The translations under genes were made by a program, and so were the position numbers. 64,000 nucleotides of DNA. Origin: Patescibacteria group bacterium (lineage in GTDB: Bacteria; Patescibacteriota; Patescibacteriia; 2-12-FULL-60-25). Every line of letters starts with the position of its first letter. Position 1 is the first letter of the stretch. Positions 1 to 64,000 of this stretch are shown here, piece after piece. Below the pieces are notes generated by a model. That model searched no databases, was not told the origin of the DNA, and worked only from the letters and a program-made list of their open reading frames with translations. Where the stretch lies: contig JAGOTP010000002.1 of assembly GCA_018061755.1 (NCBI GenBank), forward strand, positions 35,309 to 99,308. The letters run 5' to 3'.

Positions 1-343
1 CGATGATCTCGACTGTTTCGCCTGGCAAGCCGATGACACGCTTGATGAAATACTGTTTAGGATCTTTTGGATATTTGAAAACCACGATATCGCCACGGAC
101 AGGATCATGTAAGCGATAACTCAGCTCATCGATAATCAGATATTCATGGTCGAAAAAGTTCGGCTCCATGCTGGCCCCTTTGACGTAGAACGGCTGGATC
201 AGGAAATAGCGAACTGGAAGAATGATGACGAGCGAAATCGCCAGAATCTGAAGCAATTCCAAGGCGAACTTCACCACCGCTCGACGCTTATTCTGTGGCG
301 GCTCGGAAACTGGCAAGGAGGTTTGTGAGGGAGGAAGATCCAT
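1..343 (-). CDS. lepB: Signal peptidase I (5' part; C-terminal coding part lies outside the window)
   Basis: Reverse-strand ATG at 341-343. Translation is MDLPPSQ...LVIILPVRYFLIQPFYVKGASMEPNFFDHEYLIIDELSY...IVVFKYPKD...FIKRVIGLPGETVEI, showing a TM anchor, the catalytic GASMEP (SMxP) box and the KRVIGLPGE box. It runs off the left edge. Confidence 0.85.
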   Translation of the reverse strand, partial: MDLPPSQTSLPVSEPPQNKRRAVVKFALELLQILAISLVIILPVRYFLIQPFYVKGASMEPNFFDHEYLIIDELSYRLHDPVRGDIVVFKYPKDPKQYFIKRVIGLPGETVEII

Positions 344-362
344 AAGTCGTATGGTTACTGTA

Positions 363-779
363 TCAGGAGAATGTGGTCTTCGTATACTTGAGCAGCGCGT
401 TCCATTGTGCTTCGGTCACGGGCTGTACTGACAAGCGTGAGTGGGTCACGAGAGCCATCGTTCCTAAACCAGGCGTGTTACGAACTTCCTCTAGACCGAT
501 TGTACGACCGCAGGGTCCAAGTGCCCGAATCCGTACCGACACCCAGTCCCCTTCTTCAGCCGTTGGATCCAGCTTAGCTGTTTCGACGATTTCCGCGACC
601 CCCACGATCTCCTTGTCTTCCTGGCTGTGATAGACAAAGGCTCGATCGCCTTTTTTCATGAGTTTTAGGTTATTTCGTGCCTGAAAATTCCGGATCCCCG
701 TCCAATCCGTTTCCTTATCACGAACCAGATCATCCCAAGAATAAGTATCTGGATCACTTTTTAAGAGCCAATAGGCCAT
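363..779 (-). CDS. EVE (PUA-like) domain protein
   Basis: The ORF 363..938 is trimmed to the internal ATG at 777-779. MAYWLLKSDPDTYSWDDL...WTGIRNFQARNNLKLMKKGDRAFVYHS...IVGVAEIV is the typical EVE/DUF55 pattern. Confidence 0.8.
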   Translation of the reverse strand: MAYWLLKSDPDTYSWDDLVRDKETDWTGIRNFQARNNLKLMKKGDRAFVYHSQEDKEIVGVAEIVETAKLDPTAEEGDWVSVRIRALGPCGRTIGLEEVRNTPGLGTMALVTHSRLSVQPVTEAQWNALLKYTKTTFS

Positions 780-863
780 AGTAGAGGGACGGTAGCATAT
801 TTTTTGAGACGAAGCCCAGTTCAGACACACTTTGTCTTTTTTTGGCTCAATGAGGCCGAAATA

Positions 864-892
864 TTGACAAAATGGCTGTTTTATGAGATACT
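864..892 (+). promoter_or_regulatory. Sigma70-like promoter (TTGACA-17-GATACT) upstream of the GC-rich ORF 975..1661
   Basis: TTGACA at 864-869, a 17-nt spacer and GATACT at 887-892. AAGGA lies 9 nt upstream of the ATG at 975. Confidence 0.4.
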
Positions 893-974
893 TCGCAGTT
901 CGTTGCGGGAGATAAGGCGTTCCTTTTCTTTCGCGCATTTCTCAACAACTCGAGCAATCAAAGGATGGACTATC

Positions 975-1661
975 ATGCAGACGAATTCGGCCTTGATCAC
1001 GCGCCAGCTCTGGGTACTCGGGCTGCGGCTCGAGTTTCTCGTGAGTCACATCGACGGGCAGCGCGCCGCCGAGGAGCTCATCCGCTGCCTCCGGGCAACC
1101 CCTCAGGAGCCGGATCTGATCGAGATGCGCGCCGGAGAAATCGTGGCGATCAGCGACTTCCCCCGCCAGTGCGCAACGCTCGACTCGCTGATCGAAGGCA
1201 TCCGCTTCAAGGCGGAGAGCCTGGGCGGTCGACGGGTCGGGATCACGCTCACCTGGGACGATACCCAAGAGGGCATCTACGAACGTCTGCAGGCGTCCCT
1301 GCGGATGCTCGATAGCCCCCTGGAGCGCGCATTCGCGTACGAGGGTGCCAAGCTGATCACGACGCCCTCGGAGTGGAGGCTCGAGCTTCCCCAGGGTGAC
1401 GGCGAGCGGACCCTGTCCACGGATGCTCGCATCAGCCTCGGTGAACGAGTACGCGTGCAGCAGAACGGTTACCCGCAGATCAAGGCCCTCGAGGGCGAAG
1501 TTCTGACGGTCTACCGCAACCACTTCGGCATCTACGGCGGAGAGCATCCGCCGCGCCACACCCGAAACGACGTCTTCGCCTCGGTCGGCAACTTCTTCCT
1601 GAGGCTCGACCCGCGCACGGGCAAGATCGAGGTCTTCCAGCGCTCGGCGCGACCGACCTAG
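975..1661 (+). CDS. Hypothetical protein (GC-rich island 1), no signal peptide
   Basis: The ORF 804..1661 is trimmed to ATG 975, preceded by AAGGA. Third codon positions are almost all G/C. A 60-nt spot count at 1021-1080 gives 41/60 G+C. I recognise no domain. Confidence 0.7.
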   Translation: MQTNSALITRQLWVLGLRLEFLVSHIDGQRAAEELIRCLRATPQEPDLIEMRAGEIVAISDFPRQCATLDSLIEGIRFKAESLGGRRVGITLTWDDTQEGIYERLQASLRMLDSPLERAFAYEGAKLITTPSEWRLELPQGDGERTLSTDARISLGERVRVQQNGYPQIKALEGEVLTVYRNHFGIYGGEHPPRHTRNDVFASVGNFFLRLDPRTGKIEVFQRSARPT

Positions 1662-1677
1662 TCGACTCAACTTCTCA

Positions 1678-1725
1678 CACCCCACCCCGAACCTCACTGG
1701 CTCGCGCGGTGGGGTTTCGGATTTT
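1678..1725 (+). terminator. Hairpin terminator after the island-1 ORF
   Basis: CCCCACC (1680-1686) pairs with GGTGGGG (1708-1714), followed by the T-rich TTTCGGATTTTAT. Confidence 0.5.
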
Positions 1726-1789
1726 ATATTGTAGTGCGCCTCCATTTCTAGTATTCTTTTCTCATCTTTTTCCTACTGTTCTTTATTCT

Positions 1790-3019
1790 ATGAGAATGAA
1801 ATCGCCTGAGATGGGAGGACTTGGTGCTGCATCTGCTAAGCCAATTGAGGAACAATCTGCTCAACCATCAAAAGAACAGCCGAGCTTGCGAAAGCATGAG
1901 CCTTGGCTTACAGGCGCTCTGATGGCGTTGCTTGAACTCGCACCAGGAACGACAGAAGCGCAAGCTTTAACAGAACGCCGAACAACATCGGTAGCAGCGT
2001 TCAACCAAGTCGTGAAGAGTAGCCGCAGTGAACAGCGCGTGCGTTCGCCAATTGATGGGTTGCAACCTCCGGAATACGTGGGGCCAGCTCGTTTTACGTT
2101 CACGCACTTCCAATCGATACCTCATGGTATGCGCGACCGTGACATCCAAATTCGTCAGATGGAAAGAACGGTCGCTCAACCCGGAGTAGATCTGGTAAGT
2201 TTTTTAGAGGGACAGGCTCAAAATGGGGTCTACGTCGCCCTCGGCAGAACACGCAGCACACTCCGAGGAGCATTCCATGAACCCAACGAGCAACATGATC
2301 AATATACCGTCGAACGTCTCCAGTTTCACCCCGTCAGTAGCCGCAACATCGTTGACAGAACAACCGTCTTTGCTTCAAGGGGTCCTTTAACAGGCTCAAG
2401 ACGACAAGCCTACGAAGAGCATGGTGGTAGCTTTCCACCACTCGATGAAGCCGACGTTCTCAGCAGAGAACAGTTCGACTATGTTAACGTCGGATACAGT
2501 GCACCAAATCAAGATATCGCATATGAAGGAACTGGGGCTACGCAGGAAGAGGCTATTGAACAAGCGATGCTTCACCTGGCTGACGAACAACTAAGCCAAA
2601 ACATGCTTCCAGAACAAGCCCAAACAATGAGCATCGTTCGTCTTAGGTCAAGCAATACAGAGCATAGCGGTGTGCATCAAGAATATCGCTTTAGTCAGTT
2701 AGTCGGAGCGCTGTATCTCACAGATTTGCATCTTGTGACACAGCGCGAAGGCACCTCTTATAGAGCTTGGGTCAGTGGTAAAATGCGCCCAATCACTTCC
2801 ATGACTTTTCGAGACACAGATGGAATTGAAACGATTCGCCACTTCGAACCGACACAAAACTATATTCAAGAAAATACGCCTCAACCACCAGCTCAAGAAG
2901 AAACGCCTGACGATCCGGCAGAAACAACACCTACAGATGCGCCACGTGCAGGAACACAGGGCGAGAGACATCACAGACAGCCTAGACCAAGCTCGAGAGG
3001 ACGTAGAACGAGACAGTAG
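1790..3019 (+). CDS. Hypothetical protein (backbone composition) with a Pro/Glu/Thr-rich and then Arg/His-rich C-terminal tail
   Basis: The ORF 1709..3019 is trimmed to ATG 1790 (MRMKSPEMGG...). Codon usage resembles the backbone. No domain recognised. The start choice is uncertain. Confidence 0.6.
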   Translation: MRMKSPEMGGLGAASAKPIEEQSAQPSKEQPSLRKHEPWLTGALMALLELAPGTTEAQALTERRTTSVAAFNQVVKSSRSEQRVRSPIDGLQPPEYVGPARFTFTHFQSIPHGMRDRDIQIRQMERTVAQPGVDLVSFLEGQAQNGVYVALGRTRSTLRGAFHEPNEQHDQYTVERLQFHPVSSRNIVDRTTVFASRGPLTGSRRQAYEEHGGSFPPLDEADVLSREQFDYVNVGYSAPNQDIAYEGTGATQEEAIEQAMLHLADEQLSQNMLPEQAQTMSIVRLRSSNTEHSGVHQEYRFSQLVGALYLTDLHLVTQREGTSYRAWVSGKMRPITSMTFRDTDGIETIRHFEPTQNYIQENTPQPPAQEETPDDPAETTPTDAPRAGTQGERHHRQPRPSSRGRRTRQ

Positions 3020-3040
3020 AGGCTTTATTGTCTGCATATT

Positions 3041-3082
3041 AAAGAGACTAGTCACATACTGTATGACCAGTCTCTTTTTTGT
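3041..3082 (+). terminator. Rho-independent terminator
   Basis: AAGAGACTAGTC ... GACCAGTCTCTT hairpin (one mismatch) followed by TTTTTTGTT. Confidence 0.55.
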
Positions 3083-3121
3083 TATTGAATGGTTTTCTTT
3101 TCTCTCAACACAGCTAAAATG

Positions 3122-3151
3122 TTGACAAATGTGCCATTTTTATGTTATTAT
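3122..3151 (+). promoter_or_regulatory. Sigma70-like promoter (TTGACA-18-TATTAT) for the island-2 leader and ORF
   Basis: TTGACA at 3122-3127 and TATTAT at 3146-3151. A leader of about 160 nt follows, containing an AGGAGG-preceded 4-codon uORF at 3179-3193. Confidence 0.45.
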
Positions 3152-3315
3152 TGCACGTTCTTTCACAGGAGGTGAACGATGTTTCGACAATGAAACGTGA
3201 CCGGATCAATCCAAGTCACACGTGAGAAGAAGAGCGTTCGTCGCTCGTGATCCCTCCCAGAAGAGCGTGTGACGTACCGCAGGTACCCACACCAACCCTT
3301 CGAAGAGGCTCCATC

Positions 3316-4599
3316 ATGACGACGAACAACAGCGACCAGAACACCAACGCCACCCAGGACGACTACGCCTTCTACAACCCGCCCCCTCGCAGCTGGCGAG
3401 AGGCACCGGCGGAAGACATCGATGCGATCAAGGCGCTCATCGCGGCCGAGAACCACGACGAGATCGCCGAGATCACGGAGTACGAGACCAGCTACCATCT
3501 CGGACTCCTCGCGGCTCACGGCTACCCCCGTGAGCGCCTGGTCACGCTCGTCCTCCAGCACTGCCGTGAGGCGAGTGGTGGACTGGGCGGCTGGACCAGG
3601 GACTTCCTCAAGGTCGAGAACGGCGAGATCCTCGACTACCTGGTCGAAGATGGCCCGTCGTCGACGCTGAGCTACCTCGGCCTGATCTCGACCCTGATCG
3701 AGCAGGATGCCGAAGGTGTGCTCGCCAACATCGAACGCGTGCTCCTCTACCGAGCCCGCCCGGATGATGGTACGCACGTCTGGCACCCGCGCGAGTGGGA
3801 TCGCGAGCAGTTCTCCGGTCTCATCCCCTGGCTCGACTTCGCGGCACGCGAGAGGATCCGGGACGCGCTCATCCGCCACATCCAGCTCATCCGGGCGGAC
3901 CTCATGCTGCGTGTCTTCTCGACGCCGCAGCAGCTGATGCTGTTCTTCGGCAAGCGCAACGCGCGCCTCACCCACACCAAGGAGACGAGCAAGCTCGCCG
4001 CCATCCTCGCGCTCCGTCACGGGACGAGTGAGGCAGAGTGCAAGAAGGTGTTCCAGCGGCGAAGCGACATCGCCGAGATGCGCGAAGCCAGTCACAAACG
4101 CGACAAGATCGCGAAGCCGCTCATCGAAGACATGCTCGCCGGAACGCCGAGCATGCTGCCTACTCTCTACTGCGCGATCCTGAGCGTCCCCCTGCTCGAC
4201 CCCAGCCTGACCGTTCGCAGCAGCTGGCTCGACGAGGAGCTGCGCGCCGTCCTCGAACAGCATGGCTGGCACTTCGCCAAGACCGAGCTCTGGCCGGGCG
4301 AGAACGACAGCCTGAGTCTGGTGGCTGTGGCTGAAGACCGTACGAACCGCCGACCGGATCGACTCCTCATCCTGGCCGAGAACCAGCCGACCTGCACGGC
4401 TCGCACGCTGAAGCAGACACCCCTCTCCACCCTGGCAGCCGGCGATGAAGTCATCTACCACCAGTCGCTTCACGAGCTGCCGATCAGCGTGCGTCGTGGA
4501 CGATACTCGGTCGTGATGCTCGATGTCGTCGACTCCAAGATCCTCATCACGCGTGGTGGTGAAGCACGGGCCGCCTACCCGGCCCTTCCCCTCCCCTGA
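3316..4599 (+). CDS. Hypothetical 427-aa protein (GC-rich island 2), apparently cytoplasmic
   Basis: The ORF 3247..4599 is trimmed to ATG 3316 (MTTNNSDQNT...), with GAAGAGG upstream. GC3 bias is strong. No domain recognised. Confidence 0.7.
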   Translation: MTTNNSDQNTNATQDDYAFYNPPPRSWREAPAEDIDAIKALIAAENHDEIAEITEYETSYHLGLLAAHGYPRERLVTLVLQHCREASGGLGGWTRDFLKVENGEILDYLVEDGPSSTLSYLGLISTLIEQDAEGVLANIERVLLYRARPDDGTHVWHPREWDREQFSGLIPWLDFAARERIRDALIRHIQLIRADLMLRVFSTPQQLMLFFGKRNARLTHTKETSKLAAILALRHGTSEAECKKVFQRRSDIAEMREASHKRDKIAKPLIEDMLAGTPSMLPTLYCAILSVPLLDPSLTVRSSWLDEELRAVLEQHGWHFAKTELWPGENDSLSLVAVAEDRTNRRPDRLLILAENQPTCTARTLKQTPLSTLAAGDEVIYHQSLHELPISVRRGRYSVVMLDVVDSKILITRGGEARAAYPALPLP

Positions 4600-4612
4600 T
4601 CCCTCCACCCCA

Positions 4613-4685
4613 CCGCGAGACCACGCCTCGCGGGATTCCCTCAGCTCATGAGTTCAGACTCTTGGCCTGAGGGAATTTTCATTTT
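4613..4685. terminator. Two hairpins between the convergent island-2 ORF and miaA
   Basis: CCGCGAG (4613-4619) pairs with CTCGCGG (4627-4633). ATTCCCTCAG (4635-4644) pairs with CTGAGGGAAT (4667-4676), followed by TTTTCATTTT. Confidence 0.5.
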
Positions 4686-4699
4686 CGCAACACACTAAC

Positions 4700-5620
4700 C
4701 TAGGCCTCCAAAAACTTCTCCACAGCCCGCACTGCATTCTCCTTCGATTGATGCCATTGAATGCGTTGATCTTTCTTGAACCAAGTCAACTGTCGCTTGG
4801 CATACTGCCAGGTGGCTGCACGGATGTGGTCCAGCGCTTCTTCATAGGAAACATCTCCACGAATAAACTCACCGACATCTCGATAGCCAATAGAAGTCAT
4901 GGCTGGGGCATCCCAGGGAATGCCGGATGCGTGCAACTTCTGTACTTCCTCCTTCCAACCGTCAGCAAACATTCGTTCAATAGCAGCGTTGATTCGTGTG
5001 CGTAATTCTTCAGGCGAGCGTTGCAGTCCAAGCAAAAAAGCATCAACCAAAGACTCGCCTTGCAAGCGTTGTTCTTTGAAAGATGTTCCGGTGGTTGTCA
5101 CGACTTCCAAAGCTCGCTCTACTCGACGGCGATTCTTCAGATCAACCCAGGTCGCCGCTTCTGGATCAGCTTTTTCCAAACGTCGTATGAGTTGTTCGAG
5201 TGAGCGACTGGCCATTTCAGCTCGCAATTCGGGCTGAGGTGGAACCTGGGGAGGCTCATAGTTATCAACGAGAGACTGGATGTACAAACCAGTACCCCCA
5301 ACCAGGATGGGGAGCTTGCCACGTGCGACAACATCCCTTACAGCAGCCAGTGCCGCCGCTTTCCATTCCGTGACGCTATAGATCTGATCGGGGGCAAGAA
5401 ATCCAAAGAGATGATGAGGAATATCTGCCTGCTCTTCTTTTGTGGGCTGTCCCGTTCCAATGATGAAGCCTTTATAAATCTGGCGCGCGTCAGCGTTGAT
5501 GATTTCACCCTTAAAACGTTTGGCTAATTCTAAAGACAGCGCGGTCTTGCCGGATGAAGTGGGACCGACGATGGAAACAATTTTGGGTAAACCAATAGCA
5601 GAAACCGCAGTCTGAGACAT
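4700..5620 (-). CDS. miaA: tRNA dimethylallyltransferase
   Basis: P-loop IVGPTSSGKTALS, then INADARQIYKGFIIGTGQPT...IPHHLFGF and PILVGGTGLY, all MiaA hallmarks. Confidence 0.92.
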   Translation of the reverse strand: MSQTAVSAIGLPKIVSIVGPTSSGKTALSLELAKRFKGEIINADARQIYKGFIIGTGQPTKEEQADIPHHLFGFLAPDQIYSVTEWKAAALAAVRDVVARGKLPILVGGTGLYIQSLVDNYEPPQVPPQPELRAEMASRSLEQLIRRLEKADPEAATWVDLKNRRRVERALEVVTTTGTSFKEQRLQGESLVDAFLLGLQRSPEELRTRINAAIERMFADGWKEEVQKLHASGIPWDAPAMTSIGYRDVGEFIRGDVSYEEALDHIRAATWQYAKRQLTWFKKDQRIQWHQSKENAVRAVEKFLEA

Positions 5621-5634
5621 ACGGCCAGACAGTA

Positions 5635-6903
5635 TCAGGAGCCCAATTCCATTTCAATCTCCATCAGTCGGTTATATTTCTCCACTCGCTCTGAACGCGA
5701 GAGAGATCCAGTCTTGATATATTCCGAGCCACAGGCCACAGCGAGATCAGCGATTGTGGTATCTGAAGTTTCGCCAGATCGATGTGAGATAGATGTTGCA
5801 AACCCATGTTTATGAGCGAGAAGAATCGCATCGATCGTCTCGGTCAACGTTCCGATCTGATTAGGCTTGATCAAAATGGCACTCGCCGCTTTTTCTTCGA
5901 TACCGCGCTTTAGACGCTCCACGTTCGTGACAAAAAAATCATCACCCACAACTTTCACTTTGTGTTTTGCGAATAAAGGAAGAGCCGATGACCAAGCGCT
6001 CCAATCATCTTCTGCAAAGGGATCTTCGATGGATTCGAAATACGGAACATCCTCCATGAGCTTGCGGTAGCGATCGGTGAGCTCGCTGGCTGTATATTCT
6101 TTTCCTTCTGTTTTGAATGAGTATTTCTTTTTCTTGGCATCGTACATCTCAGAACTTGCGACATCCATCGCCAAACCAACATCTTTTCCTGGTTTATAGC
6201 CAGCTTTCTTAATCGCCTCTACTAAATACTCTAAACCTTCATTCACATTGGCAACACGAGGCGCAAATCCCCCTTCATCCCCCACCGTCGTCACATAGCC
6301 ATCCTGCTTCAAAAGTTTTTTCAAGACATGAAAGACTTCCGCCCCGATACGCACACGCTCCGAAAAACGCTTATGCTTTGGCACGATCATGCACTCTTGC
6401 ACATCAATCGCCCAATCCGCATGAGCACCGCCATTCAAGACGTTCATCGTTGCAACCGGTAACGCAGCTGGATGCACAAAATCAAAAGTCTTACGCAAAG
6501 ACGTCCAAAGAGGCAAGCGACGATGAAGAGCCGCAGCCTGCGCGCAAGCGAGAGACACCGCTAAAAGAGCGTTCGCTCCCAAGCGTTTTTTACTGGTCGT
6601 TCCATCCAATTCGATCATGACATGATCGATATCTTGCTGACGGCTGGCATCAATACCACGCAAGACCGGTGCGATAATTTCGTTGATATTTTTCACCGCT
6701 TTTAAGACCCCTTGGCCAGCATAGCGCTTGCCTCCATCACGTAATTCAAGCGCTTCATGGCTGCCGGTCGAAGCACCGGACGGAACTCTTGCTTCAGCCG
6801 AAGCACCAGAACGCAAAGTGACACGACAAGCAACCGTCGGATTCCCTCGAGAATCGAGCACTTCACGCGCAAAGATGTGATGGATCTTGTGTCCGCCGAA
6901 CAT
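5635..6903 (-). CDS. eno: Enolase
   Basis: IFAREVLDSRGNPTV...VPSGASTGSHEALELRDG...ILIKPNQIGTLTET...ISHRSGETSDTTIADLAV are canonical enolase motifs. Confidence 0.97.
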   Translation of the reverse strand: MFGGHKIHHIFAREVLDSRGNPTVACRVTLRSGASAEARVPSGASTGSHEALELRDGGKRYAGQGVLKAVKNINEIIAPVLRGIDASRQQDIDHVMIELDGTTSKKRLGANALLAVSLACAQAAALHRRLPLWTSLRKTFDFVHPAALPVATMNVLNGGAHADWAIDVQECMIVPKHKRFSERVRIGAEVFHVLKKLLKQDGYVTTVGDEGGFAPRVANVNEGLEYLVEAIKKAGYKPGKDVGLAMDVASSEMYDAKKKKYSFKTEGKEYTASELTDRYRKLMEDVPYFESIEDPFAEDDWSAWSSALPLFAKHKVKVVGDDFFVTNVERLKRGIEEKAASAILIKPNQIGTLTETIDAILLAHKHGFATSISHRSGETSDTTIADLAVACGSEYIKTGSLSRSERVEKYNRLMEIEMELGS

Positions 6904-6985
6904 AGAAAGAAAGAACGAGAGTAAGACAGGCTTGAGTATAGCAAATGCACCTTCATTCGTCGTGGACCGATACTCACCGACTCAT

Positions 6986-7366
6986 TCATGAATGCTGCGC
7001 AAACGGTTCCATGGCAAGAATCCGATCAGCCACGGAACGCTTCAGCGAATGATTCGCTACCAATTCTTCAATCACGGTTTCCAACTTCTTATTAGACTTG
7101 CGGGACAATACGACTAAGTCGCCTCGCAAATCAGCAATCTTGTCATCAAGATAGTCCTTGGTAACCATGCGTGACTCAAGCCCATCTACTTTTGATTCAA
7201 GCTTTACTATCGCAGTTTCAACGTCTCGAAATTTCGTTTCAAGTCTCGATAATCGAACTTCCGTATCAGTGGCAAAAACCTGGAACGCACCTAACACATC
7301 CTGTTTCATTTCCTGAAAAGCAGAAAAGAGATCCTGAATTGAATGAGCACGTGAAGAGGTCTTCAT
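6986..7366 (-). CDS. Hypothetical coiled-coil protein
   Basis: 126-aa ORF with heptad-like, charged sequence (RLSRLETKFRDVETAIVKLESKVDGLESRM). No domain recognised. Confidence 0.6.
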   Translation of the reverse strand: MKTSSRAHSIQDLFSAFQEMKQDVLGAFQVFATDTEVRLSRLETKFRDVETAIVKLESKVDGLESRMVTKDYLDDKIADLRGDLVVLSRKSNKKLETVIEELVANHSLKRSVADRILAMEPFAQHS

Positions 7367-7534
7367 AGGGCGAGGATAGCAAAGATGAACCAGGTCTACT
7401 ATCTACTCCGTTCCATGAATAAAACGAGTTGTCAAACCTCTCTAAAATGCAACACGACGCCCATCGAGAGATCCAGAGGATTGGACTCGATAGACGTCGC
7501 AGTTGGCGAGGGGTTGGGTTGAAGGTGTGGAAGT

Positions 7535-8125
7535 TCAGCTGCTGCGCGCGCGGCGGCGGGAGCGACGCTCGTTGGAGGCGGACGTGCGGGGCGTGGGCGG
7601 CGTCGCGGCCGGGGCGGGCGCCTCGGCGGCGGCCGGCGGGGAGACCCACTCCGGCAAGTGCTGGGTGCGGCGGATGTCGGCCAGGTTGCGCCGAACATCC
7701 TCGAAGTCGGCGTCGTGCTGGTCGACCCGAGTGGTGAGCCGCGTGACACGGGCCTCGACCTCGCTGAACGGGGAGACGCAGATGCCCCGCTCCTGGTTCC
7801 AGATGGTGCCGCGGCAGCGGCACTTGCACCCGTCGTCGTCCCCGCAGCGGGTGACGCAGAGGCGCCGGCGCTCCTCGCGCTCGGCGCGCTCATCGCGGGG
7901 CGGCGGGGCGGCGACCACGGGCGGGTTGAGGGCCGCGTTGAGCGCCTGACACACCCGATCCTGGGTGTACCCCGGGCACATGACCATGGGGGCCTGGACG
8001 GTGACCGTGGTGGGCAGCGGCGGGACATCGACGGGCCACGACTGGGCGGCGGCGGAGCCGGCGACCAGCAACGTACCGAGGGCGAGAGACAGCGCGGGAA
8101 CAAGACGCTTGGTGAAACGCTTCAT
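7535..8125 (-). CDS. Hypothetical secreted protein (GC-rich island 3) with a Cys cluster
   Basis: The N-terminus MKRFTKRLVPALSLALGTLLVAGSAAAQS is signal-peptide-like. GAGGAG lies upstream of the ATG at 8125. Contains the cluster CVTRCGDDDGCKCRCRG. Strong GC3 bias. Confidence 0.7.
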   Translation of the reverse strand: MKRFTKRLVPALSLALGTLLVAGSAAAQSWPVDVPPLPTTVTVQAPMVMCPGYTQDRVCQALNAALNPPVVAAPPPRDERAEREERRRLCVTRCGDDDGCKCRCRGTIWNQERGICVSPFSEVEARVTRLTTRVDQHDADFEDVRRNLADIRRTQHLPEWVSPPAAAEAPAPAATPPTPRTSASNERRSRRRARSS

Positions 8126-8288
8126 GGGGACTCCTCGACCTAGCTATTCCTAAAACCAGGTCTTTTGGGGTTGAACACACGCTCCGCATCCGTCCAGCCA
8201 CAGGCTGAACTTCGGTTGGGAAGGGAGCTAAGGGACCGGTTAGATTTGCATAACCAGCCATTTTTGTCAAGAAAACGACGCCTTCCTA

Positions 8289-8318
8289 TTGACTTTTTTT
8301 GAAAAATACCTCTAAGAT
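8289..8318 (+). promoter_or_regulatory. Sigma70-like promoter (TTGACT-18-TAAGAT) for ORF 8457..9677
   Basis: TTGACT at 8289-8294 and TAAGAT at 8313-8318, in the AT-richer divergent intergenic region. Confidence 0.45.
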
Positions 8319-8456
8319 GTCCGGTTCCTCTGAGCTACGTCTTTAGTGACTTCTGCGGCAGAGGAAGCTACTTCACAACGTTTTCAACACAGGCTAAGGG
8401 CAAACCAGCCCAAGGCTCCACCACACCAGACCCCAGCTAATAAGGAGGGCAGGGTA

Positions 8457-9677
8457 ATGACACAACCGAACGACGGAACACCACAGAGAGGCGCGGGACA
8501 TCAAACCGCGCAAGACGGAGCACCCGCTCCGAAACAACCGCAGCAACCGCCCTACTTCGAGCCCGATGCGGACGCGGGAACACCGCTGCCCACGGGACAC
8601 GAGTACGACAACATTCACATCGATGCCATCCCGCCGGAGTTCCAGTACTCGGAAGCAGTCAGACGACGGAGGGAGCGTCGGGATGAAAGGACAGGAAAGC
8701 CCCTTCCACCGGTTCCAGTGAGGTCAGAACGACCGACGGAACCCGGCGGGGAGCGGCGCGACCCCGCCCCGCCGACGGCCGCAGCCCAACCTCCGTCAAC
8801 GGTCCCCACCCTGGTCGGTACCCCGGGTCACACCCCTGGTGCCGGCGCGACGGTCATGCTGAACGAAACGCCCCGAGTCCCTCACGTCGAAGCCTCCCAC
8901 GGCCCGCCTCAGAACCAGGGATGGGGAGGAGCGGTGTCCGCACAGAGCGGTCCGTTCGGGCAGACTCAGCAGCCCTGGCGGGCGCCCCAGCTCCAGCCGA
9001 CACCGCCGTCGCAGACCCTTCCGGCCACGGTCGGACCTCCCGCAACAGCGGCAACGCTCTGGGCGCCGCCGCCCCCGCAGGAGGCGCCGCCGCCTGCGGC
9101 ACCCGCCGCTCCCCCGGCGACGAGCGATGCCTCGCGTGAGAGCACGCAACCGCCCCCGCCCCCCGACGAGGGGTGGCGACTCTCCGTCGCGATCGGCATG
9201 TTCATGCTCGTGATCGCAGCGCTGGTGCTCACTCTCCATACCCGGGCTGCCTGGTACGACCGAAAGGTCGGCAACCCCGGCCGCTGGATCGCCGACCAGA
9301 TCGACGCGCGACGGGTGCCGGAACGCCCGGGCACGACCCACACCGACGCCGAACGACGCGCCGATGAGGCCAGCCGCGCGGCCGAGGCGCAGGCGCGAGC
9401 CATGCGCCAACGAGCAAACGAGGCGCAGCGACGGGTGGCGACGGGTCGCCCCCAGCGAGCCGCTCCCACCCCGCGCTCCGCGCCGACCCCGGTCACGGCC
9501 CCGCCGCCGACCCCCGTGCCGGCACCCATCCCGACGGCCCTGCCCCAGTGCAAGACCTGGGGCCAGCTGATCGACGAGGGACGAGCGGCCAACCCGGCAC
9601 CGTACCTCTACGCAAGGGGGCTGACTCGCCCTCAAGACGCTACCCGCGACACCGTGCTCTGTCGTAGCCCCAACTGA
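8457..9677 (+). CDS. Hypothetical proline-rich single-pass membrane protein (GC-rich island 3)
   Basis: The ORF 8346..9677 is trimmed to ATG 8457, preceded by TAAGGAGGG. It has a long Pro/Ala/Gln-rich N-terminal half, one hydrophobic helix (WRLSVAIGMFMLVIAALVLTL), and a charged Ala/Arg/Glu-rich segment. Confidence 0.65.
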   Translation: MTQPNDGTPQRGAGHQTAQDGAPAPKQPQQPPYFEPDADAGTPLPTGHEYDNIHIDAIPPEFQYSEAVRRRRERRDERTGKPLPPVPVRSERPTEPGGERRDPAPPTAAAQPPSTVPTLVGTPGHTPGAGATVMLNETPRVPHVEASHGPPQNQGWGGAVSAQSGPFGQTQQPWRAPQLQPTPPSQTLPATVGPPATAATLWAPPPPQEAPPPAAPAAPPATSDASRESTQPPPPPDEGWRLSVAIGMFMLVIAALVLTLHTRAAWYDRKVGNPGRWIADQIDARRVPERPGTTHTDAERRADEASRAAEAQARAMRQRANEAQRRVATGRPQRAAPTPRSAPTPVTAPPPTPVPAPIPTALPQCKTWGQLIDEGRAANPAPYLYARGLTRPQDATRDTVLCRSPN

Positions 9678-9728
9678 GCAGAGCGCCCCGCCCCTTCGAC
9701 CCTTCACCATCCCCCTCTCACTACAGAC

Positions 9729-9785
9729 AGCGCCCGGCCGAGCCACACATTCGTGGAGCTCTCGCCGGGCGCTTATCTGTTTTAT
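9729..9785. terminator. Bidirectional hairpin terminator
   Basis: AGCGCCCGGC (9729-9738) pairs with GCCGGGCGCT (9764-9773), followed by TATCTGTTTT. It lies between convergent genes. Confidence 0.55.
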
Positions 9786-9795
9786 GCGTTTTTCT

Positions 9796-10584
9796 TTACA
9801 GCACTTCGAACGTCACAGACACGTGCGACATAACGTCCAAAGATCCCGTCTGAATGGATGGCATCGACTGGGCAGTATCACTCGCCACTTCAAGCGTGCG
9901 GTACATGACTGGCATAGGCGATGGATTATTCGACGTTTCACTAAAGGTTACGACCCGTCCGATTTTCACACCAAGCACACCAGACAAGGCTTTAGCTTTC
10001 TTGCGAGCATCTTGCAACGCCTCCAAACGCGCTTCTTGATTCAACGAACTTGGATCATCGATGGTGAAGGTTGGTCCGTTGACTTGATTGCCACCAAGTT
10101 GGCCAACTCGCGTCAACAGATCGCCAATTTTCGATAAGTCACGTACTTTCACCGAGATATTTTGTGAGACCTGGTAGCCAGAGACTTTGGACGTGCCATC
10201 TTTGTAGTCATATTTTGGATTGATCGAGTACTGGCTCGTCTGAATATCTTTCTCTTGAACGTTCAAGGCTTTCACGGCATCGATCATGGCGTTTACTTTG
10301 CGCGTATTCTCTTGCTGAATCTTGGCAACATCCGTGCCTTCGCTCAAAAGACCGAAGGAGATTTCTGCCAAAGTAGGCGTGCCGGAAACTTTGCCTTCGC
10401 CTTCGATGGTAAAGGTATCACGCACATCCGCTGGGCGACCGATCGTACGATGTGTCGCGAGTTCGTTACGTGTCTTGGCGATCAAAAAGCCAAATAAAGC
10501 GAGGAGGACAATGACACCAACGATCATAATTGGTCTGTTCGTTTGCATAGAGGCAGAACCTGAGGGGTTAGAAGGAGTAGGCAT
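9796..10584 (-). CDS. SIMPL / DUF541 family periplasmic protein
   Basis: N-terminal TM/signal anchor. Sequence is typical of 26-kDa periplasmic immunogenic protein-like families (TIEGEGKV...QVSQNISVKVRDL...GSLDVMSHVSVTFEV). Confidence 0.8.
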   Translation of the reverse strand: MPTPSNPSGSASMQTNRPIMIVGVIVLLALFGFLIAKTRNELATHRTIGRPADVRDTFTIEGEGKVSGTPTLAEISFGLLSEGTDVAKIQQENTRKVNAMIDAVKALNVQEKDIQTSQYSINPKYDYKDGTSKVSGYQVSQNISVKVRDLSKIGDLLTRVGQLGGNQVNGPTFTIDDPSSLNQEARLEALQDARKKAKALSGVLGVKIGRVVTFSETSNNPSPMPVMYRTLEVASDTAQSMPSIQTGSLDVMSHVSVTFEVL

Positions 10585-10605
10585 AATTTCAGTGAAAATA
10601 ATAAG

Positions 10606-11847
10606 TTATGTGGAACGCTTGGCACGAGCCTTCGGTGACGCACGAGGCTTCGTCTCTTCGAGAAGTGGGGCAAGCCCCGGCAGATCACCCTCCTTCGATA
10701 AGTATTCGAGCAAGGCTCCCCCACCGGTCGAGAGATGATCGAACCAAGCACTGGTTTTAGTACCAGCAATCGCCGCAAGCGTTTCACCACCACCAGCAAC
10801 GCCGTAGGCGGAACCTTTGGAACGGGCACCGACGGCACGAGCTACGAAACGGGTACCCGCACCAAAGGCTGAGACCTCGAAGAAACCGACGGGCCCATTC
10901 CAGACAAGAACCTTCGCTTCTGCGATGAGCTTACCCCAAGTTCGCAGAGTCTTCGGCCCCACATCGACAACCCGTTCATCATTTTCGATCTCATCCCAGG
11001 TTGTCACACGGTATTTTTTGAGACTGTGCACGCGAGCGACCACAACATCTTCCGGCAAGACAAGCTGACCGTACGAGACGAGGCGCTTCGCCTCACGGAA
11101 ACACTCAGGCTCCACGAACGAAGCACCGACCGCTTGACCATGAGCCGCCTTGATCGTCGTTGCCATCGCTCCGCCGACCAGAACCTGGTCAAAGCGTTGC
11201 AACAAAGTTCGCAGAAGAGGTAATTTGCTAGACAGTTTGAGCCCACCAATGACAGCTAGACGCGGACGAGGTTTATCGGCAAGAAGTTTAGACAAAGCCC
11301 TGTCTTCTTCTAATAAAGATTTGCCCGCGTAGGCTGGCAACTGCTTCGCGATTCCAACAACAGATGCATGAGCACGATGGCACGAAGCGAAGGCATCATT
11401 CACAAAAGCTGAAGCTAAAGTCGCATAAGCTTTCGCGAGCGGGAGGGTATTCTTGTCTTCCCCCGCTTCAAAGCGAACATTTTCCAAAAGATGAATCGAT
11501 CCAGGCTCGGCTTCTGCTAGCTCTGTTTGCAAATGTGCACGCTCTTTTGCAGATGATACGCGCTCTGCGTGATGCGTAAGTTTCAACTGATAGACACGCT
11601 TCAAGAGCGGAACAAGAACCGAGGTCGAGAAAGCCGGATCAACGCCTTTTGGCCGACCCAAGTGCGTCAGCAGAATGACAACCGCTTTTTTCTTTTGTAA
11701 CCATTCAATGGTTTCGAGCGAGCGTTCGATTTTAAGGGACTGTTCAGGCTTCAAGCCACCATCTAGCGGAACATTCCAGTCCACCCGCACTAACACACGC
11801 TCACCGGGCGCGAGTTTCAGGCTAGACAGAGAACGGAACGATCGCAT
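10606..11847 (-). CDS. pgk: Phosphoglycerate kinase
   Basis: The ORF is trimmed to ATG 11847. VLVRVDWNVPL...ILLTHLGRPKG...AVIGGLKLSSKL...WNGPVGFFE...GGGETLAAI are PGK signatures. Confidence 0.95.
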   Translation of the reverse strand: MRSFRSLSSLKLAPGERVLVRVDWNVPLDGGLKPEQSLKIERSLETIEWLQKKKAVVILLTHLGRPKGVDPAFSTSVLVPLLKRVYQLKLTHHAERVSSAKERAHLQTELAEAEPGSIHLLENVRFEAGEDKNTLPLAKAYATLASAFVNDAFASCHRAHASVVGIAKQLPAYAGKSLLEEDRALSKLLADKPRPRLAVIGGLKLSSKLPLLRTLLQRFDQVLVGGAMATTIKAAHGQAVGASFVEPECFREAKRLVSYGQLVLPEDVVVARVHSLKKYRVTTWDEIENDERVVDVGPKTLRTWGKLIAEAKVLVWNGPVGFFEVSAFGAGTRFVARAVGARSKGSAYGVAGGGETLAAIAGTKTSAWFDHLSTGGGALLEYLSKEGDLPGLAPLLEETKPRASPKARAKRST

Positions 11848-11885
11848 AGAAGAACTAGAGAAGAGTATAGTATACTGCAGGACAT

Positions 11886-12422
11886 ATGCGCTACACACCT
11901 ACTCTTCAGAACTACGCTCTCGCTTTGATTTGTGTGACATTGCTTGGCGCTGGTTGTGCGCAAACTTCACCTAATCCCGACACAGAACCAACAGTCAGCC
12001 CAACACCAATCTCAACGCAACCGGTCGTGACTCCAACCAGCACGTCTACTTTCCCAGAATACCCGGAGGTCGCACCTACCGTTCGGCCACGTCCTACTGA
12101 TACAGTCTGTGATGCACAAAACTTCATCTGTGTTCCACGGTCACTCGTAAACAGCCGTATCGCTTCGCCCATCACAGCCTCGGGTACAGCCATTGCCTTT
12201 GAAAGCACCTTTCAATGGAAGCTACTCAGTCCAACCAATCAGTTGATTGCGGAAGGCGTCTTGATGGCCGCGGCTCCAGATATCGGACAACCAGGGCCTT
12301 TCAACCTGTCACAAACCTTCACCATTCCAAACAGTCTTGCGACCGGTACGCTGCGTTTCTATGAATCGTCGGCCAAAGATGGCTTACCGATTCATCTTTT
12401 GAATATTCCCGTGCGTTTCTAA
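11886..12422 (+). CDS. Lipoprotein with a Gmad2-like Ig-fold C-terminal domain
   Basis: Lipobox LLGAGC, a Thr/Pro-rich linker, and a C-terminal region resembling Gmad2/GerMN-associated domains (SGTAIAFESTFQWKLL...). The domain call is from memory. Confidence 0.7.
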   Translation: MRYTPTLQNYALALICVTLLGAGCAQTSPNPDTEPTVSPTPISTQPVVTPTSTSTFPEYPEVAPTVRPRPTDTVCDAQNFICVPRSLVNSRIASPITASGTAIAFESTFQWKLLSPTNQLIAEGVLMAAAPDIGQPGPFNLSQTFTIPNSLATGTLRFYESSAKDGLPIHLLNIPVRF

Positions 12423-12582
12423 CAGCGCCCTATGTCTACCATCGCTCCTTCTCTCGACGAACAATCAGACGAACAAGACCCAAACGAATCACTCCAAGCA
12501 GCACAGGCTGCCTTGGAGGAGTTGGATACACTCATAGACACTCCAGAGGAGGAGGTCTAAACCCGTAGCACCGATCTTTCTT

Positions 12583-13794
12583 ATGCCATTTGAGAGCTTC
12601 GTCCCCCAAGCGCCTCCGCCTCACAAAACGCTAGATACATTATCTGATGCGCAACGAGCGAGTGAGCGACCAACGAACGTAAATACGTTTCCTCCCGTGG
12701 ATCGGAGGGATGTTTTGCGAGCGACTCAGGAACACGGACAAGAAGAGATCGATGAAGCGCTCGCAGCGTCCGTCGCGCAGAGTCTTGATGGCGTCGAAAA
12801 ACGCTTACCTGAGGCAATCGCAGTCGCTTCACCAGCTAGACGAAAGGCTCTGGCTGAAGGCTTGAGCCGAGCACAGATCGTGATCGCTTCAGCCGTCTTG
12901 AGTCTCGCCACGGCACTGGGTGGTGCTTGGTTATCTCAAAAGACAAACCCTGAAGAACGGGCGAGCTCAGTCACTTCAAGCCAGGGTCTCGAAAGATTGA
13001 GAAATAAAATTGTTGACGCTAAAGAAGACATGTCACCGCCAGTGACACCGCCCGAACTAGTCGAACCCGTGATCGATGCTGCTGGTGAAGGCCTAGCCCG
13101 TTCTTGGCGCAGTGGGAAAATCCTTCCCGGATCCGCTATCGATACAGTCATCCGAGATACAGCTCAACAACTTTACGCCGCCGGACAAGTACCAACAGCT
13201 ATCAACCGAGAAAAGCTGATTGACTCACTGCGTGAACGCGCCGCACAAACAGTCATGGGAGACGTAACGCAGCCCCTAGAACGACGAACTGAGCTATTGG
13301 ACGCAATTCAAGAGGAAGAAAGCGCACCCGAGGTTTCCTATGCCTTTCTAGCGGCCAAGCATGAAGGCACAGATCGTGTCACGCAGCTCCTCTATCGCGC
13401 CTTTGACCCCGCCCTAGGAGAAACGAGGACAACGCAACAAATACTCGCCTGGCGCTTTCTTGGTCAAAGAGATTTATCGAGAGAGTTAATCGAAGAAATC
13501 ACCCACCATCAGAGCATCCATCGAGGGCTCGTAGCTGGCCTGATCGAACAACGGAATAGCCTAATGACAGAAGCCATGAGAAGAGCACTTACGCTACAAA
13601 ATAATGCTGATACCCTCTCAGACGACGAGGTAAATACATTGAGACAAGAAAGAGCGCATGACATGGCAGAATATTTACGCGTCTCTCATCTTCTTGATCA
13701 ATTGATGCCGCATGTAGGACAAGACGATCAACACGAAGAAACAAGACATCACCACCGATCCCGAACCGGCAGACACGCACGTCATCGCCCTTAA
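12583..13794 (+). CDS. Hypothetical membrane-anchored protein with an Arg/His-rich C-terminal tail
   Basis: 403-aa ORF with one hydrophobic helix (IVIASAVLSLATALGGAWL). The tail is TRHHHRSRTGRHARHRP. No domain recognised. Confidence 0.6.
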   Translation: MPFESFVPQAPPPHKTLDTLSDAQRASERPTNVNTFPPVDRRDVLRATQEHGQEEIDEALAASVAQSLDGVEKRLPEAIAVASPARRKALAEGLSRAQIVIASAVLSLATALGGAWLSQKTNPEERASSVTSSQGLERLRNKIVDAKEDMSPPVTPPELVEPVIDAAGEGLARSWRSGKILPGSAIDTVIRDTAQQLYAAGQVPTAINREKLIDSLRERAAQTVMGDVTQPLERRTELLDAIQEEESAPEVSYAFLAAKHEGTDRVTQLLYRAFDPALGETRTTQQILAWRFLGQRDLSRELIEEITHHQSIHRGLVAGLIEQRNSLMTEAMRRALTLQNNADTLSDDEVNTLRQERAHDMAEYLRVSHLLDQLMPHVGQDDQHEETRHHHRSRTGRHARHRP

Positions 13795-13880
13795 TCCCTG
13801 TCAGATCACTAGACCAACAGAAGACTCTCTGCCACGCAGAGATAAACCCTACGGTCGCACCACGTGAACACCATCAACTA

Positions 13881-13910
13881 AAAACACCAGCTTGAAGGCT
13901 GGTGTTTTTA
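13881..13910 (+). terminator. Rho-independent terminator
   Basis: AAAACACCAGC-TTGAA-GGCTGGTGTTTTT, a perfect hairpin with a T-run. Confidence 0.6.
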
Positions 13911-13912
13911 CG

Positions 13913-13989
13913 TGGTGGGCGTGGATGGAGTCGAACCATCGACCTTTACATTATCAGTGTAACGCTCTAACCAACTGAGCTACACGCCC
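13913..13989 (-). tRNA. tRNA-Ile (anticodon GAU), CCA encoded
   Basis: The reverse complement folds by hand as GGGCGTG/TA/GCTC-AGTTGGTTA-GAGC/G/TTACA-CTGATAA-TGTAA/AGGTC/GATGG-TTCGACT-CCATC/CACGCCC/A/CCA. Confidence 0.9.
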
Positions 13990-14079
13990 GCAATGAATTG
14001 TCTTTGGCGGAACTAAAATACCGGATCCCCAGAACCTTGGCAAGACAGATTCATCAATACGAGCCTTCTAGGCCCGATT

Positions 14080-14814
14080 TTAGCCAAACAACTCCTTTTT
14101 CAGGCGCGTTTTGACCTCAATCCCCTTCGCCGCCAAAACGGCTGAAACTTGTTCCATAAAGGCTTCTGGGCCACACATCATGTAGACCGTTCCCTCCTCA
14201 TCTTGGCAATGCTTGTCAAACATCAATTGGTCAAAACGCCCCGTCTCTCCGTTCCACTCACTGGAAACATCGCCGCCTGTCAGTGTACAGACAGACTTGA
14301 AGGTTGGTGCTTGCAAGGCAAAATCGTCCAACTCCTCAAAGAAGACCGACTCTTCAATGAACCGATTAGAGTAGAACAAAACCATCTCGATCGGCAGCTG
14401 ACGCCCCAAGATCTCCCGAATGATGCTGCGGAACGGCGCAATTCCGATTCCACCCGCAAACATCACAACCTTAGTCGCCTTTTCAGGCAAAACAAACACA
14501 CCGAACGGCCCTTGAATGCCAACCACATCCCCCGGCTGCAATTGCCCAGCTTTTTTTGTGAAATCTTTCTCCATTTTTACCGCCAGCTGAAGCGTTTCTT
14601 TGGATTCAACCGGGGCGGATGCAATTGAAAAAGCCGCTCGACCCCAGGAAGAGCCGTCCTGATTCAACAGATGAAGATAGACCCACTGACCAGCCAAAAA
14701 CGCCAAAGGCGTCCCCTGTTCAGGCTTGAGTTTAAGCGTAAAGACGTTCACGCTCTCCCACACCAATTCTTCGACGACATAGCGATTGACCTGCAAAACA
14801 GTTGGGACGCTCAT
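14080..14814 (-). CDS. FNR-like oxidoreductase (FAD-binding FR-type plus NAD(P)-binding domains)
   Basis: RAAFSIASAP (RxYS-like FAD motif), GPFG and MFAGGIGIAPFRS (NAD(P) Rossmann) are typical of the ferredoxin-NADP reductase / PyrK-like family. Confidence 0.8.
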   Translation of the reverse strand: MSVPTVLQVNRYVVEELVWESVNVFTLKLKPEQGTPLAFLAGQWVYLHLLNQDGSSWGRAAFSIASAPVESKETLQLAVKMEKDFTKKAGQLQPGDVVGIQGPFGVFVLPEKATKVVMFAGGIGIAPFRSIIREILGRQLPIEMVLFYSNRFIEESVFFEELDDFALQAPTFKSVCTLTGGDVSSEWNGETGRFDQLMFDKHCQDEEGTVYMMCGPEAFMEQVSAVLAAKGIEVKTRLKKELFG

Positions 14815-14876
14815 AGGAATGGAAAGAGTGTATCAGCTCAACTGATCTGCGACAAAGTCCATTCAAGGAATTTTAA

Positions 14877-14902
14877 TAGGGAGCCCTGAGGTGGGCTCCC
14901 TA
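14877..14902 (-). terminator. Perfect 10-bp hairpin downstream of the island-4 ORF
   Basis: TAGGGAGCCC (14877-14886) pairs with GGGCTCCCTA (14893-14902), with a 6-nt loop. Confidence 0.5.
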
Positions 14903-14944
14903 TGATCGGGCAGTCGGCCCCGATCTGCCAGTTCCTGGATCCGC

Positions 14945-15304
14945 CTACCAGATCATCTCGACACCGGCCTTGACCACGGCCTTCTCGAGGAGGCGGCAGG
15001 TCCACTCGAAGTCGGAGCTCGCAGGATACTCGACCTCGACGCCGTTCGCCTCGATCATCCTGACGACCCCTCTGATCCAGTCGTGATCCTTCACTTCGTA
15101 CTGCCGGTCTCGCCAGTGCACCCGACCCTCGCGCTCAGCCCTCTCGACGATGCTGATGAGCTCAGGACTAAGCAATAGAAACACTGCCGACTTCTGGAGA
15201 TAGAAGGCGAAGAAGGAAGCGTGAAGGCTCGGCACGCTGATGTCACCCTCTCGAAGACCGCGATCCACGATGCCGAACGAGAACACGAGAAGAGGCTTGG
15301 CCAT
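14945..15304 (-). CDS. Hypothetical 119-aa protein (GC-rich island 4)
   Basis: ATG at 15304 preceded by GGGAGGG. GC3 bias is strong. No signal peptide and no recognised domain. Confidence 0.65.
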   Translation of the reverse strand: MAKPLLVFSFGIVDRGLREGDISVPSLHASFFAFYLQKSAVFLLLSPELISIVERAEREGRVHWRDRQYEVKDHDWIRGVVRMIEANGVEVEYPASSDFEWTCRLLEKAVVKAGVEMIW

Positions 15305-15447
15305 GATTAGGCCCTCCCACTAGATGCATTGATTGATGGTGCGGCTGATGACAACCGCGATGGAACGACACAGAGACTGACAATCAGTGAAATCTCACCG
15401 ATTCTCAACCCGATCTCGGCCCATACCAGGGAACAAAACAACCGTAG

Positions 15448-15475
15448 ATAATAGCTTATTTTAGGATTTTGTCAA
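15448..15475 (-). promoter_or_regulatory. Sigma70-like promoter (TTGACA-16-TATTAT) for the island-4 ORF
   Basis: The reverse strand reads TTATTGACAAAATCCTAAAATAAGCTATTAT. It sits immediately downstream of the ppa terminator. Confidence 0.45.
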
Positions 15476-15495
15476 TAACCTCACTCTTTTATTAC

Positions 15496-15528
15496 AAATA
15501 AGCCCAGAAATTGATTCTGGGCTTATTT
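15496..15528 (-). terminator. Rho-independent terminator of ppa
   Basis: AAATAAGCCCAGAA / TTCTGGGCTTATTT, a 14-bp perfect stem with a 5-nt loop and a T-rich tail on the minus strand. Confidence 0.6.
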
Positions 15529-15549
15529 GAGCGATTTTAGACGTACCGT

Positions 15550-16101
15550 TTAGGCTGTATGTTCTTCGTTCTTGTACGCATCCATCGACTTCTGGATCAC
15601 TGCCTTCGCTTCTTCCACGTCCTTGAAGCCTTCGATCACGATCTTGTCATACTTGGCTTTTTCGAGCTTTTTGTATTCCTTGAAGTAGATCAAAAACTCT
15701 TCACGAACATGAGCTGGCAAGTCTTCGATCGTTTGGATTTCCTCAAAGCGTGGATCAACCTTTGTGACAGGCACCGCGATGATTTTGTCATCCGATCCAT
15801 CTTGGTCAGAGGTGCGAAGCAAGCCGATGGCACGAGCCTTAACAACACAGCCCGGGAAGGTGTTGTGCGTCAAAAGCAAACAGACATCGAGCGCATCGCC
15901 ATCACCAGAGTGGGTCTGTGGGACGAAACCGTAGTCAAATGGGTAGAAAGTCGACTGATGCAACACGCGGTCGAGTTTGAAGTAGCCACCTTCCTCATCG
16001 TACTCAATCTTGTTCGAGGTACCCTTCACAACTTCCACAACAACATTAAACGTCTCTGGCGTTCCGCACGGGACTTGATGGTAAAGGTTGATGCCTTGCA
16101 T
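15550..16101 (-). CDS. ppa: Inorganic pyrophosphatase (family I)
   Basis: VVEVVKGTSNKIEYDEE...YPFDYGFVPQT...DGDALDV...DDKIIAV are the classic PPase motifs. Confidence 0.95.
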   Translation of the reverse strand: MQGINLYHQVPCGTPETFNVVVEVVKGTSNKIEYDEEGGYFKLDRVLHQSTFYPFDYGFVPQTHSGDGDALDVCLLLTHNTFPGCVVKARAIGLLRTSDQDGSDDKIIAVPVTKVDPRFEEIQTIEDLPAHVREEFLIYFKEYKKLEKAKYDKIVIEGFKDVEEAKAVIQKSMDAYKNEEHTA

Positions 16102-16108
16102 AGTGGAC

Positions 16109-17074
16109 TTAGGCTAGCGAATTCTCATTTCCTTGTCGAGATTCAATATCGAGCACCACGATTTCCGGTCGAGCTCCGAGCCTGGCTCGCACCAAGGCTT
16201 CGCCAATGCCTCGAGAGATGATGATCCTTAAATTTTTCCAAGCTTTTTCACCGGCATCGAGCCATTGAGGAGCAGATTGTGGTAAACCCGTGATTGGACC
16301 ATAGACGGGCAAACGAATCTGGCCACCATGCGTATGTCCCAGCAAAACGACATCAGCACAACCTTCAGGCAAATCAAGCAAGATGTCCGGTTCATGAGCG
16401 ATCAATACTCTCAGCCCCGTCTTAGACTTCTCTACTAACGCCACATCGGGTTGGCCATACCAAGAATCATCCAAGCCCACTAGCTCGAATTCAGCCTCTC
16501 CATTCAAAGGAAGCTTCACACTGCGATTCGTTAGATCTTTCAAGCCGTGCCTTAGAAGCCAGGTTTGGAGTCGCTTAGGATCATCAAAAAAATCATGGTT
16601 GCCTAGTACAAACCAAGTACCCAGGCGGGGCTTAAGCCCAAGGAGGGACGTTAACGCCTCGGCTGCATCCGTTGATTCGTCAACCAGGTCGCCGCCAAAG
16701 ACGAGAAGATCCGGTTCGAGCATCTCCACACGTCTAGCAATGTGATCGTAAAAGCGCTGAGATTTTTTCAGACCAGCGTGTAAATCTGAGAGAAAAACCA
16801 AGCGAACTGGCTTCGTTTCAGATATCTTCTGGTCAGCTACCCCTTCTCGACCTGCTCCAACCGAATATTTTTTTATCTGTACTAAACGCGGCTCAATTAA
16901 ACCTCCGTATAACAATATCCCAGCACCGATCACGCCAACGATCCCCAGCAGAATCAAATCAAAACGCCAACTCAACAATACTAACAAAATACAAGTCACT
17001 ACCATGACCCAATACAGAACCTCTAAGAATGCCTGCTTCCAGCTGGGCGCGTGTAAATTGACTGATCGTGACAT
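16109..17074 (-). CDS. Membrane-anchored metallophosphoesterase
   Basis: N-terminal TM helices, then LSDLHAG, GGDLVDE, LGNHD and GHTHGGQ, which are calcineurin-like phosphoesterase motifs. Confidence 0.85.
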   Translation of the reverse strand: MSRSVNLHAPSWKQAFLEVLYWVMVVTCILLVLLSWRFDLILLGIVGVIGAGILLYGGLIEPRLVQIKKYSVGAGREGVADQKISETKPVRLVFLSDLHAGLKKSQRFYDHIARRVEMLEPDLLVFGGDLVDESTDAAEALTSLLGLKPRLGTWFVLGNHDFFDDPKRLQTWLLRHGLKDLTNRSVKLPLNGEAEFELVGLDDSWYGQPDVALVEKSKTGLRVLIAHEPDILLDLPEGCADVVLLGHTHGGQIRLPVYGPITGLPQSAPQWLDAGEKAWKNLRIIISRGIGEALVRARLGARPEIVVLDIESRQGNENSLA

Positions 17075-17113
17075 GAGAGATGCGGACTAAAACTACTTAC
17101 CACGAGTTATCGG

Positions 17114-18121
17114 CTACAAACTTTTCCCAATTTCAACCGCCATCTGGACCAAACGATTAGCATATCCCCATTCGTTATCATACCAGGCCACGACTTTCAC
17201 GAAATCGCCTTGAATGACTCTGGTCAGACCCAGGTCAACGATCGCTGAAGCTGGGTTGCCGATAAAATCAGAGGAGACCAATGGCTCATCCGTCGTTTCC
17301 AAAATCCCCTTCCAACGCGCCTGTTTTGCCGCTTTCACAAAGACTGCATTCAACTCTTCGACCGTCGTTTTCTTTTTGAGCAAGACGGTCATATCCGATA
17401 ACGACACGACTGGCGTTGGAACACGAACCGATAATCCATCGAATAAGCCTTCCAATTCAGGAATAACTTGCGTCGTCGCAATCGCCGCTCCCGTAGAGGT
17501 CGGCACGATGTTCTGCGCTGCTGCCCGCGCTTCACGCAAATCTTTAGCTGGAGCGTCCTGAAGTACCTGTGAAGCCGTATACGAATGAATGGTCGTCATC
17601 ATGGCTCGCTTGATGCCAAACGCTTCTTCCAAGACCGCCATGACGGGCGTGATGCAGTTCGTGGTACAGCTGGCGTTATTGATAATCACCGATTTCGAAG
17701 CCGTCTTTTGATTGATTCCCATAACATGCGTTGGCACACCTTCGCCCTTAGCCGGAGCAGAAATAATCACATGCTTAGCACCAGCTGCAATGTGTCCAGA
17801 AGCCCCATCATAATTCGTAAAACGACCGGTACATTCGAGCACAACGTCAACATCCAAGACGTTCCAGGGCAAGTTTTTAGGCTCTTTTTCTGCCGTTACA
17901 ACGATCGTCTTTCCATCGACAATCAGTTTTCCCTCTTTGGCCTCGACCGTACCCTCAAACGGACCATAAACCGTATCGTGCTTCAAAAGATGGGCCAATG
18001 TCTTCGTATCCGTAAGATCATTGATAGCTACAATGGAGATATTGGAATATGCTCGCGCCGCTTTGAGCGCATGACGACCAATCCGACCGAATCCATTAAT
18101 GGCGAGACGTAGAGTTTTCAT
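17114..18121 (-). CDS. gap: Glyceraldehyde-3-phosphate dehydrogenase (type I)
   Basis: INGFGRIGR, the NASCTTNC active site and WYDNEWGYANR. Confidence 0.96.
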   Translation of the reverse strand: MKTLRLAINGFGRIGRHALKAARAYSNISIVAINDLTDTKTLAHLLKHDTVYGPFEGTVEAKEGKLIVDGKTIVVTAEKEPKNLPWNVLDVDVVLECTGRFTNYDGASGHIAAGAKHVIISAPAKGEGVPTHVMGINQKTASKSVIINNASCTTNCITPVMAVLEEAFGIKRAMMTTIHSYTASQVLQDAPAKDLREARAAAQNIVPTSTGAAIATTQVIPELEGLFDGLSVRVPTPVVSLSDMTVLLKKKTTVEELNAVFVKAAKQARWKGILETTDEPLVSSDFIGNPASAIVDLGLTRVIQGDFVKVVAWYDNEWGYANRLVQMAVEIGKSL

Positions 18122-18138
18122 AAGTAAAGATAAGGTTG

Positions 18139-19332
18139 CTAGAAGGAGATTGGCACAAGAAGCACGCTTCTTTTCTGAGCTTCAATCGAAGAGAGAACTG
18201 GATTAATCGTCATAACCTCCAAAGACCGAGGACCCGTCCATTGCACGACCGGTGGAGTGGTCGCAGGATCTTGATCTGAAAAAGGCGCGCCTACCCAGCG
18301 CCCGGAAGGAATCTCTCCCGTGCGCAATGGGATCATTTTTCCCGTAACCAAATCGTAGATGACTATCGCTTGCGTCTGAACTGCTGCTTCTACAGGCATG
18401 CGTATACTCATATCTACACCAAAAAGATATCGGCTATCTGGCGAGCGTGTTTTATATGATAGCTTCCCTAAGGCAGCATTAGAGAGCACGAGCCTACCAG
18501 ATGATTTTTGCACGATAGCGACCGGATCATCCCCTAATCCACCTTCTGGAAAACCAAGTAACCACTGAGAAATCAGGAAGTTTTCACTCTTAGGAATCGC
18601 CATTGCCGTTAAAGAATAAGGCATACAGCCACCTTCACTTACCACTTGTTTTCCACCGAAGATCGTCCCGACAACGCTGTCTATCACGACATTTTTTCCC
18701 GTTGTCGTTTTCCAATCCAATCGATAATCATGGCAGCTCGCCGAAACATCCGTGCCGGTCATAATCGTTAGATGCGTCGCCTTGATCTCATCACCAATTT
18801 CATGCTCAATGACTGTACCGCACAGATCTAGTGAATCAGCCATAACATGAGCCTGTTCATTCCCGGTCACTGTATAAATGAGCCCTTTATTCACATCCTG
18901 ATCACCATAGGCCCCATTCATTGGACCTTCTCGTAGCCACAAGCGTACACGACATTCCGGCATCACAGGTTGAGCGGATCGAACGACTTCGACAGCAAAA
19001 ACCGTGCGCTCCACCTGATCGATATCTCCCAAACGCCAGCGATGAGTCGTTGTCGCCCCATCCGGCAAACGCACACCCAAACGCCAACGGTTTGAAAAAT
19101 AGATCAATGGATTACGAGAAAAGTCCTCTTCTTTCTCCAAATAAGCACCAGAAGTCGTCGTTGAAGCGGCTATTGCCAGCTCAGATGATGACGTCGTTGC
19201 CATATCTATTACCCCAGAAGGCATTGCTACCACTCGAACATCCGAAGCCCTGTTCGCCTTCCAAAGAGCTAGATACATGACCACAAATAGCACCACGATC
19301 AGGGCACCTAAAGCCAAATATGAACGCTTCAT
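18139..19332 (-). CDS. Hypothetical membrane-anchored/exported protein
   Basis: The ORF is trimmed to the first ATG at 19332 (MKRSYLALGALIVVLFVVMYLALW...); the track start at 19350 is TTG. No domain recognised. Confidence 0.6.
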   Translation of the reverse strand: MKRSYLALGALIVVLFVVMYLALWKANRASDVRVVAMPSGVIDMATTSSSELAIAASTTTSGAYLEKEEDFSRNPLIYFSNRWRLGVRLPDGATTTHRWRLGDIDQVERTVFAVEVVRSAQPVMPECRVRLWLREGPMNGAYGDQDVNKGLIYTVTGNEQAHVMADSLDLCGTVIEHEIGDEIKATHLTIMTGTDVSASCHDYRLDWKTTTGKNVVIDSVVGTIFGGKQVVSEGGCMPYSLTAMAIPKSENFLISQWLLGFPEGGLGDDPVAIVQKSSGRLVLSNAALGKLSYKTRSPDSRYLFGVDMSIRMPVEAAVQTQAIVIYDLVTGKMIPLRTGEIPSGRWVGAPFSDQDPATTPPVVQWTGPRSLEVMTINPVLSSIEAQKRSVLLVPISF

Positions 19333-19355
19333 GCACACAGTATAGCCCAAATAGC

Positions 19356-19390
19356 AAAAAGATTCCGGTATAACCGGAATCTTTTTCTTC
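19356..19390 (-). terminator. Rho-independent terminator of tsf
   Basis: AAAAAGATTCCGG-TATAA-CCGGAATCTTTTT, a perfect hairpin with U-tracts on either strand. Confidence 0.6.
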
Positions 19391-19401
19391 TCTTGCTTGG
19401 T

Positions 19402-20016
19402 TTAGCAAGTTTGTCCCGTCGGAGCCGCCATCTGCAAGCGTGTGAAGCGCACAGGGGCGATTTTTTCTCCGATTTTGGAGATCTTCTCGTTCAAAATCTG
19501 CTCGATGGTGCGGTCTTCATCCTTGATGAACGACTGCTTGGTCAAACAGACGTCCGAGTACCATTTGTTGAGTTTGCCTTCGACAATCTTCTGTTTGATA
19601 TCTTCTGGCTTCTTGTCTTCTGCCAGTTCCGTCAAGAATTCCTGACGCTTCTTTTCGACTTCTTCGGCTGGAATCATGTCTGGACTGACGTAGGTTGGAT
19701 CCATGGCCGCTACTTGAAGCGCCAAGTCCGTCGCCAACTCCTTGAATTCATCTGTGCGAGCCACGAAGTCCGTTTCACACGAAAGTTCGAGCAACGCAGC
19801 CAACTTTCCGTTGTGATGAACATAGGACACGATCAACCCTTCGGTCGCCTGACGTTCAGCGCTCTTCTTCGCCGCCTTGATAGCACCCTTCTTTTTCAAG
19901 ACCTCAATCGCCTTCTCTGCATCACCACCGGCTTCTTCCAAAGCATTTTTGCAATCAACCATTCCGGCTCCGGTGCGGTTGCGCAATTCCATCACCATCT
20001 TGGCATCAACAGCCAT
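19402..20016 (-). CDS. tsf: Elongation factor Ts (short form)
   Basis: VMELRNRTGAGMVDCKNALEEAGGD (UBA-like N-terminus) and LLELSCETDFVART. It lies immediately downstream of rpsB, as in most bacteria. Confidence 0.93.
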   Translation of the reverse strand: MAVDAKMVMELRNRTGAGMVDCKNALEEAGGDAEKAIEVLKKKGAIKAAKKSAERQATEGLIVSYVHHNGKLAALLELSCETDFVARTDEFKELATDLALQVAAMDPTYVSPDMIPAEEVEKKRQEFLTELAEDKKPEDIKQKIVEGKLNKWYSDVCLTKQSFIKDEDRTIEQILNEKISKIGEKIAPVRFTRLQMAAPTGQTC

Positions 20017-20074
20017 ATAATATTGTATTACTGAGAGTTAAAGTACGAACCAGGTCGTGACCGAAGTCAGACGA

Positions 20075-20815
20075 CTATTTCGCCATTGGTTTGACGAGCG
20101 CACCACCGAGACGGGCGCGAGCACTCTCCCATTCCTGACGACCTTCGTTGATGGCAGCAGCCATGAGATCAGCCATGAGCTTGATCGCTTTGGCAGCGTC
20201 ATCATTACAAGGAATCGCGTAATCAACATCCGTTGGGTTCACATTGCTGTCGCAGAGAGCGATGACCTTTACACCACGACGCACCGCTTCATCCAAAGCC
20301 GTCTTATCCTTGCGAATGTCGAAGATGAAAATCGCGTCTGGGATGCGGGTCACGTCTTGCACGCCACCGAATTTGGTTTCGAGCAATTTGATTTCCTGGT
20401 TCAACTTGAGCTGTTCAAACTTGGTGTACTTGGACAATTCCCCCTTCTCCTGGCGACGCTTCAAATCCTTGTACTTGCGGATCTGCTGCGAGACGCTCGT
20501 GAAGTTGGTCAACGTACCACCCAACCAACGGTTGGTGACGTACGGCATGTTACAAGCTTTAGCCGCTGCTTCGATGGAAGCGATGGCTTGCTTTTTGGTT
20601 CCGACAAAGAGGATCGTTCCGCCGCGCAAAGCCGTTTTCTTGGCGTAGGATAAAACACTCTCAAGAGCGGTACGAGTCTGCTCAAGATCGATAATGTGAA
20701 TTCCATTCTTAGCACCGAACAAGTGTTTCTTCATTTTAGGGTGCCACTTGGAGGACTGGTGTCCAAAGTGAGCGCCGGCTTGAAGAAGATCAACAACGGA
20801 TGGGACAGTAGGCAT
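20075..20815 (-). CDS. rpsB: 30S ribosomal protein S2
   Basis: The ORF is trimmed to ATG 20815, preceded by AAAGGAG. LLQAGAHFGHQSSKWHPKM...ILFVGTKKQA...RWLGGTLTNF. Confidence 0.95.
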   Translation of the reverse strand: MPTVPSVVDLLQAGAHFGHQSSKWHPKMKKHLFGAKNGIHIIDLEQTRTALESVLSYAKKTALRGGTILFVGTKKQAIASIEAAAKACNMPYVTNRWLGGTLTNFTSVSQQIRKYKDLKRRQEKGELSKYTKFEQLKLNQEIKLLETKFGGVQDVTRIPDAIFIFDIRKDKTALDEAVRRGVKVIALCDSNVNPTDVDYAIPCNDDAAKAIKLMADLMAAAINEGRQEWESARARLGGALVKPMAK

Positions 20816-21098
20816 AAAATCTCCTTTACTCTCGACGTTTCCCACCAGCCACGCTCGGCTAAAAGGCCAAACAAGGAGGGTCGGTGGTTGTAAGCGAAAC
20901 GCGAGAAGCTGAATTAAGTGGCGCAAGTGTATCGAAAGATGGTTTTTTTGGCAAGAACTCGCCTAAAAACACGAAGGCCCGGCTTGGTGCATTGAGAAGG
21001 GGCTGGAATCGTTTCCAGCACCCACGCGACAGGACGTCGCGCATGCACCAACCGGGCAGAGACTTCGGGAAAGGACGAGGGGGGATCAGTTCACTGGA

Positions 21099-22421
21099 TC
21101 ACATCGCGGAGCAGACGAGGGCACCGCTGTCGCTCGCGGCACCACGAAAACCCCTGCCAGCGCCACCGTACATCTCCTCGTAACGGAGCAGTCCGGTGTT
21201 CATGGGGGCCGTACCGGCGTTGCAGAGCACCGTGATGCAGGAGAAGCTCGTCCCCGCACCGCATGAGAAGCCGCTGGGCAAGCGGCAGTCGGCCCCGCTG
21301 CAGACACTGTTGCCATCGGCTCCGAGGGGGATGCCCTCGAATCCGTAACCGCCACGCCAGTCAGTCGTGCTTGTGAAGAGGCGCGTGGGCACCTCTACGT
21401 CGGGGATCTGCAGGCGACGCAGGTCGATCCGGCAGGAACGCCGCCCAGAGGTGATCGGGGGGAGGCACGGGTTGTCGACGAAGGCACCGCGGTAGTTCGG
21501 AAAGCGACCGCTCACGATCCGCAGCCTGATCCCGACGATCTCGCCCCGCATATACACCAGCTCGAAGACCGGGTTCACCTCGGGCTCGCACACACCGCTC
21601 CCATTGCAGATGCCGGACCGGCAGAGGAGGCCGCAACGACCGCAGTGGGCGGCCGCCGTGTTGAGGTTCGCTTCGCAGCCGTTCGCCACATTGCCGTCGC
21701 AGTCACCGAAGCCGGGACGGCAGGCGTTGGCGCAGGCACCCGCACCGCAGGTCGGCGCGGCGTTGGGATTGGTCGTGCAGACCGTACCGCAGCGCCCGCA
21801 GTTGAGGCTATCGCCCTGGAGGTCGACGCAGCTCGTGCCGCAGCGGGTGAGACCCGTGGGGCAGGGCATGTCGACCGGGACGTCCGCACTCGCGTCGGCG
21901 TCGGGGGCCGTGGGGACGTCCGCGTCCGGGGTGGTTGCGGCGTCGCCGTCGGTCGGGACGTCGGGCGTGGGCACATCCGGGCGGTCGGCCAGGACGGACT
22001 CGTCCTCGGCGTCGCTACCGTCGGATCGGTCACCGCTCGCATCGGCGTCGGGCGCCGGGGTGACGTCCGCGTCCGGAGAGGTCGCGGCGTCGCCGTCGGT
22101 CGGGACGTCGGGCGTGGGGGCGTCGGGGCGGTCGGCCGTGGCGTCGTCGCCGTCGAGGGCCGCGTCGTCCGCGTCCCCGTCGAGCGGGAGGACGACGTCG
22201 CCGTCCTCGATCATGGTCACGTCCGGGTCGCTGTCGACCGGGACGTCCGCGCCGTCTTGCGGCGCGAGGTTGTCAGACGGGACATCGGTTCCCGTCTCGA
22301 ACGCCCCGTCAGGGGCAGAAGCACCAGGCGTGATCGCCTCGGTGTTGGTCGGATCCGGCTCGGCGCACCCAATCAGGGCGCCGAGCACGAACGAACCCAA
22401 CGTCAACCATACATTCTTCAT
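21099..22421 (-). CDS. Hypothetical lipoprotein (GC-rich island 5): acidic Asp/Pro/Thr repeats plus a cysteine-rich module
   Basis: N-terminus MKNVWLTLGSFVLGALIGC (lipobox-like) and GAGGAAGG upstream. Contains a 49-aa repeat present twice, then CGTSCVDLQGDSLNCGRCGTVC...CRPGFGDCDGNVANGCEANL...CGRCGLLC. A 60-nt spot count at 21901-21960 gives 48/60 G+C. Confidence 0.75.
   Translation of the reverse strand: MKNVWLTLGSFVLGALIGCAEPDPTNTEAITPGASAPDGAFETGTDVPSDNLAPQDGADVPVDSDPDVTMIEDGDVVLPLDGDADDAALDGDDATADRPDAPTPDVPTDGDAATSPDADVTPAPDADASGDRSDGSDAEDESVLADRPDVPTPDVPTDGDAATTPDADVPTAPDADASADVPVDMPCPTGLTRCGTSCVDLQGDSLNCGRCGTVCTTNPNAAPTCGAGACANACRPGFGDCDGNVANGCEANLNTAAAHCGRCGLLCRSGICNGSGVCEPEVNPVFELVYMRGEIVGIRLRIVSGRFPNYRGAFVDNPCLPPITSGRRSCRIDLRRLQIPDVEVPTRLFTSTTDWRGGYGFEGIPLGADGNSVCSGADCRLPSGFSCGAGTSFSCITVLCNAGTAPMNTGLLRYEEMYGGAGRGFRGAASDSGALVCSAM
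21893..22137 (-). repeat. In-frame direct repeat (about 97 nt, two copies, period about 147 nt) inside the island-5 ORF
   Basis: Copy 1 is about 21893-21990 and copy 2 about 22041-22137. They are near-identical (...GTCGCCGTCGGTCGGGACGTCGGGCGTGGG...) and encode ADRPD(A/V)PTPDVPTDGDAAT(S/T)PDADV. Confidence 0.7.
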
Positions 22422-22565
22422 CAGCGTGAACCTTCCTCAGCTCCATCGTAACGAAGCTGAACTGTGGAAAACGGAATGGACACCGACACCAGTCGGAACC
22501 CATGGACTACGAAGAACAGTCAGGTTTTCATCCCAACCGTTCATTGAACTCAGTGAACGAATTGT

Positions 22566-22594
22566 GAAACGTCATCTTGGAAACGTCATCTTGG
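22566..22594 (-). repeat. Perfect 14-nt tandem duplication in the 5' leader of the island-5 ORF
   Basis: AAACGTCATCTTGG occurs at 22567-22580 and again at 22581-22594, with the preceding G at 22566. This is about 150 nt upstream of the ATG at 22421. Confidence 0.8.
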
Positions 22595-22632
22595 ACAAGG
22601 TTTTTTACAACCAGGCACGAAGATAACACGCT

Positions 22633-22662
22633 ATTATAGCCAAAAAAGAGCGATTTTGTCAA
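22633..22662 (-). promoter_or_regulatory. Consensus sigma70 promoter (TTGACA-18-TATAAT) for the island-5 ORF
   Basis: The reverse strand reads GATTGACAAAATCGCTCTTTTTTGGCTATAAT. The -35 element sits in the loop and 3' arm of the prfA terminator hairpin. Confidence 0.55.
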
Positions 22663-22668
22663 TCGCTC
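22642..22668 (-). terminator. Rho-independent terminator of prfA
   Basis: GAGCGATT (22648-22655) pairs with AATCGCTC (22661-22668). On the minus strand it is followed by TTTTTT. Confidence 0.6.
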
Positions 22669-22723
22669 GTGCATTTTTGGTTTGGATATCAACTTTTCGC
22701 GTTAAACCAGCCTTGTTTAAACC

Positions 22724-23797
22724 CTATTCTTCCCCTTCTTCATCCGTCCCCCGCTTACCAGCTTTCAAAGCCTTGAAGATCTCCATGACATCTCCGTCCA
22801 AAATAATGGGAATGTTATGCCAGGTTTTCTTGATGCGATGATCCGTAATCCGATCCTGCGGGTAGTTATAGGTTCGAATCTTTTCCGAGCGATCGCCGCT
22901 ACCGATCTGTGAACGGCGCTCCGCTTCCAACGCCATCCGCTTCTTTTCTTGTTCTTTTTCCCAAATGCGAGCGCGCAAAATCGTAAACGCACGTTCGCGG
23001 TTCTGCGTTTGCGAACGTTCATCCTGACAGTTCACGACGATGCCCGTAGGATTGTGCGTCAAACGAACAGCTGAATAAGTCGTGTTTACAGACTGCCCAC
23101 CTTTACCACCCGCACAGAAGGTATCAATACGTACATCCTGTAGATCGATCTGGACTTCCGCTTCTTCGATCTCAGGCAAGACGGCCACTGTGATTGTTGA
23201 GGTGTGAATACGACCTTGTTTTTCCGTCGCTGGAACACGCTGCACACGATGCACGCCCGATTCAAATTTCATCCAACCATAAACGCTCACGCCTGACATG
23301 CCAAAGACGACTTCTTTGTAGCCACCTTGTTCGTTGCGAGATTCAGACAATAAGGACACCTTCCAACCCTGACGTTCCGCAAAACGCGTGTACATGCGCA
23401 AAACATCAAAGGCGAACAGACCGGCTTCATCTCCACCCGCACCTGCTCGAATTTCCACGATCACATCTTTGGCGTCCATCGGATCCGGTGGAATCAGTAA
23501 TAACTCTAAATCTTCTTCAGCTATAGCAAACTTAGGCAACAACTGCTCACGCTCCATCTCCCCCATCTGCTTCATCTCTGCATCATCTGATTTGGCCGCT
23601 TCATCCGCGTCGCGCAAGGCGGCCTCCAAGGAAAGATACACCTGAGCCACCTCAGCCAGCTCTTCGATGTGACGATAGGCGATCGACGCTTCTTTGTAGG
23701 CTTTTTGATCAGCAATCAAAACCGGATCCGCCATGCGGGCCTCGGCTTCGCTTTTGGCGCTCAGCGCCTTCTTGGCTTGTTCAGTAAATTTGGGCAT
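22724..23797 (-). CDS. prfA: Peptide chain release factor 1
   Basis: GGQ motif ([12 protein letters not shown]) and the RF1-specific PxT tripeptide ([14 protein letters not shown]). Confidence 0.95.
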
Positions 23798-23931
23798 ATG
23801 TCAGACGATGAAACAGATGGGCAAAAAGAACAGAATCGATAAATTGGTATTTAAAAACACCGATGGCATCGTTCCTGGATTCAAGCAAAGCTTGAACACA
23901 AGTCGAACCGTCGGTGTTTTATCGATCTTCG

Positions 23932-24225
23932 CTAAGCTTTGACTTCCGACTTGGCAGCCTGCTTGGCATCTTTCAGAGCCGTGCGCTTGGCGGTTTTAGC
24001 CTTTTTGCCGGTTGCTTGAACCGAAGCCTTGCTGGCCTTTTCTTGGAATTTCTCGATACGACGTGAAGTATCGATCAATTTCTGCTTACCCGTGTAGAAC
24101 GGATGGCAAGCGGAACACAATTCAATGTGAATTTCTTGAACGGTTGAACCGGTCTGAAATTGGTTGCCACAAGCGCACACGATGGTGGCGTTTGAGTGGT
24201 AGGTTGGGTGGATGGCGGCCTTCAT
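23932..24225 (-). CDS. rpmE: 50S ribosomal protein L31 with a Lys/Ala-rich C-terminal extension
   Basis: The ORF is trimmed to ATG 24225. MKAAIHPTYH...CACGN...ELCSACHPFYTGKQK. Confidence 0.9.
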   Translation of the reverse strand: MKAAIHPTYHSNATIVCACGNQFQTGSTVQEIHIELCSACHPFYTGKQKLIDTSRRIEKFQEKASKASVQATGKKAKTAKRTALKDAKQAAKSEVKA

Positions 24226-24274
24226 ACTGGGCACAAGACTATCAGAAAGAGGCATCAAAAGCAAGTTTTTGGCT

Positions 24275-25402
24275 TTACCAACGAATCAGGCGATAAACCA
24301 AGCCCCAATAGACCTTTAAAATAGGGTTTCCAATATGCTCAAGGAGCGGATTTTTAACCGATTCTTCTTGAAAAGCGATCTCTGAGATTGCCGGACGCAA
24401 GAACTCCTTATCCGACAGCTTACGCACACGCTGAATCAATCGTCGACGCCCCCAAACCCAGGCGCGAAAATCTTTCGAGAACCAATCACGATAGGCGCGC
24501 CACTTCATATCGAACCAGCCATTCTTTATCGAAAATAATAGGATACCTAGATCCATGAGACAGATCATCGGCATGAGCAGCAATAACGTCGGCCAGCGAT
24601 AATACATCCAGAGCAGCACGTAACGATTGCGCTCCATGTAGTAATAATTGAATTTGTTTTTCCCGAATTCGTAGTGATGCCAGACAATAGAGGCAGGCTC
24701 AATCACCGTTTTAAAACCACGTAAACGCAAGAAAAGCGTGAGATCCGTGTCTTCGTGATACAGATAGAACTTGTTCTCAAAGAGAGGTCGCCCTTCAAGC
24801 GCGGCAATACGCACCAAGACGGCTGCGCCTGCGGCATAACCGATCTCAAGATTGGGATTCGTTTTTCTTTCGTTCGCAAGATGTGCCAATGCCTGATTCT
24901 TCGACCAACGGTAGCCATTGGAATAGCCAAAGCCTAGATAATGAAAAGCATTCCCTATGGTATTCACTTTATCCGGTTCACTCCCCAACAAAATGAGTGA
25001 CTGCACACAAGCGATCGTCGGATCCTGCTCCGCTCGCTCAACCGCTTTCAACAAATAGTCCGGATCAACGTAGGTGTCTTCATTGGTGAGATGCACGTAT
25101 TCACAACCAAGCTCCTTGGCTTTTTCTAAACCTATATTATTATTCTCGGCAAATCCCAACATTTCATCTTTCAAGATGTAAGTAATACGTGGCAATTCTT
25201 TGCCTGATTTTGGCAACCAAGTTTTGTCGAACCAGTCTTTCAACGGACCAATTTTCCACTTCGATTCTACGCAAATCAATTCGACCCGATCTTTGGGATA
25301 GTTCAGGCGTTCAAGCGAAGACAAACAACCGTTGATATCACGTTCCCATTTGGCAACAGGGAATGTCAGATAGATGATCCCAACTTTAGGTAACTGCTTC
25401 AT
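24275..25402 (-). CDS. Glycosyltransferase family 2 with a C-terminal membrane region
   Basis: Begins with a GT-A fold (IIYLTFP...ELICVES...AENNNIG), then a DxD-like NEDTYVD and YHEDTDL. Confidence 0.85.
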   Translation of the reverse strand: MKQLPKVGIIYLTFPVAKWERDINGCLSSLERLNYPKDRVELICVESKWKIGPLKDWFDKTWLPKSGKELPRITYILKDEMLGFAENNNIGLEKAKELGCEYVHLTNEDTYVDPDYLLKAVERAEQDPTIACVQSLILLGSEPDKVNTIGNAFHYLGFGYSNGYRWSKNQALAHLANERKTNPNLEIGYAAGAAVLVRIAALEGRPLFENKFYLYHEDTDLTLFLRLRGFKTVIEPASIVWHHYEFGKNKFNYYYMERNRYVLLWMYYRWPTLLLLMPMICLMDLGILLFSIKNGWFDMKWRAYRDWFSKDFRAWVWGRRRLIQRVRKLSDKEFLRPAISEIAFQEESVKNPLLEHIGNPILKVYWGLVYRLIRW

Positions 25403-25405
25403 AAA

Positions 25406-26422
25406 TCAGATAAAACGAGTGTGCGTCAAACCCATGCTTTCTAAGATCCTGCGACGCTTCCAAGCTTTTGGCCAAGCTCGTAGGGAGGCTACCATTCCTC
25501 TCACGAAAACCAACGGTGATGAAATGAATACAAATATTAGATGAGCCGTTTCATGCAGCATGGAACGCAGGAGGTCATAGACACCCAAGCGAAACGAAAG
25601 ATGGTAGGCGTAGATTTTGAACTGATTGCACAACATCGTTTCTCGCAAATGAGCCGGCCGGCGACGTTCATCTTGAATGCGCGCCCAGATGCCTTTCGGC
25701 GCTTTCACTCCACGACGATGAAAACTCACGATCGCTGGATCAAACCAAGCGTGAAAGCCTTTCCGCTTCAAGCGCAACGCCAGATCAACATCCTCCTTGT
25801 ACATGAAGAAGGTCGGATCAAACAGAAGCTTTTCCGGTGAAACGCGGTCGGTTAACGACCGACGAATCATACAGATGGCTCCTGAAACGCCCATTACCTG
25901 ACGAGCAGCTTCAAGCTTCCCCCCTGCTTCTTTACGAGTCTGCCCCGCGCAGGCATCAACCACATTAGCTAAGCAACGGTACTCAAGGGCAATCGTATCA
26001 ATCATGGTCTGGTCGGTGATTTGCCGCTCTTCTTGATCAGCAGACACCGTCCAACGATAGACAATCCCAGCAACGGCTGCCGCTTCTGGATCAAGCGCGA
26101 AACGTTGCAGGCACTTCTCTAAATGATCCGGCGCGAGATAGGCGTCTTCGTTTAATAATAAAATGTATTCAGCGTCATGCTGTTGCATGAGTGTATTGTG
26201 TCCACCCGCGAAACCAAGATTCTCCTTACTCTCTGTAAAGACGTAGGGAATACCGCTCGTCTTCAGAATATCCGCAACCTTCGCCCGTTCATCCGCGTCA
26301 CCAGAATTTTCACAACAATAAAAGATCCAATCTTGGTGGGTTTGTGCCAGCAAGCTCTTCACAAGAACCGGTAAACAAGCGGAGCTGCGGTACAAAGGGG
26401 TTTGAATCGCGATCTTAGACAT
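25406..26422 (-). CDS. Glycosyltransferase family 2
   Basis: IAIQTPLYRSS...CCENSGD...GFAGGHN...LLLNEDAY...MYKEDVDLALR are GT2 hallmarks. Confidence 0.85.
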   Translation of the reverse strand: MSKIAIQTPLYRSSACLPVLVKSLLAQTHQDWIFYCCENSGDADERAKVADILKTSGIPYVFTESKENLGFAGGHNTLMQQHDAEYILLLNEDAYLAPDHLEKCLQRFALDPEAAAVAGIVYRWTVSADQEERQITDQTMIDTIALEYRCLANVVDACAGQTRKEAGGKLEAARQVMGVSGAICMIRRSLTDRVSPEKLLFDPTFFMYKEDVDLALRLKRKGFHAWFDPAIVSFHRRGVKAPKGIWARIQDERRRPAHLRETMLCNQFKIYAYHLSFRLGVYDLLRSMLHETAHLIFVFISSPLVFVRGMVASLRAWPKAWKRRRILESMGLTHTRFI

Positions 26423-26426
26423 AGAG

Positions 26427-27341
26427 TTAAGCCTTCAGTTTTGCACGGAACGTACTAGCTATAGCTCTCAAACGATCCATCGACCAAAGACTACATAATC
26501 CAAACGGACGAGCCAGACGTAGCAACCAACTCTGCCAAGCGGGTTCCCATTTCTGAAAATACTGCACCATTGATTTCGTGAATTGCTTCTGATTCCAATA
26601 TCCTGCCTGCTGCTTGAAGCTCCGTCCAACGTAATCAACCGCTGTGATCGAGGGAACATATCGTACACTGAGTCCTTGCACTTTCATCTGACGACAGAAA
26701 TCGACTTCTTCGAAGAAAATAAAATAACGCGGATCAAGACCTGGACAGCATTTCAACGCCTCTGCTGTGATCAAAAAGAAGGATCCGCGCAAGGAATCAA
26801 CAGCTTGTTCGCGCTCAGGATCCAGGTCTTGCTGGAGGTAACGAGCCAGGACTTTCGGAAAAAGGTGTGGAAGTTTCAGAATCAGCGCTAACTGAGACCA
26901 GACATCCGGGAAACGACGAACGGTTGTGACAAGTCGCCCGTCTTCGGTTAACAGTTTTCCCCCAATGACCCCGACTTCCTCATGGCCGTCGGCATAATCA
27001 ACGAATTTGGCTAGCGCATCACTTGAAACGCGCATATCCGGGTTCAAGAGCAATACATGGCGGGCTCGGGCGACCGCAATCCCCTGGTTTACGGCATGTG
27101 AAAAACCCGTATTTGAGGTATTGCGGATAACATAGACGTCCGGAAATTGAGTTTGAACCGCCTCAGCTGTGCCATCTTTTGAGTCGTTATCGACCAAAAT
27201 AAGCTGTATTTTAAGCGAATTTTCGCTCGCGAATAGACTTTCTAGATTACGCAGAGTCAGGTCACGCACGTTGTAGCCCACCAAAATAACGGCAAGATCT
27301 GCCTCATTTGGCGGAGAAACGAAGATCGGGCGAGGAGGCAT
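26427..27341 (-). CDS. Glycosyltransferase family 2 (rhamnosyltransferase-like)
   Basis: Trimmed to the first ATG at 27341; the track start at 27356 is TTG. LILVDNDSKDGT...GFSHAVNQG...LLLNPDM...FFEEVDFC. Confidence 0.85.
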   Translation of the reverse strand: MPPRPIFVSPPNEADLAVILVGYNVRDLTLRNLESLFASENSLKIQLILVDNDSKDGTAEAVQTQFPDVYVIRNTSNTGFSHAVNQGIAVARARHVLLLNPDMRVSSDALAKFVDYADGHEEVGVIGGKLLTEDGRLVTTVRRFPDVWSQLALILKLPHLFPKVLARYLQQDLDPEREQAVDSLRGSFFLITAEALKCCPGLDPRYFIFFEEVDFCRQMKVQGLSVRYVPSITAVDYVGRSFKQQAGYWNQKQFTKSMVQYFQKWEPAWQSWLLRLARPFGLCSLWSMDRLRAIASTFRAKLKA

Positions 27342-27486
27342 GAATGGGGTTGGCAAGGCGGTCAGAGACTGGTAGGGTCGAGCCTAGTGATGTCAGAACG
27401 CTACAAGCCAGCGGAAAGTACGTCAACCAGGCGCTTTTCTCCGTCTCGACACACCCCATTCCCTATACCTGAATATCCCCTCTTTT

Positions 27487-30288
27487 ATGCGCTTGCTCGT
27501 CTGTGGTGGCGCCGGCTTCATCGGTTCAAACTTTATCCGGCACATGCTCGAAACCCATCCGAGTATTTTTATCGTGAACTTTGATAAATTGACCTATGCC
27601 GGAAATTTGGAAAATTTGAGCGATTTGGCGCACGACGCTCGCTATCGTTTTGTCCAAGGCGATATCACTGATTTGGAAGCGCTGAACCGCACAATCCAGG
27701 AACACAACCTGACGCACGTGATCAACTTTGCGGCAGAGACACACGTTGACCGTTCGATTCATGGCGGCTGCAAAGACTTCGTTTTGACCAACGTGTTGGG
27801 CGTGCAGATGCTGCTCGATGCCGTGCGGGTCAACAAATTAGAAAAGTTTGTGAACGTTTCAACGGATGAAGTTTATGGTTCATTGAACCTGGATGAAAGC
27901 ACCTACTTCACGGAAGACACACCGATCACGCCCAACATGCCGTATGCCGCGGCGAAAGCGGGGGGTGATCTGATGTGCCGGGCTTATCATAAGACTCATG
28001 GTCTACCAGTTGTCGTCACCCACTGCTCGAATAACTACGGTCCATACCAATTTCCTGAAAAGTTAATTCCGTTCTTCATTTTCAAATTGTTGAAAGGCGA
28101 GAAGGTGCCTGTTTATGGAGATGGAAGAAACGTACGTGATTGGATTCATGTCCGTGATCATGCGCGCGCCCTCGATCTTCTTCTGCAAAAAGGTCAGCCA
28201 GGCGAAGTCTACAACATCGGTGTCGACAATGAGCGCAATAACCTTGAACTCACGCAGATGATTCTTGAGATCATGGGTTTTGGGCCAGAACGCATGGAGT
28301 TCATTACAGATCGTCCAGGTCACGACCGACGCTATGCTATCGATGCAAAAAAGATTGAAGCGCTTGGCTGGAAACCTATCTATACGCGCGATGAGTTCCG
28401 CCGTGGCATGCAAGAAACGATCGACTGGTATCGCACACATACCGGTTGGGTAGAACAGCTCTGGGCAAAAAAGCGCAATGAGATGAACCAATTTCAACAG
28501 ACGCTGAATGGCGGTCAGACGCCTGCGAATGTATCAGTACCGGGGGCAATCAAAACAAATGTCGATCAAAGCAGCGCGTCTTCGCTCATGGCAGCCATAG
28601 CGAATACCACTCCATCTGTTTCCGCGCCTCTTACTAGTGGCGTGTTGATCATCGGTGGCGGTTTCTTGGGTCAGCGTTTGGCCAAGCTCATTCCAAATAG
28701 CATTGTGAGTCGAGTTCGTTTGGATGATAAAGCGGCCATCGCCGCTGAGATCACGCGCTATTCGCCACGCGCTGTCATTAATGCAACGGGCAAAACAGGC
28801 CAACCAAATGTTGACTGGTGTGAAACGCATCAGGTCGAAACCTACCAGGTCAACACGGTCGGCGCGCTCATGCTGGCTGACGTCTGTCAGGAACAAGGCG
28901 TCTACCTTGTGCACTTGGCCTCCGGTTGTATTTTCTATGGACCTTCACCAGACATGAATGGCTGGAAAGAAGAAGATGCTACCAATCCACAAGCCTTCTA
29001 TTCTCGAACCAAATACGCGGCTGACTTGATCTTGTCGCGTTTGCCGAAGGTAGCGGTTGTGCGTTTGCGCTTACCAATTGACTCTGAACCCTCTCCAAAA
29101 AACTTGATCGACAAGCTTGCGAGCTATCAGCAAGTTCTCGACGTCCAAAACAGCGTCACAGTCGTGAAAGACTTGGCGCAAGTGATCGAACAGCTGATTC
29201 AAAAACAGGGAACAGGGATTTTCCACGCCACCAATCCAGGCGCACTCCGTTATCGCGATCTGTTAAATTTGTACCGCGAGCTCGTCAATCCAGAGCATCG
29301 CTGTGAATGGATCGACGAAGATACCTTGGCCAAACGTGGTTTGGCTGCCAAAACGCGTTCGACCTGCCTGCTCCAATCGACACGTCTCGCAGAACTCGGC
29401 ATTCAGATGCGTCCGATTGAGATCGCGCTACGCGAAACGATGGAGCAGTACGCTGCACACAAACGACAGGCCGAGCCAAAAGCTCCTGCGAGCCCTGCTT
29501 CAACACCGACTCAGATACGTGTCTCGTCACCTGGTACGATTTCGTTGTCTAGCGCAAAACCAACACGTCGCATGAAAGGTCTGATTGTGGCCGGAGGTCG
29601 TGGCACACGCCTTGCCCCCCTCACCAACATCACGAGCAAACAGCTCTTGCCGATCCACAACAAACCAATGGTCCTCTATCCCCTGCAGACTCTTTTGAGT
29701 TCAGGGGTGAGAGATATTCTGATCGTTACGGGTCCCGAATATCCGCATCACTTCGTAAAATTACTGGGATCGGGAGCGAACTATGGCTGCCGCATTAGCT
29801 ACCGCATTCAGGATGAAGCCGGTGGCATCGCTCAAGTGGTTGGCATGGCTGAAGATTTCGTTGGCGATGACAATGTGGCTGTGATTTTAGGCGACAACAT
29901 CTTTGAAGACACGTTCCCGCAAGAACTAAGCCAGTTCACCGAAGGGGCGCTTGCCTTCTATAAACCAGTGAGCGACGCTCAACGCTTTGGTGTCATGGAA
30001 ATCGACCCAAGCGGACGTGTCCTATCAATCGAGGAAAAGCCGAAACAGCCAAAATCGAACTTCGCCCAGGTCGGTTTGTACGTCTACGATTCCAGCGTCT
30101 TCGATGTCGTCCGAACTCTAAAACCATCAACCCGTGGCGAACTTGAGATCACGGATGTGAACAACGCATTCTTGGCTACTGGCAAGCTCAAAGCCGCCCC
30201 AATTCAAGGTTTTTGGTCAGATGCTGGCACGTTCGACAGTCTGAAGCGCGCAACCGACTTCTTCTCAAGTCGTGACGGCGGGATGTAG
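27487..30288 (+). CDS. Three-domain fusion: NDP-glucose 4,6-dehydratase, RmlD/NRS-ER-like epimerase-reductase, and sugar-1-phosphate nucleotidyltransferase
   Basis: aa 1 to about 335: GGAGFIGSNF, STDEVYG and the YAAAK (YxxxK) motif, RmlB-like. aa about 385-655: GGGFLGQ and YSRTK (YxxxK), with LRLPIDSEPSPKNLIDKL...GIFHATNPGAL resembling RmlD / plant NRS-ER. aa 696-933: MKGLIVAGGRGTRLAPLT...LGDNIF, RmlA-like. One uninterrupted ORF. Confidence 0.85.
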   Translation: MRLLVCGGAGFIGSNFIRHMLETHPSIFIVNFDKLTYAGNLENLSDLAHDARYRFVQGDITDLEALNRTIQEHNLTHVINFAAETHVDRSIHGGCKDFVLTNVLGVQMLLDAVRVNKLEKFVNVSTDEVYGSLNLDESTYFTEDTPITPNMPYAAAKAGGDLMCRAYHKTHGLPVVVTHCSNNYGPYQFPEKLIPFFIFKLLKGEKVPVYGDGRNVRDWIHVRDHARALDLLLQKGQPGEVYNIGVDNERNNLELTQMILEIMGFGPERMEFITDRPGHDRRYAIDAKKIEALGWKPIYTRDEFRRGMQETIDWYRTHTGWVEQLWAKKRNEMNQFQQTLNGGQTPANVSVPGAIKTNVDQSSASSLMAAIANTTPSVSAPLTSGVLIIGGGFLGQRLAKLIPNSIVSRVRLDDKAAIAAEITRYSPRAVINATGKTGQPNVDWCETHQVETYQVNTVGALMLADVCQEQGVYLVHLASGCIFYGPSPDMNGWKEEDATNPQAFYSRTKYAADLILSRLPKVAVVRLRLPIDSEPSPKNLIDKLASYQQVLDVQNSVTVVKDLAQVIEQLIQKQGTGIFHATNPGALRYRDLLNLYRELVNPEHRCEWIDEDTLAKRGLAAKTRSTCLLQSTRLAELGIQMRPIEIALRETMEQYAAHKRQAEPKAPASPASTPTQIRVSSPGTISLSSAKPTRRMKGLIVAGGRGTRLAPLTNITSKQLLPIHNKPMVLYPLQTLLSSGVRDILIVTGPEYPHHFVKLLGSGANYGCRISYRIQDEAGGIAQVVGMAEDFVGDDNVAVILGDNIFEDTFPQELSQFTEGALAFYKPVSDAQRFGVMEIDPSGRVLSIEEKPKQPKSNFAQVGLYVYDSSVFDVVRTLKPSTRGELEITDVNNAFLATGKLKAAPIQGFWSDAGTFDSLKRATDFFSSRDGGM

Positions 30289-30297
30289 ACTGTCCGC

Positions 30298-31470
30298 ATG
30301 TCAAAACAAAAACTCGTCCTCTTAGGTGGTGGCTTTGCCGGAACCTGGATCGCAACCCACGCTTGCCCTGCGCACAACGATCAATTGGAAGTCACATTGA
30401 TTTCAGAAGAATCGCACTTCACCTTCAGCCCTCTTCTCATTAATGGTTTGGCAGGCGACTTGGATCCACAAGATTTCACGATTGATTTAGCGAAACTCGC
30501 GACTGAACGCGGGTTTCGTTTTGTTCAAGGGAAAATCTCACTCGTCAATCGGGAGAAGCAAATCGTCGAAGTAGAACAAACCGACGGGAAACGGAGCGAA
30601 ATAGCGTACGATCAGGCCGTCTTAGCGACTGGCTCAGAAGCCAATTTCTTCGATATTCCTGGCCTGAAAGAAGCATCTTTTGCCTTGAAACGTCTAAGCG
30701 ATATCGATCGCTTGATTAATCACTTAGAAACCGTTCTCGTCACAGCCTCCAAGACCTGGACAGATGAAGATAAGCGGAAACTCCTGTCGTTTTTGATCGT
30801 TGGAGGGGGGCCAACCGGAGTGGAGCTCCTTGGAGCGATGCGTGAACGTTTGCGCAGAATCGCAGAGAATCGCGGTCTCGAAGATCTCCTACCACTCATT
30901 AGCATCACGTTGGTTGAGTCAAATAATTTGTTATTCTACGGATTCCCCGAGCACCTGTCTCAACAAAGCGAACAAGTCTTGAAACAAGGGGGTGTGGATA
31001 TTCGCTGCGGAGTACGTGTCACAGGTGTTGAGAAGGGTGTGGCTACGTTATCTGATAATTCATCCCTGAACTATCACACGCTTATCTGGGCTGCCGGTGT
31101 AAAACCTGTTTGGCCAACCATCGAACCCGCCTTCGCTCCCGGCCCACTCAAAACGGATGCCTTTTTACGCCTTGATGATCATCTCTATGGCGCAGGAGAT
31201 GCGATCACATTTGAACAAAATGGAGTAAAATTTCATAAAAATGCACAATTTGCGTTACAGATGGCACATGATGTCTTGCAGAATATTCTACGGAACGTAA
31301 AAGGCCAGCCTCTGGTCGCGCCAAACCGCAAATACAACGCCGCACTCGTGACAGTGTTGCAAACCGGTTTTTTCCGTCTGGGATCGTTCGTCTTGCAAGG
31401 CCCTTGGATCCATCCGTTCCGGAAACTCTTGTATCGTTTCCGTTTGTGGCAGATTCGGTCTGGTCACTAG
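30298..31470 (+). CDS. Type II NADH dehydrogenase-like FAD-dependent oxidoreductase
   Basis: Two dinucleotide-binding motifs, LLGGGFAG and IVGGGPTGVE, with NDH-2-like spacing. Confidence 0.8.
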   Translation: MSKQKLVLLGGGFAGTWIATHACPAHNDQLEVTLISEESHFTFSPLLINGLAGDLDPQDFTIDLAKLATERGFRFVQGKISLVNREKQIVEVEQTDGKRSEIAYDQAVLATGSEANFFDIPGLKEASFALKRLSDIDRLINHLETVLVTASKTWTDEDKRKLLSFLIVGGGPTGVELLGAMRERLRRIAENRGLEDLLPLISITLVESNNLLFYGFPEHLSQQSEQVLKQGGVDIRCGVRVTGVEKGVATLSDNSSLNYHTLIWAAGVKPVWPTIEPAFAPGPLKTDAFLRLDDHLYGAGDAITFEQNGVKFHKNAQFALQMAHDVLQNILRNVKGQPLVAPNRKYNAALVTVLQTGFFRLGSFVLQGPWIHPFRKLLYRFRLWQIRSGH

Positions 31471-31473
31471 TCT

Positions 31474-32649
31474 ATGACGCTCTCGCCTGATCAAGCGAAA
31501 GCCGTGCAAGCCCTGTATCGCTGGTTCAAAGAAAAAAAGGAACAAACGATCACCCTTGGAGGCTATGCCGGAACCGGTAAAACAACGCTCGCGTCTGTTT
31601 TACGTTGGGTTTTGAACGAGCGTCATCCTGACCTATCGGTTGCTTTTTGTGCGTTCACAGGCAAGGCGACTCATGTTCTGAGGCAACGGCTTGAAGAAGC
31701 GGATTTGCTCTTGCCGCAGGATAGCTGCTCAACCATCCACGCTCTTTTGTACGTTCCCCATGTCGCCAAAGACGGTTCGATCATCGGCTGGCATCGAGCG
31801 AAAGAAGTAAAGACAGATCTGATTGTCATCGATGAAGCAAGTATGGTCACGGAAGATCTGTGGCGAGATATTGTCATGCTAGGCGTCCCAATCATCGCGA
31901 TTGGTGATCATGGCCAGCTGCCACCGGTTGGTAGCTCATTTAACCTGGTACAAGATCCAAAGATTCGCTTGGAAGAAATTCATCGCCAGGCGGCAGGAAA
32001 TCCGATTTTACAACTTGCTCAAGAAGCTCGAACAAGTGGACTGATCGCTCCAGGAAAATATGGGAAAGGTATCGAAAAACTAAGTTATGCCAACGATGAC
32101 GGCGATCGGATTCGCGAACTCACAGAAGAACTCCTCGTGTCCAAGAAAGATGTCTTGATCCTGTGCGGACGAAATACTACGCGACAAAAATTAAACGTCG
32201 CAGCACGAGCGACGCAGGGATTCGAATCAGCTGATCCGGAAGGTGGCGACAAGGTGGTCTGTCTCAAAAACTCATATGCCATCCGAGATCAACCGCTGTA
32301 TAACGGGATGATCGGCACGATCGAGCAGATCCAAAACGAAGGTGAACACTGGTATGACGCGACCATCTCTTTTCCTGGCGAAGAACGTGAATTCAACGGA
32401 CTGATCTCACGTCATCAATTCGGAAAAGATACTGTCCTAGATAAGTTTGAGGGCTTAAATCCCAAACAAATCGGCGAACGCTTCGACTTCGGCTATGCGC
32501 TGACGGTTCACAAGGCCCAAGGCAGCCAGGCCGATACCGTTCTCCTGTTCGAAGAACGCTTTCAAAAAATGAGCGATGATGACTGGAAACGTTGGCTGTA
32601 CACCGCCGTAACACGTGCCAAAAAACGATTGTACATTGTAGGAGAATAA
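31474..32649 (+). CDS. RecD/Dda-like SF1 DNA helicase
   Basis: Walker A GYAGTGKTT, Walker B VIDEASMV, GDHGQLPPV and the C-terminal YALTVHKAQGSQ. Confidence 0.8.
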   Translation: MTLSPDQAKAVQALYRWFKEKKEQTITLGGYAGTGKTTLASVLRWVLNERHPDLSVAFCAFTGKATHVLRQRLEEADLLLPQDSCSTIHALLYVPHVAKDGSIIGWHRAKEVKTDLIVIDEASMVTEDLWRDIVMLGVPIIAIGDHGQLPPVGSSFNLVQDPKIRLEEIHRQAAGNPILQLAQEARTSGLIAPGKYGKGIEKLSYANDDGDRIRELTEELLVSKKDVLILCGRNTTRQKLNVAARATQGFESADPEGGDKVVCLKNSYAIRDQPLYNGMIGTIEQIQNEGEHWYDATISFPGEEREFNGLISRHQFGKDTVLDKFEGLNPKQIGERFDFGYALTVHKAQGSQADTVLLFEERFQKMSDDDWKRWLYTAVTRAKKRLYIVGE

Positions 32650-32663
32650 TATAAGGTAGATTT

Positions 32664-33278
32664 ATGCAACCATCCGTTTACTTCAACTATGCATTTCCCT
32701 TGGATGAAGATCGCCGTGAATTGGCCAAGTCGCGAAATATTCCATATCCCGAATGGACAGACGTCGATACAGCAACACAAGCTTGGGCAGCTCTCTGGCA
32801 GGAAGCGAATAAAGACGAACGGATCATAAAACGCCTCATTGAGCTCACTGGTCGTACACTCCCCTATCCGGTGGAAGTCTGTATTATCGGTGGTATTTTC
32901 GACGCCATGTCGATCCCGCTCATCATTCCGCTCACGAGACGCGGAGGTGTGCGCATCACAGATCCTGACTTTCTTCAGATCCTTGTACACGAACTCTGTC
33001 ATCGGTTCACTGCGCCAAGAGAGAACGCTCCAGGAACAGTAGAGTATTGGGAAGCGGTGAAAGCGCGCTATTCCGCCGAACCGTTAGCCACACAAAAACA
33101 TATCTTGATCTACGCTCTCCTGAAAAAGATCGTACCAGACATGCTCGGTGAAGAAAGCTGGAACCGTTGCCAACAAAGTCCACTACCGACCTATCAGCGG
33201 GCGCTCCAACTCATGGAAGAACGTGGTGCAGACGATTGTCTCAACGAGTTTCGTTCTTATGTCACAAACAAGCCTTGA
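32664..33278 (+). CDS. Hypothetical protein with an HExxH motif
   Basis: 204-aa ORF. LVHELCHRF is a possible zinc-metallopeptidase-like motif. No family recognised. Confidence 0.55.
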   Translation: MQPSVYFNYAFPLDEDRRELAKSRNIPYPEWTDVDTATQAWAALWQEANKDERIIKRLIELTGRTLPYPVEVCIIGGIFDAMSIPLIIPLTRRGGVRITDPDFLQILVHELCHRFTAPRENAPGTVEYWEAVKARYSAEPLATQKHILIYALLKKIVPDMLGEESWNRCQQSPLPTYQRALQLMEERGADDCLNEFRSYVTNKP

Positions 33279-33690
33279 TTCGATCACGAATAACATGGAT
33301 CTGTTCCTCCGTCAGTGTGCCTGGTTCGTTGAGATAAAAATTTGATCTTGGATCAAAGCCTAGCTTCTCTTTGTCGCCAGTGGTACGTGCGAGTAAATGA
33401 ATATGTACGTGTGGAACCGTCTGGTCGGCGATACGACCTTCATTCCAAGCATAGTTGAACCCTTCAGCACCGTACGCTTCACGAAGAGCAGGCTTCACAC
33501 GAGTCATCAGTTCAAATAACGCTTCACGCTCTTCCACTTGCAGATCTTCGTAGGTTGGCACACAGCGTTTTGGACAAACCAAGAGGTGAGCTGGAGCAAT
33601 TGGGTAATACGAAGGAAAAACCCAAGCTAGGTCAGTCTCCAGGATAATTCGATCTTTCATCAGAGGCAATTCACAGAAAACACAATACAT
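33262..33690 (-). CDS. HIT family hydrolase
   Basis: Trimmed to ATG 33690. CVFCE zinc-binding start and the histidine triad VPHVHIHLL. Confidence 0.85.
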   Translation of the reverse strand: MYCVFCELPLMKDRIILETDLAWVFPSYYPIAPAHLLVCPKRCVPTYEDLQVEEREALFELMTRVKPALREAYGAEGFNYAWNEGRIADQTVPHVHIHLLARTTGDKEKLGFDPRSNFYLNEPGTLTEEQIHVIRDRIKACL

Positions 33691-33752
33691 AGAAGTCGCT
33701 GTAGTATAGGTATTTCGTGCTAGTTTGAGCAAGATTTCGCGCCCAGCCTACC

Positions 33753-33781
33753 TTGACCTGAGCCACCGCGTTCGATACTAT
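33753..33781 (+). promoter_or_regulatory. Sigma70-like promoter (TTGACC-17-TACTAT) for tRNA-Gln
   Basis: TTGACC at 33753-33758 and TACTAT at 33776-33781, about 20 nt upstream of the tRNA 5' end. Confidence 0.5.
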
Positions 33782-33802
33782 CTGGCCACAATTTATCCCC
33801 AT

Positions 33803-33876
33803 TCCGAGATCGTCTAATGGTAGGACTACTGCCTCTGGAGCAGTGTATCTTGGTTCGAATCCAAGTCTCGGAGCCA
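33803..33876 (+). tRNA. tRNA-Gln (anticodon CUG), CCA encoded
   Basis: Hand fold: TCCGAGA/TC/GTCT-AATGGTA-GGAC/T/ACTGC-CTCTGGA-GCAGT/GTAT/CTTGG-TTCGAAT-CCAAG/TCTCGGA/G/CCA. The U1:A72 pair and G73 are consistent with Gln identity. Confidence 0.88.
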
Positions 33877-33879
33877 CGT

Positions 33880-33909
33880 AAAAACCACGCTTTTAAAGTG
33901 TGGTTTTTT
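33880..33909 (+). terminator. Hairpin terminator after tRNA-Gln
   Basis: AAAAACCACGC-TTTTAAA-GTGTGGTTTTTT (one mismatch). Confidence 0.5.
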
Positions 33910-33940
33910 CGATGTGATTCACGTGGCGCCGCCATATGTA

Positions 33941-33980
33941 ATAAAAACACGTCACCCCACGAACCTGAGGGGCGACGTGT
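33941..33980 (-). terminator. Rho-independent terminator of the MOSC gene
   Basis: ACACGTCACCCC (33947-33958) pairs with GGGGCGACGTGT (33969-33980) with one mismatch. The minus strand continues with TTTTTATTAC. Confidence 0.55.
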
Positions 33981-34006
33981 GTCGCGTTGGTTCGTGGGGT
34001 GGTAGT

Positions 34007-34864
34007 TCAGGCTTCAGGGAGCGGACCGCGGACGATATTCCGCACCTTGTCACCGACGCGGAGCGTGCAGGGGCCGGCATGGATCAGACTGGCACCGAAG
34101 AGGGCGACCAGCTTGCCGCCACCCTTGCTAACACCATGAATGCGTTCGAGCGTAGCGAGAGGCTCCTGGCTTCTACGCTCACCTGTACGCTGGTCAGTCG
34201 TAATGATGGGGCAGCGCGTACGCCGCTTCACGTGGTGGAAATGGCCATCATTGATGTAGAACTCGCTGCATCCATCCTCGCCCCAGGGTCCTCCCATCCC
34301 CGTGACGACGATATTCGAACGGAAGTTCGCCATCGGATACGGACCCTCCCCAGCAGGCAGCTCCGCGTTGAGAGCAGCGAGGGATGCCTCGCTCGTCAGA
34401 GTGAACGGGCAGCCATCGGGGAAGCGGGTGCCCGTCGTGACATCCTTCGGCCGACGGCTCGGAACACGAGCGTGATCCGGAGGCGTCCCCACGAGTAGAA
34501 CATTCTGGCGCAGAAGATCAGAGAAGAAGTCGCGCGCTTCCCGACCCTGATCGACCGTCATGCTCGTATCGCCCCAGATAGTACCGGGGACACGTTCCCC
34601 GCTTTCCCAGGTAGAACGAGTGATGCTGAGCCGGCCATGCTCCCCGCCCTCAACCGTGACGACGAGGGCCCTGGGCGTCAGGTTGCAGATGACCTGAGCA
34701 AGCTCAGGATGATCACGCTGCGTGACAAACCGGCCCGAGGCTCGATCGATGATCATGAGACGACGATCGTGGCAGATGCCGAACTCATCGACCTCCGCCT
34801 CCTCGAGTGACGTTGCCCGACAGGACTTGATGTAATGCGCGAACAGACCAGTGACGACGCACAT
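34007..34864 (-). CDS. MOSC domain protein (N-terminal beta-barrel plus MOSC), GC-rich island 6
   Basis: CDS preceded by CCAAGGAGG. HDRRLMIID...FVTQRDHPELA...RFPDGCPFTLTSEASL...FRSNIVV...RCPIITTDQRTGE is the MOSC_N plus MOSC pattern with the conserved Cys. Strong GC3 bias. Confidence 0.85.
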   Translation of the reverse strand: MCVVTGLFAHYIKSCRATSLEEAEVDEFGICHDRRLMIIDRASGRFVTQRDHPELAQVICNLTPRALVVTVEGGEHGRLSITRSTWESGERVPGTIWGDTSMTVDQGREARDFFSDLLRQNVLLVGTPPDHARVPSRRPKDVTTGTRFPDGCPFTLTSEASLAALNAELPAGEGPYPMANFRSNIVVTGMGGPWGEDGCSEFYINDGHFHHVKRRTRCPIITTDQRTGERRSQEPLATLERIHGVSKGGGKLVALFGASLIHAGPCTLRVGDKVRNIVRGPLPEA

Positions 34865-34978
34865 GATGGACCTCCTTGGTATGCGTGTAGATAGAATCCT
34901 AGCCAGAAAAGTGGGTTTTTGTCTATTTTTTTGACATCAACCTTTAGTAAAACTGGTTTTTACCCTATCCTCCCAGCT

Positions 34979-35644
34979 ATGACTCTGAACCCCACAGCAA
35001 TACGCGTCCTTTGTTTCGGTGATTCGAATACCTGGGGTCAGCGACCAGATAAGCTAGATCGCTACCCAGCAAATATCCGCTGGACTGGAAAATTACAGGA
35101 ATCATTAGGAGGCAAATACGAGATTATCGAGGAGGGATTGGGTGGAAGGACCGTCAATTTGGATCACAGGGAAAGGTCGCATCGTAACGGACGGACCTAT
35201 TTTCTGCCGTGCGTTGATAGTCATAGTCCGTTTGATGTGCTTGTCCTAATGCTTGGCACGAACGACTTAAAAATACAGTTTCAACGGTCTCCACAAGCAA
35301 TTGCCGATGGCATTGGAGAGCTAGTCCAACTCGCGAAAGAACGGACCAAGAATCAATCTGGAGAGATGCTAAAAACCATCCTCATGAGCCCCGTTCATAT
35401 AAATCCGTCCGCAAAAGATTTCGAGACTCTCTGCAAAGACTATTTCGACATTGAATCTAGTGAAAAATCTAAGAAACTTGCCTTTCACATAGAGAAAGTG
35501 GCTCGAGACAATGACAGTTCATTTCTTGATGCGGGCAAACTTGTTACCACAGGTGACGATGGACTTCACCTCGATGAACAAGCGCATGCAACGCTAGCCG
35601 TAGCACTCGCCAAGCAAATTCAAGCACTCACCTTATCAAAATAA
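34979..35644 (+). CDS. SGNH/GDSL hydrolase
   Basis: Trimmed to ATG 34979. Block I is FGDSNTWG, followed by GLGGRT, GTND and a C-terminal DGLHLD. Confidence 0.85.
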   Translation: MTLNPTAIRVLCFGDSNTWGQRPDKLDRYPANIRWTGKLQESLGGKYEIIEEGLGGRTVNLDHRERSHRNGRTYFLPCVDSHSPFDVLVLMLGTNDLKIQFQRSPQAIADGIGELVQLAKERTKNQSGEMLKTILMSPVHINPSAKDFETLCKDYFDIESSEKSKKLAFHIEKVARDNDSSFLDAGKLVTTGDDGLHLDEQAHATLAVALAKQIQALTLSK

Positions 35645-35676
35645 ATCGTCTACCTGTCTTCCACAATATTCCGACT

Positions 35677-36321
35677 ATGCAACAAATCCTCGATTTCTTC
35701 GTACGAGCTGAAAAACTAAAAGCCACTCTGCGCGCCTCTTGGACGAGCGATTCGAGTCGATCAGAGAGCGTTGCTGATCATTCTTGGATGTCGTGCCTGC
35801 TCGCCATGACGCTCTTTGAGAAGATTTCGGTTCCGCTGGATCGTGAGCGAGTACTCAAAATGATCATTCTTCACGACCTTGCCGAGGCGGTGACGGGGGA
35901 TATTCCACTCATCGATCAACAGGGATCGTTTAATCATGAAGAGAAGTCTCTTAACGAACGAAAGGCGATGGATCATATTTTGGAACCCTTACCTGAATCA
36001 ACAAAACAGGAGTTTCTCGAACTCTGGCAAGAGTGTGAAGAGAGAACTACTTTGGAAGGGAAATTTGCTAAAGCGATAGATTACCTTGAAGCCTGCTTAC
36101 AATATTGGACGATGGACATGGATAAATGGGTTGAGCAAGATTTTAATATAGCCGCCTATTACCGAGATGAACGCTATCAATTCGATGCATTTCTCAAAGA
36201 ATTTAAAGCCTTTGTCAATGAAAAAACGATGGAGAAAATTCTAGCATCAGGAAGAGAGGCGTTTTTAGCACCGGAACTGTTGGAAAAATATCGAAAAAGT
36301 CAGTCGACTACTATTGAATGA
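35677..36321 (+). CDS. HD-domain phosphohydrolase (YfbR-like)
   Basis: ESVADHSW...ILHDLAEAVTGDIP is an HD-superfamily metal-binding pattern. Confidence 0.8.
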   Translation: MQQILDFFVRAEKLKATLRASWTSDSSRSESVADHSWMSCLLAMTLFEKISVPLDRERVLKMIILHDLAEAVTGDIPLIDQQGSFNHEEKSLNERKAMDHILEPLPESTKQEFLELWQECEERTTLEGKFAKAIDYLEACLQYWTMDMDKWVEQDFNIAAYYRDERYQFDAFLKEFKAFVNEKTMEKILASGREAFLAPELLEKYRKSQSTTIE

Positions 36322-36374
36322 CCACCTTTATAGTTACTCGAAAGCTTCCATGCATCCTGCTAAGCTAGAAATCT

Positions 36375-37280
36375 ATGCAAAAAATCATCCCCCATCTCTG
36401 GTTTGATAAGGAGGCCAAAGAAGCAGCTGAGTTCTACACCTCATTGTTTCCAGATTCGAAAATTACCAACATCTCCACCATTCACGACACCCCATCGGGT
36501 GATTGTGATATTGTCTCGTTTGATCTTTGGAACCAGTCGTTCATGGCAATTAGCGCTGGACCAGTCTTCAAATTTAATCCGTCTATTTCTTTCATGGTGA
36601 ATTTCGATCCATCGAAAGACAAAGACGCTCAAACACGCATCGAGACAGTTTGGGAAAAGCTTCAGGTTGGTGGCAAAGTGCTCATGCCACTTGCTGCCTA
36701 TCCCTTCAGTGAGCGTTATGGCTGGATTCAAGATAAATATGGCCTATCCTGGCAGCTGATTCTGACAAAACCAGAGGGCGAAGAACGACCTTTTATCACG
36801 CCTTCCATGCTATTCGTGGGCGATGTTTGCGGCAAGACAGAAGAAGCAACCAACTTTTACCTTTCAGTCTTCAAAAACAGCAAACGCGGCACCCTGGCTC
36901 GCTACGGAGCCGATCAAGCGCCGGAAAAAGCAGGAAATGTTTCGTTCACTGATTTCAAACTCGAAGATCAGTGGTTTGTCGCCATGGACAGCGGACAAAA
37001 GCATGAGTTCGCCTTCAATGAAGCTCTTTCGCTAATCGTCGAATGTGAGGATCAACAAGAAATCGATTACTATTGGGAGAAGCTCTCAGCTATACCTGCA
37101 GCGGAACAATGTGGCTGGCTGAAGGATGCGTATGGGGTCTCTTGGCAGATCTCTCCCAAGAGAATGAACGAGATGATGAAGAACGGGACACCGGAACAAA
37201 TCGATCGTGTTACACAAGCCTTCCTGCAGATGAAGAAGTTTGACCTGGCTAAGTTGGAGCAGGCATACGCAGGGAAATAA
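36375..37280 (+). CDS. VOC/PhnB-like protein, tandem 3-demethylubiquinone-9 3-methyltransferase-type domains
   Basis: IIPHLWFD...AAEFYTSLF...GWIQDKYGLSWQL is repeated as ITPSMLF...ATNFYLSVF...GWLKDAYGVSWQI. The family call is from memory. Confidence 0.75.
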   Translation: MQKIIPHLWFDKEAKEAAEFYTSLFPDSKITNISTIHDTPSGDCDIVSFDLWNQSFMAISAGPVFKFNPSISFMVNFDPSKDKDAQTRIETVWEKLQVGGKVLMPLAAYPFSERYGWIQDKYGLSWQLILTKPEGEERPFITPSMLFVGDVCGKTEEATNFYLSVFKNSKRGTLARYGADQAPEKAGNVSFTDFKLEDQWFVAMDSGQKHEFAFNEALSLIVECEDQQEIDYYWEKLSAIPAAEQCGWLKDAYGVSWQISPKRMNEMMKNGTPEQIDRVTQAFLQMKKFDLAKLEQAYAGK

Positions 37281-37299
37281 ATCTATTGTATATCTCACT

Positions 37300-37326
37300 A
37301 AAAAGACGCGCATTGCGTCTTTTTAG
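37300..37326 (+). terminator. Rho-independent terminator
   Basis: AAAAGACGC-GCATT-GCGTCTTTTTAG. Confidence 0.6.
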
Positions 37327-37399
37327 TTTCTTGCCTTAGAAATGCGTTGCTTCATTCATCCAGAGACGTTAGGGTAATCGTCACTAGGCGAAGAGCGTC

Positions 37400-38236
37400 A
37401 TGTCTGAGCCTTGCAGTACGTTATCGATTGTGAATCCTATGCGTTCTAAGGCTTGGCATGAACTCTGGGTCTTTGGCTTGAAACAAGCTCGGGCCTGTAT
37501 TTTTGCAGGTGCGTTCTTTTTACTGTTGTTTCTTTCCCACAAATTGCCCCTTGGCCCGATTCATCGCTATGACTTTCTGTTCGTGTCTGCCTTGGTGATT
37601 CAGATCGTGCTCTATCTCACCAAAATCGAAACGAAAGATGAAATCAAGACGATCGCTCTCTTTCACTTACTTGGGCTAGCCTTAGAACTCTTCAAAACCA
37701 GTCCTCAAATAGGTGGCTGGTCGTATCCTGAAGCCGGGTTTTTCAAAATTGCGACAGTACCTCTTTATAGTGGATTCATGTATGCCGCCGTCGGAAGCTA
37801 TATCAGTCAAGCTTGGCGTTTAATGCAACTAAAACTTGTCGGGACCGTTCGCACTTTTCCAAGTACCATTTTAGCCTGCGCTATTTATCTAAATTTTTTC
37901 ACCAATGAATTCCTGCCAGATGCCCGCTGGATGTTGATTCCCCTGGTCTTTGCCGTCTTTTGGGGCGTATCAGTTGAATTCACCATCACAAAACGTGCCT
38001 ATCGCATGCCGATTAGCCTGTCATTCTTCTTGATCGCCTTCTTCATTTGGATCGCCGAGAATATTTCGACCTATTTCGCTGCCTGGAAATATCCTGAACA
38101 GCTCGATGGCTGGAACATTGTGTCTTTCAAAATCATTTCCTCGTGGTATTTACTCGTGATCATCAGTTTTATCTTGGTCGCCAACTTGAAACAACTAAAA
38201 GCAGGAAAAACCGCTCTCACAAAACCAGTGAGCTAA
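37400..38236 (+). CDS. DUF817 family integral membrane protein
   Basis: Multiple TM helices. ELWVFGLKQARACIFAG...HRYDFLF...LFHLLGLALELFKT...GGWSYPE resembles DUF817. The family call is from memory. Confidence 0.75.
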   Translation: MSEPCSTLSIVNPMRSKAWHELWVFGLKQARACIFAGAFFLLLFLSHKLPLGPIHRYDFLFVSALVIQIVLYLTKIETKDEIKTIALFHLLGLALELFKTSPQIGGWSYPEAGFFKIATVPLYSGFMYAAVGSYISQAWRLMQLKLVGTVRTFPSTILACAIYLNFFTNEFLPDARWMLIPLVFAVFWGVSVEFTITKRAYRMPISLSFFLIAFFIWIAENISTYFAAWKYPEQLDGWNIVSFKIISSWYLLVIISFILVANLKQLKAGKTALTKPVS

Positions 38237-38240
38237 AGCA

Positions 38241-38272
38241 AAAACATCCTGCCTATCGGGCAGGATGTTTTT
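38241..38272. terminator. Bidirectional rho-independent terminator
   Basis: AAAACATCCTGCC-TATCG-GGCAGGATGTTTT between convergent genes. Confidence 0.6.
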
Positions 38273-38294
38273 CGATGATACAAACACTAAAAAA

Positions 38295-38747
38295 CTAACG
38301 TCGGGTGTTGATAGAAGGAGGAGCGGTTGGCAATTCATTCTGTCCACCGGCGGCACAAGCCGTCTGGACATCGCGCAACTGAAGTTCAACTGTATTCAAA
38401 CGCTCGACCAAACGGTCAACCTCGGACTGAACGATGGCTGGAGTGTCGTTGGTACTTGAGGCTGAACTGGCTTCAACTGAGCTATAGGCAACAGCACCGG
38501 TCAAAACGACAGCCAAACCACTGATAATCGCAGCAGCCCAAACATGGGAAGCTGAATGAGCAGCACGATAAACGTGGTGGTCGGTTACTTGAGAGGTTGG
38601 ACCAACATAATGGACGTTGCAGCTCGTGCCACAGGCCGAATGACCACAAACAGAGGACATTTCATCTGGGGTTGAGGAAATACTGGTATCCATGGCAGCT
38701 GGGGCACGGCGGCGCACGGTTCGGCGCTTGGAAAGCTTGTCGTCCAT
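38295..38747 (-). CDS. Hypothetical single-pass membrane protein with a Cys/His-rich N-terminal region
   Basis: 150-aa ORF with CGHSACGTSCNVH...HHVYRAAHSASH, a TM helix (VWAAAIISGLAVVLTGAV) and a short coiled segment. Confidence 0.55.
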   Translation of the reverse strand: MDDKLSKRRTVRRRAPAAMDTSISSTPDEMSSVCGHSACGTSCNVHYVGPTSQVTDHHVYRAAHSASHVWAAAIISGLAVVLTGAVAYSSVEASSASSTNDTPAIVQSEVDRLVERLNTVELQLRDVQTACAAGGQNELPTAPPSINTRR

Positions 38748-38828
38748 AGGAAAGAACTAGGGGAAAGAATGAGTCTTGAGGAGAGTATAGCATAGGTCTT
38801 TTGGAAGGATCAAAATCCCCATCCGCCG

Positions 38829-38857
38829 TTGACGTACCAGGGGGTTTTCGCTATGCT
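38829..38857 (+). promoter_or_regulatory. Sigma70-like promoter (TTGACG-17-TATGCT) for tRNA-Val
   Basis: TTGACG at 38829-38834 and TATGCT at 38852-38857, about 18 nt upstream of the tRNA 5' end. Confidence 0.5.
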
Positions 38858-38875
38858 CTCGACGCTTCGAACCTT

Positions 38876-38952
38876 GCGCGTATAGCTCAGTTGGTTAGAG
38901 CGCCACATTGACATTGTGGAGGTCTCTGGTTCGAATCCAGATACGCGCACCA
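38876..38952 (+). tRNA. tRNA-Val (anticodon GAC), CCA encoded
   Basis: Hand fold: GCGCGTA/TA/GCTC-AGTTGGTTA-GAGC/G/CCACA-TTGACAT-TGTGG/AGGTC/TCTGG-TTCGAAT-CCAGA/TACGCGC/A/CCA. Confidence 0.92.
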
Positions 38953-38955
38953 CGC

Positions 38956-38982
38956 AAAACCCCGCCAAATTGGCGGGGTTTT
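38956..38982. terminator. Bidirectional rho-independent terminator
   Basis: AAAACCCCGCC-AAATT-GGCGGGGTTTT. Confidence 0.6.
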
Positions 38983-38983
38983 G

Positions 38984-39508
38984 TTATGATTTTACGTAGA
39001 GCTTAGCGATCCCCTTTTGCTCGACCAAACGCCAGCCTGGCATGCTGAAGGCAAAGCTGACAACACGAGCACCCGGCTTCGCCTGACGGTTCAGCTGCTC
39101 TTCCAAACGGGGCATCAAACGGATCAGCTGGAAGACACAGAGGACATCGAACTTCGAAAGATCCGCGTGAAAAAAGTTCTTGCGAAGAACCGTGGCACGG
39201 CCTGGGTAGCGACGAGTACGGAATCGAGAGATCCAAGCCAAGACCGGGCTGATTTCATAGCCAACCACGTTTGCACCTTGGGCCAGAGCTCCGAGCAGAA
39301 CTCGACCATCGCCACAACCAAGATCAGTCATCCATTCCCCTGGCTTGATTTTGGCGAGGCTCATGGCATCCGCAATATCGCGCTTGCGAACAGGAACATA
39401 CGGAGCACCGGCAAACAGGCCGCCGAAGGAACGAGCGATCGCGTAGGTACCACCCAGAGTAATCGCTAAAGACAAGACTGAGACGAGAATTTCACGAGGG
39501 CTACTCAT
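38984..39508 (-). CDS. Class I SAM-dependent methyltransferase with an N-terminal membrane anchor
   Basis: Trimmed to ATG 39508, which overlaps the upstream stop by 8 nt. Motif I is DLGCGDGRV. Confidence 0.8.
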   Translation of the reverse strand: MSSPREILVSVLSLAITLGGTYAIARSFGGLFAGAPYVPVRKRDIADAMSLAKIKPGEWMTDLGCGDGRVLLGALAQGANVVGYEISPVLAWISRFRTRRYPGRATVLRKNFFHADLSKFDVLCVFQLIRLMPRLEEQLNRQAKPGARVVSFAFSMPGWRLVEQKGIAKLYVKS

Positions 39509-40739
39509 AGCGCAGGGCTTCAATCGGAGAGAGTGTAGCCGCTTTGCGCGCAGGATAATAGCCGAAGACGAGACCGATCGCGGTAGACACAGCCGTTGCA
39601 AGCAGGATGCCGTTTCCAGGGAAGACAAAGGTCCACCCGTCTTGGAACTGAGAGATTACGGCGATAGCTCCATAGGAAATACCAAGCCCTAAGACAATGC
39701 CGATGACACCACCAGCTACCGTGAGACAAACAGCTTCTAGGATAAATTGACCGAGAATATCGCTTCGCTTCGCGCCGATCGATTTACGCAGGCCGATCTC
39801 GCGCGTGCGTTCTGTGACGGTCACAAGCATGATGTTCATGATCCCAATGCCACCTACCACCAAAGAAATGGCAGCAACCGAAGCGAGCAGAATCTGCAGG
39901 ACTTGACCAATCACACCAGCGCTGCGAATCGCATCCTCTTGTGAAGCAACTTGAAAGTCATCTTTCGCCAAAACACCTTCCGGGTTGTCGATCCGATGGG
40001 TATCACGCAGCAAAATACGAGTACGATCCATCGCTTCTCGAACATTCACCCCAGATACAGGCTTCAAAGACAAGAAATTCAAATGCACGCGGTTGTATTG
40101 TTCGAGTGCAGTAGTAAATGGGATATAGACTTGGTCATCTAAGTTATCGAAGAAACGTGTTCCTCCGGGCTCCATGATGCCGATAACACGATAGGAACGA
40201 CGACCAAGACGAACCTGCTGACCAATTGGATCGGTCGGACCAAACAAACGTTTAGCGATATCGGGGCCTAAGACCGTCACGGTTCGACGTGAGTTAACAT
40301 CGTCATCGTCGATGAAGCGACCTCGTTCTGGACGCAGCGAATAGACGGAGACTTCTTCTGGTGAACTACCGCTGATTTGAACTAACGCATTCACTGAATC
40401 TACTGTCGCCAGATCTTGTACAACGACTGAAGCGGCCACACCTTTGACCCAAGAAGTACGGCGCAGTTCTCGATAGTCATCGACTGTGAGACTTTCTTTG
40501 ACCGAATTGGATGGAGGGCCATTTTCTTCATCATCGCCTGCCCCATTGGCCACAAAAATCATATCTGAGCCAAACGAAGCAATCTGTGACAGCAGATATC
40601 CTTCAGCCGCCTGTCCAATCGACAGCATCAAAATAACAGAAGCAATTCCAATCACGATTCCAAGCATCGTCAAAGCTGCCCGTCCGCGGGTGCGACGAAT
40701 ACTTTCTTGTGCAATTCCAAAGAGATCTCGTAGTCGCAT
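39501..40739 (-). CDS. ABC transporter permease, MacB/FtsX family
   Basis: Trimmed to ATG 40739. Has an N-terminal TM helix, a large periplasmic domain and the C-terminal FtsX module (GIGIMNIMLVTVTERTREIGLRKSIGA). Confidence 0.88.
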   Translation of the reverse strand: MRLRDLFGIAQESIRRTRGRAALTMLGIVIGIASVILMLSIGQAAEGYLLSQIASFGSDMIFVANGAGDDEENGPPSNSVKESLTVDDYRELRRTSWVKGVAASVVVQDLATVDSVNALVQISGSSPEEVSVYSLRPERGRFIDDDDVNSRRTVTVLGPDIAKRLFGPTDPIGQQVRLGRRSYRVIGIMEPGGTRFFDNLDDQVYIPFTTALEQYNRVHLNFLSLKPVSGVNVREAMDRTRILLRDTHRIDNPEGVLAKDDFQVASQEDAIRSAGVIGQVLQILLASVAAISLVVGGIGIMNIMLVTVTERTREIGLRKSIGAKRSDILGQFILEAVCLTVAGGVIGIVLGLGISYGAIAVISQFQDGWTFVFPGNGILLATAVSTAIGLVFGYYPARKAATLSPIEALRYE

Positions 40740-40740
40740 A

Positions 40741-41961
40741 TTATTCGTGACGAAGCGCTTCCATCGGACGTAAGCCCGAAGCGCGTCTGGCCGGTGCATA
40801 GCCAAAAATTAAGCCAATCGCCGTCGAAACGATCAAACCAAGAGCTACACCCGATCCAGAAATACCGAACGTCCAGCCCGCTTGAAAGGAAGAAATAATC
40901 TTGATCGCAAGCCAAGTCAAACCAATCCCGAAAATGATCCCCAGACAACCGCCCAACGCTGTAAGCATCACGGCTTCAACGAGGAATTGTCCGAGAATAT
41001 GTTTTTTCTGAGCGCCGATCGATTTACGCAAACCAATTTCATGAATTCGTTCCGTTACGTTCACATACATGATGTTCATGATCCCAATCCCGCCAACCAC
41101 TAACGAGATAGCGGCGATGGAAGCGAGCAGAATCTGCAAAATTCCCGTGATCTGCTGGGTGTTACGAATCGCATCATCCTGCGTCTGCATGTGAAAATCA
41201 TCATCTTTCGGATCACTGATATTGTGACGTTCACGCATGAATTCTTCCGTTCGACGGATAGCATCGCTCAACGCCAAGTCCGTTTTGAGAGAAATACCTT
41301 GCACAAACCGACGATTATAGACATCCATGGCGGCTGATACAGGAACGTAGATACGTTTGTCCAAATCCTGAAACGACTTCGTCCCAGCCAATTCCATGAC
41401 ACCGATAATCCGAAAGGATTGCTTATTGAACGTGATGCTCTTGCCCAATGGATCTTCTTGCCCAAAAGCATTGCGAGCAATGGTCGCGCCCAACACAGCC
41501 ACACGCGCACGGCCATCGACTTCCGTTTCAGAAAAGAACTGACCACGTGCGATACGTGTACCGTAAATAATCAACTCATCCGGTGCGGTTCCAGCGATTG
41601 AAGCAGAAATATCCTGACCATTCACACGAACCGTGTCTTTAAGCGTCACGCCAGCGACAATTTCTTTGACCCAGGGTTCGCGGCGTAATGCTTGATAGTC
41701 TTTGAGCGTCAGCGTTTGCTTCACGAAGGCCGTCGGCGTCGAACCAGCGCTTGGCTCTTTTGGGCCATTAGCGACCTGCACCAAATCTGAACCAAAGGTC
41801 GAAATCTGGTCGATGATATACCTTTGAGCGGCTTCGCCAATCGACAAGACCAAAATCACGGACAAAATGCCGATTACAATCCCAAGCATCGTCAAAATCG
41901 AGCGGCTCCCCGCTCGAACCAAACTCTTGAAAGCGCTGCCGACAAGATCGACGATGGTCAT
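40741..41961 (-). CDS. ABC transporter permease, MacB/FtsX family (paralog of the downstream gene)
   Basis: Same architecture, with GIGIMNIMYVNVTERIHEIGLRKSIGA. Confidence 0.88.
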   Translation of the reverse strand: MTIVDLVGSAFKSLVRAGSRSILTMLGIVIGILSVILVLSIGEAAQRYIIDQISTFGSDLVQVANGPKEPSAGSTPTAFVKQTLTLKDYQALRREPWVKEIVAGVTLKDTVRVNGQDISASIAGTAPDELIIYGTRIARGQFFSETEVDGRARVAVLGATIARNAFGQEDPLGKSITFNKQSFRIIGVMELAGTKSFQDLDKRIYVPVSAAMDVYNRRFVQGISLKTDLALSDAIRRTEEFMRERHNISDPKDDDFHMQTQDDAIRNTQQITGILQILLASIAAISLVVGGIGIMNIMYVNVTERIHEIGLRKSIGAQKKHILGQFLVEAVMLTALGGCLGIIFGIGLTWLAIKIISSFQAGWTFGISGSGVALGLIVSTAIGLIFGYAPARRASGLRPMEALRHE

Positions 41962-41968
41962 AGCGCTT

Positions 41969-42703
41969 TTATTTTAATAATACTTCTTCGCCTAGTCTGC
42001 GACGGTTCTCAACAGGTTTATCGGATTGCAATAAGCCATCTTTCAACATAAGGGTACGCTCGGCATATTCAGCCGTGTACGTTTCATGCGTCACCAAGAT
42101 GATGGTGTGACCATCTTCCAGATTCAGCTTGAGCAACATATCCATCACTTGCTTTCCAGACTTTGAATCCAAATTCCCTGTCGGTTCATCGGCAAAAATC
42201 ACAGCCGGGTTACGCACCAAAGCACGAGCAATGGCAACACGTTGACGCTCTCCACCAGATAATTGATTCGAGAGGTTTTGTATACGATGCGTCAATCCAA
42301 CGGTTGCAATCGCCTTCTTCGCTAATTCAGCTCGTTCGCGCAGAGGAACATTTGAATACAAGAGTGGTAACATGACATTTTCCAAGACAGACGTTTTTGG
42401 CAGTAAATTGAAAGCCTGGAAGATAAATCCAATCTTGTCACCACGCAAGCTAGCCAACTCATCCTCATCCAGGCCGGATACATCATTGCCATCGAACAAA
42501 TAGGTTCCGCCCGTTGCCGTATCAAGTAATCCTAGAATCTGCATCAAGGTCGACTTCCCCGAACCAGATGGACCCATGATGGACACGAATTGACCACGAG
42601 GAATGTCGAAGGATACGCCATGCAGAACCTGTGTCACGACTTCATCGTTCACATAGTCCTTCTTCAAATCTTTGATCGAAATGACGGGAGATCCCTGTTT
42701 CAT
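41969..42703 (-). CDS. ABC transporter ATP-binding protein (MacB/LolD type)
   Basis: Walker A GPSGSGKST, signature LSGGERQRVAIARAL and Walker B IFADEPTGNLD. Confidence 0.93.
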   Translation of the reverse strand: MKQGSPVISIKDLKKDYVNDEVVTQVLHGVSFDIPRGQFVSIMGPSGSGKSTLMQILGLLDTATGGTYLFDGNDVSGLDEDELASLRGDKIGFIFQAFNLLPKTSVLENVMLPLLYSNVPLRERAELAKKAIATVGLTHRIQNLSNQLSGGERQRVAIARALVRNPAVIFADEPTGNLDSKSGKQVMDMLLKLNLEDGHTIILVTHETYTAEYAERTLMLKDGLLQSDKPVENRRRLGEEVLLK

Positions 42704-42725
42704 ACAAGAACGTGAAGATGCTGAA

Positions 42726-44600
42726 CTAAGGTTGAATAGTTTTCTGACGAGCTGCGTATTCCTGCGCAGTCAATTCACCCACAATCACCTGTTCGCCAAC
42801 TTTCAAGCCGGACAACACTTCCACTCGCGCTTCATCAGCCCGAAGACCGGTAGTAATCGCACGATCTTCTGCTTTGCCATTCACCAAGACCTGAACCATA
42901 GGCTGACCATCCACCTGACGTACAGCTCGTGTTGGAATCGAGATCGTCGACGATGCACGCTCAGCGGTCAGAATCGTCACATCAGCCGTCATACCCGGCT
43001 TCACATCTTTGCCCTGAGTATCAATGGCAACAATTGCCTTATAATAGACAGCGTCTTGCACTTTAGTTTGATCTGGATATTCAGCCGTGACCGACCCTGT
43101 GAAGGGCTGCGCGTCTCCAAATGCATCGAGCGTAATCACGGCCGCTTGTTCGGTTGTAACCTTGGCAATATCCGATTCAGGAATCAAGGCTTCAATTGTA
43201 TATTTTGCTTCAGCAATCATCCCAATGACCTTCGCTCCGAGCATAGCTTGTTCACCCACTTTTGGAACAACTTCTGCGATCACACCATCAACTGGAGCGA
43301 TAATCCGCGTATCATCTAAGCGTTGTGTTGCTTGAGTATAGGCTGTTTCAGCATCGCGAAGCTGAGCGCGGAGCGCAGCCAAATCAACTGCACGCGGTGG
43401 GGCTTTGCGCTGATCAAGACTGGCTTGAGCGGAAGCAACAGCAGCCGTTTGTATCTGAACTGTTGATTCTGCTGCTCGCACTTTGCTCACACGATTTGTT
43501 TCTGCAATACGTAGATTGGCTTTGGCTGTTTCCAAAGCGTTACGTAATTGATCGACTGACGTGGCACGAGCCAATTCGGTATTTACCGCCGTCTGCAATG
43601 CTGTTGAAACCGTCGTGAGCTGAGCACCGACCGAGGCACGATCCGCATCAATCGTCGCTTTCTTGCTTGCGATTTCTGCTGATGTAAAGCTCGCTGAAGC
43701 ACTCGTTCCAGCTAAGGCTCGTTGGACGAAATCCAAATAACGTTGAGTTTTTTCCAGAGCATCTTTCACCAACTCAGCCGATTCACGAATTTGCGCGTTG
43801 GTCGCAACCACTGGCAAAACGCGCACCGAGTTAAAGGCTGCTTCACGTGCTGCCTTGGCTAAGGGATATTGGTTTTTTGCACTCTGCAATGAAGTTGAAT
43901 CACCAGCCGCAAAGGTGAGTGCATAACGCCAATTTTCAGATTGGTTATCAACGCCCACCAGTACATCACCATCCGTCAGACCGGTCTGGATCGGACCGAG
44001 GGCATTCTGCAAAGAATTTTTCAACGACGTATATCCATTTACGACGGTCTGATCATTCGAATTTCCGGTGTTGTCAACATTTCGTTGTGCCGTATCAACA
44101 GCGATCGTCGCCACCTGATATTCATCTTCGACTGCACGACGCGTTGCCTCCAAATCACTCTGCGCCTTTTGCTGATTTGCTCTGGCCTGTTCAAGCGAGG
44201 CTTGAGCAATACGAATCGTTTCAGCCGTCTCCCCTGCTTCACGAGAACGCAAATTGGCCAAAGCCAAGGAAACACCAGCCGCTGCACGACGTACATTCAA
44301 ATCCGCTTCACTGCGATCAACTTCACCCAAGATGTCACCCTTCTTCACTTTCGCTCCGACCGCTGCCGTCAAAGCAGTAATCTTCCCACCATTTTTGAAA
44401 GAGAGATCCAAACGGGCTTGTGGCACAACTTGCCCTGTCGCTTCAACTGTCTGCTTGAGTGCGCCTTCAGTCACGGGCTGAGTATCATAAAATGGACCTT
44501 TAGGAGCCGTGCTTCTGGCATAGGCAAAACCACCAACCAACAAAACAACCACGACTAAGGCCCAGGTTCGTTTCTTCTTCAAAAAGCTTGGGAATGGCAT
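42726..44600 (-). CDS. HlyD/MacA-type periplasmic adaptor with an unusually long coiled-coil hairpin
   Basis: N-terminal TM anchor, lipoyl-like half motifs (GKITALTAAVGAKVKKGDILGEVD ... IIAPVDGVI), a long Ala/Gln/Arg-rich coiled-coil insert and a C-terminal beta-barrel. Confidence 0.85.
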   Translation of the reverse strand: MPFPSFLKKKRTWALVVVVLLVGGFAYARSTAPKGPFYDTQPVTEGALKQTVEATGQVVPQARLDLSFKNGGKITALTAAVGAKVKKGDILGEVDRSEADLNVRRAAAGVSLALANLRSREAGETAETIRIAQASLEQARANQQKAQSDLEATRRAVEDEYQVATIAVDTAQRNVDNTGNSNDQTVVNGYTSLKNSLQNALGPIQTGLTDGDVLVGVDNQSENWRYALTFAAGDSTSLQSAKNQYPLAKAAREAAFNSVRVLPVVATNAQIRESAELVKDALEKTQRYLDFVQRALAGTSASASFTSAEIASKKATIDADRASVGAQLTTVSTALQTAVNTELARATSVDQLRNALETAKANLRIAETNRVSKVRAAESTVQIQTAAVASAQASLDQRKAPPRAVDLAALRAQLRDAETAYTQATQRLDDTRIIAPVDGVIAEVVPKVGEQAMLGAKVIGMIAEAKYTIEALIPESDIAKVTTEQAAVITLDAFGDAQPFTGSVTAEYPDQTKVQDAVYYKAIVAIDTQGKDVKPGMTADVTILTAERASSTISIPTRAVRQVDGQPMVQVLVNGKAEDRAITTGLRADEARVEVLSGLKVGEQVIVGELTAQEYAARQKTIQP

Positions 44601-44633
44601 AGAGAATAGATAATGAGAGGAGAGGAGGGATAA

Positions 44634-44951
44634 TTAACGCGACTTCTTCTGAGGTTTCGAATCTGTCACGTTCGTCAATTGAGCTGTCATTGTAGTGAGC
44701 ATAGTCTGCATCTGTTCAACCGGGAAAATGATGATCGGACCGTTCGGATGATTCATGACCAGCAATTTAGCTCCACTTTTCAAGCCCAGTCGCTCACGAA
44801 TATCCTTGGGAATCACGAGCTGACCACGCTCACCAAGCACGGTTGAACCCATCAAATGCTGCTCGCAGTCATCGTCTATTTTTTTATGTTGGGCGGATCG
44901 CGGGGAAACTTTCCCACGAACACGCGATAGTGAAACTTTAGGTTCTTTCAT
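44634..44951 (-). CDS. AbrB/MazE/SpoVT-family DNA-binding protein
   Basis: GERGQLVIPKDIRERLGLKSGAKLLV is a SpoVT-AbrB swapped-hairpin motif. It is the first gene of the export operon. Confidence 0.8.
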   Translation of the reverse strand: MKEPKVSLSRVRGKVSPRSAQHKKIDDDCEQHLMGSTVLGERGQLVIPKDIRERLGLKSGAKLLVMNHPNGPIIIFPVEQMQTMLTTMTAQLTNVTDSKPQKKSR

Positions 44952-44972
44952 AGGTGTTCATATCAAGTATGA

Positions 44973-45001
44973 ATAGTATGAAAAAAGTGACAAATTGTCA
45001 A
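44973..45001 (-). promoter_or_regulatory. Sigma70-like promoter (TTGACA-17-TACTAT) with an overlapping 6-bp inverted repeat
   Basis: The reverse strand reads TTGACAATTTGTCACTTTTTTCATACTAT. TGACAA-A-TTGTCA at 44988-45000 overlaps the -35 element. Confidence 0.5.
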
Positions 45002-45002
45002 T

Positions 45003-46790
45003 TTATTTCTTAGTTCTGCGTTTTGCGCTTGAATGGGGAGAAAAAGCGATTCTATGTGCTTTACGAGCATAGGAATCAACAATCCGGCGGGCGACTTGCG
45101 ATACATCCGTATCGCGCAATTGTTGAGCCACCCAGTCTTTTCTATGATCAATCACATTCCGTCCAAGTGAAAAACGGTGCATTAAATCGGTTACTTCTCG
45201 TCTGAACGATGGCCATAACTCAGCCAGCCGCTTTTTCCTATCCGGTAGTTTCCCCATCAGAATCTGTTGTTGATACGCGAAAAACATGCTGCCCAAGCAT
45301 TGCGTTTCCGCCAGCAGACGATAGGTAGGAAAACCTCTGAATTCACCCGCTCTTAGCTCTAACCGAGCCGCTTGTGTTTTGTTCGACATCTTATTGCTTC
45401 GTTCAGCATCATGCTTGAGCGAAAAAGCAACGTCCGTCTTTCTGAACAACGCACGCTCCGGCGATGCAAAAGCATATGTCAACGCATCATTTAAATAAGC
45501 TATTTCTTCTCGCATCTTTTCAAGTTTATCTAGAGCTTCTGGCACCCCGAAAGGAATTCCTAGATTCACATGCAATGAGAAAGGTACGTCATTCGCTACA
45601 CGCACCAATCCTCCTACGCTCGTCGCGACAGACGGTACCGCTCCCATTCGAACCAAACCTTGCAATAGACTCGCCTGAATCCAAGGACTATGGGAGAACT
45701 CTGGGCTCATTTCATTTAATCTAGCGTCTTCTCGACTCGTTGGAATACCTAGTTCCAACAATACTTCGCGGTGCCTGAATGTAAAAAAAATACTTGGAAT
45801 CTCTACTTCTATACCGATCGTTGGCAGATGTAAGTCAGTCCGAGCATACTGCGCCTCATGTTGCAGTAAACGCTTGCAGCTGCTTTGCACCTGTTTCCAA
45901 TCGACCGATCCACCAGCCACCTCCTCACGCATGGCTGCATAGATCTGCAAACGAAGTGCCGGTTGAGCGGTTGATGGAACCGAAGGCAGACCCTCCACCA
46001 TCTCGCGGGCACGGCTGCATAAGGCACGCTGTTCTAGGAATTCTCGAAAGGCGCCTTCTTCGATCAGAGAGGAAGCTTTGGGTGACAGGGGGCTATCTAA
46101 AGCTACTCCCTGAGCAGTAGCCACCCTCTCGGATGTAAGTAACGCCCACTGTTCTGCGCGTAGCGGCAGACGTTGAATCGCCTGCAAGTTGCCGAGCATG
46201 CCTAGTTTTTGGGCGAGTGGATGTATTTTTTCACGTAAAACGGCTGCTGATTGAAGGGTGCCTAAGGCGCGTAACACTTGAGCCAAGTCGACAAGAACCG
46301 TTTTATTCTTAACGCTAAATAAAGCTGGCTGATCAAAGAGGGTATCTTGTATGACCTGCAACCGATCATCCCACTGAGTACCCGCCTTGATCTCGATCAC
46401 AACTCGCGCTAAATATTTTAGTAGAAATGCTAAGGCGATCTCTGAGCTATTTTTGTGAATTCGTTCGCCAGCCAAAATAGTCAGCACCGGATCTATATCA
46501 TCAGGTGAACTAGTACCTAACGCCGCATGGACTTGTGCATAGTCAGATATACTCAATTTTTGCGCAGCTACTAGTTCACGCAGATAGAACAAACATTTAG
46601 CTCCAAAACCTTCTGCGAGACTGTAAAAAACACCAATCACTCTCTGTAAGGAAGGAAAATCAATCGATTGAGCTGCGCTTCCATTCTCCATCTGCACCCG
46701 CCGCATCGCCCAAATCGCTTTATCAATAGCAAACTTCTCTTCAGTCGTGAGAGACTCCTTTTGCTGCTCTGGTGAGACTAAATTTTCCAT
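45003..46790 (-). CDS. Hypothetical 595-aa protein with a C-terminal amidoligase / GS-like motif set
   Basis: Trimmed to ATG 46790; the longer ORF would overlap queA. C-terminal motifs are IGIEVEIP, LNEMSPEFS, SLHVNLG and RLELRAGEFRG. The family call is tentative. Confidence 0.6.
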   Translation of the reverse strand: MENLVSPEQQKESLTTEEKFAIDKAIWAMRRVQMENGSAAQSIDFPSLQRVIGVFYSLAEGFGAKCLFYLRELVAAQKLSISDYAQVHAALGTSSPDDIDPVLTILAGERIHKNSSEIALAFLLKYLARVVIEIKAGTQWDDRLQVIQDTLFDQPALFSVKNKTVLVDLAQVLRALGTLQSAAVLREKIHPLAQKLGMLGNLQAIQRLPLRAEQWALLTSERVATAQGVALDSPLSPKASSLIEEGAFREFLEQRALCSRAREMVEGLPSVPSTAQPALRLQIYAAMREEVAGGSVDWKQVQSSCKRLLQHEAQYARTDLHLPTIGIEVEIPSIFFTFRHREVLLELGIPTSREDARLNEMSPEFSHSPWIQASLLQGLVRMGAVPSVATSVGGLVRVANDVPFSLHVNLGIPFGVPEALDKLEKMREEIAYLNDALTYAFASPERALFRKTDVAFSLKHDAERSNKMSNKTQAARLELRAGEFRGFPTYRLLAETQCLGSMFFAYQQQILMGKLPDRKKRLAELWPSFRREVTDLMHRFSLGRNVIDHRKDWVAQQLRDTDVSQVARRIVDSYARKAHRIAFSPHSSAKRRTKK

Positions 46791-46870
46791 AGTGCGATAA
46801 TCGACTGCATTCAGTATAAAGAACCTGCAACCAATCGACAAAAACTGTGTTTTCTGCTCTTCTATAGCCC

Positions 46871-47890
46871 ATGCACACACGGGACTTTGACTATCATCTG
46901 CCAGGAGATCGTATCGCTCAGCACCCCTTAGCGGATCGGACTGCTGCGAAATTGCTCTACTTGCCACGAGCAGAAAACGATCTGACAGACCTGCAAATTC
47001 GCGATCTGCCCTCCCTTCTCAAGTCAGGCGATCTTTTAGTTTTCAACGATAGCAAAGTCTTCCGTGCACGTTTACAAGCGACTCGCACAGGTGGCACAGC
47101 TCCTTTCGAAGTCTTCTTACTTCGTCCCGACGGAGACACTTGGCTCGCCCTCATCAAGCACTCAAAACGATTATCGGTTGGCGAAACGATTCTGCTACCG
47201 GAAGAAACAGGCGCTACCATTATCCAAAAAGACGCCGATGGCGTCATTCGTTTAGCTATTAAAAAAAGTACTTCCGAGGTTTTCGCGCTGTGTGATCGCG
47301 CTGGTGAAATTCCGACTCCACCCTATGTCGCAAGCAAAATAACCGACGCAGACAGCTATCAAACAGTCTACGCGAAACATCTGGGATCGGTCGCGGCACC
47401 AACAGCCGGTTTTCACTTCACCACAGAATTGTTAGAACAGCTAAAAACAAAAGGTGTGCAGACAGCTTTCGTAACGCTCCACGTTGGTCTTGGTACATTC
47501 CGTCCCATGCAAGACGGAACGCTTGATGAGCACATCATGCATGAAGAATGGGTTTCGGTATCACAAAAAATAGTCGACACAATCAATACAACACGACAAA
47601 CGGGCGGACGAATCATTGCCATCGGGACAACTAGCTGCCGCTCACTCGAAAGTGCTGCTCGTACTGGTACGTTGCAACCATTCGAAGGGATGACCAATCT
47701 CTTCATCCAACCCGGCTACCAATTCCAAGTAATTGATGGCTTGCTGACAAATTTTCATTTACCAAAATCAACACTGCTTGTGCTAGTCAGTGCATTGCTT
47801 GGTCGAGAGCGGGTTCTCAACGCTTACCAACATGCAATGGAACAGAACTATCGTTTTTATTCGTTTGGAGATGCGATGCTGATCGTTTAA
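46871..47890 (+). CDS. queA: S-adenosylmethionine:tRNA ribosyltransferase-isomerase
   Basis: FDYHLPGDRIAQHPL...PPYV...YQTVYA...GSVAAPTAGFHFT...VTLHVGLGTF...GTTSCRSLES...FYSFGDAML. Confidence 0.93.
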   Translation: MHTRDFDYHLPGDRIAQHPLADRTAAKLLYLPRAENDLTDLQIRDLPSLLKSGDLLVFNDSKVFRARLQATRTGGTAPFEVFLLRPDGDTWLALIKHSKRLSVGETILLPEETGATIIQKDADGVIRLAIKKSTSEVFALCDRAGEIPTPPYVASKITDADSYQTVYAKHLGSVAAPTAGFHFTTELLEQLKTKGVQTAFVTLHVGLGTFRPMQDGTLDEHIMHEEWVSVSQKIVDTINTTRQTGGRIIAIGTTSCRSLESAARTGTLQPFEGMTNLFIQPGYQFQVIDGLLTNFHLPKSTLLVLVSALLGRERVLNAYQHAMEQNYRFYSFGDAMLIV

Positions 47891-47905
47891 GCTACGCCTC
47901 GAACT

Positions 47906-48709
47906 ATGCGCTCGAAATACTCACCCGGCAATAAACAGAAGGCAGCCGCTCACAGCAGCTGGAACAAAGTCGCCAATTGGTACGCTGACCACCTTTCAGG
48001 CAGCGGCACCTATCAAGAAACAACTATTTTCCCAGGTGCCCTACGCTTGCTCCAACCCAAGAACAATCAACGCTACCTGGATATCGCCTGCGGCGAAGGT
48101 TCGTTTTTGCAATTGATCCGTTCGCGCTGTCCCAATGCGGAACTCTATGGTCTCGATGCCGCGCCTGGACTGATTGGCCACGCTCAAACGAAATTCCGCA
48201 CTGACAAGAAAATACATTTAGAAACTGCCGACGCACAGTCATTCGGTCACTTAGTTCCAGCGCATTCGATCCATGGTGCCACCTGTCTAATGGCCATTCA
48301 AAACATCGAACAGATCGAACCTGTATTCAAAGCCGCCGCACAAATCCTCGTCCCAGGTGGCGCCCTTATCCTCGTCATGAATCACCCTTGCTTCCGCGCA
48401 CCACAACAAAGCGGTTGGGGCTTCGATGAGGCGAGAAAAATTCAGTATCGCCGCATGGATCGCTATTTAAATGCCTACGCCCAACCCATAATCGCCCATC
48501 CAGGCTCAGCACCTGCGGTTAAAACCATCTCCTACCATCGCCCGCTGTCGACTTATGTTCAAGCCTTAAGCGCGACTGGATTTGCTGTCGACAGCCTCGA
48601 AGAATGGATCTCTGATAAAAAAAGCGACTCCGGCCCCCGCGCCAAAGCCGAGAATATCGCCCGCAACGAATTCCCCCTCTTCTTAGCTATTAGTGCCCAT
48701 AAAATTTAA
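47906..48709 (+). CDS. Class I SAM-dependent methyltransferase
   Basis: Motif I is YLDIACGEGSF and the post-II region is LVPGGALILVMNHP. Confidence 0.8.
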   Translation: MRSKYSPGNKQKAAAHSSWNKVANWYADHLSGSGTYQETTIFPGALRLLQPKNNQRYLDIACGEGSFLQLIRSRCPNAELYGLDAAPGLIGHAQTKFRTDKKIHLETADAQSFGHLVPAHSIHGATCLMAIQNIEQIEPVFKAAAQILVPGGALILVMNHPCFRAPQQSGWGFDEARKIQYRRMDRYLNAYAQPIIAHPGSAPAVKTISYHRPLSTYVQALSATGFAVDSLEEWISDKKSDSGPRAKAENIARNEFPLFLAISAHKI

Positions 48710-48735
48710 TCCCCTACCTTTTTTGTCTAAAAAAA

Positions 48736-48900
48736 GTAATCCAAAAAGCAGCGCGCCTAAGCGCCGCGAGGCGTGTTTGAGCTGATGGTGAGCGGAACGC
48801 GAACCAGAAAAAGGAGGAGCGAAGATCCCCCGTGCAAATCGGAGCGACAATCCTTGACGCGAGTTGCCTCGCAAGCGAAGGCGCGCTGCTTTTGGATTAC
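48736..48900. other. 165-nt GC-rich long imperfect hairpin (candidate structured RNA or palindromic element)
   Basis: The outer arms GTAATCCAAAAAGCAGCGCGCC (48736-48757) and GGCGCGCTGCTTTTGGATTAC (48880-48900) pair with one bulge. An inner stem pairs GCGAGGC (48767-48773) with GCCTCGC (48866-48872). It lies between convergent genes. Confidence 0.6.
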
Positions 48901-48905
48901 TCCCT

Positions 48906-49931
48906 TCAGTATCCCGCCTTTCGTCGATTCGCGATGTGCTCCTCCAACGTACGCCCGTAATAAATCTTCCCTTGTTCATCCGTCAGAAAATACCTGTACG
49001 TTGAAGGTGTCGGCTCCAAAACCGCCCTGAGCGCCCCTTCACTTGGATTCGCAATCGGCCCCGGTGGTAGCCCCTTGTTTTGATAGGTATTGTAAGCATT
49101 CTTAATCGCAAGATCTTCAGCCGTTGCGCGTGATCGACCCGAACGTGTGATGTAGTTCACCGTTGCATCGCTCTGCAATGGCATCCCCTCGCGCAAACGC
49201 CTCAAGAAAATACCAGCCACCATTTTTCGATCCTCCGGCTTAGAAACTTCCTTTTCGACAATCGAAGCCAAGGTAACAATTTCGTCCAAGGTCGTTAAAG
49301 GCGCGCTCGCCGAAGTCACTTTTTCTGTAGCAATCCGTTCTGCGAATTCTTCTAGCTGTTTTTGAACCAGCCCTTCTGGCAACTGAGCTTTCCAAACGCG
49401 ATAGGTATCAGGAAATAAATATCCTTCGAGGCTCCGCTCTGCTGGCAAAGAACGTAAAAAAGCAAATTTGCTACGTAATGCGGCGTCAAATGGTGCTTTA
49501 TCGCCCTCTTCCCCCATGACACGACGAATGTCTTTTTCTTCAAGCGCGTAGTCTTTCTGCAAGGCATTCCGAATATCTGCAATCGACCAGCCTTCAATCA
49601 CGCGCACCTGAACCTCATCCACTTCTGGACCCGTGGCTAAAATCGACGCAATCGCCGAAAAACGTTGGCCTGGTTGCAAAGTATAGATCCCCGGCTTCGG
49701 AGCACGTGCCGCTCCATTTACGAATGAAAATACTCGATACCACGTTGAACCAGCGATAAACGATTGCTCCTCCAAGTTCTTCACGACCTGTTGAACACTT
49801 GCCCCTGGCTCCACCACAAAGCGTTTGGTCGTCCCAACACTCGAGGATCCGATCCAACCCAAGAACAAAAATCGCCCAATACATGCGATCATCAGTAAGC
49901 CCAACAAGGCCCAAAGAAGCTTTTTAGCCAT
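48906..49931 (-). CDS. mltG: Endolytic murein transglycosylase (YceG-like)
   Basis: Trimmed to ATG 49931. N-terminal TM helix, EGYLFPDTY, ASIVEKE, LQSDATVNY, YNTYQNKGLPPGPIANP and YYFLTD-like YRYFLTD. Confidence 0.88.
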   Translation of the reverse strand: MAKKLLWALLGLLMIACIGRFLFLGWIGSSSVGTTKRFVVEPGASVQQVVKNLEEQSFIAGSTWYRVFSFVNGAARAPKPGIYTLQPGQRFSAIASILATGPEVDEVQVRVIEGWSIADIRNALQKDYALEEKDIRRVMGEEGDKAPFDAALRSKFAFLRSLPAERSLEGYLFPDTYRVWKAQLPEGLVQKQLEEFAERIATEKVTSASAPLTTLDEIVTLASIVEKEVSKPEDRKMVAGIFLRRLREGMPLQSDATVNYITRSGRSRATAEDLAIKNAYNTYQNKGLPPGPIANPSEGALRAVLEPTPSTYRYFLTDEQGKIYYGRTLEEHIANRRKAGY

Positions 49932-50472
49932 GATGGTGTTCACGATAAACAGAGGTGCGACGGATGGCAGCGTGCAACAAGCGAACCAACAGCACCGCCA
50001 CCGCTCCAAGCACCAATCCAGCCAAGACATCCGTCGGATAATGAACGCCTACCGCTACCCGGCCAAAGGCTACTCCAAACGCCAAAAGCAGCGGCACCAG
50101 AGCTGCTTTAGGGCTTGTCCAGGCAATCGCCAGCGCCAGCGCAAAAGCCGCTGAAGCGTGCGCCGACGGCAAAGAATGCAAGGATAAAGGCTGTGGAATC
50201 AAGCGCAAAATCTGAGCCTCAGCCACAAATGGTCGCAAACGACCAATCAGCTGGCTCAGCGTGAGCGCTGCATACAAAGCGATGAGCATCGCCATTCCAG
50301 CCTCCTTGGTTGCGTGCTTCAATTTCGTCCCTTGCTTGGTAAAAGCCAACCCAAAAATCCAAAGAACTTCCACAAAAATCAGCCAACGAGCACAAAAAAT
50401 CGAGAACCACACCCCCGGTCGAGAAGCGAGGATGCCCTGCAACGACTGAATGAGCTGACCCTCAAAAGACAT
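49924..50472 (-). CDS. PAP2-family phosphatase (undecaprenyl-diphosphatase-like)
   Basis: Multi-TM protein with RLRPF, LPSAHAS and the GVHYPTDV acid-phosphatase motifs. Confidence 0.85.
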   Translation of the reverse strand: MSFEGQLIQSLQGILASRPGVWFSIFCARWLIFVEVLWIFGLAFTKQGTKLKHATKEAGMAMLIALYAALTLSQLIGRLRPFVAEAQILRLIPQPLSLHSLPSAHASAAFALALAIAWTSPKAALVPLLLAFGVAFGRVAVGVHYPTDVLAGLVLGAVAVLLVRLLHAAIRRTSVYREHHHG

Positions 50473-50477
50473 ACGCT

Positions 50478-51116
50478 CTATGATACCAGTTTTGGCGCCT
50501 TTGTTTTAGGTTGGTAGGCACAGATCGAGGCGAACGGACAGCGCCAACACTGAGGAACGCCTGGCCTACAGATATCACGCCCAAAGGGAATCAGGACACG
50601 ATTCACCTCACGCCAGAGCGGGCGCGGAATATCTGTTTTCAACTCTTCTTCCACAACTTCTGGTGTTTTGCCCTTCGCCCAACCTAATCGTTTAGCGATG
50701 CGAAACACATGGGTATCGACAGCAATCGCTGGTAATTTGAAGGCGTATCCCAACACGCAGCTCGCCGTTTTTCGTCCCACGCCAGATAGTTCAATCAATT
50801 CTTCCATGGTACACGGAACCTGACCGCCATGACGTTCGAGTAATTGTTGTGCTAACCCTTTTAAATGACGGGCTTTGGCATAGGAAAACCCCACGGTCTT
50901 AATACAGCGTTGAATGTCCTGGGATCCTGCTTTCGCCAACTCCTTCAACGTAGGAAACGCCTCTCGCAAGCCAGGATAAACCTTGATCACCTGCTCATCA
51001 CGCGTACGCGCCGATAAGACTGTCGCGATCAGCGTATCCTCTGGCGTTCCAAAATCGACCATCCCTTTCGCGGTGTAGCGTTTCGCTAAAAGCTTGATCG
51101 CTGCCGCTTTGGTCAT
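50478..51116 (-). CDS. nth: Endonuclease III
   Basis: HhH-GPD region (LSGVGRKTASCVL, VDTHV) and the C-terminal [4Fe-4S] cluster CRPGVPQCWRCPFASIC. Confidence 0.92.
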   Translation of the reverse strand: MTKAAAIKLLAKRYTAKGMVDFGTPEDTLIATVLSARTRDEQVIKVYPGLREAFPTLKELAKAGSQDIQRCIKTVGFSYAKARHLKGLAQQLLERHGGQVPCTMEELIELSGVGRKTASCVLGYAFKLPAIAVDTHVFRIAKRLGWAKGKTPEVVEEELKTDIPRPLWREVNRVLIPFGRDICRPGVPQCWRCPFASICAYQPKTKAPKLVS

Positions 51117-51126
51117 AGCATCCAGA

Positions 51127-52704
51127 TCAAATCAACGGGCTACCCGTCATCTCAGGCGGCTGAGCTACCCCAAGTAATTTCAAAATAGTCGGTGCCGTAT
51201 CCGCCAACATACCGATGGGGGTTGTGAGCGATAAATCTTCGTTTTCGATATCCCCTCCCGGCGCCTTCACACCCTCCACATCTTTGCTGATGACGATAAA
51301 CGGCACTGGATTCGTCGAATGCTCCTTATCGATCGTACCCGTAATCAGGTTCTTCACTTCTTCAGCATTTCCATGATCGGCCGTGATCACAACCGCCCCA
51401 CCAACGCCAAGCGCGGCGTCCACAATCATTCCGATTGCTTTATCAACCGCTTCACAGGCTTTGATTGTCGCTTCTTCATTCCCGGTATGACCGACCATGT
51501 CAGGATTGGCAAAATTGATGGCGATAAAATCGTACGTTCCCGCCATTGTTTCTTTCACCACTCGCTCAGCGATCTGAAAGACCGACATTTCTGGTTGCTT
51601 GTCGTAACTTGAGACACGTGGGGACGGAATAATCGCACGCGTCTCCCCCGGAAACTCATCCTCACGCATCCCATTCAAAAAGAAGGTTACGTGGGCGTAT
51701 TTCTCTGTTTCTGCGATGTGTAACTGTGTGAGACCTGCATCTGAGATAACTTTCGCCAAACACTGATCGATTAATTGCGGCGGATAGGCAACTTCAACAG
51801 GTAGATCTTTTTCGTATTCAGTAAATGTTACAAAATACAGATCTTTCAACACCTCACGTGGAAACTTATCAAAGGCTGGCAGCACGAAAGCTTTCGTGAT
51901 TTCACGCGCTCGATCCGGACGAAAGTTGAATGAGATAACCGCATCACCTGACTGAATATTGGCTACTGGCTTACCCTTGCCATCCGTTATCACCGTCGGT
52001 ACAAACTGCTCATCAAAGACCTGCGCCGCATACGAAGCCTGAATCGCTTCGCTAGGAGTTTTAGCCGTTGGACCCGCTCCTTTTACCATGGCATCGTAGG
52101 CCAACTGAATACGCTCCCAACGATTATCACGATCGAGAGCATAATAACGCCCCGATAAAGAAGCGATCTTACCAATCCCTACCTGTGCGATCTTGGCTTC
52201 GAGCTCTGTGATAAACCCTTGGGCCGAGTTATAAATCGCATCACGTCCATCCAAAAAGGCATGGATCGCCACACGTTCGAATTGCTCTTTTTTACAAAAA
52301 TCCAACAAGGCATTCACGTGCTCCTGCGAAGCATGCACATTTCCCTGCGAAATCAGCCCCATGAGATGCAACGTCCCGTTATGCGTACGTGCATGCTCAA
52401 CCGCCTTTTTCAGCACTGGTAGCTCAAAAAATTCCCCTGACTCGATAGACAAATTGATGCGCGGCAAGCTTTGATAAAAAATACGCCCAGCGCCGATCGT
52501 GAGATGTCCCACCTCCGAGTTCCCCATCTCTCCCCACGACAACCCTACCGCTGGACCATTAGCCTGAACCGTCATGGCTGGATAACGCGAAATCAAGCGA
52601 TGAAAGACCGGCATATTCGATTCTGCCACCGCATTCCCAAGCCCCGCTGGAGCAATCCCAAATCCATCCAAAATCAGCAAAATAACCGGCTTAGGGCGTG
52701 ACAT
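51127..52704 (-). CDS. gpmI: 2,3-bisphosphoglycerate-independent phosphoglycerate mutase
   Basis: The 609-aa ORF is trimmed to ATG 52704 (MSRPKPVILLILDGFGIA...). Shows NSEVGHLTIGAGR, DGRD and ITADHGNAE. Confidence 0.93.
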   Translation of the reverse strand: MSRPKPVILLILDGFGIAPAGLGNAVAESNMPVFHRLISRYPAMTVQANGPAVGLSWGEMGNSEVGHLTIGAGRIFYQSLPRINLSIESGEFFELPVLKKAVEHARTHNGTLHLMGLISQGNVHASQEHVNALLDFCKKEQFERVAIHAFLDGRDAIYNSAQGFITELEAKIAQVGIGKIASLSGRYYALDRDNRWERIQLAYDAMVKGAGPTAKTPSEAIQASYAAQVFDEQFVPTVITDGKGKPVANIQSGDAVISFNFRPDRAREITKAFVLPAFDKFPREVLKDLYFVTFTEYEKDLPVEVAYPPQLIDQCLAKVISDAGLTQLHIAETEKYAHVTFFLNGMREDEFPGETRAIIPSPRVSSYDKQPEMSVFQIAERVVKETMAGTYDFIAINFANPDMVGHTGNEEATIKACEAVDKAIGMIVDAALGVGGAVVITADHGNAEEVKNLITGTIDKEHSTNPVPFIVISKDVEGVKAPGGDIENEDLSLTTPIGMLADTAPTILKLLGVAQPPEMTGSPLI

Positions 52705-52794
52705 AAGATGACGTCCATAGTAGCGCCTGAGACGGGGTTTTGGTAGAGCCACCACCAGCACACGATTCTCCTTGTTTTTCAGATAGCTGACAAG

Positions 52795-52857
52795 CAAAAA
52801 GAATCGTTCGGAGCCCCCAGCGTCATGGGAAGCTGGTCCCTTGATCTGGGGGCTCCG
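52795..52857 (-). terminator. Hairpin terminator of the island-7 ORF
   Basis: CGGAGCCCCCAG (52809-52820) pairs with CTGGGGGCTCCG (52846-52857), a perfect 12-bp stem. The minus strand then reads AACGATTCTTTTT. Confidence 0.55.
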
Positions 52858-52876
52858 TCGATTGGTTGTAGCGCGG

Positions 52877-53467
52877 TCAGGCCGCGGTCGGGGGGACGCT
52901 CGGCCGCGGTGACGACCCAGGCGACCGACTCGAGCGCGGCTGCCTGGCCACGGCACGGCGGGCGGAAGTGATCGGCACCACCTTCGCCGGTTCCGGAACG
53001 ACGACCGGGGTCACGGCCGGGATCTCGGACGGCGTGAGGATCGCCCAGGGCAGAGGCGAGGGACGGCGCTGCTCATCGAGCTGGATGTAGTCGGAGCGCA
53101 CCTCGGCCCCCTTCCGGAAGGTGTCGTCCGTCCAGAGCTCGATGTAGTTCTTCTTCCCCACCTGGCGACGCAGCTCGTCGAGGGTGCCCTCGAAGAACAG
53201 GCTCTGTCGCGCGATGCCCCGCACGGTCACGGGAGTCATCACCACGAGGTCCTTCAGCAGCACCTTCTTGGTGCCCGGCTCCGAGACGAGGCTGTTAGAC
53301 GGCCGCATCGGCTCTCCAGCCCCCTGCACCTTCATGTACGAGACCGAGACCTCCGCGCCTTCGCCCTCGCTGCGCTTGAGATCCCGCAGCTCCTCATCGC
53401 TGAGAGGCACCAGAACCCTTCGATACTGTCCACGATCCTTGTGAAACATCATCTGCACCATCTTCAT
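52877..53467 (-). CDS. Hypothetical 196-aa protein (GC-rich island 7) with a Pro/Ser/Arg-rich C-terminus
   Basis: Trimmed to ATG 53467, preceded by AGGAGAG. Strong GC3 bias. No signal peptide and no recognised domain. Confidence 0.65.
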   Translation of the reverse strand: MKMVQMMFHKDRGQYRRVLVPLSDEELRDLKRSEGEGAEVSVSYMKVQGAGEPMRPSNSLVSEPGTKKVLLKDLVVMTPVTVRGIARQSLFFEGTLDELRRQVGKKNYIELWTDDTFRKGAEVRSDYIQLDEQRRPSPLPWAILTPSEIPAVTPVVVPEPAKVVPITSARRAVARQPRSSRSPGSSPRPSVPPTAA

Positions 53468-53556
53468 CTCTCCTGTTCCAATCCTCTGAAGAACTGTGAC
53501 CACTGACGCACTCCCCATGCGTCGCCTACTAAGCGAGACTAAGCGCTTTACAACCA

Positions 53557-53585
53557 ATCTTGTAAGAAAGTTTTGAAAGGTTCAA
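53557..53585 (-). promoter_or_regulatory. Possible promoter (TTGAAC-17-CAAGAT) for the island-7 ORF
   Basis: The reverse strand reads TTGAACCTTTCAAAACTTTCTTACAAGAT. Both hexamers are weak. Confidence 0.35.
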
Positions 53586-53678
53586 CCGCAAGAAAAGCGG
53601 ACCGCCGTTCGTCGAACGAAAAGCGATCCGCTATAGTGCCAATTCTTTGGTTTTTTGTCCAATTTTTACCGACTTTGG

Positions 53679-54059
53679 CTACGACTCTTCACGCTGAGTC
53701 GAAGTACTTCCATCCTTGCGCTTAAATTTGACGTTGAACACTGGTTCGTAGGAGATATCGTCTTCGGTGATCTCCACTTCCTGACCCTTCATGAGTTGAG
53801 TCAGCGCAAGGTCTGTCAGGAGCTGTTTATCGGCATCCATACCGGTCCTAATTTTGTCGATTTCTGCTTGCTCGCTGACAAAATCCGCCTTCACAGCTGC
53901 TTCAATCCGACGCTTCTTCTCAAGCAACTTCTCAAGCTCATCTTTGACCTCTTGATACGACTTGGAATGCGTCAACGCATCCTTGTACATGTCACGTAAG
54001 TCTTTCTGCTTCTTCTTGGCCGTTTGTAAGCGGCGGTAAACGTCAGCGAGGGAAGGCAT
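53679..54059 (-). CDS. Hypothetical coiled-coil protein
   Basis: 126-aa Lys/Glu-rich ORF whose start overlaps the 3' end of the upstream NUDIX gene by 17 nt. No domain recognised. Confidence 0.6.
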   Translation of the reverse strand: MPSLADVYRRLQTAKKKQKDLRDMYKDALTHSKSYQEVKDELEKLLEKKRRIEAAVKADFVSEQAEIDKIRTGMDADKQLLTDLALTQLMKGQEVEITEDDISYEPVFNVKFKRKDGSTSTQREES

Positions 54060-54504
54060 AGGGAGTTTCGTGCCGGAGAGTATACCACTGCTTCATCCCT
54101 TCCAACATCCCGGACACAAAATAGGTCTCGAGTGGTGTCGAAGACAGATCCAGCCAAGCCCAACCTACATGCTCTTTACTGATACGCATGGCAACGTCTG
54201 CGTTTTCCACAGCTCCTTCAAAAAAGACATACAGCACACGCGAGCCTTCGAGAGATTGATGACGTCCGATGGCGATTGGAGTATCCGTCAATGAAAATTC
54301 AATCTCGTCTCCCAACTCTTCGCGCACTTCTCGTCGAATGATCTCGGCCAACGGCGTCGCAAACTCACTCTGATCAATTCTTCCACCGGGGATATCATAA
54401 AACCCTTCGTAGGCTCCGCCGATTCGACCGTTCAAGGCTAAAATCTTTCCATCTGCTCGCTTGAGAATGGCCTTTAAAGAAATTTGATAGGTATCGATGG
54501 CCAT
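54043..54504 (-). CDS. NUDIX hydrolase
   Basis: Nudix box GGRIDQSEFATPLAEIIRREVREELG (Gx5Ex7REUxEExGU). Confidence 0.85.
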   Translation of the reverse strand: MAIDTYQISLKAILKRADGKILALNGRIGGAYEGFYDIPGGRIDQSEFATPLAEIIRREVREELGDEIEFSLTDTPIAIGRHQSLEGSRVLYVFFEGAVENADVAMRISKEHVGWAWLDLSSTPLETYFVSGMLEGMKQWYTLRHETPYAFPR

Positions 54505-54621
54505 AGCGCGATAAAGAAAAACAACTTGTTGTATGGAGATGGCCGCCTTTAGCTGGGGAGGTGGCCTCGGACCCGTTGTGGAGGGAGTGAATGGCGGGAC
54601 GGTCGTGGGACCGCGATGACA

Positions 54622-54954
54622 TTAGGCGGTGTGACGTTCGTCGACAGGAATCTCGACCGTGCCGGACTTTCGACCATCGTCTTCGAGCGCGGGGACATCC
54701 GACATGCGAGCCGCGGGCTCATCACCGGGCAGTGACGGTCGAGAAGATTTCGGATTCAGCACGTTCACCGCACTAGGGTCGAGATTGATGTCGCTGAGAC
54801 GAACGACCCGCTTCATGCCGCCGCAGACGGAGACCTGGAGAGCGATGCCTCCACCTCCACGATGAGCGCGGAGGGCGCGCAGCAGAGGGGCAATGTCCGT
54901 CCCGCAACCGTCGAACGTGACGACCGAACCATCACTCGTCAAAGTCGCCTTCAT
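54622..54954 (-). CDS. Hypothetical 110-aa protein (GC-rich island 8)
   Basis: ATG at 54954 preceded by AAAGGAGG. Strong GC3 bias. No domain recognised. Confidence 0.6.
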   Translation of the reverse strand: MKATLTSDGSVVTFDGCGTDIAPLLRALRAHRGGGGIALQVSVCGGMKRVVRLSDINLDPSAVNVLNPKSSRPSLPGDEPAARMSDVPALEDDGRKSGTVEIPVDERHTA

Positions 54955-55006
54955 AAGACCTCCTTTGCACCAGCCCGCTCAACGCAAGCGAAAGCCGGTA
55001 CCCATC

Positions 55007-55035
55007 AGCATCTGCCTGAGACTAAAGACGGTCAA
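55007..55035 (-). promoter_or_regulatory. Possible promoter (TTGACC-17-GATGCT) for ORF 54622..54954
   Basis: The reverse strand reads TTGACCGTCTTTAGTCTCAGGCAGATGCT. The -35 element lies inside the hairpin CTGAGACT...AGTCTCAG (55016-55044). Confidence 0.35.
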
Positions 55036-55091
55036 GAGTCTCAGGTGGAAAAGGACGGGCAGAGAATGCCATAAGACTCTCTTCAGAACGA

Positions 55092-55120
55092 TTGACAAAT
55101 TAGGGATAATATGTTATTCT
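55092..55120 (+). promoter_or_regulatory. Sigma70-like promoter (TTGACA-17-TATTCT) for ORFs 55215..55553 and 55581..55904
   Basis: TTGACA at 55092-55097 and TATTCT at 55115-55120, in an AT-rich spacer inside island 8. Confidence 0.45.
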
Positions 55121-55214
55121 TCTCCGTTACGATCAGCCTCGTTGTCTCTTGTTTTAGCCAAAAAAACACGAGTCAACGGGGTTCATCAACCAGGCCCCTA
55201 GGAGAAACAACCAC

Positions 55215-55553
55215 GTGCGCACCTTCATGTTCCTGCTCATCGCCTCAGCGTTCAACTGTCAGCCGGTGGCGATGAACCCGCCCGCGACCAACAGTGCGTC
55301 CCACAGGGACGTCATCGACAGTCTGTTGGTGGAGGACGCCTCTCACGAGACCGTCGTCTGCAATGGCAACATCCGCATCGACCCCGTCGAGTACTCGGCG
55401 GAGGACAAGGAACCGCCAGGGCAGCTGTACCAGCTCCGATGGGGCTGCGCCTCCCTTTCGGAGGACGGTCGCCTGCGCTGCGTGATCTACGCGACGCGAG
55501 GCCAGCTCAGACACGGCTTCTTCCAAATCCCACGCAAGTGGGGCGAGTGGTAG
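55215..55553 (+). CDS. Hypothetical small exported protein (GC-rich island 8)
   Basis: GTG start 9 nt after TAGGAGA. Hydrophobic N-terminus MRTFMFLLIASAFNC, with four further Cys residues. Confidence 0.6.
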   Translation: MRTFMFLLIASAFNCQPVAMNPPATNSASHRDVIDSLLVEDASHETVVCNGNIRIDPVEYSAEDKEPPGQLYQLRWGCASLSEDGRLRCVIYATRGQLRHGFFQIPRKWGEW

Positions 55554-55580
55554 TATCACCAGATCTAAGGAGACAACGTC

Positions 55581-55904
55581 GTGAGGTTCACAATCGCCTT
55601 GCTCGCGCTCGCCATGCTGGCGGGCTGCGAAGAGAACACCTACAACAACGGCGGCAACGAGGTGGTGGCATATACACTTCCGACACCACCCCTCCCCGCC
55701 CGAGACCGCTGCACTGACACGGTCGCGCTCGGTCTCGGGACTCACCCGGACTGCGCTGAACACCTGCGAATCCTGAGCAACGGCCAGTGCACGATCCCCG
55801 AGGATCGCATCTGGTTCACCAACCCCTTCCAGCGGTCGCCACAGGACACCGCTGAGACCTACTGTTCCCTCCTCGAGCTGCGGCTGACTGCGCCCAACCG
55901 CTGA
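55581..55904 (+). CDS. Hypothetical lipoprotein (GC-rich island 8)
   Basis: GTG start preceded by AAGGAGA. MRFTIALLALAMLAGC is a canonical lipobox. Confidence 0.65.
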   Translation: MRFTIALLALAMLAGCEENTYNNGGNEVVAYTLPTPPLPARDRCTDTVALGLGTHPDCAEHLRILSNGQCTIPEDRIWFTNPFQRSPQDTAETYCSLLELRLTAPNR

Positions 55905-56016
55905 TCCATCCCACCACGACGAGCACTTTCGCACCCAACCCTGGGGCAGGATCTTCTTTCCTCCCCGCTCGTCACAAACGTTTGACTAGTTGAACGCTTG
56001 TGACGAATCTAGAGGT

Positions 56017-56054
56017 AATACACAAACACCGCTCACGAGCGGTGTTTGTGTATT
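56017..56054. terminator. Bidirectional rho-independent terminator
   Basis: AATACACAAACACCGC ... GCGGTGTTTGTGTATT, a perfect 16-bp stem. Confidence 0.6.
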
Positions 56055-56057
56055 CTC

Positions 56058-56399
56058 TTATTTTTCTCGCTTTGGCATAATGACCTCCTCAATCGGATAC
56101 ACATCAAACGCGATCTCTTCATCTGGATGAACGTGTCGAATTGCTTGCAAAACCGCCTCTAAACGGTCACGCGTACAAACCGTCTCAATACGCTCTTCTT
56201 CAACTTGCTCCCACTTCCCCACTTCTCCCACTCGTGGTTCCGCTCCCTCCATTGGCAAGAAACGACCAATACCATTCGTCGTAAATGTACAATGAGAGTA
56301 GTTTCCAATCACTCCCGCACCAGCCTCGCCAATCGCTTGGCGTAACCGATCAGCGTGAGAAGACGGAACAAAGACAACGATTTTAAGTCGTGAGGGCAT
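56058..56399 (-). CDS. Small PII-like / YqfO (Nif3 insert-domain-like) protein
   Basis: KIVVFVPSSHADRLRQAIGEAGAGVIGNYSHCTF...ETVCTRDRLEAVLQAIRHVHPDEEIAFDVYP resembles COG3323-type proteins. The family call is from memory. Confidence 0.65.
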   Translation of the reverse strand: MPSRLKIVVFVPSSHADRLRQAIGEAGAGVIGNYSHCTFTTNGIGRFLPMEGAEPRVGEVGKWEQVEEERIETVCTRDRLEAVLQAIRHVHPDEEIAFDVYPIEEVIMPKREK

Positions 56400-56415
56400 A
56401 TTATAAAATTTGTAT

Positions 56416-56811
56416 TTATTTATTCTTTACTACCAACATATCGTACCCTGTCGCTTCTTCATATTCGCGGCTGTATTCAACATCATCAAACGCCAATACT
56501 ACTAGTTCAGCCGTGAGATCGATGATTGTTCCAACCTTCAAATGACCACCGATCACTTTCCCCTCTTGATCAGATACAGCAATATGAATATGCGATTCTT
56601 CTGGTGAAATAGTTCCCGTGGCAGAGACGATTTCGTATAAGCCCTCCCACTCTTTCACTGTCTTTCCATCGGCCATCCGTAAAACAACTTTCGAGAGATT
56701 GCCAACTAACGACACAACACAACCCGCTTTCACACCGTGCTCTTTCGCAAAGGCCTCTATCGCTAATCGCAAATCTTGGCCAGGCAACAAACGTTTAGAA
56801 TAGTCCCTCAT
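56416..56811 (-). CDS. PPC (DUF296) domain protein
   Basis: LLPGQDLRLAIEAFAKEHGVKAGCVVSLVGNLSKVVL...EIVSATGTIS...HIHIAVSD.EGKVIGGHL is the typical PCC/DUF296 pattern. Confidence 0.8.
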   Translation of the reverse strand: MRDYSKRLLPGQDLRLAIEAFAKEHGVKAGCVVSLVGNLSKVVLRMADGKTVKEWEGLYEIVSATGTISPEESHIHIAVSDQEGKVIGGHLKVGTIIDLTAELVVLAFDDVEYSREYEEATGYDMLVVKNK

Positions 56812-56847
56812 ATTCCATCTATTACTAAACTAAATCTTACAGTATCT

Positions 56848-57000
56848 TCAGTCTTTATGAAGTTTATCCGGATTTTCATTCATGTACTTACGTAAATCCG
56901 ACAAAAGACCCGTGGCACCACACCTTCTACATTTCCAACTTTCACCTTTCACGGTTATGTATACGGCGCCACAGGATGAACATTCACAATATTCATTCAT
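56848..57000 (-). CDS. Small zinc-ribbon protein
   Basis: Trimmed to ATG 57000. The 50-aa protein has CxxC...CxxC (CECSSCG...CRRCG). It lies directly downstream of secA. Confidence 0.5.
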   Translation of the reverse strand: MNEYCECSSCGAVYITVKGESWKCRRCGATGLLSDLRKYMNENPDKLHKD

Positions 57001-57007
57001 ATTACAC

Positions 57008-59713
57008 TTACGCCCCGTGACACTTCTTAAACTTCTTCCCCGATCCACACGGACAGGCATCATTCCGTCCTACATCTTTCTTTTGCGCAGCCGTCGGCTC
57101 CTGACTAGCGAATTGTTGCAAGGCTGCTTCTCCACCCGACATCTCTGCCGACGGAGCGAGAGCGTCGACTTTATTTGCATCCGCCTCAGCCATATCGCGC
57201 ACAAACTTCACCTTGAAAATCGTATGCGTTACGCGCTGTTGAATGAGATTCTGCAATTCCTGGAAGCGTTGATAGGCTTCTTTTTTGTATTCGACGAGTG
57301 GATCGCGCTGACCGTAAGCTTGCAGGTTCACGCCACGGCGCAGGTAATCCATGTTTTCCAAGTGCTCGATCCACAGATCATCCATTGAACGCAGCAAGAC
57401 GATCTTTTCGATTTCAGCCAAAGCCACTTCATCCCCTACCTGCTCTTCAAAGGCTTTGTAGGCTAATTTGACCGCTTCCATGATGGCTTCGATCAGCTTG
57501 GTACGAGCCTGGGCGTGCCCCTCGCCTTCCACCAGTTTCGGATCAAGCGTTGGCAAAACAGCTTCGATCGCTTGAGGCAAAATCAAACGGGTCGCATCGC
57601 GCAAACGATCGACTTCCCAAGCCGACAGGTCATCAGCCGTGGTACAAGCAGCCACCAACTGCTCAACTTCACCCTCAAACATATCCATCACGAAGGAAGT
57701 CAGCGGACGCACACCTTCAACCGTTGCCTTGTCAGCCGCTTCCAAAATGTCATTGCGCTTTTTGTAGATAGCAGTGCGATGTTTGTTCAAGACGTCATCG
57801 TATTCCAATACATGTTTGCGAATATCAAAGTTGTGTCCTTCGACTTTACGCTGCGCGGACTCAATCGCCTTGGTCAAGACAATGTTCTGAATCGCTTCTT
57901 CTTCTGGAAGTTTCGTCACTTCCATGACCTTCTTCATGCGATCCGAGCTGAAAATGCGCATCAGATCATCTTCCGTCGAAACATAGAACTGGGTTGTACC
58001 AGCATCACCCTGACGTCCAGCACGACCACGCAACTGGTTGTCGATACGGCGCGATTCATGACGTTCGGTACCGATGACGTGCAAACCGCCGAGGGCACGC
58101 ACGGCTTCGGCTTCGTCCTTGTCCGGTGGATTTCCACCCAAAATGATGTCGACCCCACGACCAGCCATGTTGGTCGCAACCGTCACACCGCCACGACGAC
58201 CAGCTTGAGCGATGATTTCACCTTCTCGTTCGTGGTTCTTGGCGTTCAACATCTCATGTGGAATGCCGTTCTGTTTCAGCAATTCACTCAAAACTTCGTT
58301 TTTGGCAATGCTAGCCGTACCAACAAGTACCGGCTGACCCAAAGCATGGCGACGTTTGATTTCAGCCGCAACCGCTTTGAATTTACCGATCTCGTTGCGA
58401 TACAACAGGTCTGGCAAATCCTTGCGACGGCTGTCTTTGTTGGTTGGAATGCTGAGAACGTCGAGCTTGTAGATTTTGTAGAATTCTTCGGCTTCAGTTG
58501 CAGCCGTACCCGTCATACCAGCCAACTTTCCGTACAAACGGAAATAGTTCTGGAAAGTAATCGTGGCGAGCGTCACAGATTCGCGCTGAATCGAGACATG
58601 CTCTTTGGCCTCGATGGCCTGATGCAGACCTTCGGAATAGCGGCGACCTTGCATCAAACGCCCCGTGAATTCGTCTACGATGATGACTTCCCCATCTTTG
58701 ACCACGTAGTCACGATCACGGCGATACATAGCATGAGCGCGCAAAGCTTGCTCCAAGTGGTGAACCAAGCGCACACCTTGGCCATACAAGTTTTCCACTC
58801 CCAACCATTGCTCCATTTTGGTAATACCGGCTTCCGTAATCGAGGCGGCGCGGAGTTTTTCATCGACTTGATAGTCTTCTTTTTCAATCAAACGCGTTAC
58901 AAGCTCAGCAAAACGATAGTAGAGTTGTTCTGGTTCCTGGGCTGGAGCGGAAATAATGAGCGGCGTACGAGCTTCGTCGATTAAAATTGAGTCAACTTCG
59001 TCCACCACGGCGTAATTCAAACCGCGTTGTACTTTCTGCGCCAAACTGGGCGCCATGTTGTCACGCAAATAGTCGAAGCCAAATTCGTTGTTGGTGCCGT
59101 AGGTAATGTCAGCAGCGTAGGCTTCACGACGCGAGACTGGTCGTAAATAGTCCATGTCGACATGGAAAGAACCTGTCTCGTCTCGTTCTGGATCATGACT
59201 TGGTTCCGCCTTAAATTCAGGATCGTATAAAAAGCTTGCTCCATGCTGAATCGAACCAACGGATAAGCCCAAGGCATGATAAACCTGACCCATCCAAACG
59301 GCGTCGCGACGAGCTAAGTAGTCGTTGACGGTAACTACGTGAACACCTTTCCCCGTTAACGCGTTCAACGCTACAGGCGCTGTTGCAACCAAGGTTTTTC
59401 CTTCACCTGTGCGCATTTCAGCGATTGAACCACGATGCAACGCAACGCCACCGATCAATTGAACATCGTAATGACGCTTGCCGGTTGCACGGCGCGAAGC
59501 TTCACGAACCAAGGCAAACACCTCTTCTAAGACGTGATCCAAGCTTATTCCGCCTTGAACTTGTTCCTTAATGGCAGCGATTCGTTCTTTCAAAGCAACA
59601 TCCGACAATGCCTGGATACCTGACTCGAGGGCATTCACACGATCAACGATGGCGCGCAAGCGTTTTACTTCGCGGGCATTTGGGTCTCCGAAGAGTTTGT
59701 TCAGGAAAGACAT
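57008..59713 (-). CDS. secA: Preprotein translocase ATPase SecA
   Basis: MRTGEGKTLV (Walker A), VDEVDSILIDEARTPLIIS (DEAD-like), ATNMAGRGVDI and the C-terminal zinc-binding CPCGSGKKFKKCHG. Confidence 0.97.
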   Translation of the reverse strand: MSFLNKLFGDPNAREVKRLRAIVDRVNALESGIQALSDVALKERIAAIKEQVQGGISLDHVLEEVFALVREASRRATGKRHYDVQLIGGVALHRGSIAEMRTGEGKTLVATAPVALNALTGKGVHVVTVNDYLARRDAVWMGQVYHALGLSVGSIQHGASFLYDPEFKAEPSHDPERDETGSFHVDMDYLRPVSRREAYAADITYGTNNEFGFDYLRDNMAPSLAQKVQRGLNYAVVDEVDSILIDEARTPLIISAPAQEPEQLYYRFAELVTRLIEKEDYQVDEKLRAASITEAGITKMEQWLGVENLYGQGVRLVHHLEQALRAHAMYRRDRDYVVKDGEVIIVDEFTGRLMQGRRYSEGLHQAIEAKEHVSIQRESVTLATITFQNYFRLYGKLAGMTGTAATEAEEFYKIYKLDVLSIPTNKDSRRKDLPDLLYRNEIGKFKAVAAEIKRRHALGQPVLVGTASIAKNEVLSELLKQNGIPHEMLNAKNHEREGEIIAQAGRRGGVTVATNMAGRGVDIILGGNPPDKDEAEAVRALGGLHVIGTERHESRRIDNQLRGRAGRQGDAGTTQFYVSTEDDLMRIFSSDRMKKVMEVTKLPEEEAIQNIVLTKAIESAQRKVEGHNFDIRKHVLEYDDVLNKHRTAIYKKRNDILEAADKATVEGVRPLTSFVMDMFEGEVEQLVAACTTADDLSAWEVDRLRDATRLILPQAIEAVLPTLDPKLVEGEGHAQARTKLIEAIMEAVKLAYKAFEEQVGDEVALAEIEKIVLLRSMDDLWIEHLENMDYLRRGVNLQAYGQRDPLVEYKKEAYQRFQELQNLIQQRVTHTIFKVKFVRDMAEADANKVDALAPSAEMSGGEAALQQFASQEPTAAQKKDVGRNDACPCGSGKKFKKCHGA

Positions 59714-59760
59714 ACGTGTGCAGGATAGTAGCGATTTGGGGCAGTCTCGTCCAGCAACAG

Positions 59761-59786
59761 AAAAACGAGCTGGTCAGCTCGTTTTT
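59761..59786 (-). terminator. Rho-independent terminator between hpf and secA
   Basis: AAAAACGAGCTG-GT-CAGCTCGTTTTT. Confidence 0.6.
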
Positions 59787-59802
59787 CGCTCAATCAAGCT
59801 TT

Positions 59803-60126
59803 TTATACGATTCCCGCTTGATGCTGTTCCTGAATCCGATCCTTTAAATCAGCCAATTCAGCTCGCAAATGATCCTTTACCTTATCAATTGCCTTGTATA
59901 AATCGTCCTCCTGCTTCTCGATACGAAGTACTTCTTTCAAGGTTTCAACAACCGCTTTACATAAGAACACATCTCCTTTTTGGTGATGATTGCTAGACAA
60001 ACCGACTTCGACATCAATATGCTTAATCCCATCAAAATACTTGCTTAAACCCTCCATTTTTTCTTCTACATAAGCGGCAATAGCTGGAGTAGAATCAATG
60101 CCGTGATAAGAAATGTTGATGGTCAT
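59803..60126 (-). CDS. hpf: Ribosome hibernation promoting factor (short form)
   Basis: MTINISYHGIDSTPAIAAYVEEKMEGLSKYF...DLYKAIDKVKDHLRAEL is the S30AE/HPF pattern. There is no C-terminal dimerisation domain. Confidence 0.88.
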   Translation of the reverse strand: MTINISYHGIDSTPAIAAYVEEKMEGLSKYFDGIKHIDVEVGLSSNHHQKGDVFLCKAVVETLKEVLRIEKQEDDLYKAIDKVKDHLRAELADLKDRIQEQHQAGIV

Positions 60127-60214
60127 AAAAGCAGTAAGCTACTAGAGAACAAAGACACATCTCAAGCATAGCGGCTCGGCGCCTAACGCACAATTTGCCA
60201 ACAATGAACCGATC

Positions 60215-61054
60215 CTATTTCAGCCAAACCTCATTCCAACCATCTACGACTGTCTTTTTCCAGGTTTGAGAGATGCGCTTGCGAAGTCCTCCATACGGAA
60301 CTTCGTTACAGATGTCGTAAGAAGACGAACAGAAATCACTAGCGCCCGTGCCGCGGATGGAACCGGTAGCGAGGTGCATATAGTAAGCTCCGTTCCAAGT
60401 CCCAAAACCAAGCCAAGTCGTATTGGCAGCCCCGCTACGCAACACACATCGGACGCCTTGTCCTTGGCGTGTTTTTACAGGCTTACGTGAAGAGCGAGCG
60501 GCATAGGCATCCAAACTTTGCACCGTGTACTGATCAAAATATTGCCCGCAGGTCGTAGGCGGTGGAAGAGGTACATAGTTGGCGCTTGGCACACGTTTCC
60601 AGGTTTCGTTCCAGCCTTGGCTAACCTGAAGCGTATCGCGATCAAGCCTTGTGATCACAAATCCACCGAAGTAGTCGCCTTGGACTGTTTCGCCATTGCC
60701 ATACATGTCTGTAGCAAAGGCTTGATAGGTATTTGCTTGAGATGCATCCGACGAAGCAAAGGCGTGACCAACATGACGATAGACAACATCGTCCCAACGA
60801 CCTTCACCATACCAAGCAAAGGCAGGCACGCGTTTCCCATTTTTAGGTTCAAGATTCCATTTGACACAGCGAATTCCTTCGCCCCAAAAGAAGTCGGGAG
60901 AAGAAACAACGTACGTTTCCATGTAAGGGCCACAAGAGAAGTTGGGCATAGGCTTTTGCTGAGCCTGAACCGCTGTTGGTAATCCAAGGCTAAACGTAAA
61001 CCCCAGGCTCAAAACGGCCGCGGATAGACGTACGAAAAGAGAAGGGTGTTTCAT
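60215..61054 (-). CDS. Hypothetical secreted protein made of two related Cys/Trp-containing repeats
   Basis: Signal peptide MKHPSLFVRLSAAVLSLGFTFSLGLPTAVQA. The pattern CGPYMETYVVSS...GIRCVKW...GWNETWKRV recurs as CGQYFDQYTVQS...GVRCVLR...GWNEVWLK. Confidence 0.65.
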   Translation of the reverse strand: MKHPSLFVRLSAAVLSLGFTFSLGLPTAVQAQQKPMPNFSCGPYMETYVVSSPDFFWGEGIRCVKWNLEPKNGKRVPAFAWYGEGRWDDVVYRHVGHAFASSDASQANTYQAFATDMYGNGETVQGDYFGGFVITRLDRDTLQVSQGWNETWKRVPSANYVPLPPPTTCGQYFDQYTVQSLDAYAARSSRKPVKTRQGQGVRCVLRSGAANTTWLGFGTWNGAYYMHLATGSIRGTGASDFCSSSYDICNEVPYGGLRKRISQTWKKTVVDGWNEVWLK

Positions 61055-61102
61055 ATCTCCACCCTACCTTATGACTGAAAAACTGACCATCCTGGCTAGA
61101 TC

Positions 61103-61131
61103 TTGGCTTTTTTCAGCACTTTTACTAGAGT
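61103..61131 (+). promoter_or_regulatory. Sigma70-like promoter (TTGGCT-17-TAGAGT) for the island-9 ORF
   Basis: TTGGCT at 61103-61108 and TAGAGT at 61126-61131. Confidence 0.4.
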
Positions 61132-61177
61132 AGGCTGGCCGCATTCACCCAGAGATGGCCCAAGGAGGGCCGCGCCA

Positions 61178-61567
61178 ATGCTGGCAAGACACAAACCCAC
61201 CACCAGCCTCTCGCTCTTCGCACTGCTCGCCTTCACGAGCAGCGTGGCGGCTGATCCGGCCAACCAGCCGACCAGCCGAACCGTCACCACCACGGTCACG
61301 ACGACCACAACGCGCACCGAGGAGCGCACGGTCGTGACCCAACCGGCTCCGGCCCTGCCGCCCGAGCCGGAACCTGCCGAGATGGCCCGCACAGCCGTCC
61401 GGAACTTCGACCGGGTCGCGGACGACGTCATCGCCCGCACCGATGAGATCATCGACCGCAACAGCCGACCGCCCTGCGGTCGGAGCTGCTGCGCCAGTCG
61501 GTCGTGCTGCAGGTCAACCTGCCAGCCCGGCCGCTGCCAGTGCCGGCACCATCGCCGACACCACTAG
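61178..61567 (+). CDS. Hypothetical secreted protein (GC-rich island 9) with a Thr-rich segment and a Cys/Arg/His-rich tail
   Basis: Trimmed to ATG 61178, 9 nt after AAGGAGGG. Signal-like N-terminus MLARHKPTTSLSLFALLAFTSSVAADP and tail CGRSCCASRSCCRSTCQPGRCQCRHHRRHH. Confidence 0.6.
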   Translation: MLARHKPTTSLSLFALLAFTSSVAADPANQPTSRTVTTTVTTTTTRTEERTVVTQPAPALPPEPEPAEMARTAVRNFDRVADDVIARTDEIIDRNSRPPCGRSCCASRSCCRSTCQPGRCQCRHHRRHH

Positions 61568-61593
61568 CGACGACGTTCGCCGTCGCTCTCACC

Positions 61594-61640
61594 TCAAGCT
61601 CGCCCCGGGACACTCCCGGCTGGCGAGCTTGATTCGTTCT
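61594..61640. terminator. Hairpin terminator between the convergent island-9 ORF and murB
   Basis: CAAGCTCGCC (61594-61603) pairs with GGCGAGCTTG (61621-61630), with a nested CCGGGA/TCCCGG. It is followed by ATTCGTTCT. Confidence 0.5.
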
Positions 61641-61654
61641 AGGCCTCAAGTGTT

Positions 61655-62662
61655 TTATTCAAATCCCACGTATTGCACCTCTTCGTGCATTTCAATCCCA
61701 AACTCATCACGGATCTTGCGTTTGATAAGAGAAATCAGCCCGATGACATCCTGAGCACGAGCCTGGCCTTTGTTCACAAGAAAATTTCCGTGCTTGGTGC
61801 TCACTTCAACCTGACCGACCGCCTGACCCAAGAGTCCGGCTTGATCGACAAGCCAGCCAGCACCCAGCGATTTGTTTTTCAGCATCGAATCTGGAACAGC
61901 CACCTCTCGTCGCAGTAGTTCAAGTTCGGCTTCATCCGTGAATTCAAAATTCTTGAAAGCACAGCCAGCACTCGATTGCTCGAGTGGTTGCTTTTCCTTT
62001 CGTTGGCGCATGATGTCTTCCATGCGTTGTTTGCCAGCTGCGACATCAAGAGAAGGCTTAAGGCTCAAGGTACAACCTAGAATCAAATGAGGCTCTTGTT
62101 TAAAGAGACTTTCGCGATAGCCAAAGTGACAGTCCTCTTTCGAGAGCTGGATGCGCTGACCGTCTGCGAGACGATAAGCATCAACTGAGACGACTGAATC
62201 ACGCATTTCGCCGCCATAACAACCGGCGTCACCGTAGACAGCTCCGCCGATCGTGCCTGGCACGCCAATTGCCCACTCAAAACCCGTCAGACCCGCGTCG
62301 ACTGTTTTGCGTGCGACTAAGCCCGTGATCGCACCACTTTCTGCCGTCACAGTCGTGCCGTCCACCTGAATCGTACGATTGGCCATTTGAATCAACAAAC
62401 CTTGATAGCCATCATCAGATACTAACAAGTTTGAACCACCGCCAAAAACAATCTTAGGAATATTATATTCTTCTGCAGTCTGTAAAGCACGGATCGCCTC
62501 GTCTGAGGAGTTGGCAATAAAATACAAACGAGCCGGACCACCGATGCGGAAACTCGTGTGTTTCGACATTGGCTCGTTTTCGATCGTTCCAGGAACACGA
62601 GCTAGAAAGGCGGCGACTTGTTCAGACGAGAGCATAGGCAATTTTATAGATATCTCCGGCAC
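61655..62662 (-). CDS. murB: UDP-N-acetylenolpyruvoylglucosamine reductase
   Basis: FRIGGPARL...FGGGSNLLVSD (FAD-binding PCMH), GLTGFEWAIGVPGTIGGA...SAGCAFKN and EV.YVG at the C-terminus. Confidence 0.93.
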   Translation of the reverse strand: MPEISIKLPMLSSEQVAAFLARVPGTIENEPMSKHTSFRIGGPARLYFIANSSDEAIRALQTAEEYNIPKIVFGGGSNLLVSDDGYQGLLIQMANRTIQVDGTTVTAESGAITGLVARKTVDAGLTGFEWAIGVPGTIGGAVYGDAGCYGGEMRDSVVSVDAYRLADGQRIQLSKEDCHFGYRESLFKQEPHLILGCTLSLKPSLDVAAGKQRMEDIMRQRKEKQPLEQSSAGCAFKNFEFTDEAELELLRREVAVPDSMLKNKSLGAGWLVDQAGLLGQAVGQVEVSTKHGNFLVNKGQARAQDVIGLISLIKRKIRDEFGIEMHEEVQYVGFE

Positions 62663-64000
62663 CCATTACGACCAACACATCGTTTGGCAGCAGGGTCCGC
62701 TGAAGCATACTTAGCGCTTCATCGGGATTTGAGGCATACGAAACTGTTTGTTGTACCTTTTTTTCTCCATTGTACGCTTCAACAGCACGGATCAGATCCC
62801 TCGATGAAACAGTTTCATCTTCCGACTGGTCACGACCCTTTACATCATAGATCTCCGATAGGACGAGTGCATCCGCCAGACCAAAACAGCTCACAAATTC
62901 TTGAAATAAATGCTTCGTACGGTTGCGATGATGGGGCTGGAAACACAATACGATCCGCCGACCTGGATAGAATTCTTTTATGGCTTCCAGCGTCTTCGTG
63001 ACCGCCGTTGGATGATGACCGTAGTCCGAAAACACGGTGATGCCATTCTTTTCACCAATTTTTTCCAAGCGACGCCAAATTCCTTGGAAAGCTTCAATAC
63101 CAGTAGCGATCCGCCCCCTTGAAAGAGCCATGCAATCTCCAACGACGAAACACATAGCCGCATTTCTCGCATTCATCTCTCCGGGGATAGCAAGCGTCAG
63201 GTCTACTCTGCCTCGAGCCGTGAAAAGGGATATGATCTGCTTCCCATTCTCTACCCTGCGTTCACCGATTTGATAATCTACATCATCTTCCGTCCCTACC
63301 AGCATGATCCTGATACCATGCTCCTTCAAAAAAGGATTCATCTCTGACAACACTCTGCGAACCAATGGATCATCATCATTCGCGATAATAACTCCTCGTT
63401 CAACGACTCGTTCAATTAACGAGCGATAAGCACTAAGCATCGCTTCAACCGTGGGGTACACATCGAAGTGATCTCCTTCGATATTATTGATAACGAGAAT
63501 TCTTGGGCGGTAGGCTAAAAAATGATGATCAAACTCGTCGCCTTCGGCAATCAAGTAATCAAAATCAAAGGCACCATCCGTATCAGACAGCTCTAGATTT
63601 CCATCACTAAACTGAGGAACGCGTGTTCCCACGACGGCGACGATCAATCTTTTAGTCGCTTTTGCCATGACTCCAATCATGGCGGTCGTGGTGCTTTTCC
63701 CATGTGTCCCTGTGACGATAATTTGATCCATGTCCTCGTCCTCTCCTAACAGACCGAGAAACTGGTGGCTGTTAAAGGCTGGGAGACTTCTTCGACGCCC
63801 TTCCGCGCGTTCTGGATTCTCTTCATTCGCCGCCGAAGAAAACACGATCGCTTCGGTTTCAGACGGAACATGTTCCGCTGCATGACCAATTGCAATCTGA
63901 ACTCCACGCTGACGGAGCTCCTCGAGGAGTTCATTCTCCGCCAGATCCGAACCTGACACCTTGACGCCTAAAGCGAGAAGGAGTTTCGCGATCGCAGAGA
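62622..64000 (-). CDS. murC: UDP-N-acetylmuramate--L-alanine ligase (N-terminus outside the window)
   Basis: VTGTHGKSTTT (P-loop), NIEGDHFD and DYGHHPT. The reading frame stays open to the right edge (..SAIAKLLLALGVKVSGSDL). Confidence 0.93.
   Translation of the reverse strand, partial: SAIAKLLLALGVKVSGSDLAENELLEELRQRGVQIAIGHAAEHVPSETEAIVFSSAANEENPERAEGRRRSLPAFNSHQFLGLLGEDEDMDQIIVTGTHGKSTTTAMIGVMAKATKRLIVAVVGTRVPQFSDGNLELSDTDGAFDFDYLIAEGDEFDHHFLAYRPRILVINNIEGDHFDVYPTVEAMLSAYRSLIERVVERGVIIANDDDPLVRRVLSEMNPFLKEHGIRIMLVGTEDDVDYQIGERRVENGKQIISLFTARGRVDLTLAIPGEMNARNAAMCFVVGDCMALSRGRIATGIEAFQGIWRRLEKIGEKNGITVFSDYGHHPTAVTKTLEAIKEFYPGRRIVLCFQPHHRNRTKHLFQEFVSCFGLADALVLSEIYDVKGRDQSEDETVSSRDLIRAVEAYNGEKKVQQTVSYASNPDEALSMLQRTLLPNDVLVVMGAGDIYKIAYALV

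Follow-up and report, generated by a model that had tools for sequence, protein, structure and literature searches.

GC-rich islands in the window

The window analyzed here, a stretch of 64,000 nucleotides, belongs to a Patescibacteria MAG related to Uhrbacteria: NCBI lists the source as Patescibacteria group bacterium, and among named MAGs its enolase is most similar to that of Uhrbacteria. Nine GC-rich islands described in an earlier note were recovered as the same segments by a sliding-window GC profile and by segmentation with 120-nt windows, both of which place the backbone at a GC content of ~0.49. In islands 3 and 8, a promoter region of lower GC separates two segments. The limits obtained are:

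Island 1: 961-1720 (GC 0.65)
Island 2: 3281-4680 (GC 0.64)
Island 3: 7461-8160 (GC 0.71) and 8461-9780 (GC 0.71)
Island 4: 14881-15160 (GC 0.64)
Island 5: 20961-22440 (GC 0.69)
Island 6: 33941-34780 (GC 0.62)
Island 7: 52781-53440 (GC 0.66)
Island 8: 54521-54980 (GC 0.62) and 55201-55980 (GC 0.63)
Island 9: 61121-61660 (GC 0.67)

Twelve genes were assigned to the islands:

ISL1, 975..1661, plus strand: 228-aa orphan protein, GC 0.65, GC3 0.85; frame picked by GC3 peak and SD motif
ISL2, 3316..4599, plus strand: 427-aa orphan protein, GC 0.65, GC3 0.84
ISL3a, 7535..8125, minus strand: 196-aa secreted protein, classed by its signal peptide and conserved Cys motif, GC 0.74, GC3 0.92
ISL3b, 8457..9677, plus strand: 406-aa proline-rich single-pass membrane protein, GC 0.71, GC3 0.75
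ISL4, 14945..15304, minus strand: 119-aa orphan protein, GC 0.59, GC3 0.79
ISL5, 21099..22421, minus strand: 440-aa lipoprotein, lipobox LIGC, GC 0.70, GC3 0.85
ISL6, 34007..34864, minus strand: 285-aa MOSC_N and MOSC protein (Pfam), GC 0.62, GC3 0.69
ISL7, 52877..53467, minus strand: 196-aa orphan protein, GC 0.66, GC3 0.86
ISL8a, 54622..54954, minus strand: 110-aa orphan protein, strong SD motif, GC 0.62, GC3 0.66
ISL8b, 55215..55553, plus strand: 112-aa protein, signal-like N-terminal segment, GC3 0.87
ISL8c, 55581..55904, plus strand: 107-aa lipoprotein (LAGC), GC3 0.81, followed by CCATCCCAC at 55906-55914
ISL9, 61178..61567, plus strand: 129-aa secreted low-complexity Cys-rich protein, GC 0.69, GC3 0.85

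The GC3 ranges of these genes (0.66-0.92; GC 0.59-0.74) and of 52 backbone genes (0.38-0.62; GC 0.489 +/- 0.027) do not overlap, and their separation is complete (Mann-Whitney U = 624, the maximum; p = 8e-8). The earlier description of third positions as nearly all G or C is too strong for ISL6 (0.69), ISL8a (0.66) and ISL3b (0.75). Coding status is supported by GC1/GC2/GC3 periodicity, by an SD motif ahead of all 12 starts and by Cys, TM and signal features kept in orthologues. A long iPGM ORF extends spuriously into island 7. Island proteins are low in lysine and high in arginine, and signal peptides, lipoboxes and a TM helix were seen in the translations of the ORFs named as exported or membrane-bound, which make up about half of the products; the islands are enriched in such proteins.

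No match was obtained for ISL1 in Pfam, NCBIfam or PDB, nor any family or PDB match for ISL2 and ISL7. ISL2 retrieved only itself among 5.8e9 proteins, tblastn of related loci gave zero matches, and its AF2 model reached a pLDDT of 37.6. MOSC, previously taken as the sole recognizable domain, alone among Pfam domains scored above threshold; however, ISL5 bears a weak but real MXAN_6577-like Cys-rich domain (NF041328, E = 2.5e-11, under the curated cutoff), of a type typical of Myxococcota, in addition to acidic repeats and a C-terminal domain. The named homologues are from Myxococcales or Polyangiales. The model of the Cys-rich domain (pLDDT 83-93) showed no significant fold match in the PDB.

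Promoter-like and terminator signals of the islands

The following signals and neighboring features were located:

864..892, plus strand: sigma-70-like promoter of ISL1, TTGACA-17-GATACT with TG extension
1689..1717, plus strand: hairpin terminator of ISL1, C-rich stretch ahead, with ACACCCCAC at 1677-1685
3122..3151, plus strand: sigma-70-like promoter of ISL2, TTGACA-18-TATTAT, 11/12
4605..4690, plus strand: 3' region of ISL2, with CCACCCCAC at 4605-4613 ahead of hairpins and a T-run (end approximate)
8210..8331, divergent: promoter region of ISL3a and ISL3b, core AAAAAGTCAAT...TTGACAAAA
15448..15475, minus strand: sigma-70-like promoter of ISL4, TTGACA-16-TATTAT, 11/12
22633..22662, minus strand: sigma-70-like promoter of ISL5, TTGACA-18-TATAAT, 12/12
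33803..33876, plus strand: tRNA-Gln(CTG), separated from the GC-rich segment of island 6 by 64 nt
33947..34001, minus strand: terminator hairpin of ISL6, includes CCACCCCAC, kept in the relative L079
55092-55120: promoter of ISL8b, match 10/12

Most island genes are preceded by a near-consensus sigma-70-like promoter within AT-richer DNA and by a leader of ~80-210 nt, and are followed by a C-rich, G-poor 3' stretch and a hairpin terminator. Of the top six promoter-like sites in 60 kb, five precede island genes. Compared with 3' flanks in the backbone, the C-rich stretch is distinct (p = 2e-4); orthologues of ISL3a, ISL3b and the MOSC gene retain it. The core of the divergent ISL3 promoter is nearly invariant in seven genomes (alignment A1). 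The GC-rich domain spans about -90 to +60 relative to the ORF, and comparison with empty sites places the unit in the gap from the backbone terminator of one unit to the promoter of the next.

In agreement with the earlier note, integrase and transposase genes were absent among ~60 ORFs scanned against Pfam. A recombinase, a common recombination site and flanking repeats were all sought and none was found, which speaks against the dedicated cassette-capture machinery that had been considered. Likewise, the islands showed no attC-like cores and no tRNA-fragment repeat around them, and no duplicated fragment of tRNA-Gln lies at the far end of island 6. Neighboring genes at islands 1-5 are intact, as had been noted: their alignments with orthologues of relatives cover all or nearly all of their length.

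Independent assemblies and related genomes

The abrupt switches of composition within a metagenome-assembled genome would in themselves fit an assembly or binning chimera, in which high-GC fragments of another organism were joined into a CPR contig. Independent support for the junctions came from assemblies of four other sequencing runs and one separate NCBI assembly. L078, L169 and L170 match the window at 100% identity over islands 1-3, the Logan contig L078 crosses both ISL2 junctions at 100% identity, L168 represents a variant strain carrying islands 1-4, and the GDSL-side junction of island 6 was found in L171 and L172. Because independent assemblies reproduce them, islands 1-3 and this island 6 junction are not chimeric. 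Moreover, in relatives from unrelated samples the order of genes is unchanged and the corresponding slots hold GC-rich genes (islands 1 and 3-6), and the switches coincide with promoters and terminators rather than with arbitrary points. The assembly artefact suspected earlier is effectively refuted for islands 1-6, and we consider it almost certainly wrong as an account of the islands.

GC-rich orthologues of six island genes (ISL1, ISL3a, ISL3b, ISL4, ISL5 and MOSC), half of the 12, were found in matching intergenic slots of relatives, whereas the slots are vacant in other relatives. The EVE-miaA slot is occupied in L001 and L004, as it is in the window; it measures 39-72 bp in L002, L003, L005 and L021. 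Weak, GC-rich relatives of ISL1 lie in or beside this slot in L001 (E = 1e-5 at 26% identity) and, over 84 aa at 32% identity, in L006 (E = 0.001). The eno-SIMPL slot spans 2.0-2.9 kb (GC 0.63-0.68) in the window, L003, L004 and L006 and only 7-137 bp in L001, L002, L009, L016, L021 and L023. ISL3a had three true relatives among 1.84e9 representatives, and the two with readable context (P0151/L166 and P0152/L165) are both in the SIMPL-enolase slot. Orthologues are also present in L003-L006, lysine is at 0-1.5% in every one, and a mosaic revealed recombination inside the gene between L004 and L005. The TM helix and C-terminal Cys pair of ISL3b are kept in L003, L004 and L006, an ISL3b-like gene occurs in L165 and L166 too, and in L166 the low-GC gene at 6986-7366 is kept directly beside the GC-rich pair.

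ISL4 has an orthologue in L083 (57% aa identity) in the same FNR-ppa slot as in the window, and this slot stays unreplaced in strain mosaics while recombination swaps the backbone flanks. ISL5 has orthologues in L083, beside rpsB at a contig end (72-74%), and in L084, where prfA and rpsB flank it (41%). The MOSC orthologue in L079 has 69% identity and equal GC; next-best homologues (38-42%) are in 70% GC genomes outside the clade. For islands 7-9, the nearest SecA locus is only 64% identical, and in the more distant L085 the murB-hpf gap, the counterpart of the island 9 site, is empty (94 bp). Empty sites thus occur in some related genomes at eno-SIMPL, EVE-miaA and the island 9 gap. The genes shared with relatives diverge fast at the protein level, and no relatives of ISL2 or of the ISL3a family were found outside the clade. 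ISL2 may be a recent import because it was found only in this strain.

GC-richness persists at near-saturated divergence

Backbone fourfold sites differ between relatives at p4 = 0.56-0.73, compared with 0.73-0.76 if fully randomized (K4 ~1.2-1.7), and are close to saturation. GC4 decaying passively from 100% would therefore be capped at ~0.70 under Jukes-Cantor, a generous bound that presumes vertical co-descent of island and backbone, with backbone fourfold sites as a fair clock. ISL3a (0.77-0.95 in seven genomes), ISL3b (0.72-0.89) and ISL1 (0.83-0.88) show GC4 of 0.72-0.95 in all lineages, mostly over this bound, on small counts (n4 = 24-115 for island fourfold sites) from alignments at 30-50% identity. 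The values of ISL4 and MOSC (0.65-0.70), ISL5 in L084 (0.71), ISL3b in the window and L165 (0.72-0.74) and ISL3a in L003 (0.77) are indistinguishable from slow amelioration. Several island genes have thus been GC-rich far longer than expected of foreign DNA.

To our knowledge, no mechanism is known that holds single bacterial genes at GC3 0.9 within a 49% GC genome. Ordinary translational selection falls short of island GC3, since GC3 reaches just 0.47-0.59 in eno, gap, tsf and rpsB, backbone genes with high expression. Island genes and orthologues prefer CTC over CTG and GTC over GTG, opposite to two high-GC reference loci.

Origin and maintenance of the islands

We lean, by little more than an even chance, towards one explanation. 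The islands are real accessory genes on the chromosome of an Uhrbacteria-related lineage of Patescibacteria; their insertions would be old, and six or more of the 12 genes would since have been inherited vertically, with losses; and the GC-richness of ISL1, ISL3a and ISL3b, and probably that of ISL5, would be a stationary state rather than a fading donor signature. Foreign or novel DNA would most likely enter intergenic gaps by occasional illegitimate insertion in this bacterium, which recombines freely with its relatives. At least two genes, MOSC and ISL5 with its MXAN_6577-like domain, point to high-GC bacteria as a plausible source. Foreign origin is supported for just these two of the 12 genes. 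The force holding GC would act on roughly the transcribed unit, against the backbone substitution pattern, most likely as selection that disfavors lysine and codons ending in A/T or as GC-biased conversion; the latter seems to fit poorly, because mosaics replace backbone flanks yet spare the ISL4 slot. Since about half of the genes encode exported, lipid-anchored or membrane proteins, the products may be cell-surface factors of an episymbiotic cell, perhaps with a part in its interaction with a host.

An unlikely reading is that the genes are native clade-specific inventions, arisen de novo or as fast-evolving surface proteins, with GC upheld by a process linked to the transcription unit. Candidate processes are mRNA or codon selection and locally GC-biased mutation or repair. 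The clade restriction of ISL3a, the orphan status of ISL1, 2, 4, 7, 8 and 9, stationary GC4, a compositional domain that follows the transcribed unit including the C-rich 3' UTR, the shared CTC/GTC preference and native-GC genes conserved directly alongside island genes all agree with it, but MOSC and the MXAN_6577-like domain are clearly related to high-GC bacteria, the required mechanism has no known bacterial precedent, and the GC3 of eno, gap, tsf and rpsB puts it beyond ordinary translational selection. Improbable in our judgement is a recent origin, as proposed in the earlier note, by single captures from a high-GC donor (e.g. host or prey) too young to ameliorate. The isolation of ISL2, empty sites in relatives, the Myxococcota-type domain of ISL5, MOSC relatives in 70% GC genomes and lysine depletion with arginine enrichment, as is typical when proteins evolve in a high-GC genome, would fit. 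For islands 1 and 3-6 this is already contradicted: six of 12 genes have their closest GC-rich homologues at syntenic positions of the lineage across near-saturated synonymous divergence, the ISL3a family is confined to the clade among 1.84e9 representatives, and promoters and leaders look native, with an ISL3 promoter region nearly invariant among relatives. The proposal of the earlier note is thus supported in part, a high-GC source being plausible for two genes.

Still more doubtful is an unsampled GC-rich extrachromosomal reservoir (phage or plasmid) from which the cassettes came or with which they exchange, the chromosomal copies being moron-like with a composition set elsewhere. Patchy presence among relatives and the ISL3a mosaic between L004 and L005 are in line with it, as is the anatomy of the islands: promoter-gene-terminator units of deviant GC that lie between conserved genes have been described as phage morons. 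However, island proteins lack phage or defence family matches (marginally, ISL9 matched one PHROGs family of unknown function, and the low-GC gene 6986-7366 gave coiled-coil-type matches), 2.9 million viral contigs contained zero relatives of ISL2 or ISL3a and one weak domain-level match to ISL5, and slot positions are stable in up to seven genomes with nearby mobile-element genes absent. Taken together, we favor old, vertically inherited accessory genes with maintained GC.

Composition of the islands and their genomic surroundings

In a 400-nt profile and a 120-nt segmentation, the housekeeping backbone (about 0.49 GC) was broken by 11 segments with sharp borders and 0.62-0.71 GC, which match the nine islands described earlier, islands 3 and 8 each being divided by a lower-GC promoter region. 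In each island the choice fell on the ORF that combines a Shine-Dalgarno motif with the strongest GC peak at third positions, giving 12 island genes (ISL1 to ISL9, with ISL3a/3b and ISL8a/8b/8c in the divided islands). Their GC content is 0.59-0.74 and their third-position GC (GC3) 0.66-0.92, versus 0.489 ± 0.027 and 0.38-0.62 for 52 backbone genes, with zero overlap in GC3 (Mann-Whitney U at its maximum, p = 8e-8). Profile, segmentation and GC3 thus bear out the abrupt GC-rich islands in a moderate-GC backbone that the earlier note had described. Third positions of the island genes are C (0.47), G (0.34), T (0.12) and A (0.07). The encoded proteins contain lysine at 0.35 times the backbone level, and cysteine, proline and arginine at 2.4, 2.05 and 1.4 times that level, respectively. 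The ORFs of 400-450 codons far exceed the length expected by chance, even for DNA of 70% GC, and GC1, GC2 and GC3 follow the pattern of genuine coding sequence. An AGGAG- or GGAGG-like motif precedes the start in 12/12 island genes, and the signal peptides, lipoboxes (LIGC, LAGC) and TM helix previously assigned to these ORFs were seen in the translations.

Among about 60 ORFs, Pfam analysis revealed a backbone of the kind usual in small genomes (EVE, miaA, eno, SIMPL, pgk, FNR-like, ppa, gap, tsf, rpsB, prfA, rpmE, glycosyltransferases, a MacB-type ABC system, queA, mltG, nth-like, iPGM, NUDIX, secA, hpf, murB and murC). Among these ORFs of the 64-kb window there was no integrase, transposase or phage structural gene, in agreement with the earlier note for integrases and transposases. 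Of the three tRNA genes, tRNA-Gln (33803-33876) ends 64 nt from island 6, the only island adjoining a tRNA. A search for a repeat of its end at the other side of this island gave nothing beyond a 10-nt chance match, so that the reported absence of a tRNA-fragment duplication stands as well. Two backbone ORFs are listed here:

27487-30288, plus strand, RmlB-RmlD-RmlA fusion ORF of 933 aa (Pfam)
51127-52956, minus strand, mechanically called iPGM ORF, about 85 extra N-terminal codons of which enter the GC-rich 3' region of ISL7

The fusion ORF joins dTDP-glucose 4,6-dehydratase, dTDP-4-dehydrorhamnose reductase and glucose-1-phosphate thymidylyltransferase domains, i.e. three steps of dTDP-rhamnose synthesis in a single protein. 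The true start of iPGM is probably the ATG near 52700 (MSRPKPV...).

At NCBI, ISL2 and ISL3a are entered as the hypothetical proteins KBD34_01090 and KBD34_01110 of "Patescibacteria group bacterium", encoded on a contig of 130,506 bp. The closest relatives of the enolase (86-89% identity) are found in six MAGs, and the next tier (67-74%) includes Candidatus Uhrbacteria MAGs. For SecA, a metagenome scan yielded only distant relatives (≤64% identity) and an exact look-up gave no match. Many of the closest relatives, including L001-L006 (loci of other genomes or per-run assemblies are designated L), were deposited as "uncultured Gammaproteobacteria bacterium". This looks like systematic mislabelling, as gene content and enolase identity place these loci with Uhrbacteria-like CPR.

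Recurrence of the islands in independent assemblies

An assembly artefact was among the explanations offered for the islands, but independent per-run assemblies reproduce them. L078 (SRR31843405) is 100% identical to positions 2670-4753 and spans both ends of island 2, L169 (SRR11088367) is 100% identical over 1-13950, and L170 (SRR31843402) over 7119-9484. L168, a 75-kb contig of SRR25679421, represents a variant strain with islands 1-4. The junction between the GDSL gene and ISL6, the MOSC gene, is present in L171 and in the separate NCBI assembly GCA_020047435.1 (L172). A chimera is excluded for islands 1-6; for the remaining islands it is unlikely.

Architecture of the GC-rich units

Consensus-like promoters were predicted from sequence matches upstream of ISL1, 2, 3a, 3b, 4, 5, 6 and 8b, with leaders of about 80-210 nt between promoter and start codon. 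In the 60 kb scanned, the top promoter-like matches lie upstream of island genes (ISL5, 12/12 positions; ISL2 and ISL4, 11/12). ISL1 and ISL8b follow with 10/12, a score reached by a single non-island site (45001-44973), which belongs to the following gene:

44634-44951, minus strand, MazE/AbrB-type antitoxin-like small gene

Such matches are expected in intergenic regions anyway, and the enrichment is therefore suggestive, not decisive.

Downstream of the stop codon, the first 40 nt are C-rich and G-poor in 9/12 island genes, ahead of a terminator hairpin (mean C minus G 0.26 for islands vs 0.05 for the backbone, p = 2e-4). The sequence CCACCCCAC occurs with ≤1 mismatch no more than 16 nt from the stop codons of ISL1, ISL2, ISL6 and ISL8c.

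Examples of the C-rich 3' stretch, often containing CCACCCCAC or CCCTCC
1677-1685
4605-4613
33994-34002, minus strand
55906-55914

The C-rich stretch is kept in the orthologues of ISL3a, ISL3b and the MOSC gene and is not found in those of ISL4 and ISL5; in function it could be rut-like or anti-SD-like. Most of the hairpins that come next are followed by T-runs, matches for which were obtained after ISL1, 2, 3b, 6 and 7. Averaged over the 12 genes, GC begins to climb at about -90 and is highest within the ORF (0.63-0.69). The 60 nt beyond the stop still have 0.63, after which GC falls to 0.43-0.50, indicating that the compositional domain roughly equals the predicted transcribed unit.

The intergenic region between the divergent genes ISL3a and ISL3b (about 110 bp) is recognisably conserved, with nearly invariant back-to-back -35 boxes AAAAAGTCAAT...TTGACAAAA. 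In an alignment of seven genomes (A1, positions 8210-8331), the -35 box core and a CGGTCC.TT element are nearly invariant although the flanking coding regions are only at 30-49% amino-acid identity, which suggests a putative conserved regulator binding site between the two genes.

The proposal of an undescribed cassette-capture mechanism found nothing to build on in the window, where neither a recombinase nor an attC-like core nor a shared flank sequence was seen. The attC-like core pair (RYYYAAC ... GTTRRRY) is absent from 11/12 island 3' flanks, the pattern being no commoner there than window-wide, and no k-mers of ≥11 nt are common to the island flanks. A shared recombination site was rejected, the flanks having in common a compositional C-rich motif only. 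Diversification of the DGR type was likewise dismissed: a reverse transcriptase is absent and A exceeds T on the coding strands.

Variable slots and orthologues in relatives

Gene order is kept in L001-L006, L083, L084, L079, L165 and L166, and particular intergenic slots differ. A comparison for empty sites in relatives had been proposed as a check, and gaps of 7-137 bp were found at the eno-SIMPL, EVE-miaA and murB-hpf positions.

Filled and empty states of intergenic slots
eno-SIMPL, filled: window, L003, L004, L006 (2.0-2.9 kb, 0.63-0.68 GC)
eno-SIMPL, empty: L001, L002, L009, L016, L021, L023 (7-137 bp)
EVE-miaA, filled: window (3.8 kb), L001 (1.3 kb), L004 (1.0 kb)
EVE-miaA, empty: L002, L003, L005, L021 (39-72 bp)
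rpsB-prfA, filled: window, L084, L016 (1.8-2.5 kb, 0.58-0.64 GC); empty: none seen
murB-hpf (island 9), filled: window; empty: L085 (94 bp)

Comparison of empty with filled eno-SIMPL sites places the insertion point in the gap that separates the enolase promoter from the terminator hairpin of SIMPL, with no target duplication. The fillings are homologous: one divergent pair is found in the window, L003, L004, L005 (partial), L006, L165 and L166. ISL3a is secreted and carries additional cysteines besides a conserved "Y-x-V/M-C-P-G-T-S/T-Q...L-C" motif, and ISL3b is a single-pass membrane protein, rich in proline, that has a cysteine pair at its C-terminus; across genomes their orthologues share 30-49% amino-acid identity. 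L083 aligns with 13063-21924 in a single 8.9-kb block (78.5% nucleotide identity) and carries orthologues of ISL4 (57% identical) and of the lipoprotein gene ISL5 (72-74%). A 621-aa ISL5 homologue lies between prfA and rpsB in L084, and the MOSC gene has an orthologue of equal GC in L079 (69% identical). Weak relatives of ISL1 are located in or beside the corresponding slot of L001 and L006, while no relative of ISL2 was obtained in any locus or database searched.

Orphan or poorly conserved genes of ordinary GC are situated at 1709-3019, 6986-7366, 12583-13794, 60215-61054 and 45003-46967. The first four of these five lie in variable slots together with GC-rich genes, and the L166 orthologue of gene 6986-7366 (70% identical, GC 0.40) is directly beside the GC-rich pair. 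As the slots also house genes of ordinary GC, accessory status does not equal GC-richness.

GC-rich ORFs were also seen in other Uhrbacteria-like loci and are repeatedly lipoproteins (L022 3377-4693, L023 985-2631, L024 139-831, L037 1147-1941, L084 8001-9866). Several of them share the Myxococcota-type Cys-rich repeats of ISL5. A class of GC-rich exported proteins is thus not unique to the genome of the window.

Affinities of the island genes

ISL6 scores above the Pfam gathering cutoffs for both domains of a YcbX-like MOSC domain protein (PF03476, MOSC_N beta-barrel, 75 bits, cutoff 25; PF03473, MOSC, 45.6 bits, cutoff 22.7). After two CPR relatives, its next-best homologues show 35-42% identity and include proteins of L081 and L082, contigs of 0.70-0.71 GC with a GC3 of about 0.9; named matches are from Polyangiaceae, Aquisalinus, Agrobacterium and Acidovorax. 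The earlier view of MOSC as the sole recognisable domain holds as far as MOSC itself is concerned and needs extension for ISL5, which matches positions 19-102 of the 145 of NF041328 (MXAN_6577-like cysteine-rich) with 43.7 bits (E = 2.5e-11). By this match ISL5 shares an MXAN_6577-like domain, yet is no family member, the NCBIfam cutoff being 100 bits. Its named database homologues are from Myxococcales, Polyangiales or "Deltaproteobacteria", and the domain is also found in GC-rich lipoprotein genes of the Uhrbacteria-like L022, L023 and L024. When 1.84e9 representative proteins were scanned in full with HMMER, ISL3a had three true relatives only; both of those with readable context are from CPR genomes and have the gene in the eno-SIMPL slot. 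A high-GC bacterial origin is thus supported for two genes, the MOSC gene and ISL5, and unsupported for the rest.

Searches of the orphan island proteins against phage and defence libraries (PADLOC, PHROGs), Pfam, NCBIfam and PDB sequences returned nothing usable. A single-sequence AlphaFold model of ISL2 was uninformative (pLDDT 37.6). The model of ISL5 was confident solely in the Cys-rich domain, for which no significant PDB fold match was obtained (weak EGF-like/cysteine-rich likeness, E ≥ 1.9).

Persistence of GC-richness

At fourfold-degenerate sites the backbone of the window differs from L001, L003, L004, L006 and L166 by p4 = 0.56-0.73, with full randomisation at 0.73-0.76 (Jukes-Cantor K4 about 1.2-1.7). 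If island sites evolved as the backbone does, at about 0.6-0.85 substitutions per site and lineage, a gene starting from 100% GC would reach a fourfold-site GC (GC4) of at most about 0.66-0.72. Island codons were compared in tblastn-derived alignments, which are small samples.

GC4 of island genes and their orthologues
ISL3a: window 0.92, L166 0.93, L165 0.82, L003 0.77, L004 0.88, L005 0.91, L006 0.95
ISL3b: 0.72-0.89 in window, L166, L165, L003, L004, L006
ISL1: 0.83-0.88 in window, L001, L006
ISL5: 0.81-0.90 in window, L083, L022, L023; 0.71 in L084

Most values exceed 0.70 (binomial p 1e-3 to 1e-16), with ISL3b (window, L165), ISL3a (L003) and ISL5 (L084) as the exceptions. The GC4 of ISL4 and the MOSC gene (0.65-0.70) and the lowest values of ISL3b (0.72-0.74) are compatible with slow amelioration or decay. 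Alignable island fourfold sites have diverged to the compositional limit between the window and L003, L004 and L006, and to about 70% thereof in L166, indicating that the islands aged together with the backbone. Lysine is at 0-1.5% in every ISL3a orthologue. Given GC4 above the passive bound in genes as old as the backbone, and assuming vertical co-descent and a fair backbone clock, the GC-richness of several islands appears to behave as a stationary property, not as a relic.

Translational selection for optimal codons was rejected as a cause, since highly expressed backbone genes have a GC3 of 0.47-0.59 and lysine depletion is not codon-level. Transcription-linked cytosine deamination predicts more G than C on the coding strand, and the reverse was observed.

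Recombination

The L168 strain is identical to the window through 12989 and patchy over 12990-18195, with 5-30% differences per 100 nt. Near-identical tracts within this region are the tRNA-Ile region (13800-14199) and the whole FNR-ppa slot of ISL4 (14862-15561, four differences). The mosaic edges coincide with cassette-slot borders. The simplest reading of these alignments is that homologous imports replaced flanking core genes and halted at the end of homology. A further mosaic was seen between L004 and L005, the enolases of which are near-identical:

L005 280-800 against L004, N-terminal two thirds of the ISL3a orthologue, about 25% nucleotide divergence; adjacent C-terminus and enolase 0-3%

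This patch reflects either allele exchange or local diversification. Together the two mosaics suggest that recombination is frequent, in keeping with the DNA-uptake capacity reported for Patescibacteria (PMC12455944). They are anecdotal, with a patch in ISL3a in one case and replaced flanks around an unreplaced cassette slot in the other. Recombination is not obviously concentrated in cassettes, and this makes GC-biased conversion a weaker explanation of their composition.

Origin and significance of the islands

Taken together, these results would fit a model in which the islands are old accessory genes, each transcribed on its own and mostly encoding surface or secreted proteins, that occupy recurrent gaps between terminator and promoter in a recombining genome poor in mobile elements. 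Some of them may have been acquired from high-GC bacteria, the six traceable genes would since have been inherited vertically with losses, and a force at about transcript scale would keep several of them GC-rich. The acquisition from a high-GC donor proposed earlier retains its donor, in that the MOSC gene and ISL5 do have high-GC affinities, and recency does not hold for ISL1, 3a, 3b, 4, 5 and 6. Recent capture from a host could apply to no more than ISL2 and islands 7-9. If combined with an in-situ GC drive, a purely native origin would account for the orphan families but misfits the MOSC gene and the Cys-rich domain. An extrachromosomal reservoir of cassettes has no direct support: viral contigs scanned with ISL2, ISL3a and ISL5 revealed no such reservoir, and no relatives of ISL2 or ISL3a.

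For the old accessory genes that we prefer, we tentatively consider it possible, if rather doubtful, that an exported-protein gene class is held at a GC3 of about 0.8-0.95, nearly without lysine and A-ending codons, by a gene- or transcript-bounded force for longer than synonymous saturation. If true, this would be gene-scale, long-lived compositional heterogeneity against amelioration, inside a 49% GC genome and beside conserved low-GC genes, and would imply an undescribed selective or repair/conversion process, a force shaping the base composition of single bacterial genes. Atypical GC is the standard flag of recent horizontal transfer and amelioration the standard transfer clock. Here the flag is raised by old, syntenic genes, with a clade-restricted family in the case of ISL3a, and for several of them the clock has seemingly stopped. 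Composition-based calls of horizontal transfer in Patescibacteria and other MAG-only lineages would then misdate, and possibly mis-source, genes for surface proteins. The island genes are evident candidates for the genes with which an uncultured episymbiont contacts its host, and the Myxococcota-type domain of ISL5 is one concrete, testable lead to the partner organism. For Patescibacteria, both horizontal transfer and genomic islands have been documented before (PMC12455944). In the literature found, there was no report of scattered GC-rich single-gene units or of persistence in their composition, nor a description of a Myxococcota host or the MXAN_6577 family.

Comparison with known systems

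Lawrence and Ochman are said to have proposed the amelioration model for horizontally acquired islets of atypical composition. As in such islets, deviant accessory genes of variable presence lie among core genes, with donor affinity for MOSC and the Cys-rich domain. In contrast to them, the units comprise 1-3 genes without mobility genes or repeats, the ISL3a family was found solely in the recipient clade, and for several other families no outside relatives were detected. Unlike in the amelioration model, the composition has not drifted to that of the recipient while backbone synonymous sites are nearly saturated. Recently transferred genes should be absent from close relatives, have nearer homologues in a donor lineage than in that of the recipient, and decay toward the recipient in composition; ISL1, 3a, 3b, 4, 5 and 6 have syntenic GC-rich orthologues, and GC4 is 0.77-0.95 for ISL3a and 0.83-0.88 for ISL1 against a bound of about 0.70.

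Integron cassettes are likewise small, mostly single-ORF units with a structured 3' element and no mobility function of their own, but the islands are scattered and not arrayed, most have their own promoter, and there are no attC-like cores. No IntI-type tyrosine recombinase, Phage_integrase or other recombinase was detected by Pfam in the approximately 60 ORFs of the 64 kb. The integrase and tRNA-end repeat of a tRNA-integrated genomic island are both absent. GC-biased gene conversion, which Lassalle et al. reportedly described in 2015 as driving bacterial genes apart in GC3, could in principle hold GC3 above mutational equilibrium in much-recombining genes, and recombination in ISL3a is visible. 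However, the boundaries here are gene-scale, the flanks in L168 were replaced with the cassette slot intact, and to our knowledge the reported effects are far below the 0.3-0.4 GC3 gap of the islands.

Phage morons, which lie between conserved phage genes, are autonomous units of promoter, gene and terminator with a deviant GC. Similarly, the islands lie in gaps between conserved transcription units, differ sharply in GC from their neighbours and, as far as sequence matches predict transcripts, most have a sigma-70-like promoter and a hairpin terminator, i.e. they would form autonomous promoter-ORF-terminator units of deviant composition. Unlike morons, they occupy fixed slots across relatives in a bacterial chromosome, among genes of glycolysis, translation and the cell wall (eno, pgk, gap, rpsB, tsf, prfA, secA and murB) and not in a prophage; phage genes are absent from their surroundings, and no structural or replication PHROG families were detected. 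With chromosomal hotspots, the islands share given intergenic positions that are filled or empty depending on the relative, and homologous recombination on the flanks. Pangenome hotspot regions are usually AT-richer than the core, often with mobile-element remnants, whereas the islands are 13-25 GC points richer and carry no such remnants. The islands thus lack what defines integron cassettes and tRNA islands, and at least half of the genes lack the marks of recent transfer. They resemble phage morons most in architecture and pangenome hotspots in population behaviour.

Follow-up and report, generated by a model that had tools for sequence, protein, structure and literature searches.

A GC-rich, hypervariable gene between prfA and rpsB probably encodes a native surface lipoprotein in an Uhrbacteria-like Patescibacteria genus

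Introduction

The polymorphic surface recognition receptor TraA of Myxococcus xanthus combines a PA14 head with a stalk of TIGR04201 Cys-rich repeats and is anchored through MYXO-CTERM (PMC3325183, PMC6372800); rigidity of the stalk has been proposed for these repeats (PMC3325183). Gios et al. (mSystems 2025, PMC12455944) studied genomic islands and horizontal gene transfer in Patescibacteria; a term search of their article returned neither Myxococcota nor lipoproteins. Another group of Myxococcota proteins, which carry CGxCGxxC repeats, is often matched by the Pfam model PF04885 (Stig1).

The common view of Patescibacteria is that they live attached to other cells. To our knowledge, almost no attachment or recognition proteins have been described from lineages other than Saccharibacteria. 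A sharp step in GC content is routinely taken as the mark of recent horizontal transfer or of contamination of a metagenome-assembled genome (MAG). The gene described here makes such a step in a window of 64,000 nucleotides (the whole stretch of DNA analyzed) from a Patescibacteria genome, a 37-contig MAG of 1.15 Mb with ~51% GC. An earlier note, made from the sequence alone, had taken the gene for an inserted island pointing to a recent donor. Our comparisons suggest that it probably codes for a native, vertically inherited, hypervariable cell-surface lipoprotein of an Uhrbacteria-like Patescibacteria genus, with the anchor–linker–stalk–head build of a binding protein.

Results

The open reading frame proposed in the earlier note exists as it was given, and the three-part architecture of its product was upheld. 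Table 1 lists the features of the locus.

Table 1. Predicted features of the lipoprotein gene and its surroundings (positions in the window)
Feature	Position	Strand	Basis or remark
sigma-70-type promoter, TTGACA-18-TATAAT, 12/12 matches	22633..22662	-	Perfect consensus
5′ leader, ~205 nt, 47% GC	22422..22632	-	SD-like GAGGAAGG at its end, 9 nt ahead of ATG
Putative hypervariable surface lipoprotein CDS, 440 aa + stop codon	21099..22421	-	ORF, composition
Signal peptide with lipobox, residues 1-19, ...ALIG/C19	22365..22421	-	Lipobox rule
Acidic low-complexity linker, residues 20-184	21870..22364	-	Composition
Two copies of a 147-nt (49-aa) repeat, 21882-22008 and 22029-22155	21882..22155	-	Repeat alignment
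Cys-rich module, residues 185-279, 16 Cys	21585..21869	-	NF041328 match, alignment, AF2
C-terminal beta-rich domain, residues 280-440, 8 Cys	21102..21584	-	Alignments, AF2
Branched GC-rich 3′ hairpin (20980-21054), then T-run (20965-20972)	20965..21054	-	Folding vs shuffles

The coding sequence has a GC content of 70% and a GC3 of 0.85, compared to 48-51% and 0.45-0.62 in the flanking genes. The block that had been singled out as the GC-richest does top the 1-kb blocks of the window (21001-22000, 68.6%), and at the 200-nt scale the peak lies at 22000-22199 (78%). The high-GC stretch coincides with the coding sequence: the promoter and the 5′ leader have a backbone-like composition, and the 3′ untranslated region, hairpin included, lies in between (56%). 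The choice of codons looks foreign, and Lys is absent from the mature protein. A composition so different from that of the host (70% vs ~50% GC) is one of the properties by which recently acquired genomic islands are recognized. High GC3 is also common to ~55 other ORFs of the genome, many of which code for orphan lipoproteins or secreted proteins, and the GC-richest of these are on average Lys-poor too.

Three promoter-like sites were seen, while 0.3 were expected from shuffled sequences; the one upstream of the lipoprotein gene overlaps the hairpin of the prfA terminator (22648-22668). The leader holds a perfect 14-nt tandem duplication (22567-22594), which was considered as a shared regulatory site and rejected because it is unique in the genome and missing from the orthologous loci. 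A search of the leader and the 3′ region against Rfam produced no family near its gathering threshold. The 3′ hairpin has a minimum free energy of -46.6 kcal/mol (z = -4.9; none of 200 shuffles is as stable), and an equivalent hairpin and T-run follow the orthologue in L005, a related assembly. Together, the hairpin and the T-run are likely the intrinsic terminator of the gene, which lies between prfA and rpsB and is predicted to have a consensus promoter and a terminator to itself.

The amino terminus, MKNVWLTLGSFVLGALIGC, includes a Lys residue at position 2, an uncharged hydrophobic stretch and the tetrapeptide L-I-G-C with Cys at position 19. The segment GSFVLGALIG-C19 fits the PROSITE-type PS51257 lipobox rule, applied as a basic n-region, an uncharged h-region and [LVI][ASTVI][GAS]C within the first ~35 residues. 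An equivalent of the lipobox is kept in all orthologues, and the genome encodes Lgt (PF01790, 141 bits) and LspA, the signal peptidase II (PF01252, 79 bits), both above their cut-offs. These observations sustain the previous assignment of the protein as a predicted lipoprotein. Genes for disulfide formation, VKOR and four DsbA-like ones, are present in the genome as well.

The 165-residue linker consists of 25.5% Asp and 14.5% Pro, lacks Lys and has a net charge of -45. The duplicated 49-aa unit reported for this region has the expected period (147 nt from start to start), but "near-identical" goes too far for the copies: they share 88.8% identity at offset 147 over the 98 nt originally compared and 83% over 127 nt (21882-22008 vs 22029-22155). 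The same offset places the start of the second copy at 22040 rather than 22041. At the protein level 31 of the 49 residues match, with ~30 matches among the first 34 by our own count. The linkers of the orthologues are just as acidic, each with internal duplications of its own.

The Cys-rich segment, which reads exactly as quoted in the earlier note, has its 16 Cys within residues 187-278. A full CGxCGxxC...DCDGxxxNGCE unit sits between an N-cap and a C-cap; ~1.5 modules are present. Two CGRCG (CxxC) motifs occur in the protein, and the number of Cys is even in each domain (16 in the module and 8 in the C-terminal region). The Myxococcota flavor suggested for this pattern found support. The NCBIfam model NF041328 (MXAN_6577-like) matched model positions 19-102 of 145 (E 2.5e-11), and all 13 outside matches that carry an organism name (13/13) are Myxococcales, Polyangiales or "Deltaproteobacteria/Proteobacteria" MAGs. 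Three outside matches that were located lie on contigs of uniformly 69-70% GC. Since the NF041328 score of 43.7 bits is under the curated cut-off of 100, the protein is kin to this family by its module and not a member of it. PF04885 (Stig1) scored 14.7 bits (E 0.045), also under its gathering threshold of 24.1. A paralogue on contig C30 passes the latter model with 49.1 bits. At E <= 1, the Pfam scan of the protein gave no match to PF11617 (Cu-binding_MopE), and the NCBIfam scan gave NF041328 only, the TIGR04201 repeat not being matched (release 20 is assumed to include TIGR04201). Some of the outside homologues are annotated as MopE-related or with PF11617. A 2026 preprint on "cysteine-rich repeats" and horizontal gene transfer was considered as a match and rejected, its Cys pattern being different.

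In an alignment of 29 module sequences (A3), Cys is invariant at 15 positions. The AF2 model of the module, based on a 29-row alignment, consists of short beta-hairpins with a mean pLDDT of 80.6; an input of four sequences had given ~33. When the model was compared to the PDB with Foldseek, the best E value was 1.1 and the TM score did not exceed 0.41 (TM <= 0.41); most neighbors, and all the top ones, were of the EGF, Eph-CRD or Pfs25 type. A sequence search of the PDB with the module profile returned chance-level matches only (E >= 0.23). In a phylum-wide sample, 3 of 301 Patescibacteria genomes had an NF041328-like module. In a FastTree phylogeny of 397 modules, those from the CPR and those from outside are intermixed, with pairwise identities of 55-67% throughout; as most of the "outside" proteins are of uncertain origin, the tree gives neither the direction nor the number of transfers. 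The window module is 67% identical to one of the modules of P0006, taken as Myxococcota-like, and <= ~50% identical to those of the more distant orthologues of the genus, the closest relative, L001, excepted. The rarity of the module in Patescibacteria and the Myxococcota-type named matches support an old import, in which the module would have entered an ancestor of the lipoprotein family long ago from a GC-rich, Myxococcota-like donor. To judge from these searches, only the cysteine-rich module of the protein looks myxobacterial.

The Cys-containing C-terminal region, correctly recognized before, comprises ~160 aa with 8 Cys and a conserved CR(I/T)DLR(R/Q)L motif (alignments A1 and A2). Its AF2 model is all-beta with pLDDT of 70-87. 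The C-terminal profile found 11 matches among 1.84 billion (1.84e9) representative proteins, and, among those read through E 5e-9, every full-length one has the same architecture. A word-indexed search with this region returned P0001 alone. On the evidence of these searches the domain is lineage-specific. Residues 185-440 had no match by sequence in the PDB, and the Foldseek comparison of the head model with the PDB (best E 0.09) gave no structural neighbor that would back a binding role.

The order X-rpsB-tsf, in which X is a gene of the same architecture, was found in eight other assemblies (L001, L005, L006/L022, L007, L008, L009, L010 and L011). The gene prfA lies on the opposite flank in 6-7 of the eight; elsewhere the contig or the locus ends first, as in L001, whose contig stops inside the lipoprotein gene, within the acidic repeat region, before the expected position of prfA. 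In L016, a genome of genus g5, a gene with lipobox and Cys module adjoins prfA. The whole protein was matched in 13 of 41 near relatives. A scan of genome contigs with derived peptide patterns, which were overly strict, picked up one locus. The orthologues have 433-621 aa, 0.5-5 Cys modules and a GC3 of 0.71-0.92 (0.80-0.92 within the genus, 0.71 in L005). The site is thus occupied in close relatives, where that of a recently acquired island would be empty. The ORF list and a repeat scan of 20900-22700 included no integrase, tRNA target or flanking direct repeats, and a mobile-element reading was rejected for this reason. Full-length homologues were found only at this locus, beside rpsB-tsf, in relatives of the backbone lineage, to which the head domain is confined as well. 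These results place the whole protein in the same lineage as the backbone genes and contradict the insertion from a recent donor.

Identity at the 4-fold sites of the backbone with respect to this genome is 26-57%, mostly near saturation. Compared to L001, dN/dS is 0.26-0.29 for the lipoprotein gene and 0.015-0.045 for rpsB, tsf and gap, with similar dS; the overall ratio, being below 1, by itself makes no case for diversifying selection. In L010 and L011 the RpsB proteins are identical, while the head domains are only 85% identical. Head-domain identities are star-like (65, 72 and 73%) and those of RpsB are not (97, 91 and 91%), which leaves room for allele exchange at the locus. A count of polarized substitutions (W→S 3 vs S→W 16) was considered as a sign of ongoing amelioration and discarded, because a saturated, GC-rich outgroup pushes parsimony in the same direction; the rpsB control, moreover, had only 28 codons.

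Discussion

Judged by synteny and divergence, the gene is an old, fast-evolving resident of its locus across the genus and not a recent foreign insert. We propose that the signal peptide would be cleaved at the lipobox and Cys19 lipidated through Lgt and LspA. This would anchor the protein to the cytoplasmic membrane on its outer side, from which it is expected to be surface-exposed. The strongly acidic, Asp/Pro-rich 165-residue linker, presumably disordered, would serve as a spacer through the wall. The disulfide-locked MXAN_6577-like module, of which the orthologues stack 0.5 to 5, may form a short rigid stalk. The active part would be the beta-rich, disulfide-containing domain at the tip, which most likely binds a surface, either of a partner cell or in the environment. 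Stalk, head and binding function are roles that we infer from the models and the architecture.

The sharp compositional step (GC3 0.85 vs ~0.5), the foreign-looking codon usage with a Lys-free mature protein, and a Cys module that matches a Myxococcus-named family and Myxococcota proteins are what one would expect of a single-gene island whose import from a GC-rich donor among the Myxococcota is too recent for amelioration. Conserved synteny largely refutes this reading, which we regard as very improbable: eight further assemblies, with backbone synonymous sites saturated relative to this genome, carry the gene at the same place, its dS to L001 equals that of its neighbors, the head domain was found only in this lineage, integrase, tRNA and flanking direct repeat are missing from the ORF list and the repeat scan, and the promoter and the leader are backbone-like. 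Even less credible is an artefact of assembly, a chimeric join or a collapsed repeat, although the genome is a 37-contig MAG and the related contig L001 breaks within the acidic repeat region. The reading frames are intact, and the JGI, Logan and GTDB assemblies independently give the same rpsB and prfA junctions (the latter where the locus reaches it), which excludes the chimera that the earlier note had allowed for.

If the gene at this fixed, hypervariable locus were replaced, or its alleles exchanged, again and again by recombination with a GC-rich pool, be it the rest of the genus or a GC-rich partner organism, its GC3 would stay high and its tree would be at odds with the backbone. The persistence of high GC3 agrees with such exchange, as do the discordant head distances (window to L001 65%, window to L022 72%; RpsB 97% and 91%) and the closeness of the window module to that of P0006 relative to those of the distant orthologues, L001 excepted. 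However, dS to L001 is in the backbone range, no source of the head domain outside the lineage was found among the 1.84e9 representatives, the module tree lacks resolving power, and episodic acceleration could equally produce the discordance; we consider such exchange unlikely, though the least so of the alternatives weighed here. Instead of binding a surface, the protein could have a structural, metal-related or redox role in the envelope, for instance as a CxxC-based, MopE-like copper or zinc binder, as an extracellular thiol-disulfide protein or as an acidic spacer of the wall or S-layer that binds Ca2+. The two CGRCG motifs, the charge of the Asp-rich linker and the MopE-related or PF11617-bearing outside homologues speak for these functions. 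On the other hand, the protein itself has no PF11617 match at E <= 1, and the Cys columns are all invariant structural positions of the EGF-like hairpin model. Evolution as fast as that of the head is unusual in a housekeeping structural or redox protein. We find this group of functions, taken jointly, quite unlikely. A native, vertically inherited binding lipoprotein is the reading that we favor.

Vertical inheritance by itself is insufficient to account for a GC3 of 0.85. Tentatively, and with considerable doubt, we suggest that both the GC-rich codons and the use of Arg without any Lys may be actively maintained, by selection on such transcripts, by GC-biased gene conversion at recombining surface-protein loci or by continuing gene flow with a GC-rich partner. 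We know of no description of such a process in Patescibacteria. If it operates, the lineage would have its physical host or partner among the Myxococcota, to judge from the type of the modules.

The lipoprotein is a concrete candidate for an attachment or recognition protein, predicted to be lipid-anchored and disulfide-rich, with a lineage-specific head and a stalk module shared with Myxococcota. Its gene is among the fastest-evolving and sits beside highly conserved ribosomal genes. Neither recent transfer nor contamination appears to hold for this GC step, and the composition has stayed far from that of the genome through synonymous saturation. If the same is true of this class of genes in general, island predictors and MAG decontamination tools would mishandle them, and whether selection, biased conversion or a partner's gene flow lies behind the composition would become a question of genome evolution.

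Like the islands studied by Gios et al. (PMC12455944), the gene is of an accessory type and deviates in composition from the streamlined CPR genome around it, but its position is conserved across the genus, mobility genes are missing and its composition has not converged on that of the host. The resemblance to tandem EGF-like and Eph-receptor Cys-rich rods of eukaryotic surface proteins is one of fold type only, with no significant match (best E 1.1, TM <= 0.41), the AF2 module being built of short, disulfide-braced beta-hairpins. The NF041328 and other Myxococcota CGxCGxxC...DCDGxxxNGCE proteins have the same Cys spacing and motifs and likewise arrange a signal or lipobox, an acidic linker, the module and a variable C-terminal domain. 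In them this domain is, for example, fibrinogen_C, RCC1, SRCR or FGE-sulfatase; here a lineage-specific head takes its place. The protein also differs from NF041328 members in its score (43.7 vs 100 bits), in having only ~1.5 modules and in its ~51% GC Patescibacteria host. Unlike TraA, it has an N-terminal anchor and repeats of a different family, without PA14 or MYXO-CTERM. Like TraA, the lipoprotein, known here from its sequence, would combine a membrane anchor, a stalk of disulfide-rich repeats and a polymorphic distal domain, and both loci are highly polymorphic among close relatives.

The lipoprotein gene and its composition

The gene under study shares one strand with prfA, rpsB and tsf, as listed in the table. 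An earlier note, made from the sequence alone, had read its product as a lipoprotein, and this reading holds: the N-terminus, MKNVWLTLGSFVLGALIGC, passes a PROSITE-type lipobox rule, Cys19 being the lipobox Cys. The Asp/Pro-rich region described in the same note corresponds to residues 20–184, a linker with 25.5% Asp, 14.5% Pro, no Lys and a net charge of −45. The duplication of a 49-aa unit in this linker is real (147 nt), but the copies are not near-identical as had been stated; they share 83% identity across 127 nt, 88.8% across the 98 nt compared in the note, and 31 of the 49 residues. The dense Cys segment and the Cys-containing C-terminal region were both recovered, with 16 Cys in residues 185–279 and 8 in residues 280–440, respectively. 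An SD-like sequence, GAGGAAGG, is placed 9 nt upstream of the ATG, and a stable hairpin followed by a T-run is found at the 3′ end (z = −4.9). The 14-nt duplication in the 5′ leader has no second copy in the genome or at the orthologous loci compared, so it probably arose by recent slippage and is unlikely to be a regulatory site common to these loci.

Features of the lipoprotein locus
Feature	Position	Strand	Remarks
lipoprotein gene	21099..22421	(-)	440-aa ORF from ORF listing
prfA	22724-23797	(-)	flanks lipoprotein gene, other side from rpsB
rpsB	20075-20926	(-)	flanks lipoprotein gene
tsf	19402-20016	(-)	beyond rpsB
promoter TTGACA-18-TATAAT	22662..22633	(-)	perfect consensus; overlaps prfA terminator hairpin
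tandem duplication, 14 nt	22567-22594		perfect; CCAAGATGACGTTT x2 (transcribed strand); in 5′ leader

The gene has 70% GC and a GC3 of 0.85, versus 48–51% and 0.45–0.62 in its neighbours, and 21001–22000 is the top 1-kb block of the window for GC. The GC step matches the limits of the CDS: the promoter and the leader of about 205 nt are backbone-like (47% GC), and the 3′ UTR, including the hairpin, is intermediate (56%). GC3 is high throughout the CDS, including the lineage-specific C-terminal domain, or head (0.83). Codon preferences are opposite to those of the backbone for Asp (GAC:GAT 47:6 versus 28:74) and Cys (TGC:TGT 25:0 versus 9:16).

The genome, G000 (1.15 Mb, 37 contigs, 93% complete, 51% GC), may belong to the Uhrbacteria, because the top named matches of its GAPDH are Patescibacteria and Candidatus Uhrbacteria. 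It contains about 105 patches of at least 62% GC, which together cover 91 kb, or 8% of its length. A GC3 of at least 0.72 is reached by about 55 ORFs. Many of these ORFs encode lipobox or signal-peptide proteins outside any Pfam family, and the GC-richest are poor in Lys. Some appear cytoplasmic, such as a dioxygenase-like protein; another is a possible nucleoside phosphorylase, judged from its N-terminus. A paralogue, a 366-aa lipoprotein (MKLANIVLALSLASTGC...; contig C30, 142864–143964 (+), loci L003/L019), has a GC3 of 0.95 and sits within the most GC-rich patch of the genome (141301–144050, 69.6% GC). Its Cys modules are of the Stig1/NF041328 type (49 and 73 bits, respectively), and its C-terminal region is unlike that of the 440-aa protein.

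Conservation of the locus

The nearest database homologue, P0001, shares 72% identity across residues 185–440. It comes from a contig of a JGI metagenome on which its gene immediately precedes rpsB-tsf-(hypothetical)-gap, and the RpsB, Tsf and GAPDH encoded there are 96–97% identical to those of the window. Its gene has about 69% GC and a GC3 of 0.88, and the contig stops inside the acidic region. P0003 (621 aa) comes from a Logan contig on which its gene separates prfA from rpsB; the backbone proteins of this contig are 81–89% identical to the window's (rpmE, 72%). In P0003 a lipobox and an acidic linker are combined with several Cys modules and with the C-terminal domain known from the window (GC3 0.71 versus about 0.45–0.55). 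When 40 related genomes were searched, seven of the nine from the same genus gave a match, located between prfA and rpsB-tsf in six; one of these loci was met again as L022 in a separate contig scan. The orthologues (433–621 aa) all have the four parts, with one to five full CGxCG...NGCE units each and the cap only in the representative P0221, and their GC3 within the genus is 0.80–0.92. In another genus, locus L016 has a lipobox and Cys-module gene adjoining prfA; its linker is of the Gly/Ser type and its tail is a different one.

The presence of a gene of the same architecture at the same locus in these relatives contradicts a recent origin of what the note called an island. The rpsB junction is the same in at least eight independent assemblies, as is the prfA junction where the locus extends so far. 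These shared junctions exclude an assembly chimera, which the note had raised as a possibility, and trace the gene back to the ancestor shared by the whole genus. The public record of L022 (CAZENZ010000006.1), which holds a G009-type orthologue, bears the title 'uncultured Gammaproteobacteria bacterium'. This label looks wrong, because prfA, rpsB and tsf in the record are 87–89% identical to those of G000. Same-genus genomes (G004–G009) also have far longer ORFs (873–1003 aa) with many tandem Cys-module copies at other loci.

Rates of evolution

Identity at 4-fold sites of rpsB, tsf and prfA between the window and other members of the genus is 26–57%, mostly close to saturation, and the GC3 of the orthologues stays high despite this, at 0.84–0.92. 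The GC-rich composition of the gene is stable, not decaying. Counting polarised substitutions gave no information, as the available outgroup is both saturated and rich in GC. Compared with L001, the contig carrying P0001, dS of the gene (0.41–0.87) is within the range of its neighbours (0.45–1.04), which is consistent with co-inheritance; dN/dS is 0.26–0.29, versus 0.015–0.045 in the neighbours.

The heads of loci L010 and L011 are 85% identical and their RpsB proteins identical. Among the window, L001 and L022, head identities are star-like (65, 72 and 73%; RpsB 97, 91 and 91%). These distances and the L010/L011 contrast mean one of two things: acceleration in episodes, or alleles that are old or have been exchanged. 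The acidic linkers are unalignable across species and every one has its own internal duplication; the linker therefore appears to evolve via local duplication, with charge and length kept rather than sequence. A 403-aa hypothetical protein downstream of tsf (18139–19350 (-)) is also fast-evolving, with 66% identity to L001 (neighbours 96–97%) and 26% to L005, the contig carrying P0003. Its composition is backbone-like (GC3 0.45), and thus fast evolution alone is not tied to high GC3 here.

The Cys module and the C-terminal domain

The Cys module matches NCBIfam NF041328 'MXAN_6577-like' (E = 2.5e-11, 43.7 bits, below the cut-off of 100) and, below threshold, Pfam Stig1. All named sequences among its 95 database matches are Myxococcales, Myxococcaceae, Polyangium, Polyangiales or 'Delta-/Proteobacteria' MAGs, which bears out the Myxococcota-like character noticed earlier; the contigs of three located matches are uniformly 69–70% GC. 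Among 301 Patescibacteria genomes sampled phylum-wide the module was found in three, all from this family or a neighbouring one. Its abundance and many domain contexts in Myxococcota-type proteins, together with this patchy occurrence, favour an old import into the family, although a tree of 397 modules gave no resolution of the direction or number of transfers.

A three-sequence profile of the C-terminal domain retrieved only 11 proteins (E ≤ 1e-3) among 1.84 billion representatives. The full-length matches, inspected to E = 5e-9, all have the lipobox-linker-module-head order; P0217 is a fragment with Cys module and head. No PDB relative of the domain was found by sequence. AF2, run with the four orthologues, predicts an all-beta domain (pLDDT 70–87), for which Foldseek returned only weak beta-sandwich neighbours (C2, FN3, MD-1; best E = 0.09). 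With a 29-row alignment containing 15 invariant Cys columns, the Cys module is modelled as short beta-hairpins (mean pLDDT 80.6). In a Foldseek search with this model, tandem EGF, Eph-CRD or Pfs25-type rods took all the top places and made up the majority of the neighbours (E ≥ 1.1); the predicted module resembles these rods in fold type, with no actual match.

Proposed organization of the protein

For lipoprotein processing G000 encodes Lgt and LspA, which makes lipidation plausible. It also has a homologue of VKOR and four DsbA-like proteins with a thioredoxin fold, so disulfides could plausibly form outside the cytoplasm. The protein would be held by a lipid anchor at its N-terminus, followed by an acidic extended spacer, a disulfide-locked stalk with a variable number of modules and, at the end, a fast-evolving beta-rich head that may bind something outside the cell. 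Binding is what we infer as the function of the head. A literature search turned up no paper that describes GC-rich genes for Cys-rich lipoproteins as conserved in Patescibacteria, and neither Myxococcota nor lipoproteins came up when the main paper on HGT and islands of this phylum (PMC12455944) was searched by term. For Myxococcus TraA it has been proposed that the Cys-rich repeats act as a rigid stalk and that this stalk displays a polymorphic recognition domain (PMC3325183). TraA is the nearest functional analogy for the putative stalk-plus-variable-head design, although its repeat family is different and its polarity is opposite.

Follow-up and report, generated by a model that had tools for sequence, protein, structure and literature searches.

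A Patescibacteria group bacterium (GCA_018061755.1) encodes in one gene a 933-aa protein that joins an RmlB-type dehydratase, a central domain predicted to be of the NRS/ER type and a short RmlA-type nucleotidyltransferase, and we consider it probable that this one polypeptide performs every step from glucose-1-phosphate to NDP-β-L-rhamnose. The protein is a new combination of known enzymes, with no new mechanism. What we observed directly are its domain identities, its conserved catalytic residues, the lack of an rmlC gene, and the patterns of phyletic distribution and synteny. The window, that is, the whole stretch of DNA analysed (JAGOTP010000002.1:35309-99308), is 64,000 nucleotides long, and coordinates refer to it throughout. 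The gene comprises the following features.

27487..30288 (stop codon included), + strand: ORF of the three-domain protein (RmlB - ER - RmlA), from ORF and domain searches
27487..28500, + strand: domain 1, aa 1-338, dTDP-glucose 4,6-dehydratase (RmlB type); TIGR01181, 6BI4
28501..28638, + strand: linker 1, aa 339-384, S/T/A/P-rich, disordered
28639..29466, + strand: domain 2, aa 385-660, predicted NRS/ER-type (UER/Uger-type) NDP-4-keto-6-deoxyglucose 3,5-epimerase/4-reductase; 4QQR, 7JID, tree
29467..29568, + strand: linker 2, aa 661-694, P/S/A/T-rich, disordered
29569..30285, + strand: domain 3, aa 695-933, short glucose-1-phosphate thymidylyltransferase (RmlA type); PF00483, 4HO0

Domain architecture, proposed route and nucleotide

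Pfam searches returned the set of families anticipated by the original prediction, namely GDP_Man_Dehyd/Epimerase (aa 4-304), RmlD_sub_bind (aa 392-655) and NTP_transferase (aa 697-926), and the motifs it had quoted were all located in the protein: GGAGFIGSNF at aa 7-16, YAAAK at 153-157, GGGFLGQ at 390-396, YSRTK at 505-509 and GGRGTRLAPLT at 703-713. In the AlphaFold model, pLDDT is mostly 75-97 in the three domains, with a few surface loops lower, and falls to about 25-29 for residues 336-383 and to about 30 for residues 664-692. In the model of the 933-aa protein the three domains are folded and both linkers disordered. Linker 1 varies from 13 to 63 aa and linker 2 from 17 to 41 aa in 19 homologous triple fusions, with the frame always kept.

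The N-terminal domain scored 457.2 bits against the NCBIfam model TIGR01181 (cut-off 365.1), with aa 2-325 covering positions 1-321 of the 321-position profile. Its top PDB match was the dTDP-glucose 4,6-dehydratase 6BI4 (E=3e-108), and the mimivirus dehydratase 6VLO matched at 6e-69. The NAD motif GGAGFIGS lies at aa 7-14. The Thr-Asp-Glu and YxxxK residues of RmlB have established catalytic roles, and the corresponding T126, D127, E128, Y153 and K157 are invariant in the 19 triple fusions.

We infer the enzymatic activities, product, cofactor and nucleotide preference of the 933-aa protein as follows. The C-terminal short RmlA would couple glucose-1-phosphate with dTTP (UTP possibly also) to give NDP-glucose, and the N-terminal RmlB, with tightly bound NAD+, would oxidise C4 and eliminate water across C5/C6, yielding NDP-4-keto-6-deoxyglucose. 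The central NRS/ER-type domain would then act as epimerase at C3 and C5, its acid/base pair being C481 and K543, and the same active site would reduce C4 with NAD(P)H via S479, Y505 and K509. The central domain would thereby substitute for both RmlC and RmlD, which are absent from the genome. The adjacent, divergent GT2 genes probably draw on this product to build an envelope glycan that contains rhamnose. The genes flanking the fusion are:

24275..25402, - strand: GT2_a, third GT2-like glycosyltransferase; weak PF00535 match (E=1e-6), order the same in independent assemblies
25406..26422, - strand: GT2_b, second GT2 of the divergent operon; PF00535 E=7e-13, synteny kept in the genus
26427..27356 (gene callers start it at 27341), - strand: GT2_c, GT2 glycosyltransferase, candidate rhamnosyltransferase; PF00535 E=2e-20
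30298..31470, + strand: pyridine-nucleotide-disulphide oxidoreductase-family gene, 10 nt downstream of the fusion; PF07992 E=4.5e-35

The three GT2 genes are thus present at 24275..27356, divergent and upstream of the fusion, where they had been described. GT2_c is a candidate for a link to rhamnose, by its synteny and by a sub-threshold top NCBIfam match to the rhamnosyltransferase model TIGR01556 (47 bits, cut-off 200); its ortholog lies divergently beside rmlB or the fusion in 7/7 loci of the genus and in the related genomes G011, G020, G014 and G018. The oxidoreductase gene is a conserved neighbour, found downstream of the fusion in 7/7 loci of the genus, with a 29%-identical homolog in the same place in G014.

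The complete pathway could also run with UDP as the physiological carrier, as in plants, fungi and giant viruses, leading from UTP and glucose-1-phosphate to UDP-L-rhamnose. We consider this unlikely. Characterised NRS/ER-type enzymes do use UDP-sugars and accept dTDP-sugars, and the mimivirus enzyme L780 prefers the UDP-linked substrate (PMC9614988); Salmonella RmlA variants with UDP-glucose in the PDB (1MP4, 1MP5) indicate a fold able to bind the uridine nucleotide. Against this, the RmlB domain groups with dTDP enzymes, both by TIGR01181 and by its closer match to 6BI4 than to 6VLO, and the top matches of the RmlA domain are all thymidylyltransferases. The latter domain also has the invariant Gln of the YRIQD motif (Q775), which we take to be the thymine-contacting Gln83 of P. 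aeruginosa RmlA. By their sequences, both outer domains, dehydratase and nucleotidyltransferase, belong to the bacterial dTDP type.

The central domain and the absence of rmlC

The best matches of domain 2 were to Arabidopsis NRS/ER (4QQR; E=5e-50, 173 BLASTP bits, 36% identity) and mimivirus L780 (7JID; E=1e-29, 117 bits, 29% identity), compared with 5e-11 for the best RmlD and 47-60 bits for the RmlDs. Against the RmlD equivalog model TIGR01214 the domain scored 128.7 bits, under the cut-off of 224.05, which leaves it outside that equivalog. In a phylogenetic tree it falls in the NRS/ER-type clade, split from RmlD with 99% SH-aLRT support. The resemblance to NRS-ER suggested earlier is borne out by these comparisons, and the assignment of the middle domain to the NRS/ER type, rather than the RmlD type, is supported.

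The domain has the Rossmann motif GGGFLG at aa 390-395 and the reductase residues S479, Y505 and K509. For the epimerase, the alignment shows that the acid/base Cys/Lys pair is kept as C481/K543, corresponding to Cys108/Lys175 of L780, a pair confirmed there by mutagenesis (PMC9614988), and to C115/K183 of the Arabidopsis enzyme. C481, Y505, K509 and K543 are invariant in the 19 triple fusions. In classical RmlDs, those of the sister lineages G040 and G029 among them, the residue at the C481 position is Tyr.

The original prediction also stated that the window contains no separate rmlC, and none was detected, either in the window or genome-wide. A PF00908 profile search of the genome (93% complete, 37 contigs, so that a gap could hide one) gave no match at E<=1, the same search having detected RmlC in 11/14 reference genomes, and tblastn of the genome with sister-lineage RmlC proteins returned nothing real. 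The fusion is the only RmlD-like or RmlA-like sequence found in this genome. Across 251 genomes of the class, PF00908 matched in 1/28 ER-positive and 158/223 ER-negative genomes (Fisher p=2e-12, a value that overstates the evidence because the genomes compared are related); the one exception, G247, has a weak RmlC-family match. Contrasts between ER and RmlC also occur within single families (f23, f56 and f67). Separate rmlC-rmlB-rmlD-rmlA genes are found in G040 and G029, and G011, G014, G017, G018 and G020 have rmlB and ER-rmlA with no adjacent rmlC. Wherever it occurs in the sampled class, the ER domain appears to stand in for RmlC and RmlD.

It is conceivable that the middle domain acts as a 4-ketoreductase alone, that it is an epimerase/reductase with another outcome (dTDP-D-quinovose, dTDP-D-fucose or 6-deoxy-L-talose), or that epimerisation falls to an unrecognised enzyme. 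The domain does match Pfam RmlD_sub_bind and, below cut-off, TIGR01214, its identity to the characterised NRS/ER enzymes is modest, and in the literature searched we found no assay of any bacterial member of the ER clade. These points are set against the invariance here of both epimerase residues defined in L780, with Tyr at the Cys site in RmlDs, and against the much greater nearness of the domain to NRS/ER than to RmlD. Moreover, RmlC is missing in 27/28 carrier genomes and present in 71% of the others, and the ER gene occupies the position held by rmlD in classical operons that keep rmlC. We regard such outcomes as quite improbable and retain the bifunctional 3,5-epimerase/4-reductase as the predicted function.

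The short RmlA domain and the authenticity of the reading frame

Domain 3 contains the motifs GGRGTRLAPLT, SKQLLP, LGDNIF, EEKP and WSDAGT, and scored 192.6 bits against PF00483 (cut-off 21.2, E=1e-56). Against TIGR01207 it reached 258.9 bits, below the cut-off of 360.65, and covered positions 1-237 of the 286-position profile, short of full length; the alignment to 4HO0 (E=8e-71) likewise spans residues 1-238 of 297. Some 50-55 residues at the C-terminal end of classical RmlA, its oligomerisation/regulatory region, are missing from the domain. With these residues absent and the TIGR01207 cut-off not reached, the domain may not behave like classical RmlA in activity or regulation.

This shortness raises the question of whether one domain, most likely the truncated RmlA, is catalytically dead or structural, the fusion then being fed by another nucleotidyltransferase. 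The domain ends near position 238 of 293-297, and two distant triple fusions (P0024 and P0025) have a degenerate GxGTRL, so that an RmlA domain in this setting is able to decay. In the 933-aa protein, however, the RmlA motifs are all intact, identity to active RmlAs exceeds 50% over the whole catalytic core, and no second RmlA-like gene was found in the genome. In addition, the classical operon of G040 relies on an RmlA of this short form, a stand-alone protein of 241 aa. We find a dead domain very unlikely, and an active short RmlA remains our preferred reading.

The ORF begins with ATG and has no internal stops. Contigs from four SRA runs, each assembled independently, encode an identical 933-aa product with the same neighbours, and full-length, stop-free orthologs with 71-84% identity occur in seven other genomes of the genus, so that the frame is open in eight species in all. 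Because the exact product recurs in four independent assemblies and the orthologs are intact in seven further genomes, the ORF is not an artefact of assembly or frameshift, and its authenticity is confirmed. The frame stays open across both linkers in the independent assemblies and in the other species, and the single 933-aa frame originally proposed stands. With the frame intact in eight genomes of the genus and four assemblies, and linker length varying with the frame kept, the fusion is under purifying selection. The idea that the long ORF is an artefact, be it an overlooked stop or frameshift, a chimera of assembly, or a pseudogene in which three genes are read through as one, gains some force from the single in-frame stop at the rmlB/ER junction (the linker 1 position) of the close relatives G018 and G011, since a single sequencing error could then look like a fusion. 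It is effectively refuted already by the four assemblies, the seven other species, the ~24 triple-fusion clusters among those listed and linkers that differ by in-frame indels only.

Origin, relatives and meaning of the fusion

The two-domain ER-RmlA form (~540 aa), with a separate rmlB alongside, accounts for ~95 clusters among 120 listed, and the triple fusion for ~24 clusters at 90% identity among those listed. Patescibacteria commonly have the ER-RmlA fusion with rmlB as a gene of its own beside it, and rarely the added RmlB. The original prediction had considered the addition of the nucleotidyltransferase unusual; this view did not hold, as ER-RmlA is the usual Patescibacteria form and the RmlB fusion is the rare part. 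The ER domain also exists on its own, with 57-62% identity, in Myxococcota and Methylomirabilis as well as in numerous metagenomes; of the candidates scored, 1159 clusters reached E<=1e-20.

Along the protein, the domains (B-[ER]-A) follow the same order as rmlB, rmlD and rmlA do in the classical operons of the sister lineages, and linker 1 corresponds to the former rmlB stop codon and intergenic spacer. The classical rmlC-B-D-A layout would have given way to one with the ER gene at the rmlD position and rmlC gone; the ER gene would then have been joined to rmlA, and rmlB would have been joined last, by stop-codon loss, specifically in this genus and independently in at least one other lineage. 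The triple fusion arose at least two times through stop-codon loss between adjacent genes.

Arabidopsis NRS/ER (UER1; 4QQR) and the UDP-L-rhamnose synthase L780 of Acanthamoeba polyphaga mimivirus (7JID) are homologs of aa 385-660 with the same single-domain SDR fold, and share with the middle domain the S/T-Y-K reductase triad, the Cys/Lys epimerase pair and indels absent from RmlD. Unlike in these proteins, the ER domain here lies between bacterial RmlB and RmlA in a bacterial genome, and the nucleotide is likely dTDP, not UDP. Plant RHM (RHM1-3/MUM4, the trifunctional UDP-L-rhamnose synthase) likewise has an N-terminal 4,6-dehydratase followed by an NRS/ER-type domain in one chain, and the RHM of Phlomoides (P0257) aligns to residues 3-644 in a single stretch. 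RHM is without a nucleotidyltransferase domain, however, and starts from UDP-glucose, whereas the dehydratase here is nearest to bacterial dTDP-glucose enzymes. Of the earlier comparison with the RHM architecture, the shared order of dehydratase and NRS/ER domain stands. Because both its outer domains belong to the bacterial dTDP type, the protein is a hybrid of bacterial and 'plant-type' modules and not simply RHM to which a domain was added. We read the fusion as probably analogous to RHM, and not as its ortholog, because it formed within Patescibacteria from adjacent genes at least two times.

Compared with bacterial RmlABCD, the RmlA and RmlB domains are ordinary family members, but there is no cupin RmlC, RmlD is replaced by an NRS/ER-type domain, and all steps lie on one polypeptide. 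The Patescibacteria ER-RmlA proteins (e.g. the Candidatus Uhrbacteria 'sugar nucleotide-binding protein') share with the fusion both the ER and the RmlA domain (56-63% identity) as well as the gene neighbourhood, in which rmlB lies upstream and a GT2 gene is divergent; rmlB is separate there and fused here. An RmlC-RmlD fusion occurs in Prymnesium parvum and some bacteria, and that protein makes both UDP- and dTDP-L-rhamnose (PMC6556577). RmlCD likewise unites 3,5-epimerase and 4-reductase, but as a two-domain cupin and SDR protein, whereas here a single SDR site, with no cupin, would perform both.

Yin et al. (2011; PMC3220709) postulated a prokaryotic lineage with the 3,5-epimerase and 4-reductase as one gene beside rmlB and rmlA, found only four bacterial homologs and considered that the prokaryotic bearers may be 'largely extinct'. 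We tentatively suggest, as a possibility we hold with considerable doubt, that the rmlB-ER-rmlA locus type is this missing lineage and the source of eukaryotic NRS/ER and RHM, that the RHM-like fusion was repeated in bacteria, and that the 933-aa protein is self-sufficient from glucose-1-phosphate and NTP to NDP-L-rhamnose, possibly channelling the reactive 4-keto intermediate. The ER sequences make the prokaryotic ancestry of RHM and NRS/ER directly testable.

Public databases name such proteins 'dTDP-glucose 4,6-dehydratase/glucose-1-phosphate thymidylyltransferase' or 'sugar nucleotide-binding protein'; with the epimerase function thus missed in annotation, pathway reconstructions would label rhamnose synthesis incomplete. 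A single-chain enzyme would be a handy biocatalyst for dTDP- or UDP-L-rhamnose, which are currently obtained from one-pot four-enzyme mixtures (PMC8606822, PMC13210114). RmlA-D have been assigned to bacteria and NRS/ER (Uger) to plants, fungi, algae and giant viruses (PMC8987622; 10.1101/854612; PMC6556577), and the ER-type domain in 28/251 sampled genomes of one Patescibacteria class contradicts this textbook split. The locus also illustrates gene fusion in reduced genomes, in which one stop-codon substitution parts the two-gene from the one-gene state, a step taken at least two times.

Reading frame and domain layout of the fusion protein

The original prediction described one open frame of 933 codons carrying three joined domains. 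We confirmed this frame in the window: it runs from an ATG, contains no internal stops, and encodes every sequence motif quoted in the prediction at the expected place. The gene and its neighbors are as follows.

25406..26422 (-): glycosyltransferase gene GT2_b
26427..27356 (-): glycosyltransferase gene GT2_c
27487..30288 (+): triple fusion, RmlB - ER - RmlA, 933 aa
30298..31470 (+): Pyr_redox_2 family flavoprotein gene

Domain assignment with Pfam and NCBIfam yielded three catalytic modules, with the middle one (ER) corresponding to RmlD_sub_bind. The TIGR01207 score lies under its cut-off because the RmlA domain covers only positions 1-237 of the 286 in the profile.

Catalytic modules of the 933-aa protein (module; residues; NCBIfam score)
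dTDP-glucose 4,6-dehydratase; aa 1-327; TIGR01181, 457 bits, above the cut-off of 365
RmlD_sub_bind; aa 386-655; TIGR01214, 129 bits, below the cut-off of 224
NTP_transferase; aa 696-927; TIGR01207 (rmlA), 259 bits, below the cut-off of 361

The exact 933-aa product, with the same neighbors, was found on independently assembled contigs of four SRA runs (SRR25679421, SRR11088367, SRR25679424, and SRR31843402). Stop-free full-length orthologs with 71-84% identity are present in seven other genomes of the genus, and in the remaining two the gene is interrupted by contig ends only. Being identical in independent assemblies and conserved across species, the ORF is real. When 19 triple fusions (46-83% identity) were aligned, conservation was high across the catalytic domains, while linker 1 (13-63 aa) and linker 2 (17-41 aa) differed in length but remained in frame throughout. 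AlphaFold2 modeling on this alignment produced three folded domains, with a pLDDT of ~25-30 at residues 336-383 and 664-692.

The RmlB domain matched 6BI4 with an E-value of 3e-108, compared to 6e-69 for the mimivirus dehydratase 6VLO. The RmlA domain matched glucose-1-phosphate thymidylyltransferases at ~1e-70, and stops near residue 238 of ~293. A free-standing RmlA of 241 aa, likewise short, belongs to the classical operon of G040, a genome from a sister lineage; thus, the truncation need not mean inactivity. Judged by these similarities, both outer domains are ordinary bacterial dTDP-type enzymes.

The middle domain and the absence of RmlC

NRS/ER-type bifunctional 3,5-epimerase/4-reductases and RmlD reductases have a common fold, and the original prediction noted a resemblance of the middle domain to both. 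In a comparison with all PDB sequences, the top matches of this domain were NRS/ER of Arabidopsis (4QQR, E=5e-50) and L780, the UDP-L-rhamnose synthase of mimivirus (7JID, 1e-29), whereas the best bacterial RmlD scored 5e-11. The corresponding BLASTP bit scores were 173 and 117, versus 47-60 for RmlDs. In a tree of ER domains rooted with RmlD, the middle domain fell within the NRS/ER-type clade, which is split from RmlD at 99% SH-aLRT. The NRS/ER-like character of the domain is thereby borne out.

Comparing L780 with GDP-fucose synthase had pointed to Cys108 and Lys175 as its epimerase acid/base residues, which mutagenesis then confirmed (PMC9614988). A check of the middle domain for this pair located it as C481 and K543, which align with Cys108 and Lys175, respectively. 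All 19 triple fusions keep this pair unchanged, and likewise the reductase residues Y505 and K509. The Cys position is occupied by Tyr in classical RmlDs, including those of sister Patescibacteria lineages. The combination of bacterial RmlA and RmlB with a 'plant/virus-type' epimerase-reductase thus makes a hybrid protein.

A search of the whole genome for rmlC, proposed with the original prediction, found none. PF00908 at E<=1 had no match in this 1.15-Mb, 93%-complete genome, with matches in 11 of 14 reference genomes in the control search, and tblastn at E<=10, using the RmlC sequences of two sister lineages as queries, gave no genuine match genome-wide. The top tblastn hit, on C14 (E=0.012), was rejected because it is a spurious Arg-rich frame within a GC-rich stretch. 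By tblastn, RmlD-like and RmlA-like sequence in the genome is confined to the fusion.

We then compared the two families across the class by searching the same 251 genomes for PF00908 and for the ER-type domain (E<=1e-45). PF00908 was detected in 158 of the 223 genomes without an ER-type domain, but in only one of the 28 genomes, from 14 families, that possess it (Fisher p=2e-12, which overstates the evidence because the genomes are related). The contrast was seen again inside three individual families (f23, f56, and f67). The sole RmlC-family match among the ER-positive genomes, in G247, is weak (E=7.8e-10); it could be a sugar isomerase of a different cupin type, or the genome could be in transition between the two states.

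Overall, the observation underlying the original prediction is confirmed and its interpretation supported. The fusion probably takes Glc-1-P to dTDP-L-rhamnose, and possibly to UDP-L-rhamnose as well, on one polypeptide, in which the ER domain would replace both RmlC and RmlD.

Distribution and origin of the triple fusion

In two genomes (G040 and G029), rmlC-rmlB-rmlD-rmlA are separate genes. In five others (G011, G014, G017, G018, and G020), rmlB is followed by a two-domain ER-RmlA gene, and an adjoining rmlC is absent. The order B-D-A of the classical operon equals the domain order B-ER-A of the fusion. Four of these genomes (G011, G020, G029, and G040) had appeared to harbor triple fusions, which were rejected on inspection as separate genes. 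In Patescibacteria, ER and RmlA commonly occur as a two-domain protein of ~540 aa (~95 of 120 clusters listed), some of whose clusters are named after Candidatus Uhrbacteria or Magasanikbacteria. Triple fusions form ~24 clusters at 90% identity among the matches listed. At 50% clustering no triple fusion is a representative, because they are subsumed in two-domain clusters, and that search was useful for RHM-like proteins only.

Taken alone, the ER-RmlA tree, the backbone of which is unsupported, would allow all triple fusions to go back to one event. In the tree of RmlB domains, the clade of the window protein groups with the unfused rmlB of G017 and G018 (100% support), and the other triple fusions group with the unfused rmlB of G011, G014, and G020. 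Placing all triple fusions in one clade was rejected on this tree (AU p=1.4e-4); therefore, the fusion arose at least twice.

The path from separate genes to fusion is short. In the sister genera represented by G018 (locus L016, 2557-2567) and G011 (locus L013, 2629-2671), rmlB and ER-rmlA lie in one frame with a single intervening stop, TAA in G018 (junction ...TKTTNE*LCMKYLIIG) and TAG in G011. A single substitution would suffice to fuse all three domains. In the other, independently fused type of triple fusion (P0016-P0025), linker 1 always ends in Met, with KILIFG next; this Met is a relic start of the former ER-rmlA gene, and internal initiation there could yield a two-domain protein. In two of these proteins (P0024 and P0025, 46% identical), the GxGTRLxPLT motif of RmlA is degenerate (AAGNRSMLSPQAN and AGGSAASVRGGSG), hence the nucleotidyltransferase domain may be decaying in their lineage.

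Known relatives and genomic context

The ER (Uger) route has been assigned to eukaryotes and giant viruses, and the Rml route to prokaryotes (PMC8987622; 10.1101/854612; PMC6556577). Yin et al. 2011 (PMC3220709) reported four bacterial homologs, from Verrucomicrobia only, and hypothesized that the donor was a prokaryote in which epimerase and reductase were already integrated, adjoining rmlB and rmlA. No description of bacterial NRS/ER enzymes or rmlB-ER-rmlA fusions was found in the literature searched. Stand-alone bacterial ER homologs are numerous (57-62% identity; Polyangiaceae, Myxococcaceae, Pendulispora, Methylomirabilis), and some are labelled '3,5-epimerase/4-reductase' by JGI; the public names of the triple fusions leave out the middle function. 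Similarly to plant RHM, the 716-aa protein P0256 (HEX3095604.1, Patescibacteria group bacterium) has the plain RHM architecture of RmlB plus an ER-like domain, without RmlA. It is annotated as dTDP-glucose 4,6-dehydratase only, and its ER domain forms a very long branch.

In the ER tree, sampled with three eukaryote or virus sequences and two of unknown origin, the eukaryote/virus group is nested in the bacterial radiation. Given its long stem, its unsupported position, and the few sequences, we treat this nesting of eukaryotic NRS/ER as a lead only and do not claim it. The fusion itself is a new architectural variant of known enzyme families rather than a new mechanism.

The gene order, with GT2_b and GT2_c divergent from the fusion and the Pyr_redox_2 gene following it, is kept at each of the seven loci of the genus. 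Only 10 nt separate the fusion stop from the flavoprotein gene, which has a sub-threshold match to TIGR03169; a homolog with 29% identity lies downstream of ER-rmlA in G014. Elsewhere in the window, sharp GC-rich islands occur at 21000-22500 (66-71% GC) and 34000-34500 (63%) in a genome of ~49% GC, and the 440-aa ORF at 21099..22421 has no Pfam match. A divergent GT2_c ortholog is found beside rmlB throughout the family, and the best NCBIfam match of GT2_c is a rhamnosyltransferase subfamily, with a score far under the cut-off. The most economical reading is that the sugar would be used in an envelope glycan.
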